This document shows positions 1 to 48,285 of a DNA stretch of 48,285 nt, in pieces (the stretch's first letter is position 1; every line of letters begins with the position of its first letter). Made by a program: the position numbers and the translations under genes. A model generated the notes under the pieces. That model made no database searches. It was not told the DNA's origin and worked only from the letters and a program-made list of their open reading frames with translations. The stretch lies in sequence record SRR22947725_3492. One strand, 5' to 3'.

Positions 1-5
1 TTTGA

Positions 6-1382
6 ATGATTGGATATTTAGCACTTGCAAGGGAAACCTTTGATGTTGAGTTTGCTGAGTCAAAATTCAGTAACGCCAAGTCACTTTTATTGTCGCTATC
101 TCCCAGTGCAATTGGCTTTAATGAGCTCATTACGAATGATGAAGATGCCAGTAAAGCTTTAGCATTTTTTAAAAGTAACCCCTGTGACAAAATTTTTCTC
201 TTTCAAACAACCTTTACAGACGCTAAATTTCTCTTAAATTTTGCTCAAGAAATCAACAAACCAATTTGCATCGTCTCGTTTCCAGAGCCGAGAACGGGTG
301 GAAGATTAAGGCTCAACTCGATTTGTGGCCTTAACCTGGGTATGCACTCATTAATAAAGAACAGCATTACTCCAGAATTTGTCATCATGGAGTCTGATGA
401 AAAAGTCAATGAGTCCTCATTTCTAGGTTTTATAAGCGGTACAGATGAAGCCAATCAACTGTCTTGGAAAGAGGCAACGATTAGTAACAATCACGCTGAT
501 TTTGATTACATTATTGACAAGCAAACTATAGGAATTATTGGAACTAGACCTGAAGGCTTTGATACCTGTGACTATGACTCCAATGAGGTAACGAGTAAGC
601 TCAATGTGTCTCTAATAGATCTCGAGCTTGAAGACCTTTTTGATGAAGCCAAAGAAGTTGAAGTAGATACTATTCTTAAAACCAAGAGCACTGTTTCAAG
701 TTATCTTCAAGGAACCGAGGATCTCGTTCAAGAAGAATTTGATAAAAGCCTTTCAATCTATCATGGTCTTGAGAGTTTAAAAGATAAGCACAATCTTGAC
801 GCCTTTGCGATACGATGCTGGCCAGAGACTTTCACAGAGTATGGATGCGCTTCATGTGGACCGATGGCAATGATGAATGAAAAAAAAGTAAGCTGCGCTT
901 GTGAGGCAGACGTACTTGGAGGAATTAGCTGCAACATACTTAACCAAATGAATGACAGCCCTTCCCTTCTTGTAGATATTGTTGACGTTGACAAAGCTGA
1001 CAATTCCTTAGTATTTTGGCATTGCGGTTTAGCGCCAATCAGTATGGCAAAAGAAGGTACTGCTAAATCTGGAATTCACTCTAATAGAAGAAAACCCCTG
1101 CTTCATGATTTCAGTCTTAAGGAAGGTGAAATAACTATATTTAGAGTTTCAAAAGCTCGAAACACACTTCAATTTTTCATTATGAAGGGCAAGGTTATTG
1201 ATAGACCAAACTCTTTTTCTGGAACCTCTGGAGTAATTAGTCTGGGTGAGAATAGTCCACAAAAATTAGAGGAAATGTTTAAAGGTGGACTTGAGCACCA
1301 TGTTGCATTTACTTATGGTGATATATCTGATCAATTAATTCATTTTGGTCAGCAAATGAATATACCCACATATACACTATGA
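6..1382 (+). CDS. L-fucose/L-arabinose isomerase-fold protein; probable sulfoquinovose isomerase (SqvD/SftI-like)
   Basis: 458 aa with FucI/AraA-family motifs AIRCWPE, CGPMAMM, ACEADVLG, LVDI, FWHCG and C-terminal EHHV. The SQ role is inferred from the neighbouring genes. A TGA at 3-5 directly precedes the ATG, which suggests the operon continues upstream. Confidence 0.7.
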   Translation: MIGYLALARETFDVEFAESKFSNAKSLLLSLSPSAIGFNELITNDEDASKALAFFKSNPCDKIFLFQTTFTDAKFLLNFAQEINKPICIVSFPEPRTGGRLRLNSICGLNLGMHSLIKNSITPEFVIMESDEKVNESSFLGFISGTDEANQLSWKEATISNNHADFDYIIDKQTIGIIGTRPEGFDTCDYDSNEVTSKLNVSLIDLELEDLFDEAKEVEVDTILKTKSTVSSYLQGTEDLVQEEFDKSLSIYHGLESLKDKHNLDAFAIRCWPETFTEYGCASCGPMAMMNEKKVSCACEADVLGGISCNILNQMNDSPSLLVDIVDVDKADNSLVFWHCGLAPISMAKEGTAKSGIHSNRRKPLLHDFSLKEGEITIFRVSKARNTLQFFIMKGKVIDRPNSFSGTSGVISLGENSPQKLEEMFKGGLEHHVAFTYGDISDQLIHFGQQMNIPTYTL

Positions 1383-2467
1383 CAGAGAAACTAAAATATG
1401 CAATTATTGGCGCAGGATGTATGGGCCAAGAGCACATACTTAATATAGATATTATTGATGATGCTGAGGTTGTTGCATTGTGCGATACTAGTGAAAAATC
1501 TATCAATGAATCTCTTGACTTACTTAATAATGATGTTGCTATTTTTGATAATTACATTGACCTTGTAGAGGCCAACATTGCAGATGCATTTATCATTGCA
1601 ACACCCAACTTTACTCACATTGAAGTTTTGAAAGAAGTAATGAAATCAGAAGCTCATCTTCTGATAGAAAAGCCTCTCTGTACAACTGTTAAGGACTGTC
1701 AAGAATTTGAAAAATTGGCAGTAGACTATCCGGGTGTTATTTGGACTGCGATGGAATATCGCTATATGCCACCTGTCCAAAGAATGATTAAAGAGATTCA
1801 TAACAAAACTATCGGTGATTTAAAAATGCTCTCTATTCGTGAGCACCGCTTTCCATTTCTTCATAAAGTTGATGACTGGAACCGCTTCGCTATAAAGACT
1901 GGGGGTACTCTGGTTGAAAAGTGTTGCCACTTTTTTGACCTAATGAGACTGATTGCTCAAAGTGAACCTCTAAAAGTTTATGCAAGTGGTGGCCAAGATG
2001 TTAACCATCTAGAAGAAACCTATGACGGAGAAACGCCTGATATTCTTGATAATGCGTTTGTCATTGTTGACTTTGAGAATGGAGTCAGAGCATTCCTAGA
2101 CTTGTGTATGTTTGCAGAAAACTCTGACTATCAAGAGGAGTTGTGCGCGGTTGGATCTTTAGGAAAAGTAGAAACTGAAGTGCCATCAAATTCCTCCGGA
2201 ATAACAAACTCAGACATCAGAATTGGACTCAGGGAAAATCAAACTGCACTCAAAGAAAACATAACTGTAGATGCTAAAATCCATCAGGCAGGACACCATC
2301 ATGGCTCAACATACTATGAACACACCTCGTTCATCAGCGCTATTCGCAATAACACCAAACCAGAAGTCTCGCTCAACGATGGCCTGATTGCTGTTGCAAT
2401 TGGTGAGGCCGCAGAAATCTCTATCAAAGAAGGGAGGGTTGTCCAGATGAGTGAATTTAACCTCTAG
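1379..2467 (+). CDS. sqgA: Gfo/Idh/MocA-family oxidoreductase; probable NAD+-dependent sulfoquinovosidase (GH188)
   Basis: Rossmann motif IIGAGCMG, ATPNFTH and EKP. It also has EYRY, REHRFPFLHKV (R-x3-L-x-K, with the Arg 30 residues after the Tyr) and C-terminal HHHGST, matching my recollection of the GH188 catalytic and sulfonate-binding residues. ATGA overlap with the upstream gene. Confidence 0.75.
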   Translation: MTEKLKYAIIGAGCMGQEHILNIDIIDDAEVVALCDTSEKSINESLDLLNNDVAIFDNYIDLVEANIADAFIIATPNFTHIEVLKEVMKSEAHLLIEKPLCTTVKDCQEFEKLAVDYPGVIWTAMEYRYMPPVQRMIKEIHNKTIGDLKMLSIREHRFPFLHKVDDWNRFAIKTGGTLVEKCCHFFDLMRLIAQSEPLKVYASGGQDVNHLEETYDGETPDILDNAFVIVDFENGVRAFLDLCMFAENSDYQEELCAVGSLGKVETEVPSNSSGITNSDIRIGLRENQTALKENITVDAKIHQAGHHHGSTYYEHTSFISAIRNNTKPEVSLNDGLIAVAIGEAAEISIKEGRVVQMSEFNL

Positions 2468-2503
2468 CAACACCAGCCACCTATTTTCATTACAATTGAC
2501 CCC

Positions 2504-3409
2504 ATGATTACTTGCGTTGGCCCTATTTTTCTAGACAGAGTTGTCAAAATTGATCGCTTTCCTGAAAAGCCAATCAAAATGGTAGCAAATGGACTTGAGA
2601 AGCGCCTCGGTGGGCCCTCTCCTGTTGCGAGCTTTGCGATTAAATCTCTTGGTGGCAATGCTGAATTTATTGGTAGATTTGGGAGTGACGATGCTGCTGA
2701 TTTTTTAAAGTCAGAGTTTATTAAGTCTGGTATCTCAACTCTTAAATCCATCATAGTTCAAGATGCTCAAACATCACAAAGCCACATCTTTGAAGATAAA
2801 AAAGGCGAAAGAATGCTGGCTGTCTTCAATGAAGATAAGCTCATCAATGAAAAAACGATGCCTATTTTTGATTTTTCCATTGGACAATCTTATCTTGTGG
2901 ACACCAACTGGATTGAAGCAGCCCATTACGTTGCAGTTCATTGTCAAAATAATAAGCTCAATTGTGTTGTTGATCTTGATAATTTCTCTAATAGCACTCT
3001 TCTTGAAGAGGTAGTTAATCTCTCGTCCCATCCAATTTTTTCTGAAATTGGCTTGAATCGATACACAAACAATAAACCCATCATTGATGCACTAAAAAGT
3101 CTCTATCAAAGTAACCCAAAATTTTATGCGGTAACCCTAGGATCTAAAGGCGTTTATTGGATCGACAATGGAGAAATTTTTCATTGTGACTCGCCTCTCG
3201 TTGAAGTAAAAGAAACGAATGGCGCTGGAGATGTTTTTCATGGCGCTTTTGCTCATTTCATTACTACTAAACCCATACAAGAGGCAATCGAACTTGCAAC
3301 AGCCACAGCATCCCTAAAGTGCACAATGATTGGCGGCATTAATAATCTACCCAACTCTAAAGACGTGGTAGAGTTTTCAAACCAATTACAACCTTCTAGA
3401 AAAATTTAA
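2504..3409 (+). CDS. yihV: PfkB-family kinase, sulfofructose kinase (YihV)-like
   Basis: PfkB motifs GGP, FIGRFGSD and ETNGAGDVFHGA. Colinear with E. coli YihV as I recall it (CVG..LDR, SQS....D.KGER, LS.H..FSE.GL, LKCT..GG). Confidence 0.7.
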   Translation: MITCVGPIFLDRVVKIDRFPEKPIKMVANGLEKRLGGPSPVASFAIKSLGGNAEFIGRFGSDDAADFLKSEFIKSGISTLKSIIVQDAQTSQSHIFEDKKGERMLAVFNEDKLINEKTMPIFDFSIGQSYLVDTNWIEAAHYVAVHCQNNKLNCVVDLDNFSNSTLLEEVVNLSSHPIFSEIGLNRYTNNKPIIDALKSLYQSNPKFYAVTLGSKGVYWIDNGEIFHCDSPLVEVKETNGAGDVFHGAFAHFITTKPIQEAIELATATASLKCTMIGGINNLPNSKDVVEFSNQLQPSRKI

Positions 3410-3410
3410 A

Positions 3411-4337
3411 ATGAAAAAAGTACTCATAACAGAATTCATGGAACAGGACAGTGTTGACAAAATGTCTAAACATTTTGAAGTCACTTATGATACAAACCTT
3501 CACGAGAATCTTGATAATTTAAGTTCTCTAATAGTGGATACAGATGCTGTCATTGTTCGAAATAAGACTCAGCTTAATGAAGCCCTACTGGCTAATGCAA
3601 AAAACTTGAGGTTTGTTGGAAGGCTTGGCGTTGGTTTAGATAATATTGACACTGAGTTCTGCTCTAATAACAATATCTTAGTGCAGCCAGCTTCAGGTAT
3701 GAATGCAGATTCTGTTGCTGAATACGTCATCACATGCGCCCTTTCTCTATTAAAAAATATCCCAATTGCAGACAGTGGCACCTCGTCGGGTCAATGGCCT
3801 AGAACCTCGATCGAGTCAAGGGAGCTAGGTGGAAAAACTCTTGGGCTAATCGGCTTTGGTGTAATCGGTAAAAAAGTATCTAAATTAGCTCAAGCTTTTG
3901 GAGCAGAGGTAATTGCCTATGACCCTTTTGTCTCTCAAGCGGATGCTCAAGAGCATCAAGTTTCATTAGTTAAGCAGGATGAGCTTTATACTCTTTCGGA
4001 TGTCATTTCGATTCACCTCCCACTAACCGATGAGACAAGCGATTTAATTAATGGAGATGCTTTTAATTTAATGAGAAAAAGTCCAATCATCATTAATTCA
4101 TCTAGAGGAACAATTGTCAACGAGGGTGACTTACTAGCAGCCTATCATGAAAATGTAATTAGTGGCTTTGCGCTCGATGTTTATAGCTCAGAACCAGTTA
4201 AAGCCGAATTCTATGATGAAATCTCTAGCTCAATGAACTGCATCCTTACTCCTCACACTTCGGGAGTTACATCTGAGTCCAACGTTAGGGTCAGTCAATT
4301 TATTGCTGAAAAGACGATTAGCTTTCTAGAAAATTAA
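3411..4337 (+). CDS. slcC: D-2-hydroxyacid dehydrogenase; probable (S)-sulfolactate dehydrogenase
   Basis: N-terminal [37 protein letters not shown] and [16 protein letters not shown], which are typical of the SlcC clade. At 308 aa it has no SerA ACT domain. Confidence 0.7.
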
Positions 4338-5833
4338 CGATTAGACAAAGTTCGCTTGACTGCTTCCTTCCATCCAGCGAGTTTTTTATCTCTTTCGTTG
4401 TCTGACATCTTAGAATTAAACTGACTCTCAGATTTCCATGATTTAGCAAAATCCTCCATGGCTGGGTAAAAACCGATTTGCATACCTGCCAAATAAGCAG
4501 CTCCAAGTGCAGTTGTCTCCAAGTTCTTTGGTCTATCAACAGGGAGCTGAAGTAAATCTGAAAGCGTTTGCATTGTCCAGTTTGAAGCCGCCATACCTCC
4601 ATCCACTCTAATTGCACTCAGCTTATGATCACCTAGATCTTTGGAAATTGCATTAAGCAGGTCTGAGGTTTGGTAGCAAACTGACTCAAGTGTAGCTTTT
4701 GTAATTTCAGCTGGCCCGGTACTCCTCGTTATACCGTAAAGAGCTCCGCGGCAATCTGGATCCCAATAAGGCGCTCCAAGTCCAACGAAAGCTGGAACAA
4801 GATAAACGTCTTGAGATAAATCTGCTTGCATTGCTAAGGAGTCAGACTGATCAGCTGATTCTATGATTTGGAGTCCGTCTCTAAGCCATTGGACGGCAGC
4901 GCCAGCTACAAATATTGAGCCTTCTAGGGCGAAGCACGTTTTGCTATTAACTTGGAAAGCTAGGGTAGTCAGCAACTTGTTATTAGATTTTATCGGCTTA
5001 TCGCCTGTATTTATCAATACAAAGCAACCCGTTCCATACGTAGACTTGACCATTCCTGGCTCAAAACATGCCTGACCAACAAGGGCAGAGGGCTGATCAC
5101 CTATCATAGCTGAAATAGGAATTTCAGCTCCAAAAATTGATTTATGGGCCATAGCAAAACTTGCTGCATTGTCGTTTACCTGAGGAAGCATTGTGGCAGG
5201 GACATTAAAGAGCTCTAGCATATCCTTATCCCATTGGCCTTCATGAATATTGTACAAGAGCGTTCGACAGGCATTCGTCGCGTCAGTTGAATGGACCTCT
5301 TGATTGCTTAATCGCCAAAGCAGAAAACTGTCAATTGTTCCAAAGAGTAACTCCCCATCATTCGCTTTTTTTCTGGCTCCCTCAACGTTATCTAAAATCC
5401 AGGCTATTTTAGTGCCACAAAAATAAGGGTCAAGCAGAAGACCCGTTTTATTAGTGACAAGATCCTCGTGTCCAAGATCCCGTAATTTTTGACAATGATC
5501 TGACGTCCTACGATCTTGCCATACAATGGCATTATAGATCGCTTTACCTGTCTTCTTATCCCATACGACTGTGGTTTCTCTTTGGTTAGTGATGCCTATT
5601 GCTGCAATCTGAGCGGGGTCAATTTTTGCTTTTTTAATAGCACTTTTGCAGCTCTCAAGCGTTGATTCCCAAATCTCTTCAGGATCATGCTCAACCCATC
5701 CTGAATCAGGAAAAATTTGTGTAAATTCTTTCTGACCAATTCCAGCTATTTCATAGTTACTGTCAAACAGTACTCCCCTAGATGAAGTTGTTCCTTGATC
5801 GATAGATAAGATATATTTTTTAGGCTCGCTCAT
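4334..5833 (-). CDS. glpK: Glycerol kinase
   Basis: [41 protein letters not shown] and [12 protein letters not shown]. Start moved to the ATG at 5833 ([10 protein letters not shown], 499 aa). The stop codon overlaps the slcC stop (TTAA at 4334-4337). Confidence 0.97.
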
Positions 5834-5840
5834 TCTACTT

Positions 5841-5855
5841 TTCCATATAATGGAA
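5841..5855. promoter_or_regulatory. Palindromic operator TTCCAT-N3-ATGGAA (putative IclR site) between glpK and the IclR gene
   Basis: TTCCATATAATGGAA lies 7 bp upstream of the glpK ATG. A near-identical copy is at 19891-19905. Confidence 0.7.
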
Positions 5856-5955
5856 CTAGGTTTTACTATTGTAAACTTAATCAAAAACAGTATACATTAT
5901 CTGATAAAATTTAACTCAATAATGAGCATTTAAAAATTAATCAAAAGATTATATT

Positions 5956-6747
5956 ATGACTATTGAAAAGAGAGGAGATGGAACGGTTGGTAAGGCACTA
6001 GATGTTTTAAGTGAAGTGGCTGAGATTGGCTCTCCCGTTAGATTTTCTAGCCTACTTAAAACTAGCAAATATCCAAAAGCAACTCTTTACAGACTTCTCC
6101 AAACGCTTCTTAATCAGGACATGCTCAGCTACAACGAAGAAGAGCAAACCTATAAATTAGGTCTAAAGCTGGTCAGAATGGCTCATTCTGCCTGGATGCA
6201 AAGCTCATTAGCACCAATTGCGGTGCCATTTATTGATGAACTCTCCGCCAAAGTGGGTGAAACCGTTCACCTAGCTGAACTCGACAACGGTCAAGTTTTA
6301 TATGTTGATAAGCGAAATCCTAGCTCATCGATTGAAATGTACTCACAGGCAGGCAAAGTTGGTCCTGCTTACTGTACGGGTGTAGGTAAGGCAATGATGG
6401 CTTTTTTAGAGGAGTCTGAACTTAGCAAAGTTATTTCTAAGCAAGCTTTCTTCAAGTATACAGATCACACAATTACCTCAGAGAAAGCCCTTAGAAAGGA
6501 GTTGACTATGATCAAAAAAGAAGGGATATCATTTGATCGTCAGGAGCATGAGGAAAAAATTATCTGTATCTCCTCTCCTATCCTTACATCCAATGGAAGG
6601 GTAATTGGGGGTCTCTCTATCACAAGCTCAACTGATATTCACAGTCTAGAAAGTCTTGAAAAATATAAACCTGAATTACTGGCAACTTCAGAGCAAATTG
6701 GCAAAGAGGCAGGCGCCTGGAGTTTCCCAGAAAAATCAATTAATTAA
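5956..6747 (+). CDS. IclR-family transcriptional regulator
   Basis: N-terminal HTH (GTVGKALDVL...PKATLYRLLQTL), GETVHLA, PAYCTGVGKAMMA and DRQEHE. Confidence 0.95.
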   Translation: MTIEKRGDGTVGKALDVLSEVAEIGSPVRFSSLLKTSKYPKATLYRLLQTLLNQDMLSYNEEEQTYKLGLKLVRMAHSAWMQSSLAPIAVPFIDELSAKVGETVHLAELDNGQVLYVDKRNPSSSIEMYSQAGKVGPAYCTGVGKAMMAFLEESELSKVISKQAFFKYTDHTITSEKALRKELTMIKKEGISFDRQEHEEKIICISSPILTSNGRVIGGLSITSSTDIHSLESLEKYKPELLATSEQIGKEAGAWSFPEKSIN

Positions 6748-6758
6748 TATAAATTACT

Positions 6759-7817
6759 ATGGCATCATTAAAGATAAAAAACGCAACAAAGAAATATGAT
6801 GATTTAGAGGTTATTCATGGCATCGATTTAGATATTCAGGATGGTGAATTTTGTGTTTTTGTTGGACCATCAGGTTGTGGTAAATCCACCTTACTGAGAA
6901 TGATATCTGGACTAGAGGATGTAACTAGTGGTGCAATTCATATTGGTGAAAAGAATGTCACCTCCATGCACCCCGCCGATAGAGGGATTGCTATGGTGTT
7001 TCAGTCTTACGCACTTTATCCTCACATGACAGTCAGAGAAAATATGGGATTTGGACTTAAGATGTCCAAGGTGCCTTCAAATGAAATTGATCAAAAAGTT
7101 AATGAGGCTGCGAGTATTCTTCATCTAGAGGAGTACCTAGACAGAAAACCTAAAACCTTGTCAGGTGGGCAAAGACAAAGAGTTGCCATTGGCAGATCAA
7201 TTGTTAGAGGCCCTGAAGTGTTTTTATTTGATGAACCTTTATCGAACCTTGATGCAGAGCTTAGAGTAGAAATGCGTGTTGAAATTTCGCGACTGCATCG
7301 TGAGCTTGGAACGACCATCATTTATGTCACCCATGATCAGGTTGAGGCGATGACATTAGCAGACAAGATAGTCGTCCTTAAGGATGGACTCATTCAACAA
7401 GTAGGTTCACCCTTATCTCTGTATGATGACCCAGAAAATGTTTTTGTTGCAGGGTTTATTGGTTCGCCAACTATCAACTTCGTCCAGGGCAGAGTTAACG
7501 GTGCAAAAATTATAGTTCCTAGCCTAGAGTCACTCAAACTGAATACTCCTAAAGATATAGATTCAAATCAATCAGAGCTATTAATTGGATTAAGACCTCA
7601 ACACATTCAGATTTCAGGTTCGGGCGATCTTGAAGTTGAATTTACTGAGGCTCTAGGTGATGTCTCTTACTTATATCTTAAAACTCCAAACGGAGAAAGA
7701 ATTGTTGTCGAATCAAGGGACGATAAATTACCGGAAACAGCTGCAAAAGTTGGTATCAAGGTCGACACTTCAAGAGCTTTATTATTTGACCCTACAAGTG
7801 AACTCAGAGTCAGATAA
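6759..7817 (+). CDS. Sugar ABC transporter ATP-binding protein (MalK/MsmK type)
   Basis: Walker [52 protein letters not shown] and a C-terminal TOBE-like domain. Confidence 0.96.
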
Positions 7818-7820
7818 AAA

Positions 7821-9728
7821 CTACCCTTTGATTGACTCCCATATAACACCAGATGGCGGAATACAGACTGAGCCCACATTACACTCTTGATTACTGTAGT
7901 TAAACCAAAATCGATGCGTTAAGGTTTCGCGAACCCTGACACAGCCCTCTAATTCTGTTGTTGCAATATCTTTTGATTCGCAAACTCTAGAAAAAATCAT
8001 TTTTAAAGTCATCTGGTCTGCCCATCCAGCAATATAGATATTTTTTTCATGCCCAACAACAGCAGCCCTTCCATCTTCCGTCTCTTCAATGATGTTATCG
8101 TAATCGATTAATGTCTCCATCCAAGTTTTAAAGCTTCCAAGACCTTTAATTGAAATAAAAGCATTCGGTCGAAGTGTTTCAGCGCTTGCAACTGTAGCCT
8201 TGACTCCTGGAACAATGGGTGGAAGTTGAGAAGGAATAGACATATTAATGGTTTTTGAGCCAGCCCTTGGACCTGATATAAGGACGCCTTCAAATGACTC
8301 AATGGCATCTTCTAATTCTCTACTAACATGCATTAAACCAGGCATAAGAACAACTTTATAGCCATTGAGATCACTCTGATTTGGAGGCAAAATATCCACT
8401 GAAAGGCCAAGACTTCTCAGGGCCCTGTAATTATCATAGACTAGTTCAAAATAGTCGAAGCCTTTGCCTTGAGGTTGAATCTCCCAAGCCCAACAGCTTT
8501 CGTAGTCAAAAATAAGTGCGATCTTAGATTGAACTTGCTCAATATCTTTAAACTCTTTTAATTCAGAAGACACTTGAGAGGCTTGAGTGATTCCTGGGGC
8601 ATTTTCGCCATTAGGTCTTTGTAGGCCAGCATGCATCTGCTCTTGAGCAAAAGGTGCTTGGCGCCATCGAAAGTAACTGACCACCTCTGCGCCATGAGCA
8701 ATTGCCTCCCATGACCAAAGCCGAACAACACCAGGAGCTGGCTCAGGATTATATGGCGCCCAATTCACTGGGCCAGGCTGTTGCTCCATTACCCACCATC
8801 GACCTTGTCCAACGGTCCTATATAAATCATGATGAAAGGCCTGAAAATCAGGATCTCCATGGCGCATAAATCTGAGTTTAAATTCGTCATCTTGAGTTGA
8901 ACGGTCCTCTAGAAAACCTAATGGATAGCTATCCCAGCTAGCTATATCTAGGTCTTTACCAACATCGTAGTGATTAAAGTCTGTAATTCGACCCATGTAA
9001 TTATGAATGAGAGGCATTTTTGTATACTGCCTCATAACTGACGCCTGACTTCGATTGAAGTTTACAACTTGGTCAGAACTAAACCTTTTAAAGTCAAGTT
9101 CATGGATTGGGTTAGGGTCTGTGACGGTCAAATTTGGAAGCCCAACCTGATCGAAACTATTATATTCCATGGACCAAAAAATGTTTTTCCACGCTTTATT
9201 AAGCTGGTCAATTGATTCATATTTCTTGGCAATCCAATTCCTGAAGGCTTTTAGTGCTGATGGACTATATGATAGAGTAGTCTCGTGACAGCCATATTCA
9301 TTATCTAACTGCCAGGCTTTGATGAAGGGGTTATTCCCATAACGCTCTGCAACGGCTTTTGAAATTCTGAGAGATTCTTCAAGGTAGCCTTCATGAGAGA
9401 AACAGTAATGCCTCCTTGATCCAAACTGACGAGACCTTCCTTCTTCATCAACAAGAAGCATGTCAGGCCATTTATCAACAACCCATCTTGGAGGAGCAGC
9501 TGTTGGCGTGCTCATCACTATATTAAGACCCACATTTCCAAGAATAGAGATAGCGCGATCAAGCCAATCAAAGTTTTGAACGCCTTGTTCTGGCTCTAAA
9601 CGGCTCCATGCAAATTCACCGATTCGAACCCAGGATAAGCCAGCAGCAACCATTTCTTCAGCATCCTTTTGCCACAGTTCTTCTGGCCAGTGCTCAGGAT
9701 AATAACAACTTCCTAGTTTAGGTTTCAT
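7821..9728 (-). CDS. Beta-galactosidase, glycoside hydrolase family 42
   Basis: LGSCYYPEHWP, VRIGEFAWSRLEP, FGSRRHYC, WQLDNEYGCH (acid/base), WVMEQQPGPVNW (nucleophile) and YFRWRQ. Confidence 0.95.
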   Translation of the reverse strand: MKPKLGSCYYPEHWPEELWQKDAEEMVAAGLSWVRIGEFAWSRLEPEQGVQNFDWLDRAISILGNVGLNIVMSTPTAAPPRWVVDKWPDMLLVDEEGRSRQFGSRRHYCFSHEGYLEESLRISKAVAERYGNNPFIKAWQLDNEYGCHETTLSYSPSALKAFRNWIAKKYESIDQLNKAWKNIFWSMEYNSFDQVGLPNLTVTDPNPIHELDFKRFSSDQVVNFNRSQASVMRQYTKMPLIHNYMGRITDFNHYDVGKDLDIASWDSYPLGFLEDRSTQDDEFKLRFMRHGDPDFQAFHHDLYRTVGQGRWWVMEQQPGPVNWAPYNPEPAPGVVRLWSWEAIAHGAEVVSYFRWRQAPFAQEQMHAGLQRPNGENAPGITQASQVSSELKEFKDIEQVQSKIALIFDYESCWAWEIQPQGKGFDYFELVYDNYRALRSLGLSVDILPPNQSDLNGYKVVLMPGLMHVSRELEDAIESFEGVLISGPRAGSKTINMSIPSQLPPIVPGVKATVASAETLRPNAFISIKGLGSFKTWMETLIDYDNIIEETEDGRAAVVGHEKNIYIAGWADQMTLKMIFSRVCESKDIATTELEGCVRVRETLTHRFWFNYSNQECNVGSVCIPPSGVIWESIKG

Positions 9729-9735
9729 GACAGCC

Positions 9736-10599
9736 TCAGATCTTTACCTGATATTCAGCTAGACCAGCTATATCAGTTTTAAAGTGAAATACTTTACCAG
9801 CCATAGGCTCAGTTTTCAAATCATTATTATTTAATCCTTGAGATGCAGAAGTGATATACAAGGTATCAAAAAACTTCCCACCAAGAGATGGGCAGGTAAC
9901 TTGAGATACTGGAACCTCTTCAACTCGATCCAGCCACCCTTCAGGACTATATCTCGCAACTCTAGAGGCGCCATACTGAGCATTCCAAATATAACCCTTG
10001 CTATCGCAGATAGAGCCATCTGGATGAAGCCCTTGAGCTTTAAGATTGATAAATATTGAGGGCTCATAGAGGGGCCAACCAGTCAATTGGTCTAGATCCT
10101 GCTTTAAGATTTTTTTTTGAGATGTATCAGTAAAATAAACAAACTTCCTATCAGGTGAAAAACAAATACTATTTGGAATAGTAATACCTTCATGTAATTT
10201 TTTTAGCTGGCCTTGATAAAATCGATAAATCGAACCAGCGCCTTGCTCTGCCCTAAGGCCCATTGTTCCTATCCAAAAACCGCCCCATGGATCAGCTCGG
10301 CCATCATTTGAGCGAGTATGAGGCATGTCAGTCTCTAAATCAACTAAAATCTCTCTGGTATCCTTTGAAATTGAGAACTTTATCAATGCGGATGCACTTG
10401 CAATAATGAGATGGTCTTCATCAATCCAGCCTGCTGCTGAAACTGGCTCAGAAAATGTCCAAGTCTTCAGTATGCCATTCTTCCAGTTAAACATCTTGTG
10501 AGTGTTGATGTCAAACCAAAACAGAGATTCTCGTTGTGGGTGCCATAGAGGACCCTCTCCAAGACTACAAGGCTCTATAGGTAAGAACTCAGTTATCAT
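9736..10599 (-). CDS. SMP-30/gluconolactonase-family protein; probable galactonolactonase
   Basis: LGEGPLW, RSNDGRADPWG, IPNSICFSPD, PDG and TCP. It lies inside the galactose operon. Confidence 0.88.
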   Translation of the reverse strand: MITEFLPIEPCSLGEGPLWHPQRESLFWFDINTHKMFNWKNGILKTWTFSEPVSAAGWIDEDHLIIASASALIKFSISKDTREILVDLETDMPHTRSNDGRADPWGGFWIGTMGLRAEQGAGSIYRFYQGQLKKLHEGITIPNSICFSPDRKFVYFTDTSQKKILKQDLDQLTGWPLYEPSIFINLKAQGLHPDGSICDSKGYIWNAQYGASRVARYSPEGWLDRVEEVPVSQVTCPSLGGKFFDTLYITSASQGLNNNDLKTEPMAGKVFHFKTDIAGLAEYQVKI

Positions 10600-11201
10600 T
10601 ATTTAGCTTTATCATAAGATAAAACAATATACTTTGCTTTTTCATAAACAATTTCAGGGCTATCACCGGCTTTGTATAGTCCAGAGCCAATTCCAAAACC
10701 AGTTGCTCCAGCTTTAAACCATGATAAAAAGTTTTCTGGCCCTACTCCACCAACCATGTAAAAAGGAATATCTTTAGGAAGAATTGCCTTAAGAGCCTTA
10801 AAATTTTCAATTCCTAAAAGTGAAGCTGGAAAAAACTTTAAGCCATCTGCACCAGAATTTATAGCAGAATAACACTCAGAAGCAGTTGTCACTCCAGGGT
10901 AGCTTATTATCTTAGCTTCTTTTGTGGCTTTAACAACTTCAGGATCAAAATTTGGTGACACTATAAAATCAACGCCAAGATGAGACAAAGCCAATACTTC
11001 TCCAATTTTGGTTACTGTTCCAGCACCAATTTGAATATGGCCACTAAATTTTTTGCGGAGCAATCTTATACTTTCAAATGCATCAGGAGAATTAAGAGCA
11101 ACCTCAATATAATTGATACCTGAAATGGCAATGACTTGACTAATTTCTAATACTTCATTGGGCTTTATGCCTCTTAAAATTGCAATTATATTTCTACTCA
11201 T
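10599..11201 (-). CDS. dgoA: 2-dehydro-3-deoxy-6-phosphogalactonate aldolase
   Basis: IIAILRG, IEVALNSP, IGAGTV, IVSPN, LKFFPA, VGGV and GFGIGSGLYK. Adjacent to dgoK. Confidence 0.93.
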   Translation of the reverse strand: MSRNIIAILRGIKPNEVLEISQVIAISGINYIEVALNSPDAFESIRLLRKKFSGHIQIGAGTVTKIGEVLALSHLGVDFIVSPNFDPEVVKATKEAKIISYPGVTTASECYSAINSGADGLKFFPASLLGIENFKALKAILPKDIPFYMVGGVGPENFLSWFKAGATGFGIGSGLYKAGDSPEIVYEKAKYIVLSYDKAK

Positions 11202-11206
11202 AACTT

Positions 11207-12115
11207 CTACCTAATTTCTTTGTAAGCAGAACTTAATCCTGAAAGTGTTGCTGTTTCAAGACTAAATAAATTACTCTGCCCTCCAAGGATTTCTAGTCCT
11301 TGATAATATATATTTGATAGAAGCTCTGAACCAATGAGAGTAACATTGTTGTTTTTCCAATAGCTTTGAGCACCATTAAGTTCTAACCCTAAAAGAAGCC
11401 CTGATAACCGTGATCTAGCTTCATATCTATCCAAATCATTAACAATAGATTCAGATCTTAATGAAAAAAGATTGGAGGCAATTGAACCTGGATTTTGAAA
11501 TCCTTCATGAACCCCTATTTCAAAGCTGGCTTGGTTCCAACCCTTTATTGAGATGGAATGTCTGATTAGGGAATGATTTGATATTACTCCAAAAAGCTCA
11601 CCCGTCATAAAAGTTTTAAAATTTGTTATTTTTCCATCTTTTACTCTTACCCATTTTGAGTGAGTTCCTGGAAGACAAACAACACCATTAAAGTAAGGGT
11701 TTTTGGTAATAAATCCTGCAATTTGCGTTTCCTCACCCCTCATGATATCTGCAGGTTTGTTTTGCATCACTCCAGGGACTAAATTAACCTTGATGCGACT
11801 ATCATTTGTAACAGCAACGGTAAGTTGATTATGGTCTATTGGGACACAAGGTGTCTTTAGATAAGGAGTCTCATGCCAACCTTGTTTTGCACCAACCATC
11901 CCGCATGACATAACAGTTGTCACTTTATTATCATCAAGCCAGTTTTCGATGAGTCTCAATAGTACAGGCTCAAATTCATTTTGTTGAAGGTCTTTCATTC
12001 CCTCATTTGACTCCCTATATGCCAAAACATTGTCATTATCTCCAATTGCCCAGGCACGCATATGAGTTGTTCCCCAATCAGCAGCAATCCACTTCGCTTT
12101 TATATCCATCATCAT
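11207..12115 (-). CDS. dgoK: 2-dehydro-3-deoxygalactonokinase
   Basis: AADWGTTHMRAW, CGMVGAKQGW, DIMRGEETQIAG, LPGTHSKWV and FMTGELF. Confidence 0.95.
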   Translation of the reverse strand: MMMDIKAKWIAADWGTTHMRAWAIGDNDNVLAYRESNEGMKDLQQNEFEPVLLRLIENWLDDNKVTTVMSCGMVGAKQGWHETPYLKTPCVPIDHNQLTVAVTNDSRIKVNLVPGVMQNKPADIMRGEETQIAGFITKNPYFNGVVCLPGTHSKWVRVKDGKITNFKTFMTGELFGVISNHSLIRHSISIKGWNQASFEIGVHEGFQNPGSIASNLFSLRSESIVNDLDRYEARSRLSGLLLGLELNGAQSYWKNNNVTLIGSELLSNIYYQGLEILGGQSNLFSLETATLSGLSSAYKEIR

Positions 12116-12123
12116 TATTTTTT

Positions 12124-12894
12124 TTATCCTGTAACTGCAACGCCGCCATCTATCACTAATGCTTGTCCAGTCATCATTCGAGATGCATTTGAAGCCAAGA
12201 ATAATGCTGAGTCAATTAGATCATTAGGCATTAGGTGCTCCTTAATGCATTGTTTTTCCATAGTAACTGCCAAATCTTTTTCATTTGCCCAAAGCTTTAC
12301 CTGTCTCTCAGTTAGAACCCATCCAGGAATCAACGTATTCACTCTAATTCCATCAGGACCAAGTTCTCTCGCTAAACTCCTGGTAAGACCTGTAATTCCA
12401 GCTTTAGAAGTAACATAAGCTGGTAGCCCAGCATTCCCTGTTAAATAGGAGTTAGATGAAAAATTAATGATGCTACCTCCACCCTGAGACTTCATCATTG
12501 GAGCTATAGCTTGAGCCGTAAAGAAATGTGGCTTTAGATTAATATTAATTGCTTCATCCCATTCTGCTGAGGTCATCTCTTCAAGCGTGTGACGCGAATC
12601 ATTTGCCGCATTGTTAATGAGCACATTTATTCCACCGTTGACTTGGCTTGCATGAGCTATTGCTTTCTTTAGATCATCTATGCGAGTAATATCGCATTTT
12701 ATAAATAATGGCTTGTGCTTATACTGTGAAGAAACTTTACTTAAAAATTCATCACAATCAGACCTTTGAACAAAGGCTACTTTGGCCCCTTGAGATAAAA
12801 ACCCTTCAGTTATGGAGGCGCCAATCCCAGAACCTCCTCCAGTTATAAAAACAGAAGTATCTTCTAAATCTTTAAAGGTTGCATAATTTTGCAT
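12124..12894 (-). CDS. SDR oxidoreductase; probable D-galactose 1-dehydrogenase
   Basis: TGGGSGIG, NNAANDSRH, YVTSK and PGWVLTERQ, typical of the aldose dehydrogenase SDR subfamily. De Ley-Doudoroff context. Confidence 0.8.
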   Translation of the reverse strand: MQNYATFKDLEDTSVFITGGGSGIGASITEGFLSQGAKVAFVQRSDCDEFLSKVSSQYKHKPLFIKCDITRIDDLKKAIAHASQVNGGINVLINNAANDSRHTLEEMTSAEWDEAININLKPHFFTAQAIAPMMKSQGGGSIINFSSNSYLTGNAGLPAYVTSKAGITGLTRSLARELGPDGIRVNTLIPGWVLTERQVKLWANEKDLAVTMEKQCIKEHLMPNDLIDSALFLASNASRMMTGQALVIDGGVAVTG

Positions 12895-14609
12895 TAGTGT
12901 GATTCTCGAGTTGGTAGGCGGGTATCTTTACCCACCAGAAAGTCTAAGTCTGCACCTTTGTCAGCCTGCATGACGTTATCAATATAAAGCTTTGCATAGC
13001 CGCGAGTGTAGTTCTCTTTTGGCTGCTTTCTAGATTTTAAGCGCTTTTCAATTTCAGATTCTGGAACGAGAAGCTCAAGCAAGCCTTGACTAACATCAAT
13101 TTGAATTCGATCGCCAGTCTCAACAATTGAAATCGGTCCACCCACATTTGCCTCAGGAGCAACATGAAGAACTATGGTTCCAAATGCTGTGCCTGACATT
13201 CGTGCATCTGAAATACGAATCATATCCCTCACGCCCTGCTCAACAAGTACCTTAGGGATTGGCATATTGCCAACTTCTGGCATTCCAGGATAGCCCTTGG
13301 GGCCACACCCTTTTAGAACTAGAATTGTATTTTTTGTAACAGGAAGATCAGGCCTATCAATATTAGCTTTCATATCCTCAATATCTTCAAATACATACGC
13401 CAAGCCTTCATGCTTAAGCAAGTCTTCTGTTGCAGCTGCTGGCTTAATGATTGCACCATCTGGCGCTAAGTTTCCTCTAAGAACTTTTAAGCCAGCAGAT
13501 GCCTTGAGAGGGGCTTTAAAAGTTTTAATGACCTCTTTATTTAATATTTCAGCCTCATCAAAATAATGAGTAATGTCTTTATTGAGAATTGTATTTGCTG
13601 GCTTAATATGGCTTCTGATCTGATCCATAACAGCTGGGATGCCACCTGCATAACAAAAATCTTCCATAAGATATTTGCCTGAAGGCATCAGATTGACTAG
13701 CAATGGAATATCTTCAGCCTTTTCAAAGTCTGCTAAGTTAAGCTCAATTTCTGCCCTTCCTGCTAACGCCAATAAGTGAATAACTGAATTTGTAGATCCA
13801 CCAATCGCACTGTTAAGGGTAATTGCGTTTTGGAAGCTTTCTTTGGTTAAAACTTTTGACAAGTTAAGCTCCTCTTCAACCATCTCTACAATTCTTTTTC
13901 CGGATAAATGAGCAAGTGTCAATCTCCTTGCGTCAACTGCTGGAAGTGTGGCATTAGTTGGCAAACTAAGGCCCATTCCTTCAACAAGACTGGCCATCGT
14001 AGAAGCTGTTCCCATTGTCATACATACTCCAGACGAGCGGCTCATCCCAGTTTCAGCAGCCATAAATTCTTTTAATGTCATATCTCCTGCTCTGACCTCT
14101 TCTGAAAAACGCCATACATCGGTACCAGAGCCAATATCTTGTCCTTTATATTTGCCATTTAGCATGGGGCCTGAAGAAACAACAATAGTTGGCAAATCGA
14201 CACTTGCCGCACCCATCAGTTGCCCAGGTGTCGTTTTATCACAGCCGCCCAATAGAACAACCCCATCTATTCCATATGCCCTAATACTTTCCTCTACATC
14301 CATCGATAAAAGATTTCTAAATAACATAGCGGTAGGTTTCATTTGAGTCTCACCTAAAGACATCACTGGAAACTCTAGAGGTACACCCCCTGCCTCCCAA
14401 ACGCCTCGCTTTACTCCTTCTGCTAGTTTTCTTAAGCCAGCATTGCAAGGGGTAAGCTCTGACCAGGTGTTACATATTCCGATAATTGGTCGACCGTCGA
14501 AAACATGGTCTGGAAGGCCTTGACTCTTCATCCAGCTGCGATGAATAAAGCCATCTTTATCCATTTTTCCGTACCAGTTTGATGAGCGTCGTTTGTTAGT
14601 TTTACTCAT
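12894..14609 (-). CDS. IlvD/Edd-family sugar-acid dehydratase; probable galactonate/arabinonate dehydratase
   Basis: IGICNTWSELTPCN, GGCDKTTPG, CMTMGTASTM, GGSTN, GPKGYPGMPE and ISDARMSGT. Confidence 0.88.
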   Translation of the reverse strand: MSKTNKRRSSNWYGKMDKDGFIHRSWMKSQGLPDHVFDGRPIIGICNTWSELTPCNAGLRKLAEGVKRGVWEAGGVPLEFPVMSLGETQMKPTAMLFRNLLSMDVEESIRAYGIDGVVLLGGCDKTTPGQLMGAASVDLPTIVVSSGPMLNGKYKGQDIGSGTDVWRFSEEVRAGDMTLKEFMAAETGMSRSSGVCMTMGTASTMASLVEGMGLSLPTNATLPAVDARRLTLAHLSGKRIVEMVEEELNLSKVLTKESFQNAITLNSAIGGSTNSVIHLLALAGRAEIELNLADFEKAEDIPLLVNLMPSGKYLMEDFCYAGGIPAVMDQIRSHIKPANTILNKDITHYFDEAEILNKEVIKTFKAPLKASAGLKVLRGNLAPDGAIIKPAAATEDLLKHEGLAYVFEDIEDMKANIDRPDLPVTKNTILVLKGCGPKGYPGMPEVGNMPIPKVLVEQGVRDMIRISDARMSGTAFGTIVLHVAPEANVGGPISIVETGDRIQIDVSQGLLELLVPESEIEKRLKSRKQPKENYTRGYAKLYIDNVMQADKGADLDFLVGKDTRLPTRESH

Positions 14610-16687
14610 AAAGCTATATCTCCCTCAATGACCAACATATTTGCAGGAAAAACTTTAGGAAGTTGTATACCTTGAGTCATCAAAAATTGACCACTTAGCT
14701 TTAATGTTTTGGTTAAAAGACCCTCTTTCAATTTACTCAACGAATTAATTTCTTTTTTGTTAACAAGAGAAACATTATACATCGTCATTGGGTTTAACCC
14801 CTCAAGCAACAAAGGAGTTGGAGAGCTAAATTTTGATGAATTACTTTGGCCCACAAAAACTACAAAATGATCTAGGCTAGCGTTAACTTGAATTTCAGCC
14901 ATCACACTTTCATCAATACTGGGTAAACGGAAAATACTCGCTTCTACCATCCATTGGCGGTTGACCTTCCACCAGGTAGTTACTGATTTAAGTAAGTCTT
15001 TGTCTTGTGAGTTCAATTCACGAGGATCCATTTCAAAACCCATGTGTCTTTGGGCGGCAACCCAAGCCCTAAATGACATAGATAATTCGCGTCCAGAGGT
15101 GTGGCAAATCTTAGGACCTACATGACTTCCAGTTACAGATATAGGAAGCCATAACAAAGCTTCATGTTGAATACGTAGCCTTTCTAGAGCATCATTACTG
15201 TCTGAAAGCCAAACTCTTTGAGCATATCTCAAAATACCATAATCAATGCGGCCACCACCTGAGGAACAAGACTCAATCTCAACCTCTGGGTGTGAGTCAC
15301 GAATCCGGTTCAGAAGCAGGTAAAGAGATCGTGTTTGGGACGCATCTGGATAGGGCAAAACTCGATTATGATCCCACTTAATATATTCAATTGGATAAAT
15401 TTCAAGTAAAGCGCTGACCTTCTCAAAGAGATAATCTTGAACCTCTTCCAATGAGATATCAAGAACTAACTGACCTCTTCCAAGCAATTGATTCTCATCT
15501 CCCATGATCCAATTTGGATGCTGACGATACAAGTCGCTATCAGGACTCACCATTTCTGGCTCAAACCATAACCCAAAAGTCATACCAAGAGACTGAATAT
15601 GATCAACCAATGGGCTTAGCCCCCGTGGATATTTAATTTCATCAACAGTCCAGTCGCCAAGGCTAGAATGGGCATTATGGCGACCCTTAAACCATCCATC
15701 ATCCAGTACAAATCTCTCAGCTCCAATATCAAAAGCGAGGCTTGCTATTTCTTTTAATTGATCAACATTATGGTCAAAATAGATAGCCTCCCAGCAATTG
15801 TAATGGACAGGTCTCAATTTATCCTTAGAAAAATTAACAATAGATTCTGCTACATGCGATCTAAATGCCTTACCAATTCCACTTAATCCCTCTGAAGAGT
15901 GACTAATAAATAATTCTGCCGTTTCAAAACTCTTACCCGGACTAAGCTCACTATTTTCAGTATTGCCAAATTGAATCTGCCTTCGTCCATCTGGAAGCTG
16001 CTCTGCTATCATTCGATGCCCGCCAGACCAGCCATAATGAAAACCATAGCAAGAACCTAAATTTTCTGAGCACGCCTTAGAAGGAATGATTAAACCAGGG
16101 AAATTAGCGTGGCTCGTTGTGCCAGATCTTGACTCCCTCATGTGCACTCCTGTGACCCACGGTGTTAATTGTTTTCTGAATTCTCCGCCCCACTGTCCTC
16201 CATAATCAATCATCTCATTACTGCTCTGAGAAGCAGCAATAACAGGGGTAGACAACCACTCCATATTGATTGGATTGTCACTTTCAATCTTGGCACTCAA
16301 AGCAAAAATATCATTACTTGAATAGGCAGTTATTGAAGCTATATAGGTTAAGTCTAGTGCTTTGTCAATATAGGTCAAAGCTAGTAGGTTATTATTAACC
16401 ACTTCACTTTGAAAAATAAAATGAGGCGATAGGATTTGGCCATTAATATCTCTTATCTTGCATCCAAGCTGTCCAGTAAAGTTAGCAGACTGTTCAGGAA
16501 GGATTGATAGATCAGGAACCTTATCTAATAAGTTATCACCCCAATCTTTTTTGGAGGCTTCAATTAGATCATCTAAACTTTCATCGCCCGGTAATTTCTG
16601 ACCCCAATAAATTAGGCACGGAACCCTATTGTCCAAAGATGACAATACTAGCGTTTGGTTATCAGTATCTAGGCGCCAGTGTTTCAT
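14606..16687 (-). CDS. Alpha-galactosidase, glycoside hydrolase family 36
   Basis: HYNCWEA, FVLDDGWF, FGLWFEPEMV, YIKWDHNR (nucleophile), ESCSSGGGR and WLSDSND (acid/base). Confidence 0.94.
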   Translation of the reverse strand: MKHWRLDTDNQTLVLSSLDNRVPCLIYWGQKLPGDESLDDLIEASKKDWGDNLLDKVPDLSILPEQSANFTGQLGCKIRDINGQILSPHFIFQSEVVNNNLLALTYIDKALDLTYIASITAYSSNDIFALSAKIESDNPINMEWLSTPVIAASQSSNEMIDYGGQWGGEFRKQLTPWVTGVHMRESRSGTTSHANFPGLIIPSKACSENLGSCYGFHYGWSGGHRMIAEQLPDGRRQIQFGNTENSELSPGKSFETAELFISHSSEGLSGIGKAFRSHVAESIVNFSKDKLRPVHYNCWEAIYFDHNVDQLKEIASLAFDIGAERFVLDDGWFKGRHNAHSSLGDWTVDEIKYPRGLSPLVDHIQSLGMTFGLWFEPEMVSPDSDLYRQHPNWIMGDENQLLGRGQLVLDISLEEVQDYLFEKVSALLEIYPIEYIKWDHNRVLPYPDASQTRSLYLLLNRIRDSHPEVEIESCSSGGGRIDYGILRYAQRVWLSDSNDALERLRIQHEALLWLPISVTGSHVGPKICHTSGRELSMSFRAWVAAQRHMGFEMDPRELNSQDKDLLKSVTTWWKVNRQWMVEASIFRLPSIDESVMAEIQVNASLDHFVVFVGQSNSSKFSSPTPLLLEGLNPMTMYNVSLVNKKEINSLSKLKEGLLTKTLKLSGQFLMTQGIQLPKVFPANMLVIEGDIAL

Positions 16688-17535
16688 TACTTCACAGCTC
16701 CTAAAGTTAAACCAGCAATAAAATGCTTCTGCATTAAAAAGAACATTAGGACTGGAGGTAGGGCTGCTATTATCGAGCCAGCCGATACAAGATGCTGATT
16801 ATAAACCCATTGTCCATTAAGAGAGTTTAAGCCTGCTGTAACAGGCATTGCATCTGCACCCTGAGTTAACACAAGGGCCCAAAAATAATCATTCCAAATA
16901 AATGTAAAAATAAGAACTGACAAAGCCGCCATGGCTGGTCGCATCAATGGAAGAACGACATACCAAAAAATTTTAAACTCCGACACGCCCTCAACCCTAG
17001 CTGCCTCAATTAACTCAAATGGAAGAGCGCGAATAAAGTTGCGCATGAAAAAGGTACAAAAGCCAGTCTGAAATGCAATATGAAAAACAACCAGCCCCCA
17101 AACTGAGTTATACAATCCAAGAGAGAGTGATAGGTCTCTTACAGGAACCATGAGTATTTGAAAAGGAATAAAGTTGCCAGCAACAAACATAAAAAAGACA
17201 AATAGGTTCAGTTTGAAACGGTAAACACCCAATGCAAAACCTGTAAGGCTTGATAAAACTAATGCACCAATCACGGTTGGAATAGTTATTTTAAAACTAT
17301 TTAAAATGTAGTAACCAAGGGGAGAATCTGTAAAAACAGCGGTGTAGTTTTCAATAAAGTTAATTGAAGTTGGCATTCCCCAGTAGTTTCCTGAATTAAT
17401 ATCTGCTCCAGAGCGTATCGAAGTTAAAGCGACAGCTATGAGCGGAAGAAGCCAAATAATAATAGATAGAGGAAGCGCTATCTTGTAGATCAGTTGAGTT
17501 GATGGCTTGGTTCTTTCAATGGGTGTTGGAAACAT
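16687..17535 (-). CDS. Carbohydrate ABC transporter permease (MalG type)
   Basis: Several TM segments, EAA loop ELIEAARVEG and WNDYFW. Confidence 0.93.
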   Translation of the reverse strand: MFPTPIERTKPSTQLIYKIALPLSIIIWLLPLIAVALTSIRSGADINSGNYWGMPTSINFIENYTAVFTDSPLGYYILNSFKITIPTVIGALVLSSLTGFALGVYRFKLNLFVFFMFVAGNFIPFQILMVPVRDLSLSLGLYNSVWGLVVFHIAFQTGFCTFFMRNFIRALPFELIEAARVEGVSEFKIFWYVVLPLMRPAMAALSVLIFTFIWNDYFWALVLTQGADAMPVTAGLNSLNGQWVYNQHLVSAGSIIAALPPVLMFFLMQKHFIAGLTLGAVK

Positions 17536-17537
17536 AA

Positions 17538-18425
17538 CTAACCGCCCTTCTCATCTTTATAGAGTCTGTAAAGTATCATGGCAATATAAATCATCATAAT
17601 TAACAACAAAACAACGGCAATAGCAGCGCCATATCCCATTCGAAATCCATATTCTGAGAAAGCCTTCTCATACATATAGTAAGCAAGAACCCTACTGGAT
17701 CCCCACGGGCCACCACCAGTCATAATATCAATTAAATCAAATGACCTTAATGCGCCTATTATTGTTACAACAACTGCAATAAAGGTTGCAGGTTTGAGCT
17801 GCGGTAATATGACGTACCACAACATTCTCCAGCCTCTCGCATTATCGATTCGACCGGCCTCAATTTGTTCTGGATCAACAGAGTTTAGACCCGTTAAGTA
17901 CAGAATCATACAATATGCTGTTTGAGGCCATAAACCGGCAGCAATAATGCCGTAAGTCACATAATCCTCTTCAGCAAGAATAGCGATGGTATCAAAACCA
18001 AAAAATTCTAAGATAATATTTAAAAGGCCATTTGAAGGGTCATAAAACCAACTAAAAACTAATCCAACAACTACCTGAGAAATAACAAATGGAAAGAAGA
18101 ATATAGATTTATAGATTCTAATGCCTCTGACTGTTTGATTAAGAAATAAGGCTGCAAAAAGGCCTGCAGGAACCGCTAATAAGTATAAAACAAGCCAAAT
18201 AACGTTATTTTTTAATGAAACAAAAAAGTACTCATCATCCATCAACTCAATATAGTTTTCAACACCAATATAGGTCTTTGTTCCAAGGCCATTCCATTGA
18301 TAGAAGCTTAAACTGATTGATTGGAAAATTGGGAAAATAACATACAGAGAAAACATGAATATCCCTGGAGCTAAAAAAATCCAAGGTGCTATCTTCAGTT
18401 GGTTATTTTTCCAGTAAGAATACAT
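17538..18425 (-). CDS. Carbohydrate ABC transporter permease (MalF type)
   Basis: TM segments, EAGRIDNA loop, LRSFD and MTGGGP. Confidence 0.93.
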   Translation of the reverse strand: MYSYWKNNQLKIAPWIFLAPGIFMFSLYVIFPIFQSISLSFYQWNGLGTKTYIGVENYIELMDDEYFFVSLKNNVIWLVLYLLAVPAGLFAALFLNQTVRGIRIYKSIFFFPFVISQVVVGLVFSWFYDPSNGLLNIILEFFGFDTIAILAEEDYVTYGIIAAGLWPQTAYCMILYLTGLNSVDPEQIEAGRIDNARGWRMLWYVILPQLKPATFIAVVVTIIGALRSFDLIDIMTGGGPWGSSRVLAYYMYEKAFSEYGFRMGYGAAIAVVLLLIMMIYIAMILYRLYKDEKGG

Positions 18426-18448
18426 GCAGATTCAATATTAAAAATATT

Positions 18449-18487
18449 AAAAAAAAGTCCCGTGTCAAGAATACTTGAACACGGGAC
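18449..18487 (-). terminator. Intrinsic terminator or mRNA-stabilising hairpin after the sugar-binding protein gene
   Basis: Minus strand reads GTCCCGTGT-T-CAAG-TATT-CTTG-ACACGGGAC followed by T8. Confidence 0.85.
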
Positions 18488-18505
18488 ATAGTAAAACCTT
18501 ATTGA

Positions 18506-19744
18506 TTAATAAAGTTTTTGACGAGCTTTTTCTAGACGCTCTAGAATTTTCTCTAAACGCTCTGGCTTAACCATGAACTCTTGAAAAGCTTCCATACCAA
18601 TTGAAGCCATTTCTGCTTTTGTGTCACGATCATAGAACTGAGCAACACCACCAGGTGCGTCATTATTAAGCATATTGAACGCTTGGTTTAGGAACTTGTC
18701 ATCAGTCACACCTGCACCAGCATTTGTAGGCAGCTGACCTAACGCTTTATTCCAAGCGGTTTGGACATCAGGACGTGCAGCATATGCTAGGAAACGCTTA
18801 GCATCAACTGGGTTTTTAGCACCAGCAGTTAGATGAATCGTATCAGTAGGTGCTTCCTCAGCCATTGGAACTCCCGGAGTAATTGCAGGGAACTGGAACA
18901 AACCTAGAGAACTATCATCTAAGCCTAACTCTTTTAATGGAGCAACAGCAAAGTTACCCATAATATACATTGCAGCCTCGCCACTAGCCATTGGAGCTAA
19001 AGCTTCCTGCCAGCTAAGTGCAGCATGGTTTTCGAGGAAAAAATCACCATCAATCAGCTGTTGGTAGTTTGCCATAGTAGCGCGCACTCTATCATCAGTC
19101 CAAGCAATGTCACCACTCGTTAATGCCATATGAAATTCATATCCATTTGTACGAAGGTTTAAGTAGTCAAATACACCGCCAGCAGTCCATAAATATTTAG
19201 AACCAATAGTAATTGGTGTAATGCCGTTAGCTTTTAAAGTTTCACCAGCAGCTATAAACTCGTCCCAATTAGTTGGAACAGCAATACCTAAATCTTCAAA
19301 GATATCTTGACGGTAGTAGACTCCCCAGTTGTAGTAAGTGTAAGGGATACCCCATTTCTGGCCATCCATAGTCATACCTGGAGCTGAAGAAGCCATCAAT
19401 GAATACAGACCTTGGTCAGCCCATACATCATCAATTGGAGCAAAAAGACCAGCTTCAACAAATGGAGCCATTCTATTTCCTGCATACCAGAAAGCAATAT
19501 CAGGTGCATCAGCACTAAGGAAGTTACGTATTGCAGCCTTGTAACCTTCATGATCAAAAAGGTTATAAACAACATCTACGTCTGGGTTTTCAGCTTCAAA
19601 TCCATCAATAACAGCCTGGAAAGCAGCTTTTGGTGCTGGATCTGACGTGTCACCATTGATGACGAGTGTTCCAGCAACAGCAGAAGTACCAGCCAGGATT
19701 CCAGCTAGCGCTAAAGCTATTTGATTTTTAAAAATTTTTTTCAC
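18506..19744 (-). CDS. Sugar ABC transporter substrate-binding protein (family 1)
   Basis: GTG start with SD AGGAGA at 19751-19756, a Sec signal peptide, APDI, WGIPYTYYNWGVYY and QFYDRD. Confidence 0.93.
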   Translation of the reverse strand: MKKIFKNQIALALAGILAGTSAVAGTLVINGDTSDPAPKAAFQAVIDGFEAENPDVDVVYNLFDHEGYKAAIRNFLSADAPDIAFWYAGNRMAPFVEAGLFAPIDDVWADQGLYSLMASSAPGMTMDGQKWGIPYTYYNWGVYYRQDIFEDLGIAVPTNWDEFIAAGETLKANGITPITIGSKYLWTAGGVFDYLNLRTNGYEFHMALTSGDIAWTDDRVRATMANYQQLIDGDFFLENHAALSWQEALAPMASGEAAMYIMGNFAVAPLKELGLDDSSLGLFQFPAITPGVPMAEEAPTDTIHLTAGAKNPVDAKRFLAYAARPDVQTAWNKALGQLPTNAGAGVTDDKFLNQAFNMLNNDAPGGVAQFYDRDTKAEMASIGMEAFQEFMVKPERLEKILERLEKARQKLY

Positions 19745-19890
19745 TTTTTATCTCCTATTATTTAAAAAAGTAAACTTCTTATTGATTACATACTTGTTGT
19801 GATGAAATTCACCTAAATATGACAAATCAATAGTTAGTATACATAAATATGAATACATGTGAATATATTTGTCCAACTATTAGTACCTTG

Positions 19891-19905
19891 TTCCATTATA
19901 TGAAA
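19891..19905. promoter_or_regulatory. Second copy of the putative IclR operator, upstream of the galactoside operon
   Basis: TTCCATTATATGAAA is 14/15 identical to the reverse complement of 5841-5855 (18/20 with the 5-bp flank). Confidence 0.65.
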
Positions 19906-20006
19906 CTTGTCAAAAAAAACATAGTAAATTCAACAATATCACCTTCTGAAAAAAATAATCTATTAAAGTGTAAAATGGCAATATTCATTTATAGGAGATA
20001 AATATC

Positions 20007-20216
20007 ATGGGTATGCCAGGACCATTCGAACTCATTATTATTCTAGTCATTGTGCTTCTTATTTTTGGTGGTAAAAGGCTAAAAAATATTGGTAACGAAC
20101 TTGGAGGCGCTATTAAAGGCTTCAAATCATCTATGAAAGACTCTGAAAAAGAAGACAAAGAAGACATCATTGAGGCAAAGGTTGAAGCTGAAGATGACTC
20201 GTCTGATAAAAAATAA
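20007..20216 (+). CDS. tatA: Sec-independent translocase TatA
   Basis: TM helix, LIFGGKRLKNIG.ELGGAIKGFK, acidic tail and SD AGGAGA. Confidence 0.95.
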   Translation: MGMPGPFELIIILVIVLLIFGGKRLKNIGNELGGAIKGFKSSMKDSEKEDKEDIIEAKVEAEDDSSDKK

Positions 20217-20241
20217 ACGTTTTCTGAAGTATTAAACTAGG

Positions 20242-20541
20242 ATGTTTGATTTTGGCTTCTGGGAAATTGCAATAATTGGGATCATCACTCTAATTGTTGT
20301 AGGTCCAGAGAAAATGCCCTCACTTGCTCGAAAAGCAGGTCTCTACTTTGGTAAATTTAATAAGTTTTTAAATAAAATTAAATCTGACATCAATGAAGAG
20401 CTAAAAGTTGATGAGCTCAAAGAGCAACTCTCCATGGATCAAGAAAAAATATCACTTTCAGAAGTGGTAGAGGAAGTTCAGTCCAGCATTCATTCTCTTG
20501 AAAAAGATAATTTTCTCTCGAAAGAAGAGTTAAAAAAATAA
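20242..20541 (+). CDS. tatB: Sec-independent translocase TatB
   Basis: MFDFGFWE...VVGPEKMP. Confidence 0.93.
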   Translation: MFDFGFWEIAIIGIITLIVVGPEKMPSLARKAGLYFGKFNKFLNKIKSDINEELKVDELKEQLSMDQEKISLSEVVEEVQSSIHSLEKDNFLSKEELKK

Positions 20542-21402
20542 ATGTCTCAGCAAAATAATCCTTCTGAAAAACTTCCACTCGTTCAGCATCTGATTGAGCT
20601 TAGAAGATCACTGCTTAGATCGGTAATCGCAATTGCTATTTTCTTTTTGATACTATTTCCTTTTGCAGATGAAATCTATAACTTTATTGCTGCTCCCATT
20701 GTCCAAGCAATACCAGGCTCTAATTTGATTGCAATTGGGGTTATCTCCCCCTTTTTAACACCTTTGAAAATGTCCTTGATATTAGCTATCTATATTGCAA
20801 TGCCCTTCCTGCTTTATCAACTCTGGATGTTTGTGGCGCCAGCACTTTATCGTCATGAAAAGAGGCTGGTACTGCCCCTTGTCATTTCTTCAACAATCCT
20901 ATTTTATGTGGGACTGGTATTCTCTTTCTATGTTGTTTTCCCAGTCATCTTTGGTTTTTTAGCTGGAGTCGGCCCCGAGTCAGTTAATTTTGCGCCTGAT
21001 ATTCAATATTATTTAGATTTTATTCTTAAAGTGTCTTTCGCTTTTGGTGTCGCCTTCGAGGTTCCAGTTGTGACCATTCTTCTTATTATCTTTGGCGTTA
21101 CCACAGCTGAAAAACTTAAAAAGAATCGCTCTTATATCATTATTGGTTCGTTTGTTCTTGGAATGATATTAACGCCTCCAGACGTCATATCACAATTCCT
21201 TATCGCTATTCCTATCTGGCTTCTATTTGAAGCTGGCTTAGTCTTTTCTGGTTTTTTTAAGATTCGTAATAACCAAAAATCTGCATCCCAGACCCCTTCT
21301 GACAAACTAAAAGACTGGGGGAGTAAATCTCACAATGAAATGATGGACCAAATAGAAGATGAAATGAACGAAAGTGTTGTTGGGAAACAGGATAAAAAAT
21401 AA
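20542..21402 (+). CDS. tatC: Sec-independent translocase TatC
   Basis: PLVQHLIELR, SPFLTPLK, YQLWMFVAPALY, FGVAFEVP and TPPDVISQ. Confidence 0.96.
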   Translation: MSQQNNPSEKLPLVQHLIELRRSLLRSVIAIAIFFLILFPFADEIYNFIAAPIVQAIPGSNLIAIGVISPFLTPLKMSLILAIYIAMPFLLYQLWMFVAPALYRHEKRLVLPLVISSTILFYVGLVFSFYVVFPVIFGFLAGVGPESVNFAPDIQYYLDFILKVSFAFGVAFEVPVVTILLIIFGVTTAEKLKKNRSYIIIGSFVLGMILTPPDVISQFLIAIPIWLLFEAGLVFSGFFKIRNNQKSASQTPSDKLKDWGSKSHNEMMDQIEDEMNESVVGKQDKK

Positions 21403-21418
21403 ATAGAAACCTTTTTAG

Positions 21419-22438
<1,020 letters not shown>

Positions 22439-22499
22439 TCAAATAAAAATAATTCTATAGATATTACTATAAAGGATTAATACTAACAAAAATATTTTT

Positions 22500-23576
22500 T
22501 TAATTTGGGAATTGGCTTTCAATACCTTCGACATAAAACTGCATTCCCATTAAGTCAGCAATTGGAGCAGTCTCACCTTCTCCTAGCCATGGCGTTCCAT
22601 CTTGTTTATTAATTGGCCCAGTAAATGGATCAACTTTTTCCATAGCAAAATCAATGATTGCTTTCATTGCGTCATTCTTAATGTCAGTAGGTATTTTTTG
22701 ATTCATCGGTGCAAACTTAACCATCCCTTGTTTAATCCCTTCAAAAGAATCTGCTGAAGTCCAAGTACCATCCCTAACAGCCTTTACTCGCTCAACATAA
22801 TAAGGACCCCAATCATTAATAATGCCTGTCAGTTGTGCATTTGGGCCCCATTTACGCATATCAGAAGCCTGGCCAAATGCAAATACTCCCTTATCCTCTG
22901 CAGTTGTCATTACAGCAGTCGAAGCAGTATGCTGAAAAAGTACATCTGCGCCTTGAGCAATGAGAGCATTTGCAGCATTTGACTCCTTACCTGGATCAAA
23001 CCATGTATAGACCCATATAATCTTCATCTCAACATTAGGATTAACGGACTTAGCAGCTAGAAAAGCAGAATTAATATCTCTAATTACCTCTGGAATTGGA
23101 AATGATGCAACCCATCCAATAATATTATTCTTTGTCATCCCACCCGCAATTCTCCCTAGAACGTGCCTTCCTTCATAAAATTTAGCTTGGTAGTTTGCCA
23201 CATTCTTAGAAGGCATATAACCAGTTGCATGCTCAAACTTAACATTAGGATAACGCTTTGCAACATTTGCAGTAGGATTCATGTAACCGAATGATGTTGT
23301 AAAAACTATGTCATTTTTTCGAGCAAGACTTGTAATAACGCGTTCAGAGTCTGAATCTTCAGGAACATTCTCTACTTCAGTTATGATCACATCATCACCC
23401 AAAACTTTTTTTAAGTGGATAACTCCATTGTGATGAGCATATGTCCATCCATGATCACCAATTGGGGTTACGTAGACAAAAGCTGCCTTGACCGGAGTTG
23501 CAAAGATATTTGTTGAAATTGACATGAGGGAGGTCAATAGAGAAAACATCAAAGTTCTAATTATTATTTTAGACAT
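22500..23576 (-). CDS. BMP-family ABC substrate-binding protein, purine (paralog 2)
   Basis: Signal peptide, GDHGWTYAH, TTSFGYM, FEHATGY, FPIPEV and WFDP. Paralog of 23668-24750. Confidence 0.92.
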   Translation of the reverse strand: MSKIIIRTLMFSLLTSLMSISTNIFATPVKAAFVYVTPIGDHGWTYAHHNGVIHLKKVLGDDVIITEVENVPEDSDSERVITSLARKNDIVFTTSFGYMNPTANVAKRYPNVKFEHATGYMPSKNVANYQAKFYEGRHVLGRIAGGMTKNNIIGWVASFPIPEVIRDINSAFLAAKSVNPNVEMKIIWVYTWFDPGKESNAANALIAQGADVLFQHTASTAVMTTAEDKGVFAFGQASDMRKWGPNAQLTGIINDWGPYYVERVKAVRDGTWTSADSFEGIKQGMVKFAPMNQKIPTDIKNDAMKAIIDFAMEKVDPFTGPINKQDGTPWLGEGETAPIADLMGMQFYVEGIESQFPN

Positions 23577-23602
23577 ATAAATTTTTTTGTTACGTTATTG
23601 AT

Positions 23603-23644
23603 AAAAAAATCGCGCCTCAAGTATACCCTTGAGACGCGATTTTT
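23603..23644 (-). terminator. Intrinsic terminator hairpin between the two BMP genes
   Basis: Minus strand reads ATCGCGTCTCAAG-GGTATA-CTTGAGGCGCGAT followed by a T run. A G-U pair forms only on the minus strand. Confidence 0.85.
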
Positions 23645-23667
23645 ATTTTAATTAAATGGACTTTTTC

Positions 23668-24750
23668 TTAGTTCGGGTACTTACTGTCAATACCTTCTAC
23701 ATAGAAATCCATAGTTAGTAGATCTGGGTAGTTTGGAGGAGTTTCACCTTCAGCTAACCATGGAGAACCATCTTGCTTATTAATTGGTCCTGTAAATGGA
23801 TGAATAGCACCCATAGACAAGTCGATAATTGCTTTCATAGCTTCATTTTTAACATCAATAGGCATATTTTGGTTCATTGGAGCAAATTTAACCATACCTT
23901 GCTTCACACCATCAAATACGTCAACTGACTCCCAAGTCCCATCTTTTACAGCTTGAACTCTATCAAGGTAGTAAGGACCCCAGTCATCAATGATTCCAGT
24001 TAACTGAGCGTTCATACCCCATTCACGCATATCAGATGCTTGACCAAATGCATGAATACCTTTCTCCTCAGCAACCGTCATTGGAGCAGTAGAGTCAGTA
24101 TGCTGCATTAAGATATCAGCGCCTTGTGCGATTAGAGCATTTGCTGCGTCCGCCTCTTTGCCTGGATCGTACCAAGTGTATACCCAAACGATTTTCATTG
24201 TTACATCAGGGTTAACAGATTTAGCCGCTAAATATGCTGAATTAATACCTCTAATTACTTCAGGAATTGGGAAAGAAGCAATGTAACCAATTACATTATT
24301 CTTTGTCATTCTTCCAGCAATCTTGCCAATAACATGTCTACCCTCATAAAATCTTGCTGAGTAAACTGAAACGTTATCTTCACGCATGTATCCTGTTGCA
24401 TGCTCAAACTTTACATTTGGATAGCGTTTAGCAACTTTAATAGTTGGATTCATGTAACCAAATGACGTTGTAAAAATAATATCATTTTTACGTGCAAGGC
24501 TAGTAATAACACGCTCAGAGTCAGAGTTCTCTTCAACACTCTCCACTGTTGTTATGATTACATCATCACCCATCTTTTCTTTTACATATTTTGCACCTTG
24601 GTCATGTGCAAAAGTCCATCCATGATCTCCTGTTGGACCAATATATACAAAAGCGGCTTTAACAGGATCAGCAGAAACACTCCCAGTGAATGCGAGAACC
24701 ACGCTTAAAATCGAGAGCTTTAAGACACTCGAAAATCTTCGATTAGACAT
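23668..24750 (-). CDS. BMP-family ABC substrate-binding protein, purine (paralog 1)
   Basis: SD AAGGAG, signal peptide, GDHGWT, TTSFGYM, FEHATGY, RFYEGR and QHTDS. Confidence 0.93.
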   Translation of the reverse strand: MSNRRFSSVLKLSILSVVLAFTGSVSADPVKAAFVYIGPTGDHGWTFAHDQGAKYVKEKMGDDVIITTVESVEENSDSERVITSLARKNDIIFTTSFGYMNPTIKVAKRYPNVKFEHATGYMREDNVSVYSARFYEGRHVIGKIAGRMTKNNVIGYIASFPIPEVIRGINSAYLAAKSVNPDVTMKIVWVYTWYDPGKEADAANALIAQGADILMQHTDSTAPMTVAEEKGIHAFGQASDMREWGMNAQLTGIIDDWGPYYLDRVQAVKDGTWESVDVFDGVKQGMVKFAPMNQNMPIDVKNEAMKAIIDLSMGAIHPFTGPINKQDGSPWLAEGETPPNYPDLLTMDFYVEGIDSKYPN

Positions 24751-24822
24751 ACTTTTTCTCCTTTTAGTTATTTAACAAATTTTCTTACTTCTTCTTACTT
24801 TTTACAAAAAAAATTCAGCAAA

Positions 24823-25752
24823 CTAAGTTGTTGAATGAAATATTCTACCCAAACAATTAGGAACTGTGCGATTTGTTTTATTTTTTAACCTCATTCTTAA
24901 ACTAACCAGAATAACAATGGTAGCCAGGTAAGGTAGCATCGATAAGTATTGGGCACTAATCCTAATATCAAAACCCTGTGCATGAAGCTGAAGAACTGTA
25001 ATTCCACCAAATAATACTGCACCTAAGATTACTCTAAACGGCTGCCATGAAGCAAAAACAACCAATCCTATTGCAATCCAACCTCTTCCAGCAGTCATCC
25101 CTTCGCCCCAAATAGGTACCTGAACAAGGGACAAGAAAGCTCCACCAAGTCCAGCCATTGCACCGCCAAATAAAATCGCCATAAAACGATAAAGAACAAC
25201 ATTATGGCCAATAGCATGAGCAGCATCATGATTATCACCTATCGCACGCAAAATTAAACCTTGTTTAGTTTTAAATAAAAACCACCAAACTATATAAACC
25301 ATAAAAAATGCAAGGTAAATAAGTGGATTAAGCGAAAAAAGCGATGGCCCTACATACGGTATTTCAGACAGTATTGGAATATAAATTGGACCAATAAGGT
25401 CGATTGTTACCTCGGTGTACTCTCTTCCAGCAAATGCAGCAAAACCTAATCCAAAAAGAGTTAGTGCTAGTCCAGTCGCTACCTGGTTGGTGAGTAAAAA
25501 TTGAGTTAAAAAAGCGAAAATTGAGGCAATAACCATACCAGCCACAAGTGCTGCAAGAACAGCTAAATAAGCATTATTAGTATGAGATATAACAACGAAA
25601 CCAAGAAGAGCTCCGACAATCATCATACCTTCAACACCCAAGTTTAAAACACCTGAACGCTCAACCAATAGTGCTCCAATAGCAGCAAAAATAAGGGGCG
25701 CTGAAGCAATCATTATTCCAATAAATATTTCAATTAACAAGTTTTCAATCAT
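24823..25752 (-). CDS. Purine/nucleoside ABC transporter permease
   Basis: ERSGVLNLGVEGMM, LRAIGDN, MTAGRGWIA and MLPYL. Confidence 0.93.
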   Translation of the reverse strand: MIENLLIEIFIGIMIASAPLIFAAIGALLVERSGVLNLGVEGMMIVGALLGFVVISHTNNAYLAVLAALVAGMVIASIFAFLTQFLLTNQVATGLALTLFGLGFAAFAGREYTEVTIDLIGPIYIPILSEIPYVGPSLFSLNPLIYLAFFMVYIVWWFLFKTKQGLILRAIGDNHDAAHAIGHNVVLYRFMAILFGGAMAGLGGAFLSLVQVPIWGEGMTAGRGWIAIGLVVFASWQPFRVILGAVLFGGITVLQLHAQGFDIRISAQYLSMLPYLATIVILVSLRMRLKNKTNRTVPNCLGRIFHSTT

Positions 25753-25757
25753 AGTCT

Positions 25758-26828
25758 TTAGTTATTTTTTTTAAAAAGGACAACTTTATATTTAATTAAT
25801 ATGTCGCATGCTAGAAAATAAAAAAGAAGCATACCTTGAAAAATTTGAGTTATTGAGCTCGGTAAATTGTAATCTATTTGAACATTTTCACCTCCCACAT
25901 AACTGAGCGCTATAAGTAGGGCCGAAAATAATATTCCAACGGGATGAAGCCGCGCTAGAAAAGCTACAATAATTGCAGTGAAGCCATAAAATTGAGGCAG
26001 ACCTGGAGCGAGCTGCCCTGCTGGACCTGATGCTTCAAATAAGCCAGCGAGTCCCGCCAAACCTCCAGAGATCAATAAGGAATACCAAACAGTCTTATTA
26101 TCATCAAAACCTGCAAATTTAGCTGCTCGAGGTGCACTTCCAGAGATTTTAATTTGCATTCCAAACATATGCTTCTTTATTCCAAACCAAGCTAAGAATG
26201 AGAGAAGAATGGCTACAATCAAGCCAATATGTAAGCGGGTGCTTTCCCAGATGATAGGCAGCATTGCGCTATCATGAAACATTCGACTTTCTGGAAAATT
26301 AAAGCCTGATGGATTTCTTAAAGGTCCTTGGAGCATAGCTTGTAAAAACAATACAGCGACATAAGTCAACATCAAGGTTACAAGAATTTCATTAACCTGA
26401 TATTTGATACGAAGGAAGGCAGCGATACTTGCATAAAGCATTCCACCAAGTATGCCAGCTATAGCCATCAATGGTAAAAGCCAAAAGCCTTCAACATTAT
26501 AGAAATACAGTCCAACGGCGCCACCCGCAATACCACCCATTACAAATTGACCTTCTGCTCCAATATTCCAAATTCCTGCTCTAAAACCGATCGACAAACC
26601 AAGTCCAATAATCATCAATGGAGTTGCTTTGACTAGGAGCTCAGAGAAATAGTATGAATCCAGAAGAGGCTCAGCAAATAATGTGAAAAATACGCTAGAA
26701 ACTGGAATATCTTCTAAGATAAAAAGGAAGATGACTAATGCAGAGAGTGCAGTAAGTGTAAGCGCAATGATTGGTGATAATATGATCATCGCTTTTGAGT
26801 TTTCTGCTCTTGGAATTAGTTTGATCAT
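25758..26828 (-). CDS. Purine/nucleoside ABC transporter permease
   Basis: WNIGAEGQ, NEILVTLML and YGFTAIIVAFLARLHP. Start moved to the ATG at 26828, which gives an ATGA overlap with the ATPase stop. Confidence 0.92.
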   Translation of the reverse strand: MIKLIPRAENSKAMIILSPIIALTLTALSALVIFLFILEDIPVSSVFFTLFAEPLLDSYYFSELLVKATPLMIIGLGLSIGFRAGIWNIGAEGQFVMGGIAGGAVGLYFYNVEGFWLLPLMAIAGILGGMLYASIAAFLRIKYQVNEILVTLMLTYVAVLFLQAMLQGPLRNPSGFNFPESRMFHDSAMLPIIWESTRLHIGLIVAILLSFLAWFGIKKHMFGMQIKISGSAPRAAKFAGFDDNKTVWYSLLISGGLAGLAGLFEASGPAGQLAPGLPQFYGFTAIIVAFLARLHPVGILFSALLIALSYVGGENVQIDYNLPSSITQIFQGMLLFYFLACDILIKYKVVLFKKNN

Positions 26829-28324
26829 GATTTCTGACCTCCTACCATCAGCTGCGAAATTTTCTCTAGGCCACCTTTTTTCATATCGACTGCATCTGAA
26901 AGACAACCCTCTGAAAGGACATGAATTTGTTCACATAGACTTAAAATTTCATCCAAATCTTGAGAGATAATTAAAACTGCAGACCCTTGATCTGCCAGCG
27001 ATATCAAAGATTGATGAATGTTGTTGGCTGACCCTGCGTCAACGCCCCATGTTGGCTGAGCAACAATGATAAGCTTTGGTTTTCTAATGAGCTCCCTTCC
27101 CACCATAAATTTCTGTAAATTTCCACCAGACAGAGACTTGGCAAGCATTCTACTTGAGGGAGTTTGAACATCAAAGTCACTTATAACTTGTTCTGAAAAG
27201 CTACTAACGGCCTTCCAATCTATAACACCATTCGATGTCATCCCTTCAGACTCTGGTCGACTCAATAACATATTCTCATCAAGAGTCATATCTGGAACGG
27301 CGCCATGACCTAGTCGCTCCTCAGGAACAAAAAACATCGAAAGTTGTCTTCTTTCGTGCGAGTTTAGTGAGCCAATGTCTTCGCCATCAAAGGTCAAAAC
27401 ATTGTCTTCAGATGACTTTTCACCTATGAGAAGTTCCATTAATTCGTCTTGCCCATTTCCCGCAACTCCTGCAATTCCAACGATACTTCCTTGTTTCATT
27501 GTTAAAGAGATATCATGCAAATGAACGCCATACATGTCGTCACTTTTACGACTTAAATTTTTAATTGAGAAGATATCTGAACCAATATTAATATTACTTC
27601 TAGCCAATTCTGTTAGTTTTTTTCCAATCATCATTTCAGCGAGCTCTTTTTGGGTGTGCTCTTGTGGAATGCAGCTTTGGACTAACTTTCCTCCTCTCAA
27701 GATAGTAGCTTCACTACAGATCTCGCGAACCTCTTCAAGTTTGTGAGAAATATACAAAATAGCACAACCATCATCAGCGAGTTTCTTAAGGGTCACAAAG
27801 AGATCGGAAACTTCCTGTGGGGTTAAAACAGAAGTGGGTTCATCCATAATGAGAAGCTTCGGATTTTGAATTAGACATCGAATAATTTCAACTCTCTGGC
27901 GCTCACCTACAGAGAGGTCTCCAACAACTTGTTGGGGATTAACATCGAGGCCATATTGCTTTGAGTATTTTAAGATCTCATCTTTAAAGTTTTCATTAAG
28001 ACCCACTTTATCAAGGCCCAAGATAATGTTTTCTTCAACCGTCAGGGACTCAAATAAAGAGAAATGCTGGAACACCATTGCAATGCCATTCTCTCTGGCC
28101 TCAAAAGGACTCTTTGGACTGTACTTCTCACCAGCCCATTTCATCTGACCTGCATCTGGCATCAAGGAGCCATAGATAATCTTTACTAGGGTGGATTTAC
28201 CTGCGCCATTCTCCCCAAGCAGTGCGTGAATGGATGAACTCTTAATACTTAAAGAGACATCGTCATTCGCCTTAAGGTCTCCATAAGATTTAGTGATATT
28301 TGAAATTTCTAATTGATACTTCAT
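26825..28324 (-). CDS. Purine/nucleoside ABC transporter ATP-binding protein (two ABC domains)
   Basis: GENGAGKST, MVFQHFSL, LSVGERQRVEI, MDEPTSVLTP, LSGGNLQK and QPTWGVD. Confidence 0.95.
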   Translation of the reverse strand: MKYQLEISNITKSYGDLKANDDVSLSIKSSSIHALLGENGAGKSTLVKIIYGSLMPDAGQMKWAGEKYSPKSPFEARENGIAMVFQHFSLFESLTVEENIILGLDKVGLNENFKDEILKYSKQYGLDVNPQQVVGDLSVGERQRVEIIRCLIQNPKLLIMDEPTSVLTPQEVSDLFVTLKKLADDGCAILYISHKLEEVREICSEATILRGGKLVQSCIPQEHTQKELAEMMIGKKLTELARSNINIGSDIFSIKNLSRKSDDMYGVHLHDISLTMKQGSIVGIAGVAGNGQDELMELLIGEKSSEDNVLTFDGEDIGSLNSHERRQLSMFFVPEERLGHGAVPDMTLDENMLLSRPESEGMTSNGVIDWKAVSSFSEQVISDFDVQTPSSRMLAKSLSGGNLQKFMVGRELIRKPKLIIVAQPTWGVDAGSANNIHQSLISLADQGSAVLIISQDLDEILSLCEQIHVLSEGCLSDAVDMKKGGLEKISQLMVGGQKS

Positions 28325-29415
28325 GATAATTCAGATTGTTTTTTATTTTCAATAAAATTAATCAAATCCATTGCTATTGTTATGGCAATAGAGGTGGGTG
28401 ATTTTAAAAGTTTCTGTTTTTCACCAATCGGACAAGTAAATTTATCAATTACATCCTTTGAATAATTTTTTTGAGCAAAACGATCTCTAAATTTTCTCCC
28501 CTTAATCGATGAACCAATCATACCCAAATAACTAAAGTTATTTTGAATAATCATCTTCTCACAAATTTCAAAATCAATTTGATGGCTATAAGTAATAACC
28601 AAGGTATAAATCTCATTTGGTAAATCCGCCATACTAGTCAGAAAGTCATCACAAATAATATTAATTTGAGAGGTATCACCAACATATTGATCAAACTGCT
28701 CCTGTCTATCATCGATCCAATACAACTTAATTGGAAGGTTGATTATTATGGGCATCAACGCTCTAGAGATATGGCCCGCCCCAAAGACGACCACTGGCAA
28801 AACCTCGCTCGAGTTGACTTTCTCAAGTAAAACTTGAGCCTTAGTCTCTGAGTCATCCTCAAATTCAACGATAGTTGGGCTTTGAGCGCTCTGCATCAAA
28901 TTTGAAGCGCTTTCCTCTATAAAGTTTGATAATTTTTTATTACTAAGAGAGGAGTAAAAATTGTTGTTTGTGTAAATACACTTTTGAGTACTTGAGTGAT
29001 TTTTTTTATCAATATCAATGATTGTTGCCAAAATAAAATCTTCGCCCTTTTTATAGAGAGCTGATACTTGTTCAATCCACGAATTATTATGACTTAAGTC
29101 TTCATCATCGTCTATAAAGCTTTCAAATAACACCTTAACATAGCCGCCACAACATTGCCCCAATGTTGCGCCTAGTGGATACTTGACGAGTTGCCGAGTA
29201 TTCATTTTTTGACCTAACATCTCTTTAGCAAATGCAAGCGATTTAAACTCTAGATTGCCACCACCAATACTCCCAAATGAATTCTCATTCTTCGTGAAAA
29301 CAATCTTGTCTCCATTCGTACATGGCGTTGAACCTTTTGTAGCAATAATGGTCAATAAAACAAACCCATTATTCAATGAAATTTCTGTTTTTACAGGGTC
29401 AAGCCAACTATCCAT
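28321..29415 (-). CDS. xdhC: Xanthine dehydrogenase accessory protein
   Basis: KGSTP, GSIGGGNLE, LGATLGQCCGG, VFGAGH, TYSH, GMIGS and CPIG. Confidence 0.92.
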   Translation of the reverse strand: MDSWLDPVKTEISLNNGFVLLTIIATKGSTPCTNGDKIVFTKNENSFGSIGGGNLEFKSLAFAKEMLGQKMNTRQLVKYPLGATLGQCCGGYVKVLFESFIDDDEDLSHNNSWIEQVSALYKKGEDFILATIIDIDKKNHSSTQKCIYTNNNFYSSLSNKKLSNFIEESASNLMQSAQSPTIVEFEDDSETKAQVLLEKVNSSEVLPVVVFGAGHISRALMPIIINLPIKLYWIDDRQEQFDQYVGDTSQINIICDDFLTSMADLPNEIYTLVITYSHQIDFEICEKMIIQNNFSYLGMIGSSIKGRKFRDRFAQKNYSKDVIDKFTCPIGEKQKLLKSPTSIAITIAMDLINFIENKKQSELS

Positions 29416-29425
29416 ATCTTTCTGC

Positions 29426-31738
29426 TTATGACCGCTTATTCAGACTAAAAAATACTTCCTCAAAATTTGCAGGTGCATTTAGCCCTGTTTTATTTGTTTC
29501 ATCTGCATTATAAATAGCATTTTTTAACGCAAGCCAGGTTGAGATAGCAAGCATAAGTGGGGGCTCACCAACTGCTTTTGATTTATGAATTGTATTTTCA
29601 TGATTTGAAATATTTGGTTTAATTTTGACCTCAAAGTGTTCAGGAGTATCTCCTATTGCAGGTATTTTATAAGTTGAGGCGCCCATCGTTAGCAATGCTC
29701 CGGAATCATTCCATTTCAGTTCCTCAGAGCAAAGCCAGCCCATGCCTTGAATAAACCCTCCAACTATTTGTCCCATATCAATTGCAGGATTAAGCGAGGC
29801 ACCAACATCATGCAAAATATCTACTGCTAAAAGTTTGTATTCACCAGTCAAACAGTCGACTATAACCTCGCTAACGCATGCACCATATGAATAATAATAA
29901 AAAGGACGACCTTTTTGTTTAACAGCATCGAAATAAATCTTTGGGGTTTTATAGAAGCCATTACTAAATAGCTCAACTCTATTTAAATATGCTGTTAATA
30001 CAAATTCGTCAAATGCTATCCTTTTCTTACCAACAGTAACAAAAGAGTCTTTAAACTCAATGTCATCATTACCTTCACCATAGAAATCTTGGGCAAAGAC
30101 AGTTAAATTTTTCTTAATACGAAGGCAAGCCTCTCTAGCGGCCATTCCATTTAAATCTGAACCTGAAGAAGCAGCTGTTGGAGATGTATTGGGTACCTTT
30201 GCAGTCGAGGTTGCTGAAACCTTTACACGTTCTAAATTAACTCCAAACTCATTAGCAACAACCTGAGCAACCTTAATAAATAGACCTTGACCCATTTCAG
30301 TTCCGCCATGATTTATATATATACTGCCATCTTTATAGATATTTACCAATGCCCCTGCTTGATTCAATAACTGAGTAGTAAAAGAAATACCAAATTTAAC
30401 AGGAGAGAAAGCCAACCCCTTTTTGAGATATGTATTATTCTTATTAAAATTCTTAATACTCTCTCTTCTAGCCAAATACTGACTATCATCTATGAGTTCA
30501 CTTGTAATCTCGTTAACAATATTATCTTCAACAACTTGATCATATGGCGTGACATTATTTGTTTCCTTTTGATAATAGTTTAATTGTCTAATCTCAAGTG
30601 GATCGACACCAATATTCATAGCTATTTCTTCAATAATATTTTCTATAGCAAGCATACCTTGAGGTCCACCAAATCCTCTAAATGCGGTATTTGAAGCAGT
30701 ATTTGTTTTGCATAGGAAGCCCCTAAAAGTAGCATTTGGTAAGAAATATGCATTATCAGCATGGAATAGGGCTCTAGAGACTATTGCTTTTGAGAGATCG
30801 AGTGAGTATCCACATCTTGCAGCAAGATCAACTTCAATTCCTAAAATCCTACCATCATCATCATAGCCAACTTTATAGTTCGCTTTGAAATCATGTCTCT
30901 TTCCAGTCATCAAAATATCATCTTTCCTTGAAAGCCTAGCCTTTATTGGGAGCTTAGTCTGGTTTGCAAAAATTGCACAAACGCATGCTAGCTGAGATGA
31001 ATCGGTCTCTTTACCACCAAAGCCACCTCCCATTCTTCGAGTAACTACTTCAATTGCATTCTGCGGAACATCCAGAACATGTGCTACTAAATGCTGAACT
31101 TCAGTTGGATTCTGAGTAGAAGAGTGAACTACCATTTCATTATCCTCTGTTGGGATTGCAAAGGCGACCTGCCCCTCAAGGTAATAATGCTCTTGGCCTC
31201 CAATAGAAATAATGCCATCTAGCTTATTTTTTGATGAGTCAATAGCCTTATTTGAGTCTCCTGTAGAGACAATTATTGGCTCATCAAGAAAGCTTTTTTT
31301 AGCCATTGCCTGATCAATAGTCACAACTGCCTCAAGCTCTTTTACATCTGTGGTAATTAGCAGTGCCGCTGCTCTTGCATTTTCATGACTATCAGCCAAG
31401 ACAGCAGCGATTGCTTGACCATAAAATAAAACCTCTTCATCAGCTAAAATAGGCTCATCATGTTTAATTGCCCCTATGTAAAGATTTTCTATGTCTTTTG
31501 CCAAGAGAATACTATGAACGCCCTCAGCCTCCTTAGCGCTTGAAATATCAATCTTATTTATTTTTCCATGAGCGACCTCACTTAATGCAAAGGCGACATG
31601 AAGAGTACCTTTTGGAGCTGGCATATCATCAATATAAGCTGCACTTCCTTGGACATGCATATGAGCACTATCATGAGCAATAGATTCGCCAATTATTGAG
31701 CTTTTAAGCTGAGAAGAATTTTTGGTGCTTTTATTAAT
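29426..31738 (-). CDS. xdhB: Xanthine dehydrogenase molybdopterin-binding subunit (probable ATT start at 31738)
   Basis: GGQEHYYLE, RRMGGGFGGKE, AFRGFGGPQG, GTEMGQG, TSPTAASSG and SKAVGEPP. The conserved IG.S..HDSA..HV.G motif extends upstream of the first ATG (31660) to an ATT that is preceded by an SD. Confidence 0.95.
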   Translation of the reverse strand: MNKSTKNSSQLKSSIIGESIAHDSAHMHVQGSAAYIDDMPAPKGTLHVAFALSEVAHGKINKIDISSAKEAEGVHSILLAKDIENLYIGAIKHDEPILADEEVLFYGQAIAAVLADSHENARAAALLITTDVKELEAVVTIDQAMAKKSFLDEPIIVSTGDSNKAIDSSKNKLDGIISIGGQEHYYLEGQVAFAIPTEDNEMVVHSSTQNPTEVQHLVAHVLDVPQNAIEVVTRRMGGGFGGKETDSSQLACVCAIFANQTKLPIKARLSRKDDILMTGKRHDFKANYKVGYDDDGRILGIEVDLAARCGYSLDLSKAIVSRALFHADNAYFLPNATFRGFLCKTNTASNTAFRGFGGPQGMLAIENIIEEIAMNIGVDPLEIRQLNYYQKETNNVTPYDQVVEDNIVNEITSELIDDSQYLARRESIKNFNKNNTYLKKGLAFSPVKFGISFTTQLLNQAGALVNIYKDGSIYINHGGTEMGQGLFIKVAQVVANEFGVNLERVKVSATSTAKVPNTSPTAASSGSDLNGMAAREACLRIKKNLTVFAQDFYGEGNDDIEFKDSFVTVGKKRIAFDEFVLTAYLNRVELFSNGFYKTPKIYFDAVKQKGRPFYYYSYGACVSEVIVDCLTGEYKLLAVDILHDVGASLNPAIDMGQIVGGFIQGMGWLCSEELKWNDSGALLTMGASTYKIPAIGDTPEHFEVKIKPNISNHENTIHKSKAVGEPPLMLAISTWLALKNAIYNADETNKTGLNAPANFEEVFFSLNKRS

Positions 31739-31756
31739 TTGTCCTTACTCCCTAAA

Positions 31757-33235
31757 TTAATTTAAATGAGTATATTCAGCAAGATTTTCGATTGACTCAC
31801 CTAAATACATCAAAATAGTTTTTTTAACTAAGTTTGCAGAAACTTGCAATCGATATTCTGAAGACGCCCTTACATCAGTAAAAGGAGAAAATTCTTCATT
31901 TAAAACCTTATAAGATAATGAAGCTATATCGTCATTTTGCCAATGCTTTAATAAAAAATCTTCAAGTTTTTTTGATCTTTGGGGGATGCCTGACATACCG
32001 CCAAAGGCTATCTTAAATGATTCTGGTTTATTGTTCTTAGATGCAATATTGATTGCCATGCATACAGCTGAAATATCATCCTCATATCTTTTCGACATTT
32101 TATGAGTTATGAGTTGCTGATTACCATTTGGCTTAGGAATGATAATACTTTCAATAAATTCACCTTGTTGAATAACTGTTTTTTTATATGTAATAAAAAA
32201 ATCTTCAAGATTAATTATTCGGCTATCAGCACCCTTTCTAAGCTTTAATTTTGCATCTAAAGCAATCAAAACTGGAGGCATATCTCCAATAGGTGAAGCA
32301 TTAGCTATATTACCTCCAATAGTGGCCCAATTCTTAATTGGTAATGAAGCAAAACGTTGCAAAAAAGCCGCTAAGTCAGGCCAATTACTTATGAGACAAG
32401 AAGCGGCATCTTCATAACTAACTGCTGCTCCAATTTCTATCTCATTAGCACCATCTTTAATCTCTTTCAATTCAATAACCTTGTTAACGCTGACAATATG
32501 AGAGAACTCTTTCATTGACTGGGTAATTTCAAGGCTAAGGTCAGTTCCAGCAGCAATAATATTAGTTGATGTATTATTAATGAGAATATTAGAGAGCTCA
32601 TCTATTGTTGAAGGAGCATCATATTTAATTGTTTTATTGTTCTTTTTAAAGCTTAGACTTATATGCTCAGGATTATTTAATTTCCCTAAGATATCAGTAA
32701 TTTGCTTCTTATTTTTTTTATAGTAGTCTAGAGGCTCATCATTTTTGTTATCAAACATTGAAAATGCTGCTGCAATTATTGGCTTGTAGCCTGTACATCT
32801 GCACAAATTGCCTGATAGTGCTTCGTTTATTTCATGAAGATTTACAGAATTTTTATTTTGATATAAAGCAAATAAGGACATGACAAATCCAGGTGTACAA
32901 AAGCCGCACTGTGAACCATTTTCTAGCACCATAGCCTTTTGAGAGGGATGGAGCTTATCATCCTCCATTAAGCCCTCAACAGTGACTAAATGCTTACCAA
33001 CCAAACCATAGGCTAGCGCCATACATGTATTTATACTCTTGTACTCGATCTTACTAGTCTTATTACTTGTAACAATTTCACCAATAACAGCAGTACAAGC
33101 CCCACAATCTCCTGAACCACAGCCTTCCTTTGTGCCTACAAGCTGATTACTTCTTAACCACTCCAGAACAGTTGTATTTGGATTAATTAAACCAAGATCA
33201 GTTGGTGAAGAGTTTTGATTAAGCAAAAAATACAT
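31757..33235 (-). CDS. xdhA: Xanthine dehydrogenase small subunit (2x[2Fe-2S] + FAD)
   Basis: GTKEGCGSGDCGACT, QCGFCTPGF, GNLCRCTGY, TIGGNIANASPIGD and KMSKRYEDDIS. Confidence 0.96.
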   Translation of the reverse strand: MYFLLNQNSSPTDLGLINPNTTVLEWLRSNQLVGTKEGCGSGDCGACTAVIGEIVTSNKTSKIEYKSINTCMALAYGLVGKHLVTVEGLMEDDKLHPSQKAMVLENGSQCGFCTPGFVMSLFALYQNKNSVNLHEINEALSGNLCRCTGYKPIIAAAFSMFDNKNDEPLDYYKKNKKQITDILGKLNNPEHISLSFKKNNKTIKYDAPSTIDELSNILINNTSTNIIAAGTDLSLEITQSMKEFSHIVSVNKVIELKEIKDGANEIEIGAAVSYEDAASCLISNWPDLAAFLQRFASLPIKNWATIGGNIANASPIGDMPPVLIALDAKLKLRKGADSRIINLEDFFITYKKTVIQQGEFIESIIIPKPNGNQQLITHKMSKRYEDDISAVCMAINIASKNNKPESFKIAFGGMSGIPQRSKKLEDFLLKHWQNDDIASLSYKVLNEEFSPFTDVRASSEYRLQVSANLVKKTILMYLGESIENLAEYTHLN

Positions 33236-33579
33236 TAGCTTCCTCGATATGTTGAATAACTATAAGGAGAAATTAAAAGTGGTACATGGTAATTTTCACT
33301 TTTTTCACTAATACTAAAACGAATAATGACATCTTTTAAAAAAGGGCAATTTATATTTTTTGCTTCAAAATAATCATTAACTATAAATTCAAGCTCATAA
33401 CAGCCCTCATCAAACTCTTCTTCTGACAGCAAGGGTTTATCACATCGACCATCTGTATTAGTTTTTGTTGATTTAATATGGGTTGAGCTTGTACCATCTC
33501 TTCGATATAAATTTATAACCACATCACTTGCAGGAATGCCTGCCGAAGTATCTAATATATGAGTTGTTAGTTGTCCCAT
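33235..33579 (-). CDS. uraH: 5-hydroxyisourate hydrolase
   Basis: LTTHILD, TNTDGR, YHVPLLISP and C-terminal YRGS. Confidence 0.96.
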   Translation of the reverse strand: MGQLTTHILDTSAGIPASDVVINLYRRDGTSSTHIKSTKTNTDGRCDKPLLSEEEFDEGCYELEFIVNDYFEAKNINCPFLKDVIIRFSISEKSENYHVPLLISPYSYSTYRGS

Positions 33580-34901
33580 TATGCTTCCTTTTTTTTGTAA
33601 ATATTTTGACCCAGAATATAGACCTCTTTAATTAGTCTATCATCTCCAAGGGTCATCAAATTAAACAATATATCGCTAATATTATTTGAGGTTTCAAGTT
33701 TGTTCTTTATTAATTCTGTGGCCTTTAAATCAATGACAATAAAATCTGCCTCCTTATTAGAATCAAAATTACCAATATGATCTTCCATATTAAGTACTTT
33801 AGCAGCAGCTAGTGTTGTCAGATAAAAGGCTTTAACAGGATCTAAGTTATAGTCATTTAACCGACATATTTTGTAAGCTTCATTCATAACCTGAAACATT
33901 GAAAAGCTATCACCCCCTCCAACATCTGAAGCGAGTGCAAAATCTATTCCAAAGGCTTCTAATTTATCAACCTCAAATAAACCACTTCCAAGAAATAAAT
34001 TGGATCTTGGGCATAGCGAAACTTTAGAACCCGAATCAGCAATACGTTTATATTCTTCATCAGTATTATAAATACAATGACCAAAAACTGAATTAGTGCC
34101 AGATAAATTAAAGCTGTCGTAGACATCAAAATAGTTTTTTGAATCTGGGAAGAGTTCTTTTACCCACTCAATTTCGTCAATATTTTCATTCAAATGTGTT
34201 TGCATGAGCAAACCTTTATTTCCATTAGTATCTGAATACTCATCCAACAATTTAGCTGCCTGCTTAAGTTGTTCAGAAGAAGATGTAGGAGCAAATCTAG
34301 GGGTAACTGCATAACTCATTCGTCCCTTATTGTGCCATTTTTCAATAAGCTCTTTTGAATCAAAATAACTATCATCTGAATTGTCGCAAAGGCCTTCTGG
34401 AGCATTTCTATCCATCATCACTTTACCAGCAATCATTCTGAGATTTTTCTTTTCAGCAGCAGTAAAAAAAATGTCTACAGATTGCTTGTATGAAGTACAG
34501 AAAGTCATTGCTGTAGTGGTACCATTTTTAATGAGTTCATCAAGAAATAAATCTGCAACTGTAGACGCATAAGCCTCATCACAAAATTTTTGTTCTTCAA
34601 TGAAAGTGTATTTATTAAGCCAGTCTAAAAGACTCGTTCCATATGAAGCTATGACTTTGTACTGAGGGTAATGTACATGAGTATCAATGAAGCCAGGCAT
34701 TATTAAACTATCCTTAAAATGATTTGATGAATTTGCATTTGGCCACTTAGAAAAAAGTTCATTAAAGGCACCAACTTCAACAATTTTTCCCGAATCAACA
34801 TCAACAACCATTAGGCCATCCTCTATATAGATTGGCTTTACCTCTCCCCCACTCTCAAAACAGTGGTAAATTGACCCTCGATAGTGATTGTATTCAATCA
34901 T
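33579..34901 (-). CDS. guaD: Guanine deaminase
   Basis: PGFIDTHVHYPQ, LLDWLNKYTF, GKVMMDRNAP, VTPRFA, QTHLNEN and SDVGGG. Confidence 0.95.
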   Translation of the reverse strand: MIEYNHYRGSIYHCFESGGEVKPIYIEDGLMVVDVDSGKIVEVGAFNELFSKWPNANSSNHFKDSLIMPGFIDTHVHYPQYKVIASYGTSLLDWLNKYTFIEEQKFCDEAYASTVADLFLDELIKNGTTTAMTFCTSYKQSVDIFFTAAEKKNLRMIAGKVMMDRNAPEGLCDNSDDSYFDSKELIEKWHNKGRMSYAVTPRFAPTSSSEQLKQAAKLLDEYSDTNGNKGLLMQTHLNENIDEIEWVKELFPDSKNYFDVYDSFNLSGTNSVFGHCIYNTDEEYKRIADSGSKVSLCPRSNLFLGSGLFEVDKLEAFGIDFALASDVGGGDSFSMFQVMNEAYKICRLNDYNLDPVKAFYLTTLAAAKVLNMEDHIGNFDSNKEADFIVIDLKATELIKNKLETSNNISDILFNLMTLGDDRLIKEVYILGQNIYKKKEA

Positions 34902-36076
34902 TAATTTGCCTCAATCCAAATCCCTAATTTCTCTCTCTCTTCATCGGTCATATTTGTAGTGTTAATTATTGGCATAGCTTTAGATAAAACTGCTTGCTTA
35001 TATATCTGATTCTTATGGGTAATAATATTCTCTTGAGTATCAAGCATTATGCCGTTTGGCGCAATTGCAAATGCCTTGTTTGAAGGTTTTGCAGCGTGAC
35101 AACTTACGCAGTGTTTTTCAATAATGATTTGAGCTTCAGCAATAGTTACTATTTCTTTATTCTGATTTTGATCTTTACTTTGTGATGGAGCCAAAATATA
35201 AATTAAAGCTAATGTTGATAATACAATTATGGCAATTAAGCTATTTTTTGCTTTACCAACCCCCCTTAAATTAAAGTAATGACGTACCATCACTAAAATC
35301 CCAATGACAGCGATTAATACCAACCAACCATAATCACCACTATAAATCGTTGGATAATGTCCACTAATCATCATAAATAAAACTGGCAAGGTGAAATAGT
35401 TATTATGTCGAGAGCGAAGATATCCTGTTTTTCCAAGCTCTAAACTAACTTCTGTGGCGTTTTCACAAGCATCAACCAGCTTTTTTTGAACTGGAATAAT
35501 CACAAAAAAAACATTTGCGACCATAACCGTTCCAACCATAGCGCCAATTTGCATGTAAACCGCTCTGGGATTAAAAATATTACTATAGAAATATGAAAAA
35601 AATGAAATCACTATAAATATGATTGCTATAAAAATTGCTGACTTATTAACCAATCTTGACTTACATAAGATGTCATATATAAGCCAAAAAAGTAACAAGC
35701 CTAATAAGCTCAACCCAATGCCATTTATTGCAGATATTGAGCTATCAGTAGCTAATAAATAGGTACTAGCATTAAAATAATATATAACTGAGAGAAGCGA
35801 AATTCCTGATAGCCAAGTAACGTACGCTTCCCACTTAAACCAATGCAATGGCTCTGGAAGGGTTTGAGGATATTTCTTGTATTTTTCTAGATGATAAAAG
35901 CCACCACCATGAACTGCCCATAGATTTCCAGCTATTTCATCTCTATTATTTAATCGATCAAGTTTATTTTCAAGCCAGTTAAAATAGAATGACGCCCCAA
36001 TCCAAGCTATACCAGCAATTACATGGAGAAGTTTTAAAGCTAAATTAAGCCAATCCATTAGATATATTTGCATCAT
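34901..36076 (-). CDS. puuD: Membrane urate hydroxylase with C-terminal cytochrome c
   Basis: HVIAGIAWIGASFYF, WAVHGGGFY, LHWFKWEAY, RSRHNNYFTLPV and C-terminal CVSCH. Confidence 0.92.
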   Translation of the reverse strand: MMQIYLMDWLNLALKLLHVIAGIAWIGASFYFNWLENKLDRLNNRDEIAGNLWAVHGGGFYHLEKYKKYPQTLPEPLHWFKWEAYVTWLSGISLLSVIYYFNASTYLLATDSSISAINGIGLSLLGLLLFWLIYDILCKSRLVNKSAIFIAIIFIVISFFSYFYSNIFNPRAVYMQIGAMVGTVMVANVFFVIIPVQKKLVDACENATEVSLELGKTGYLRSRHNNYFTLPVLFMMISGHYPTIYSGDYGWLVLIAVIGILVMVRHYFNLRGVGKAKNSLIAIIVLSTLALIYILAPSQSKDQNQNKEIVTIAEAQIIIEKHCVSCHAAKPSNKAFAIAPNGIMLDTQENIITHKNQIYKQAVLSKAMPIINTTNMTDEEREKLGIWIEAN

Positions 36077-36594
36077 AAGTTAAACTCCAACACCACATTA
36101 ATGTCATCAATAGAGACTTCTTCGCACTGCTCAATAGTATCAAATTCCTCATTATGTTTTCTGTCAATCACAATAAATTGTGAATTATCATTAATACTTA
36201 TGAGTGGAAAATGCCAAACACCTCGTGAATAATTTATTCCTTGCTGCCCATTCGTAATAAAGGCCCTCAAGTTTTCAATGATAGGGCTCTGCGAAGGTGG
36301 CGCAACAACTACTATAAAAGGAGAAGAGTGCCTTGGTATGAAAGTTTGGCTAAAGTAAGGATGTTTTTCTAACATTGAAATATGCAGCGGAAATCTCCTA
36401 CTCTTTGCGACAAATATATGAACACTCGTTTGACCTTTTTCCTCTAAAGTATCGAGGGTTGTGATATCTGAAAATTTTTGAGCAAAGCCATCATTGATTG
36501 TTCTGGACTCTTTACTTTCAATTGAAACGACCTCTCCAAAATCGGAAAAATTTTCAGAAGTTAATTTTTCTGGAATAAGTTTTATATTTTGCAT
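36073..36594 (-). CDS. allA: Ureidoglycolate lyase
   Basis: FSDFGEV, LEKHP..SQTFIP, GINYSRGVWH and VIDR. Confidence 0.92.
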   Translation of the reverse strand: MQNIKLIPEKLTSENFSDFGEVVSIESKESRTINDGFAQKFSDITTLDTLEEKGQTSVHIFVAKSRRFPLHISMLEKHPYFSQTFIPRHSSPFIVVVAPPSQSPIIENLRAFITNGQQGINYSRGVWHFPLISINDNSQFIVIDRKHNEEFDTIEQCEEVSIDDINVVLEFNL

Positions 36595-36596
36595 AG

Positions 36597-37595
36597 TTAA
36601 ATAAATTTACCAATAAATTTTAATCGAGCGATTCCACCATCCGGATAGATGTCAACTCGGACATGTGTAAAGGGTTCGTTGTGCAAAATGTCTTTCATAC
36701 CAAAAGTATGGATTTGATTCATCCCTAGTTTTTTTCTTTCCAGTAGCTTGGTCCAAGACCTACTACTTTCTATAATGCTAGCGTCTTCTTGATCAGAAAT
36801 ATTCGCTGTGGAAAGAGAAAATGTATGTGGAAAGTTACCCTTAAAAAATTTAGTGTCTACAATGATTTTCTCGACCTGAGCAGGCTTTGAAAGTGCGAGA
36901 ACACCCCAGTCGTTACCTGGCTTTCTTCTCCTTCTAGTTTCCCAGCCATCAGCCATGCTTAATGGCTCATGTTTTTCTAATACATTGCTTAAGCAGCCAA
37001 AGTGCTCATCATTTGCATATAAAGCTCTAGCACCACTCTCTTTAGACAGAACGTTAATACCCTCAAAATTTGAGTCTCTCTCATCCTCCCAGAACTCACC
37101 ATAAACTCTGAGTCTTGCAATACCTCCATCAGGGTGAAGTGTAATTTTTAAATGGGTAATTGGATTATTTGCTGCACATTCAAAACGGTTATGAGAATCA
37201 CCCTTAATTTCTTTTTTGCCTAGAAGATCAAACCATTCTGTGACTGCACTACTGTCTACAACGAGATCATCGGTTGTACCGCCAGGAACAGAGCATCCCT
37301 GAATTGAAATTCCTGGAGCAAAATTTCCCGTGAAGTGGGTTGTATCAACATTAAAACCTTTGACAGATGCTTTCTTACCTAAACGAATAAAGCAAAAGTC
37401 ATCCTTACCATCCCTTCTTCTTCGACTTTCCCATCCGTCCATCCATTTGCCATTGTCATCATACTTATCATCAATCCAAACTGGGTCGCTTGGTTGGAGC
37501 ATACGAGAAGAGTCAGCAAAGAATTCATCACTACAATAAATGACTTTAGCCCCAGTATCTGAGCAAGCAACATCGATGAGTTCTTTATATTCCAT
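36597..37595 (-). CDS. alc: Allantoicase
   Basis: Two repeats: SDEFFA...GKWMDGWESRRRR...PDGGIARLR and DEHFG...DGWETRRRR...PDGGIARL. Confidence 0.96.
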   Translation of the reverse strand: MEYKELIDVACSDTGAKVIYCSDEFFADSSRMLQPSDPVWIDDKYDDNGKWMDGWESRRRRDGKDDFCFIRLGKKASVKGFNVDTTHFTGNFAPGISIQGCSVPGGTTDDLVVDSSAVTEWFDLLGKKEIKGDSHNRFECAANNPITHLKITLHPDGGIARLRVYGEFWEDERDSNFEGINVLSKESGARALYANDEHFGCLSNVLEKHEPLSMADGWETRRRRKPGNDWGVLALSKPAQVEKIIVDTKFFKGNFPHTFSLSTANISDQEDASIIESSRSWTKLLERKKLGMNQIHTFGMKDILHNEPFTHVRVDIYPDGGIARLKFIGKFI

Positions 37596-38106
37596 AAATC
37601 TCCTTAATTCTAAGCCAAGCTATCTTATTAATTTCAACTAAAGCATTTGTCCTTTCTTCATCTCTAGAGTTATTCTTGCGCTCCAAAAAGGTCGAGATAA
37701 TTTCGGATTTATTTTTTTCTTTAACAGCCATAATAAAAGGAAAGTCGAACTTTAAAAAATACTCCTCATTGAGCTTTTCAAAAAGTTTAATTTCATCATC
37801 AGTGCAGTCACTGAGTCCTGCAGATTTTTGCTCAGTTGTAGAGAAATCTGTCAGCTCATTGTTTTGCGCTTTTTTACCGGCCAATAGTGGATGTGCAGTA
37901 ATCAGATCGTCCTGCATATTGTTATCCGATGAGAGCATAATTTCAGACAATATAGCATGAAATTTTTCAAGGTTGTTATATTTCTCATTCAAAGCTACGA
38001 GCTCTAAAGACTGCTCTACAAAGCAAGGCGAATGTTCGTAAAGGTTTTTAAAAGTCTTTAGGTACTTTTCTGAGGAGTATGACGCTAAATCAGATGGTAG
38101 TTTCAT
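37585..38106 (-). CDS. uraD: OHCU decarboxylase
   Basis: EHSP, AHP.LAG, EQKSAGL, LNEEY..KFDFPFIMAV and KIA.LR. Start moved to the ATG at 38106. Confidence 0.9.
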   Translation of the reverse strand: MKLPSDLASYSSEKYLKTFKNLYEHSPCFVEQSLELVALNEKYNNLEKFHAILSEIMLSSDNNMQDDLITAHPLLAGKKAQNNELTDFSTTEQKSAGLSDCTDDEIKLFEKLNEEYFLKFDFPFIMAVKEKNKSEIISTFLERKNNSRDEERTNALVEINKIAWLRIKEIYGI

Positions 38107-38116
38107 AATCTTAAAT

Positions 38117-39043
38117 CTAAAAATTGTTATACCAATGGTCTGCAATATCTCTTCTAGAGCATAACCAAACATTATCAAAAGTTTTAATATATTCTAAAAA
38201 TCTTCTCATGGCCATAATCCTCCCAGGCCTTCCCAGTATTCTTGCATGCATCCCGACCGACATCATTTTAGGGCTAGTCTCTCCTTCTTTATATAAAGCA
38301 TCAAAGCTATCTTTCAAATAATTAAAAAATTGATCACCTGAATTAAAGCCTTGGGGCGAAGCAAACCTCATATCATTTACATCTAAGGTATATGGAATGA
38401 TTAAGTGCTTCTTTTCAGTGTCAAAGCTATTTGCCCAATAAGGTAAATCATCGTCATAAGAGTCGCTGTCATAGAGAAATCCACCCTCTTCAATAATTAG
38501 CCTCCTTGTATTTGGGCTATTTCTTCCTGTATACCATCCTTCGGGTCTCTTTCCTAAGAACTCTGTCAGCATTGAAATACAATCTTTGATGTGATCTCGT
38601 TCAGTATTTTCATCAACATACTGGTAGTCTATCCAGCGAAAACCATGGGCACAAATATCATAATTATGCTCAACTAAATAATTAGCTAATTCTTTATTTC
38701 TAGCTATCGCAAGAGCCACAGCAAAAACAGTAATTGGGATATCAAACTCTTTAAAAAGACGAAGTATTCTCCAAACTCCGGCCCTTGATCCGTATTCATA
38801 GATCGATTCCAAACTCATATGTCTGACACCTTCATATGGCTTTGCGCCAACGATTTCAGATAGAAAGGCTTCGGAAGCATTATCACCATGAAGTATGCAA
38901 TTTTCACCACCCTCCTCATAGTTAAGAACAAACTGAACGGCTACTTTTGCATTATTAGGCCACTTTGGGTTGATAGAGTTTTGCCCATATCCAGTCATAT
39001 CGCGTGGATAACTATTAAGACTCTGAATGATCTTTTTATTCAT
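38117..39043 (-). CDS. puuE: Allantoinase PuuE (polysaccharide deacetylase fold)
   Basis: YPRD..GYG, FVLNYEEGGE, ESIYEYGSRAG, HGFRW, GWYTGR and PYTLDVNDMRF. Confidence 0.95.
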   Translation of the reverse strand: MNKKIIQSLNSYPRDMTGYGQNSINPKWPNNAKVAVQFVLNYEEGGENCILHGDNASEAFLSEIVGAKPYEGVRHMSLESIYEYGSRAGVWRILRLFKEFDIPITVFAVALAIARNKELANYLVEHNYDICAHGFRWIDYQYVDENTERDHIKDCISMLTEFLGKRPEGWYTGRNSPNTRRLIIEEGGFLYDSDSYDDDLPYWANSFDTEKKHLIIPYTLDVNDMRFASPQGFNSGDQFFNYLKDSFDALYKEGETSPKMMSVGMHARILGRPGRIMAMRRFLEYIKTFDNVWLCSRRDIADHWYNNF

Positions 39044-39222
39044 AATAATTTTAACTATAAATGACTATATAAGCTTCAAAATGCATTAATTATATGCCTA
39101 AATTTGATATCGATTATTGTAAACATTCATTTATTAGAATTCAAATAATTGATAAAAAATAATTAACAAACATGGCTGAAAGATACTAAGAATCAAAGAA
39201 TAAAAAATATATCAATTTTTTT

Positions 39223-39251
39223 TTGACAAAGACCTCCTTCCAGAATAGAAT
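39223..39251 (+). promoter_or_regulatory. Sigma70 promoter of the nucleoside operon
   Basis: TTGACA (39223-39228), a 17-bp spacer, then TAGAAT (39246-39251). Confidence 0.7.
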
Positions 39252-39391
39252 ATTGACAACTCGGGAATTTATTTTCTATATACTTTAAACTAAACTTGAG
39301 TTAAATATTAAAGATGTTTTAGCTGTCTTTTTTTTAATGACGGTTTTTCTTTCTATTTATAAATGAGATTAATAACTAAGGAGAGTACACA

Positions 39392-40429
39392 ATGAAAAAC
39401 ATGAAACGTTCACATTTGAGTGGATTGATCAAAAAAACTGGCTTAGCGGTCATTGCTTCTACGTTTCTTTTAGCAGCACCGATAGCTCAAGCTGATGGAC
39501 ATGTTAAACCAGCGGTTGTTTATGATACTGCCGGTAAGAATGACAAGTCTTTTAACGAGGCTGTTTTTAATGGTATTACTAGATTCATGAATGATACTGG
39601 AATAGCTGTTACTGAACTTGAACCAACTAACGAAGCCATGATGGAGCAAAGTCTTAAGAAATTTGCTCAACGTGGTTATTCACCAGTTGTTGCTGTAGGT
39701 TTTACTATGGCTAATGCGGTTGCTGCTGCAGCTGCTGAATATCCGGATACTCAGTTCACTATTATTGATGGTGTCGTTGACGCTCCAAATGTTCAAAACG
39801 TTATCTATAAAGAGCACGAAGGTTCTTTCCTAGTTGGTGTTATGGCTGCTATGGCTTCAAACTCAGGAACTGTTGGATTTGTTGGTGGAATGGACATTCC
39901 ATTAATTAGTCGTTTTGAGTGTGGCTATAAGCAAGGTGTTGCACATGCTGACAGCTCAATGAATGTTTTAGCTCAGATGACTGGCTCTACACCTGCTGCA
40001 TGGGGTAACCCAACTAAGGGTGGTGAAATTACTCGTAGCCAAGTTGAAAATGGCGCTGACGTAGTTTATGCTGCTGCTGGTGGAACTGGTATTGGTGTAT
40101 ATCAAACTGCTGCAGATATGGGTGTTTTAGCGATTGGTGTTGACTCAAACCAAAACTATATGCAACCAGGAACTATGCTTACTTCTATGTATAAGAAGGT
40201 AGGATTAGCTGCTTATAACAGTTTTGCAGCTGCTGTTGCTGGTAACTGGGAAGCTGGTTTTAGTGTTAACGGTGTTGCAGAAGACGGCGTTGGTGCTGCA
40301 ATGGACGAGTATAACGCAGACCTAGTTTCTGCTGATATGCTTGCTGCTGTTGATGCTGCTAGAGCCGCAATTATTTCTGGTGACATCGTAGTTCATGACT
40401 ACATGAGTGATAATAGCTGCCCTCTATAA
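39392..40429 (+). CDS. BMP-family nucleoside ABC substrate-binding protein
   Basis: SD AAGGAG, signal peptide, DKSFNE, EHEGSFLVG, GFVGGM, AAAGGTG and IGVDSNQ. Codon usage looks strongly biased, suggesting high expression. Confidence 0.94.
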   Translation: MKNMKRSHLSGLIKKTGLAVIASTFLLAAPIAQADGHVKPAVVYDTAGKNDKSFNEAVFNGITRFMNDTGIAVTELEPTNEAMMEQSLKKFAQRGYSPVVAVGFTMANAVAAAAAEYPDTQFTIIDGVVDAPNVQNVIYKEHEGSFLVGVMAAMASNSGTVGFVGGMDIPLISRFECGYKQGVAHADSSMNVLAQMTGSTPAAWGNPTKGGEITRSQVENGADVVYAAAGGTGIGVYQTAADMGVLAIGVDSNQNYMQPGTMLTSMYKKVGLAAYNSFAAAVAGNWEAGFSVNGVAEDGVGAAMDEYNADLVSADMLAAVDAARAAIISGDIVVHDYMSDNSCPL

Positions 40430-40450
40430 AGAGTAGCTTTTTTATCCTAT

Positions 40451-40485
40451 AAACATCCGGCCCAAAAGGCCGGATGTTTTTTTTT
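40451..40485 (+). terminator. Intrinsic terminator or stabilising hairpin after the BMP gene
   Basis: AAACATCCGGCC-CAAAA-GGCCGGATGTTT, ending in a run of 9 T. Confidence 0.9.
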
Positions 40486-40575
40486 AACTTTAATATGTGA
40501 TTTTTGTAAGACTATATATTAAAGTTTTAAACGCTTACAACTATAATGAATCTATTTATCGGTTAAAAAATATCT

Positions 40576-42132
40576 ATGGCTAAGTCAAATATTGCTATTG
40601 AACTTATAAATGTAGATAAACATTTCGGAGCTGTTCACGCTAACGATAAGGTTAACTTGAGCGTTGAATCTGGCTCAATTCATGGAATTGTGGGAGAGAA
40701 CGGTGCCGGAAAATCTACACTGATGAGCATCCTATATGGTTTCTATCAGGCAGACTCTGGCCAAATTAAAGTCTTTGACAAAGACTTTAGAGCTACAAGC
40801 TCAAAGCAATCTATCGAAGCAGGAATTGGGATGGTCCATCAGCACTTTATGCTTGTGGATAACTTTACAGTACTAGAGAATGTAGTTCTTGGTAGTGAAG
40901 GTGGCGCCCTAATAACTGAAAGTCTCTCCAATGCTAGAATTGAGTTAACTAGGCTAGCTAAGGAATATGGATTGGAAGTTGAACTTGATATTGCTGTAGA
41001 AGAGCTCTCAGTTGGAATGCAGCAACGAGTTGAAATACTTAAAGGGCTTTATAAGGGTGCTAAAGTACTCATTTTGGATGAGCCGACTGGTGTTTTAACG
41101 CCTCAAGAGTCTGATGAATTATTCCGAATATTTGAGGCACTCAAAAATCAAGGCGTCACTATCATATTGATCACTCATAAGTTGCGTGAAATAATGAGCA
41201 TTACTGATCACGTTTCAGTCATGCGTGCAGGAAAAATGGTTGCACATCGCGAAACAAATAAAACCAACCCTGAAGAACTTGCAGAGCTAATGATTGGTAG
41301 AAAAGTTTTACTTAATATTGAGAAATCTAAAGCCAAAATAGGCAGCCCTGTCCTCACAGCAAAGAACCTTGAAATTAAAAATGAGCAAGGCTTAAAACGT
41401 GTATCCAATATTAGCTTTGAAGCTCGTTCCGGTGAAATATTAGGCATTGCTGGTGTTACTGGCAACGGCCAGGGAACACTTTTAAAAGCTTTAGCGGGAA
41501 TTCTTCCGATCTCTAAAGGTTCAATTGAAATTATGGGGGAGACGATCTCCTCTAGTAATAAACTAAACCCTGAACAACTTCGAAATTTAGGTGTTGCTCA
41601 TGTTCCTGAAGATCGTCAAAGAATGGGAATGATTTCTGAATTCACTGCAAGTGAAACTGCTCTTTTGGGATACCAAAATGACAAAAATATTAACCAGGGA
41701 GTTTGGTTGAAACGAGCCTCAGTTAAAGCTAACTGCGAATCCTTGATGAAGGCCTTTGATGTGAGGCCGAGCAATCCAAACCTTATGTCGTCAAATTTCT
41801 CAGGTGGAAATCAGCAAAAACTCATTTTAGCCAGAGAGTTTGAGAGAGACCCTGAAGTTCTAATTATTGGTCAGCCTACGAGGGGTGTTGACATTGGTGC
41901 CATTGAATTTATTAGAAAACGAATCATCGAAATGAGAGATGCTGGAAAAGCTATTATCTTAATCTCTGTTGAGTTAGAAGAAATCATGTCGCTCAGTGAT
42001 CGAATTATTGTGATGTGTGATGGAGAAATTACTGGGACAGTTAACGGTGCAGATGCTGATGAAGCGACGCTAGGCATGATGATGGCTAATGCGCTTGAAA
42101 CTGAAGAAGAGATGAAAGGAGCTCAGCTATGA
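40576..42132 (+). CDS. Nucleoside ABC transporter ATP-binding protein
   Basis: GENGAGKST, MVHQHFML, DEPTGVLTP, FSGGNQQK and QPTRGVDIG. Confidence 0.95.
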   Translation: MAKSNIAIELINVDKHFGAVHANDKVNLSVESGSIHGIVGENGAGKSTLMSILYGFYQADSGQIKVFDKDFRATSSKQSIEAGIGMVHQHFMLVDNFTVLENVVLGSEGGALITESLSNARIELTRLAKEYGLEVELDIAVEELSVGMQQRVEILKGLYKGAKVLILDEPTGVLTPQESDELFRIFEALKNQGVTIILITHKLREIMSITDHVSVMRAGKMVAHRETNKTNPEELAELMIGRKVLLNIEKSKAKIGSPVLTAKNLEIKNEQGLKRVSNISFEARSGEILGIAGVTGNGQGTLLKALAGILPISKGSIEIMGETISSSNKLNPEQLRNLGVAHVPEDRQRMGMISEFTASETALLGYQNDKNINQGVWLKRASVKANCESLMKAFDVRPSNPNLMSSNFSGGNQQKLILAREFERDPEVLIIGQPTRGVDIGAIEFIRKRIIEMRDAGKAIILISVELEEIMSLSDRIIVMCDGEITGTVNGADADEATLGMMMANALETEEEMKGAQL

Positions 42133-43229
42133 ATCGAGAGAGACGCCTTTCATGGATTAATGGCCTCCTACTGCCACTACTTAATGTCTTGACGGCCTTT
42201 TTAGCAACTGCCGTGGTATTTCTTTTAATTGGAGTTGATCCAATCGAGGCAACTAAGATATTAATTTACGGAGCGCTTGGCTACGATGAAGGTTTAGGTT
42301 ATACGCTGTATTATGCTACCAATTTTGTTTTTACTGGTCTAGCTGTTGCGGTTGCTTTTCATGCAGGGTTGTTCAATATTGGTGGTGAGGGCCAAGCCTA
42401 TGTTGGAGGTCTTGGAACTGCTCTAGTAGCGCTTTACCTTAATCCAGCTTTAAGTGCCTGGATTGTCATCCCTTTAGCGATATCTGGTGGCTTATTATTT
42501 GGCGCCCTATGGGCTATTATTCCAGCTTATTTACAGGCGTATCGTGGCAGTCATATTGTTATTACAACCATTATGTTTAACTTTTTAGCTTCAGCGTTGA
42601 TGGTCTATGTTCTTGTCAATGTTTTAAGAGAAGTTGGAGAGATGTCACCTGAAAGTGGTGACTTTATTAAAGCTTCATGGCTCCCTTTTGTTCATGATAT
42701 TTTTGCTAGTTTTGGTTACAAGATTGCGAAATCTCCCCTTAATTTATCGATTCTTGTTGCTTTATTTTTCTCAGGGTTGGTTTGGTTTTTCCTTTGGCAT
42801 ACTCGCTGGGGTTTTGCAATTCGTGCTGTCGGCAAAAGTAATGATGCGGCGATCTATGGCGGTATAAATCCAAAGAAAATAATTATTGTAACAATGTGCA
42901 TCTCCGGGGCCTTGGCTGGCTTAGTTGGAATCAATGAACTTATGGGTGTTCAGCATCGGTTGTTCTTGAACTTTAATTATGGCTATGGTTTTGGTGGAAT
43001 TGCAGTTGCGCTTATGGGTCGCAATCACCCTGTTGGAATTCTTATTGCTGCATTCTTGTTTGGAATCCTTTATCAAGGTGGTGCGGAACTTGACTTTGAA
43101 CTTCAAAACGTTTCTAGGGATATTGTTGTGGTCATGCAGGGTCTTGTTATTTTGTTTTGTGGTGGCCTAGAGTATCTTTATCGACCTGTTTTAATTCGCT
43201 TTTTAGCCCCTATTGAGGTAACAGAATGA
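42129..43229 (+). CDS. Nucleoside ABC transporter permease
   Basis: LFNIGGEGQ, VITTIMFN and GFGGIAVALMGRNHP. Confidence 0.93.
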   Translation: MNRERRLSWINGLLLPLLNVLTAFLATAVVFLLIGVDPIEATKILIYGALGYDEGLGYTLYYATNFVFTGLAVAVAFHAGLFNIGGEGQAYVGGLGTALVALYLNPALSAWIVIPLAISGGLLFGALWAIIPAYLQAYRGSHIVITTIMFNFLASALMVYVLVNVLREVGEMSPESGDFIKASWLPFVHDIFASFGYKIAKSPLNLSILVALFFSGLVWFFLWHTRWGFAIRAVGKSNDAAIYGGINPKKIIIVTMCISGALAGLVGINELMGVQHRLFLNFNYGYGFGGIAVALMGRNHPVGILIAAFLFGILYQGGAELDFELQNVSRDIVVVMQGLVILFCGGLEYLYRPVLIRFLAPIEVTE

Positions 43230-44200
43230 GTGATTTTTTCTTAAGCACTGTATTGACATTAGATGCATCTGTTCGAGTTTGTGTTCCCCTAATTTTTGCA
43301 TCCATGGCTGGTCTTTTTGCTGAACGATCAGGTGTCGTTGATATTGGACTTGAGGGTAAGCTCTTAATGTCTGCCTTTATTGCTGCAAGTGCCGCTGCAA
43401 TTTTTGGCTCTCCATGGATTGGGTTGCTAGCTGGTATTTTCGCATCCGCTGCTCTAGCAATGATTCATGGCTTCGCATCCATTACCTACAAAGGAAATCA
43501 GATTGTGAGTGGAGTTGCAATTAATATCTTGGCGGCTGGACTCACAATGATCCTCAGCCTGGCATGGTTTAAGAAAGCTGGAATTACTCCAACCCTTAAA
43601 AATGACCAAAGGTTTCTATCGATTGACTTGCCGGGTCTTGAACTAATTGATCATATACCCGTTTTAGGAGTTATATATAGAGAGCTTATCAGTGGACATA
43701 ACATTTTGGTTTACCTTGCTTTTGCAATTGTTCCTATGGTTTGGTGGGTTGTGTTTCGCACTCGATTTGGTCTTCGACTTCGAGCTGTAGGAGAGAACCC
43801 AAAGGCGGTTGATACTGCCGGAATTTCTGTTGAAGCTCTTAGATATAAAGCACTTTTAATAGGCGGAATTTTATGTGGAATTGGGGGTGTATATCTTGCT
43901 ACAGCCTATAATGCACAGTTTGTCAAAGATATGACTGCTGGTAGCGGGTTTATTGCTCTTGCTGCCCTTATTTTTGGAAAATGGCACCCCTATAAAGTAC
44001 TCGCAGCGTGCTTTCTGTTTGCTTTTTTAGATGCTATCTCGATAAGGCTTCAGGGCATAGCTATCCCTGGTGTTGGCGAAATTCCTGTTCAACTCATTGA
44101 AGCAACACCTTATATTCTAACAATTATTCTGCTAGCTGGGTTTATTGGAAAAGCTGTCCCACCTAAAGCTTCTGCACAGCCTTACATTAAGGAGTTATAG
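43226..44200 (+). CDS. Nucleoside ABC transporter permease
   Basis: ERSGVVDIGLEG, FGLRLRAVGENP and GFIALAALIFGKW. Confidence 0.93.
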   Translation: MSDFFLSTVLTLDASVRVCVPLIFASMAGLFAERSGVVDIGLEGKLLMSAFIAASAAAIFGSPWIGLLAGIFASAALAMIHGFASITYKGNQIVSGVAINILAAGLTMILSLAWFKKAGITPTLKNDQRFLSIDLPGLELIDHIPVLGVIYRELISGHNILVYLAFAIVPMVWWVVFRTRFGLRLRAVGENPKAVDTAGISVEALRYKALLIGGILCGIGGVYLATAYNAQFVKDMTAGSGFIALAALIFGKWHPYKVLAACFLFAFLDAISIRLQGIAIPGVGEIPVQLIEATPYILTIILLAGFIGKAVPPKASAQPYIKEL

Positions 44201-44202
44201 AA

Positions 44203-44595
44203 ATGAATGAAGAGAGCAAAATCAAAGCTACTAAGGAAGCTATGAGCAAAGCATACGTGCCCTATTCAAACTATCCAGTTGGTGTCTTAATTATTACAGA
44301 CAAAGGCAATAAGTTCACTGGATGTAATGTTGAAAATGCAAGCTATCCCCTTGGAAATTGTGCAGAAGCGTCTGCTATTGCAGCAATGGTTATGGGTGGA
44401 GAGAGAAAAATAAATCAAATTTATGTAATGACAAAAAATGACGAAGGTGGAATACCTTGTGGCGGCTGTAGACAAAGAATTAGAGAGTTCTCAGATTCAA
44501 CTACGCAGATTATTATGTGCTCGCCAGACGGCATTCAAAATCGAATGAATCTATCTGAGCTTCTCCCTCAATCATTTGGACCGGAGCACCTCTAA
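44203..44595 (+). CDS. cdd: Cytidine deaminase (homotetrameric type)
   Basis: AYVPYSNYPVG, GCNVENASY, CAE, PCGGCRQ and LLP..F. Confidence 0.96.
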   Translation: MNEESKIKATKEAMSKAYVPYSNYPVGVLIITDKGNKFTGCNVENASYPLGNCAEASAIAAMVMGGERKINQIYVMTKNDEGGIPCGGCRQRIREFSDSTTQIIMCSPDGIQNRMNLSELLPQSFGPEHL

Positions 44596-45398
44596 TGAGT
44601 CAAGTGCAAGATTGTGTTGATGTTATTCATCAACATACTAAGGGCTTTAAGCCTCAAATTGGACTTATCCTAGGTTCAGGATTAGGGCAATTTTGTGACA
44701 ACATGAAAACAGAGTCTAGCCTTGACTTTAAGGACTTGCCAGGCTTTCCTTTGGCTGGTGTTGGGGGTCATGCTGGGAAGCTTTTGTTTGGTGAGATTAA
44801 AGAGACTAAGGTTGTTATCATGCAGGGCCGCGCCCATTATTATGAACAGGGTCAGGCCAGTATTATGGCAGTAGCTATTCAAACTTTATGTGCAATCGGC
44901 TGTGAAAGCTTAGTTTTAACTAATGCTGCAGGAAGTACAGTCAAGGAAGCCTCGCCTGGAAGTGTTATGCTAATAACGGACCATATTAACATGACAGGCG
45001 TTTCCCCACTTTTTGGAGCTGAAGGAAATGAGCGGTTTGTTGATATGGTTAACGCATATGATCCAAAATTAAATGATGATATGCGCTTATCAGCAGCTCA
45101 AAATAACATAAGTTTACATGAAGGCGTATATGCTTGGTTTAGTGGACCTCAATTTGAAACTCCTGCTGAAATTAATGCAGTTAAAGTGCTAGGTGCCCAT
45201 GCTGTAGGGATGTCAACTGTTCCAGAAGTCATTTTAGCTCGCCATCAGGGTATTCGGCTATGTGCTCTCTCAGTGATAACAAATTATGCAGCAGGAATGG
45301 GTGATACTAAAATAAGCCACGAACAAACAATTGCTTTTGCAAATAAAGCTGCAGAGACAGTTGAAAAAATATTAATTTCTTATCTAAAAAATCAGTAA
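44595..45398 (+). CDS. punA: Purine nucleoside phosphorylase (trimeric type)
   Basis: ILGSGLG, GHAG, QGRAHYYE, TNAAG, GPQFETPAE, VGMSTVPE and ITNYAAG. Confidence 0.93.
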   Translation: MSQVQDCVDVIHQHTKGFKPQIGLILGSGLGQFCDNMKTESSLDFKDLPGFPLAGVGGHAGKLLFGEIKETKVVIMQGRAHYYEQGQASIMAVAIQTLCAIGCESLVLTNAAGSTVKEASPGSVMLITDHINMTGVSPLFGAEGNERFVDMVNAYDPKLNDDMRLSAAQNNISLHEGVYAWFSGPQFETPAEINAVKVLGAHAVGMSTVPEVILARHQGIRLCALSVITNYAAGMGDTKISHEQTIAFANKAAETVEKILISYLKNQ

Positions 45399-45404
45399 TA
45401 TGAA

Positions 45405-46466
45405 TTGAGCATAAAGACTATGAATACTAAAAAAAACTCAACTAATAATCTTGATTCTATAGAGGATAACAAAATCATTAATTTGGTCGATTCGCACCCA
45501 ATTGAAGAGTATAAAGATAATATAAGAAATCCTGGTATAGATTTCAGACTTGATGAAATCTCCAGCATATCAATTAACAAAAGTGCTGTAGAGAGGCGTT
45601 GTAGTAATTATGGGACTCGTCGAAGTATTAAAAAAGACAAGCAAGCTGCTTGGCTTCTTAAAGCTATCAGTTTAATGGACTTAACTACACTTTCTGGTGA
45701 CGATACAGAGGCCCGTGTTAAGCGCCTTTGTCGCAAAGCAAAGCAGCCTATTAGTTCGAATCTTGAAAAGCAGCTAGGTGTTCAGTCCTTAAACTTAAGT
45801 GTCGCTGCCGTCTGCGTTTATCACGATATGCTTAGTGCAGCTAAAAATATAATAAAGGACACCAATATTCATCTTGCTGCAGTTTCTACTGGCTTTCCTG
45901 CAGGCCTTTCTCCACTTCCTCTCAGACTTCAAGAAATTCAATACTCGGTAGATTCTGGTGCTAATGAAATTGATATCGTTATCAGCAGAAGACATGTGTT
46001 AGATGGAAACTGGGAAGCATTATATGAAGAAGTTAAGCTTTTTAGAGAAAAGTGTGGTGATGCCCATATGAAAACAATATTAGCTACTGGTGAGCTAGGA
46101 AACCTTACAAACATTGCAAAAGCTTCGCAAATTTGTATGATGGCTGGTGCGGACTTTATAAAAACATCGACTGGAAAAGAGCCTACTAATGCAACTCTTC
46201 CTGTCAGTCTTGTAATGACTAGAATGATTAGAGATTTTTATACTGAGACTGGCATTAAAATTGGCTTTAAAGCTGCTGGTGGAATTAGTGATACCAAGAC
46301 TGCACTTTTGTATATGACAATGATTAGAGAAGAATTAGGTCGACGTTGGTTGGAGCCTGATTTATTTAGATTTGGTGCATCTAGTCTTTTGGGAGATATT
46401 GAACGTCAGTTAGATCACTTTTCGTCAGGATTCTATTCAGCCCCTTACCGTCATCCAATCGCATAG
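45405..46466 (+). CDS. deoC: Deoxyribose-phosphate aldolase (long form)
   Basis: MDLTTLSGDD, AAVCVY, STGFPAG, EIDIV, KTILATGEL, DFIKTSTGK, GFKAAGG and RFGASSLL. The start is either TTG at 45405 or ATG at 45420. Confidence 0.94.
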   Translation: MSIKTMNTKKNSTNNLDSIEDNKIINLVDSHPIEEYKDNIRNPGIDFRLDEISSISINKSAVERRCSNYGTRRSIKKDKQAAWLLKAISLMDLTTLSGDDTEARVKRLCRKAKQPISSNLEKQLGVQSLNLSVAAVCVYHDMLSAAKNIIKDTNIHLAAVSTGFPAGLSPLPLRLQEIQYSVDSGANEIDIVISRRHVLDGNWEALYEEVKLFREKCGDAHMKTILATGELGNLTNIAKASQICMMAGADFIKTSTGKEPTNATLPVSLVMTRMIRDFYTETGIKIGFKAAGGISDTKTALLYMTMIREELGRRWLEPDLFRFGASSLLGDIERQLDHFSSGFYSAPYRHPIA

Positions 46467-46475
46467 GACTTATAT

Positions 46476-48285
46476 ATGACACTTTTAAAATCTTTTGAAG
46501 ACCTTGATTATAGTGAAGCGCTTGAAAGCAATAAGGAGGCACAGGATTGGCTTGAAAACAATAATCGCAGATTTGGTCAACTGATTAATGGCAAATTTGT
46601 CACCGTTAAAAATGCTAAGTTAATTGAGAGTCTAAACCCATCCACTAGTGAATTATTAGCTCACATAGAAATTGCAAACTCTGAGCAGCTAGAATCTGCA
46701 GTAAAGTCAGCTAGAAAAGCTCAGCCCTCTTGGGAAAAACTTGGAGGACATGGACGTGCAAAAGCTCTTTACGCCCTAGCAAGGTTAATGCAAAAACATG
46801 CTAGAATCATATCTGTTCTCGAAACACTCGATAATGGTAAACCCATTCGAGAAAGTCGAGATATCGATATTCCTCTTGCCATTCGACATTTTTATCACCA
46901 TGCTGGATGGGCTCAGCTTCAAGAAAAAGATTTTTCTAGTTATCAGTCGATTGGAGTTGTTGCACAAATCGTACCCTGGAATTTTCCATTATTAATGCTC
47001 TCTTGGAAGATTGCGCCTGCCCTTGCCATGGGGAATACAATTGTCTTTAAGGCGGCAGAACAAACCCCGATTACTGCGATGTTCTTTGCACAGCTATGTA
47101 ACGAGGCTGGGATTCCTCCTGGTGTCATTAATATGATTAATGGAGATGGGGTTATTGGCGCGGAACTTGCTGCACATAAGGGTGTAGATAAAGTTGCATT
47201 TACCGGTTCAACTGCTGTGGGTCAGTCCATCAGAAAGAGCACTGCTGGCCAAGGAAAAAAACTTACTCTGGAGCTGGGTGGAAAGTCAGCTTTCATTGTC
47301 TTCGAAGATGCAGATCTTGATGCTGCAGTTGAAGGTTTAGTTGACTCCATTTGGTTTAATCAGGGTGAGGTTTGTTGTGCTGGATCAAGGTTACTCGTTC
47401 AGGCTGAAGTGGCTAAAGAGCTTCACTTAAAAATTAAGAGAAGAATTAAACAATTAAGGCTAGGTAAACCTTTAGATAAGTCGACAGATTTAGGAAGCCT
47501 TGTAAGTAAAACTCAATTTAATAGAGTGAGTGAAATGGTTCAAGAAGGTTTGAATCATGGTGGTGAAATCTATCAAGCTTGTGATATTGATGAAAAAGGA
47601 AATTATTATCCCCCTACTCTCATTACCGACGTTGACTCAAGTCATCCTCTAGTTCAGGAGGAAATTTTTGGTCCTGTACTTGTCTCTATGACATTCAGAA
47701 CTCAATCTGAAGCAGTAGAACTAGCAAATAATAGTCGGTATGGTCTAGCAGCCAGTGTCTGGAGCGAAAATATAAACCGTGCTATGGACGTAGCCCCTAA
47801 AGTCAAAGCTGGGGTTATCTGGATTAATTGTCACAACCAGTTTGATGCATCATGTGGTTTTGGCGGTGTAAGAGAGTCAGGATTTGGAAGAGAAGGTGGA
47901 AAAGAGGGTCTATATGAATACCTTAAGCCCCTTGGACTAAAGTTACCTGACAAAACATCTTCAATCTCTGCATCACTCAAACCAAAAGATAATGTCATTG
48001 ATCGCACTTTGAAGTTTTACATTGGCGGCAAGCAAGTTAGGCCTGATGGTGGCCATAGCCTTGCTACTTTCAATGCAGATGGAACTCATGCTGTTTACGT
48101 AGGATCTGGTAATAGAAAAGATATACGGAATGCGGTCAGTGCAGCCTCTAGGGCTTCATCTTGGGGCTCCCAAAGTGGCCATGCAAGAGCTCAAGTCATC
48201 TATTTCATTGCAGAAAACTTATCGGTTAGAGAGTCTGAATGGATTCAAAGATTGGTGTCTTTGTGTGGCGTTTCAAAAAAACAAG
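46476..48285 (+). CDS. ALDH16-type two-module aldehyde dehydrogenase (cut at the window end; absent from the ORF track)
   Basis: ATG at 46476 after AGGA. My translation gives MTLLKSFEDLDYSEALES..., IVPWNFP, AFTGST, LELGGKS, FNQGEVCCAGSR, EEIFGPV and GFGREGG, then a second module IDRTLKFYIGGKQVRPDGG. I saw no stop before the window end. Confidence 0.9.
   Translation, partial: MTLLKSFEDLDYSEALESNKEAQDWLENNNRRFGQLINGKFVTVKNAKLIESLNPSTSELLAHIEIANSEQLESAVKSARKAQPSWEKLGGHGRAKALYALARLMQKHARIISVLETLDNGKPIRESRDIDIPLAIRHFYHHAGWAQLQEKDFSSYQSIGVVAQIVPWNFPLLMLSWKIAPALAMGNTIVFKAAEQTPITAMFFAQLCNEAGIPPGVINMINGDGVIGAELAAHKGVDKVAFTGSTAVGQSIRKSTAGQGKKLTLELGGKSAFIVFEDADLDAAVEGLVDSIWFNQGEVCCAGSRLLVQAEVAKELHLKIKRRIKQLRLGKPLDKSTDLGSLVSKTQFNRVSEMVQEGLNHGGEIYQACDIDEKGNYYPPTLITDVDSSHPLVQEEIFGPVLVSMTFRTQSEAVELANNSRYGLAASVWSENINRAMDVAPKVKAGVIWINCHNQFDASCGFGGVRESGFGREGGKEGLYEYLKPLGLKLPDKTSSISASLKPKDNVIDRTLKFYIGGKQVRPDGGHSLATFNADGTHAVYVGSGNRKDIRNAVSAASRASSWGSQSGHARAQVIYFIAENLSVRESEWIQRLVSLCGVSKKQ

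Follow-up and report, generated by a model that had tools for sequence, protein, structure and literature searches.

A Candidatus Thioglobus/Pseudothioglobus locus with sulfoquinovose genes, glpK and a galactoside cassette side by side suggests feeding on algal sugar-glycerol head groups

A single glycerol kinase gene, glpK, lies between a sulfoquinovose block and a galactose block in a 48,285-nt stretch of DNA (the window), which raises the question of whether glycerol is what the two sets of genes have in common. The source organism, a marine sulfur bacterium (Gammaproteobacteria, SUP05 clade) with a small genome of 1.7 Mb, belongs to Candidatus Thioglobus/Pseudothioglobus; the nearest genome, G001, shares 98% DNA identity with the window. 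An earlier note had read this region as an island for glycosyl-glycerols. ORF, Pfam and NCBIfam searches confirmed the genes that it named, the placement of glpK (4334-5884, minus strand) between the two blocks, and the absence of glpF and glpD from the window; contigs from the RNA libraries of four studies span 29-30 of the 30 bins of positions 1-20000. Gene identities, synteny and presence in RNA libraries are thus observed; the substrates, the role of the dehydrogenase and the galactosyl-glycerol link are inferred. The side-by-side arrangement of glpK, the galactoside cassette and genes for sulfoquinovosyl-glycerol (SQGro), the sulfolipid head group, suggests that sugar-glycerol head groups from the membrane lipids of algae serve as food. 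We regard the locus itself as real and its interpretation as an algal head-group island as partly supported: the SQGro module on the left and the tie of glpK to the sulfoquinovose operon held up, whereas galactosyl-glycerols and floridoside are putative substrates of the galactose block. Our main reading, with a probability of roughly one half, is that a variable slot collects modules for glycerol-linked head groups, an SQGro module and a galactoside cassette feeding glycerol to GlpK.

The sulfoquinovose block and glpK are composed as follows.

6-1382, plus strand: candidate sulfoquinovose isomerase of the SqvD/SftI type, FucI family (PF02952; NF048012 SftI over its full length)
1379-2467, plus strand: NAD+-dependent sulfoquinovosidase SqgA (GH188), a Gfo/Idh/MocA protein (matches 8QC2 and 8QC3)
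2504-3409, plus strand: candidate sulfofructose kinase, PfkB family, YihV-like (PF00294; 7AG6)
3411-4337, plus strand: PGDH-like D-2-hydroxyacid dehydrogenase, last in the block (PF02826, PF00389)
4334-5884, minus strand: glycerol kinase GlpK (TIGR01311, 693 bits against a cut-off of 590)

The putative sulfoquinovosidase of the earlier note was thus found at its place, its type being GH188 rather than GH31. It matches the solved sulfoquinovosidases 8QC2 (E 1.2e-110) and 8QC3 (E 5.7e-107), which PMC10755693 ties to FlSqgA and ArSqgA, and hand mapping of the alignment shows that all eight active-site and sulfonate-binding residues given in that paper (Lys107, Tyr136, Arg166, Leu170, Lys172, Glu189, His193 and His321) are kept. 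GH31 was rejected for this gene, and a search of five genus genomes, of which four are 99% complete, found none. Among solved structures the kinase is closest to the sulfofructose kinase 7AG6 (E 2e-41; the next, 1.4e-29). The isomerase gene adjoins sqgA in relatives and in other phyla, and copies of the dehydrogenase gene adjoin sqgA in Pelagibacteraceae genomes and metagenome contigs (54-60% protein identity) and occur in alphaproteobacterial sulfoquinovose clusters (43-46%). The window's left end cuts the block; directly to the left, G001 encodes an aldolase of the DeoC/LacD type and, divergently, an ABC importer of four genes. By eye, the importer's binding protein has a signal peptide; at E<=0.001 it does not match SmoF, an SQGro binder of known structure, which we counted against the main reading.

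These data support the left block as an SQGro catabolic module, and its gene content marks it as a predicted hybrid sulfo-EMP block. The view that it acts on a non-sulfonated glycoside or a 6-deoxy sugar, with an ordinary sugar dehydrogenase in place of SqgA, could draw on the isomerase, whose only NCBIfam match, SftI, scores 300.6 bits (cut-off 700), on the aldolase, which is nearer to 8TNF (a DUF2090 structure; 3.6e-83) and to tagatose-bisphosphate aldolases (5e-40) than to YihT (3e-17), and on the lack of a YihU- or SlaB-type enzyme. We consider it very improbable, given the SqgA match of 373 bits against 82 for the next dehydrogenase, the retention of the sulfonate-binding Arg, Lys and Leu positions, the kinase's best solved match, and the hybrid sulfo-EMP clusters with swapped isozymes documented in PMC9594981. 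Both the YihU and the SlaB type were rejected for the terminal dehydrogenase, whose best solved matches are phosphoglycerate dehydrogenases. That this enzyme is neither, and that the isomerase, the aldolase and the SDR of the galactoside cassette score too low for, or have no match to, the curated equivalog models for their proposed functions, was also set against the main reading.

In the proposed pathway, the ABC system would take up SQGro and cytoplasmic SqgA would split it, with NAD+, into sulfoquinovose and glycerol. The SftI/SqvD-type isomerase, the YihV-type kinase and the class I aldolase would then convert sulfoquinovose to DHAP and sulfolactaldehyde, the latter probably handled by the 2-hydroxyacid dehydrogenase. 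The freed glycerol would be trapped by GlpK and converted by GlpD, encoded elsewhere in the lineage, to a second DHAP, which would make SQGro a six-carbon substrate.

In the window itself glpK is convergent with the sulfoquinovose operon, monocistronic, and co-transcribed with neither block, an observation counted against the main reading. Its true start is likely the ATG at 5836, as relatives' proteins align from about residue 15. The gene is single-copy in G001 (E<=1e-60), which encodes GlpD elsewhere. In relatives glpK is found within or beside the sulfoquinovose genes in several arrangements: aldolase-isomerase-sqgA-glpK-pfkB-dehydrogenase on one strand in genome G055, glpD-glpK-pfkB-dehydrogenase in G048, deoR-glpD-glpK divergent from the sulfoquinovose importer in G022, and sqgA-glpD-glpK-pfkB-dehydrogenase, with gaps of 9-80 nt, in metagenome contig L145. 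Half of the 16 metagenome contigs with SqgA of at least 78% identity carry glpK and/or glpD, five of the eight in or directly joined to the sulfoquinovose operon. Because relatives and metagenome contigs carry these genes in the operon in several arrangements, we consider the link of glycerol to sulfoquinovose well supported.

It is unlikely that the three modules are unrelated neighbours and glpK an ordinary gene for free or glycerophosphodiester-derived glycerol, ancestrally resident in the slot. Such a gene would fit the monocistronic, convergent glpK of the window, the presence of glpK in 31 of 43 genus genomes, nine of which (some incomplete) have neither SqgA nor GH42, and its position near glpD, ugpBAEC and a GlpR-like regulator in G042. 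It would leave the embedded copies hard to explain without selection for co-expression: in G055, L138, L139 and L145 one or both of glpK and glpD stand, in the same orientation, between sqgA and the gene for the kinase; in G048, L137 and L141 they immediately precede that gene. In addition, no GlpF-like facilitator was recognised in G001, where the sole MIP channel scores 157 bits as aquaporin Z and 62 as aquaglyceroporin, and the same coupling was independently proposed for Firmicutes clusters (PMC7491151, PMC11968277). Several counts were held against the main reading. Outside the genus glpK is near sqgA in one of 79 genome loci (L070), and among the metagenome contigs with SqgA below 78% identity in one of 64 (L154); the 95% complete genome G018 has the sulfoquinovose block and no glpK at E<=1e-60; and the nine glpK-bearing genomes above were counted likewise.

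To the right of glpK lies the galactoside cassette, with two control regions.

5885-5955: control region between the divergent genes glpK and iclR; the 9-mer ATGTATACT lies at 5889-5897 (minus strand)
5956-6747, plus strand: IclR-family regulator (PF01614, PF09339)
6759-7817, plus strand: MalK/UgpC-type ABC ATPase (NF008653, 473 bits against a cut-off of 432)
7821-9728, minus strand: cytoplasmic GH42 beta-galactosidase (PF02449, E 5.5e-145)
9736-10599, minus strand: SMP-30-type sugar lactonase, candidate galactonolactonase (PF08450, E 1.7e-66)
10599-11201, minus strand: 2-dehydro-3-deoxy-6-phosphogalactonate (KDPGal) aldolase DgoA (NF006600, 238.6 bits against a cut-off of 207)
11207-12115, minus strand: 2-keto-3-deoxygalactonate kinase DgoK (PF05035, E 3.4e-93)
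12124-12894, minus strand: SDR sugar 1-dehydrogenase, candidate galactose dehydrogenase (PF13561)
12894-14609, minus strand: IlvD/EDD-family sugar-acid dehydratase, candidate galactonate dehydratase (NF004784, 874.6 bits against a cut-off of 539)
14606-16687, minus strand: cytoplasmic GH36 alpha-galactosidase (PF02065, E 1e-101)
16687-18425, minus strand: two ABC permeases of the galactoside importer (PF00528 twice)
18506-19744, minus strand: family-1 solute-binding protein of the galactoside importer (PF01547)
19745-19990: promoter region of the galactoside operon, with the bipartite element CATGTAT-N8-ATGTATAC at about 19837-19859 (minus strand)

The closest solved relatives of the GH42 enzyme are 6Y2K (1.4e-202) and 1KWG (8.9e-196), and those of the GH36 enzyme are AgaB and AgaA (4FNQ, 4FNR; about 1e-92). 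The SDR has D-xylose 1-dehydrogenase as its best NCBIfam match (275.7 bits, cut-off 400), and the dehydratase scores 790 bits against the L-arabinonate dehydratase model (cut-off 882). The galactoside operon has no ATPase gene of its own, and the ATPase encoded beside iclR, a pairing that is conserved, is the probable energiser of its importer. The binding protein, whose gene has the top summed RNA-contig depth in three of four runs, begins with a signal-peptide-like stretch. Read by eye, the N-termini of SqgA, GH36 and GH42 have no signal peptide. This distribution, with signal peptides on both binding proteins, argues that glycosides would be imported whole and the aglycone freed inside the cell. 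The cassette, which appears to be horizontally shared, would take up small galactosides, GH36 and GH42 would split their alpha- and beta-galactosidic bonds in the cytoplasm, and galactose would be burnt via the De Ley-Doudoroff route. Within the genus the IclR/ATPase end of the cassette lies against glpK, a placement that fits glycerol-releasing substrates such as beta-Gal-glycerol, alpha-Gal-1,6-beta-Gal-glycerol and floridoside.

For the synteny of glpK with both blocks, which the earlier note proposed to check in relatives, the counts differ between the genus and other genomes. Besides the operons described above, the distance between GH42 and glpK is below 4 kb in 16 of the 19 genus genomes with GH42, including G042 and G050, which lack SqgA. 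Outside the genus, where many other Pseudomonadota share the cassette and its gene order, glpK was found within about 10 kb in none of 20 loci and glpD in one, counts that weigh against the main reading and leave galactosyl-glycerols as inferred substrates of the cassette. The slot is variable between fixed flanks, with TatC, adenosine deaminase and Bmp on one side and 8-oxoguanine deaminase, a LexA-like protein and UmuC on the other. G042 has, in place of the sulfoquinovose block, glpD, UgpBAEC (UgpB: 501 bits, cut-off 411) and a DeoR (GlpR-like) regulator, a swap which suggests that the slot gathers functions for glycerol moieties.

A possible alternative, with less credence than the main reading, is that glycerol is linked to the sulfoquinovose module alone. 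The cassette would then be an independent, horizontally acquired unit of the melibiose/raffinose or lactose type, or one for galactan oligomers or galactose scavenging, and would neighbour glpK only because this very compact genome took up the two of them in one slot that is prone to insertions. The variable slot and the missing glpK outside the genus are in line with this, as are the conservation of the cassette elsewhere as a unit that brings along IclR and ATPase genes (one other family has it in 13 of 19 sampled genomes, and it occurs in further families; the iclR-ATPase pair lies beside it in 14 of the 20 loci), the 52-76% protein identity to those copies, which suggests transfer, and the relationship of its binding protein to AcbH. 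However, glpK or glpD-glpK abuts iclR in every examined genus locus with iclR, across several rearrangements and even without the sulfoquinovose block (G042, G050 and G046), and the control region between them is strongly conserved, with a stretch of about 50 nt that includes the 9-mer almost identical in four further species of the genus. Cytoplasmic GH36 and GH42 behind one importer would also fit digalactosyl-glycerol, with its one alpha-1,6 and one beta bond, and raffinose, melibiose and lactose are hardly to be expected as major solutes of open seawater. A promoter motif common to three promoters was rejected as a locus-specific signal, as it occurs genome-wide.

As to novelty, no description of the combination of sulfoquinovose genes, glycerol kinase and galactoside genes was found in our literature search. 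The novelty claimed in the earlier note has to be narrowed, since the pairing of glycerol kinase and G3P dehydrogenase with sulfoquinovose genes had already been published for Firmicutes. Sulfofructose-transaldolase clusters, e.g. in Eubacterium rectale, co-encode both enzymes, and the capture of SQGro-derived glycerol by a cluster-encoded kinase is the rationale stated there in print (PMC7491151, PMC11968277). As described, those clusters of gut and soil Firmicutes rely on a transaldolase, where the present block has a kinase and an aldolase, and on a GH31 sulfoquinovosidase, without an adjoining galactoside cassette. The E. coli yih sulfo-EMP operon (YihQ, YihS, YihV, YihT, YihU) likewise yields DHAP and sulfolactaldehyde from sulfoquinovose, and its YihV and, distantly, its class I aldolase YihT have relatives here; homologues of YihQ, YihS and YihU are replaced by GH188, the SftI-type isomerase and the 2-hydroxyacid dehydrogenase.

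The clusters of Arthrobacter sp. AK01 and relatives, as presented in PMC10755693, resemble the present block in having SqgA, with conserved active-site residues, in place of GH31, together with genes for isomerase, kinase and aldolase; for AK01, SQGro is a six-carbon substrate and sulfoquinovose a three-carbon one. The main text of that paper, its supplementary tables aside, names neither SUP05 nor SAR11. The present system differs from those clusters in its marine SUP05-clade host with a 1.7 Mb genome, in its FucI/SftI-type isomerase, in ending the block with a 2-hydroxyacid dehydrogenase where those have a sulfolactaldehyde dehydrogenase, and in the physical linkage of glpK/glpD, embedded in the cluster in relatives.

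Cassettes of other Pseudomonadota, for which our literature search found no published substrate assignment, share the genes, at 40-76% protein identity, and their order (IclR and ATPase, then binding protein, permeases, GH36, De Ley-Doudoroff enzymes and GH42), although GH36 or the dehydratase is missing from some loci; the sources of the binding protein's homologues are labelled Sulfitobacter, Maritalea, Thalassovita and others. There, iclR and the ATPase gene stand at the binding-protein end without glpK nearby, whereas in this genus they are found on the GH42 side, divergent from glpK or glpD-glpK. Among solved structures, AcbH of Actinoplanes (3OO6, E 2.5e-50) is nearest to the binding protein, with a match over almost the full length. 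AcbH is not known to bind anything but free beta-D-galactopyranose, a point counted against the main reading. Unlike AcbH, the protein at 18506-19744 belongs to an operon that encodes two cytoplasmic galactosidases, a context in favour of a predicted role in glycoside import.

Seventeen ORFs occupy positions 6-19744 of the window. ORF calling combined with Pfam and NCBIfam searches bears out the gene inventory of the earlier note, including the lack of glpF and glpD in the window; no GH31 protein was found in the window by these searches either. The genes of the locus are arranged as follows.

Plus strand: FucI-family isomerase, Gfo/Idh/MocA protein (1379-2467), PfkB kinase and PGDH-like D-2-hydroxyacid dehydrogenase
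Convergent with the plus-strand sulfoquinovose genes: GlpK, an equivalog-level match (693.3 bits to TIGR01311, cut-off 590.35; 742.6 bits to NF000756, cut-off 498)
Divergent from glpK: IclR regulator and MalK/UgpC-type ATPase
Minus strand, ten-gene operon in order of transcription: binding protein, two permeases, GH36, IlvD-type dehydratase, SDR, DgoK, DgoA, SMP-30 lactonase and GH42

The Gfo/Idh/MocA protein has a two-domain fold (PF01408 and PF02894) and matches, over residues 3-359, the structures 8QC2/8QC8 (E 1.2e-110, 373 bits) and 8QC3/5/6 (5.7e-107), with the next unrelated dehydrogenase reaching only 82 bits. These entries are FlSqgA and ArSqgA, described as founders of GH188, the NAD+-dependent sulfoquinovosidase family (PMC10755693). 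The catalytic residues named for ArSqgA (Lys107, Tyr136, Glu189, His193, His321) and its sulfonate triad (Arg166, Leu170 backbone, Lys172; PMC10755693) are all identical in the window protein in an alignment with the SqgA structure, the numbering of the paper being mapped to the chain index by hand with an offset of 13. They are borne by the motifs EKP, EYRY, EHRFPFLHK, LVEKCCHF and HHHGSTYYEH. By sequence, the protein is a GH188 SqgA predicted to cleave sulfoquinovosyl-glycerol (SQGro) in an NAD+-dependent manner. It is the sole candidate sulfoquinovosidase, since GH31 was not found in any of the five genomes of the genus searched, four of which are 99% complete.

The only NCBIfam match of the isomerase is NF048012 (SftI), which it covers in full length but with a score of 300.6 bits (cut-off 700), and it has no solved relative at E<=0.001. 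The top solved match of the kinase is the E. coli sulfofructose kinase YihV (7AG6, E 2e-41), so a sulfofructose kinase is the probable assignment. Over the first 1400 bases of the window, the closest genome (G001) shows 98% identity, and its gene order is the same; in it, a DeoC/LacD-type aldolase (18987-20000 of the G001 locus L002), which lies outside the window, ends at the first window bases beside a divergent operon of a binding protein, two permeases and an ATPase. Among solved proteins this aldolase matches 8TNF (3.6e-83), the tagatose-bisphosphate aldolase LacD (5e-40) and YihT (3e-17). The nearest of these, 8TNF, was deposited merely as a "DUF2090 domain-containing protein", and a literature search by its PDB code found no paper. 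The aldolase was not detected by tblastn in the G022 and G041 loci. The binding protein of the sulfoquinovose importer matched neither SmoF nor any informative solved protein.

Neither a YihU-type reductase nor a SlaB-type dehydrogenase is present in the sulfoquinovose block, where the terminal-enzyme position is occupied by the PGDH-like 2-hydroxyacid dehydrogenase. This gene adjoins sqgA repeatedly in many lineages, and we therefore assign it to the sulfoquinovose system. Sulfolactate is the sulfonate analogue of 3-phosphoglycerate, and as a guess the enzyme could reduce sulfolactaldehyde or oxidize sulfolactate. Because sulfo-EMP isozymes are described as often exchanged between clusters, and the FucI-type isomerase SqvD/SftI as used by several sulfoquinovose pathways (PMC9594981), the block may be read as a hybrid sulfo-EMP pathway. 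A DeoR/GlpR-family regulator lies in or beside the sulfoquinovose block of most relatives (G034, at 3259-4065 of its locus L017, and loci L004, L005, L010, L011 and L019); the block of G001 has none, and its intergenic gap is 217 bp versus about 1.1 kb in relatives. Sulfoacetaldehyde acetyltransferase (Xsc) was found in all five genomes of the genus searched (G001 at C1:798249-799982, G034, G019, G042, G018) at ~1012-1018 bits against a cut-off of 676, so that a C2 sulfonate could probably be desulfonated.

In the galactose block, the GH36 protein, a predicted alpha-galactosidase, has PF02065, PF16875 and PF16874 domains with AgaA and AgaB as solved relatives (~1e-92), and the GH42 protein, a predicted beta-galactosidase, has PF02449 and PF08532 domains with 6Y2K as solved relative (1.4e-202). 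The KDGal kinase of the De Ley-Doudoroff pathway is present as DgoK (PF05035, E 3.4e-93), as is the KDPGal aldolase DgoA (NF006600, 238.6 bits against a cut-off of 207). The other steps have candidates: an SDR for galactose 1-dehydrogenase, which at 275.7 bits falls below the xylose dehydrogenase cut-off of 400; an SMP-30-type lactonase for galactonolactonase; and an IlvD/EDD-type protein for galactonate dehydratase, unlike the classical enolase-type DgoD. Placement between DgoK/DgoA and GH36 fits a role in galactose catabolism. Within positions 10599-12115, DgoA and DgoK share just 71% and 87% identity with the G001 proteins, whereas all neighbouring proteins are 95-100% identical, which suggests a local recombination patch; RNA contigs likewise have several skips in this stretch.

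Close homologues of these genes bear the source name "Candidatus Thioglobus sp.", and the title of one locus, whose SqgA is 92% identical, reads "Candidatus Pseudothioglobus aerophilus". SqgA was found in 19 of 43 genomes of this genus and in none of 79 genomes from 18 other genera of the family. Within the genus, GlpK is carried by 31 genomes, GH42 by 19 and GH36 by 17 (n=43). SqgA, GlpK and GH42 occur on one contig within about 10 kb in eight genomes. Of the 19 genomes with GH42, 16 have GlpK no more than 4 kb away; of the other three, G048 has its glpK on a different contig, and no glpK was seen in G020 and G054 (79-80% complete). Of the 19 genomes with SqgA, 11 have GlpK at most 10 kb from it.

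Mapping the loci of 14 genomes of the genus (13 and G001) by tblastn and Pfam revealed a slot with fixed flanks, TatC/adenosine deaminase/Bmp on one side and 8-oxoguanine deaminase/LexA-like/UmuC on the other, and with variable contents.

Contents of the slot in genomes of the genus
G001: the arrangement of the window
G034: the same, with an extra DeoR regulator
G050 and G046: galactose cassette with iclR divergent from glpD-glpK; no sulfoquinovose block
G042: galactose cassette, iclR divergent from glpK, then glpD, UgpBAEC and a DeoR regulator
G055: one-strand operon deoR-aldolase-isomerase-sqgA-glpK-pfkB-dehydrogenase; no galactose cassette
G048: glpD-glpK-pfkB-dehydrogenase
G022: sulfoquinovose importer divergent from deoR-glpD-glpK
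G018 (95% complete): sulfoquinovose block; no genomic glpK match at E<=1e-60

In G042 (342-8495 of locus L007), glpD, a HAD hydrolase, UgpBAEC (UgpB 501 bits, cut-off 411) and the DeoR regulator stand in place of the sulfoquinovose block, and a 53-residue remnant of the sulfoquinovose importer ATPase beside the conserved flank points to loss or replacement of the block. The island is surrounded by genes of purine and nucleoside catabolism: on the right (window 21419-36076) adenosine deaminase, Bmp-type nucleoside ABC systems, XdhABC-like genes, an amidohydrolase and a urate oxidase domain protein, and on the left, in G001, 8-oxoguanine deaminase (12507-13871 of its locus L002).

Marine metagenome contigs confirm the linkage of glpK/glpD with sulfoquinovose genes independently of binned genomes. 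Among 16 contigs with SqgA of at least 78% identity, eight have glpK and/or glpD; three of these show the layout of the window, and in five glpK and/or glpD are part of the sulfoquinovose operon or adjoin it directly. The order in one contig (L145) is sqgA-glpD-glpK-pfkB-dehydrogenase, the gaps measuring 9-80 nt, and in two others (L138 and L139) the glpD tblastn match starts 14 nt before the sqgA match ends. Linkage that persists through so many rearrangements argues for selection and not inheritance alone.

Outside the genus, a glpD-glpK pair was found within 10 kb of sqgA in only one of 79 loci (L070, an Aliihoeflea genome). Of the 64 metagenome contigs whose SqgA is less than 78% identical, L154 alone has glpK near sqgA, 4.7 kb downstream. 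To trace the galactose block we sampled 401 genomes of the phylum; a homologue of its binding protein at E<=1e-100 occurs in 21 besides G001, of which 13 are among the 19 sampled genomes of one family. Twenty of these 21 cassette loci were compared; G221, from a genus that already had one genome in the set, was omitted. The iclR and ATPase genes are divergent from the binding-protein gene in 14 of the 20 loci, DgoK plus DgoA are found in 16, GH42 in 15 (three of the 20 stretches stop short of its expected position), GH36 in 13, glpD in one (L123) and glpK in none. These counts therefore make IclR a part of the cassette and its back-to-back placement with glpK a peculiarity of the genus. The earlier note had raised the synteny of glpK with both blocks as a check; among the loci sampled, it is frequent within the genus and rare beyond it.

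The galactose block is a mobile-looking cassette. Its permeases and dehydratase are 59-76% identical between the genus and the other sampled genomes (L113-L132), and the binding-protein homologues bear the source names Sulfitobacter, Maritalea, Thalassovita and Oceanospirillaceae, a pattern that agrees with horizontal transfer of the cassette as a unit.

The promoters of the locus share a 9-mer, ATGTATACT, with two copies in the window (0.34 expected), in the glpK/iclR promoter (5889-5897, minus strand) and in the galactoside promoter; it also occurs in the G001 sulfoquinovose promoter and at the same sites in relatives. The idea of a shared, locus-specific IclR operator was rejected on three grounds: G001 has 10 copies and a backwards-read control also gives 10; four of the other seven G001 copies are co-oriented upstream of unrelated genes (ATP sulfurylase, TRAP DctP and the binding proteins Peripla_BP_4 and OpuAC); and G018 and G022 have the motif at the sulfoquinovose promoter yet no IclR orthologue. 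The 9-mer is half of a 23-base bipartite element, CATATAT-N8-ATGTATAC, with a window copy at 19837-19859 (minus strand). The full element lies co-oriented 40-145 nt upstream of ATP sulfurylase and of five solute-binding protein genes (those of the sulfoquinovose and galactoside importers, Peripla_BP_4, TRAP DctP and OpuAC), and the glpK promoter has its right half only; seven of the 10 G001 copies of the right-half 9-mer are in such positions. The motif is a genome-wide promoter or global-regulator element and not a locus-specific one; the bipartite element may bind a global regulator or act as a strong-promoter module of uptake genes.

Contigs from four marine metatranscriptome studies cover 29-30 of the 30 bins of window 1-20000. 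Summed contig depth at the galactoside binding-protein gene is ~10-50 times that of other bins in three of four runs, which is a hint only, given that contig depth cannot rank genes and poorly covered bins do not equal silence. Evenly covered genes may reflect DNA carry-over, so these data speak only for presence in RNA libraries.

SqgA homologues of 63-67% identity were also observed on 16 Pelagibacteraceae (SAR11) contigs (L034-L039, L041-L044, L048-L051, L053, L058), and all 14 with enough sequence have a 2-hydroxyacid dehydrogenase copy (54-59% identical) directly beside SqgA. In one of them (L037, 3071-15869) the neighbours of SqgA are a TRAP transporter (DctQMP), a CCP_MauG-like protein, a PhyH-type dioxygenase, a 2OG-Fe(II) oxygenase and a ketopantoate-reductase-like protein, and isomerase, kinase and aldolase are all absent from this neighbourhood, which hints that SAR11 may break down sulfoquinovose oxygenolytically. 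The main texts searched (PMC10755693, PMC12780224) do not mention SAR11; their supplements may list more taxa.

With N-termini read by eye, SqgA, GH36 and GH42 have no signal peptide, whereas both binding proteins do; hence glycosides would have to be imported intact and any aglycone released inside the cell. G001 has a single glpK, a bona fide GlpD 390 kb away beside a GlpR-like regulator and a Ugp-like importer, and one MIP channel, which is aquaporin Z-like rather than GlpF. Coupling of sulfoquinovose to glycerol utilization is well supported, and the sulfoquinovose genes add a new member, or a variant, to systems already known.

For the cassette, galactosyl-glycerols are candidate substrates. 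This reading draws on the conserved glpK or glpD-glpK neighbour in the genus, on the habitat, and on the pairing of two cytoplasmic galactosidases of opposite anomeric specificity with one importer, which fits alpha-Gal-1,6-beta-Gal-glycerol. Against it, the cassette exists elsewhere without glp genes, and the nearest solved relative of its binding protein is AcbH, which binds free galactose. Of the glycosyl-glycerol island claimed in the earlier note, with glpK between the two blocks, the locus is real and the sulfoquinovose-glycerol coupling stands; the galactoside side is weakened by the absence of glpK from all 20 cassette loci outside the genus, and the three-part island is a reasonable hypothesis. 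Extended to the slot as a whole, it would be a lipid head-group salvage island of an abundant, genome-streamlined SUP05-clade bacterium, in which SQ-glycerol, Gal-glycerol, digalactosyl-glycerol and perhaps floridoside are imported and split in the cytoplasm, the common glycerol passing to one GlpK; we put the probability of this tentative reading at roughly one in three.

Few membrane lipids are as abundant as the sulfolipid and the galactolipids, and their soluble glycerol glycosides should be freed in quantity at phytoplankton death. If the salvage reading is true, the slot would offer a first genetic handle on marine consumers of galactolipid head groups; if the cassette takes galactosyl-glycerols, the fate of these head groups in the sea becomes directly testable. 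The cassette is widespread in roseobacter-like genomes. The turnover of sulfoquinovosyl compounds has been estimated at ~1.5 Pg carbon a year (PMC12780224). In the main texts searched, marine use of SQGro and sulfoquinovose is ascribed chiefly to Alteromonadaceae and Roseobacteraceae; the locus adds a SUP05/Arctic96BD-19-type genus as a candidate consumer. The main texts of two papers on aquatic sulfoquinovose, the 2026 review PMC13436972 and PMC12780224, contain no "glycerol kinase", "glpK" or "SUP05", and that of PMC12780224 also lacks "SAR11", "Pelagibacter" and "Thioglob", although supplements may add taxa. A literature search of titles and abstract openings found no gene-cluster description for galactosyl-glycerol or floridoside catabolism by marine bacteria.

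The embedded glpD-glpK variants illustrate how a bacterium that keeps just three sulfoquinovose carbons can double its yield via the aglycone. Arthrobacter AK01 is reported to reach about twice the density on SQGro versus sulfoquinovose, since glycerol is also consumed (PMC10755693), and the same explanation is given for Firmicutes sulfoquinovose clusters with genes for glycerol kinase and G3P dehydrogenase by Frommeyer et al. (PMC7491151) and in a 2025 paper on E. rectale (PMC11968277). The novelty first claimed for the locus therefore narrows: no published three-part combination was found, but sulfoquinovose-glycerol coupling is a known idea, already noted for Firmicutes in these two papers. 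The locus extends this coupling to a lineage, a pathway variant and an enzyme family in which it is new.
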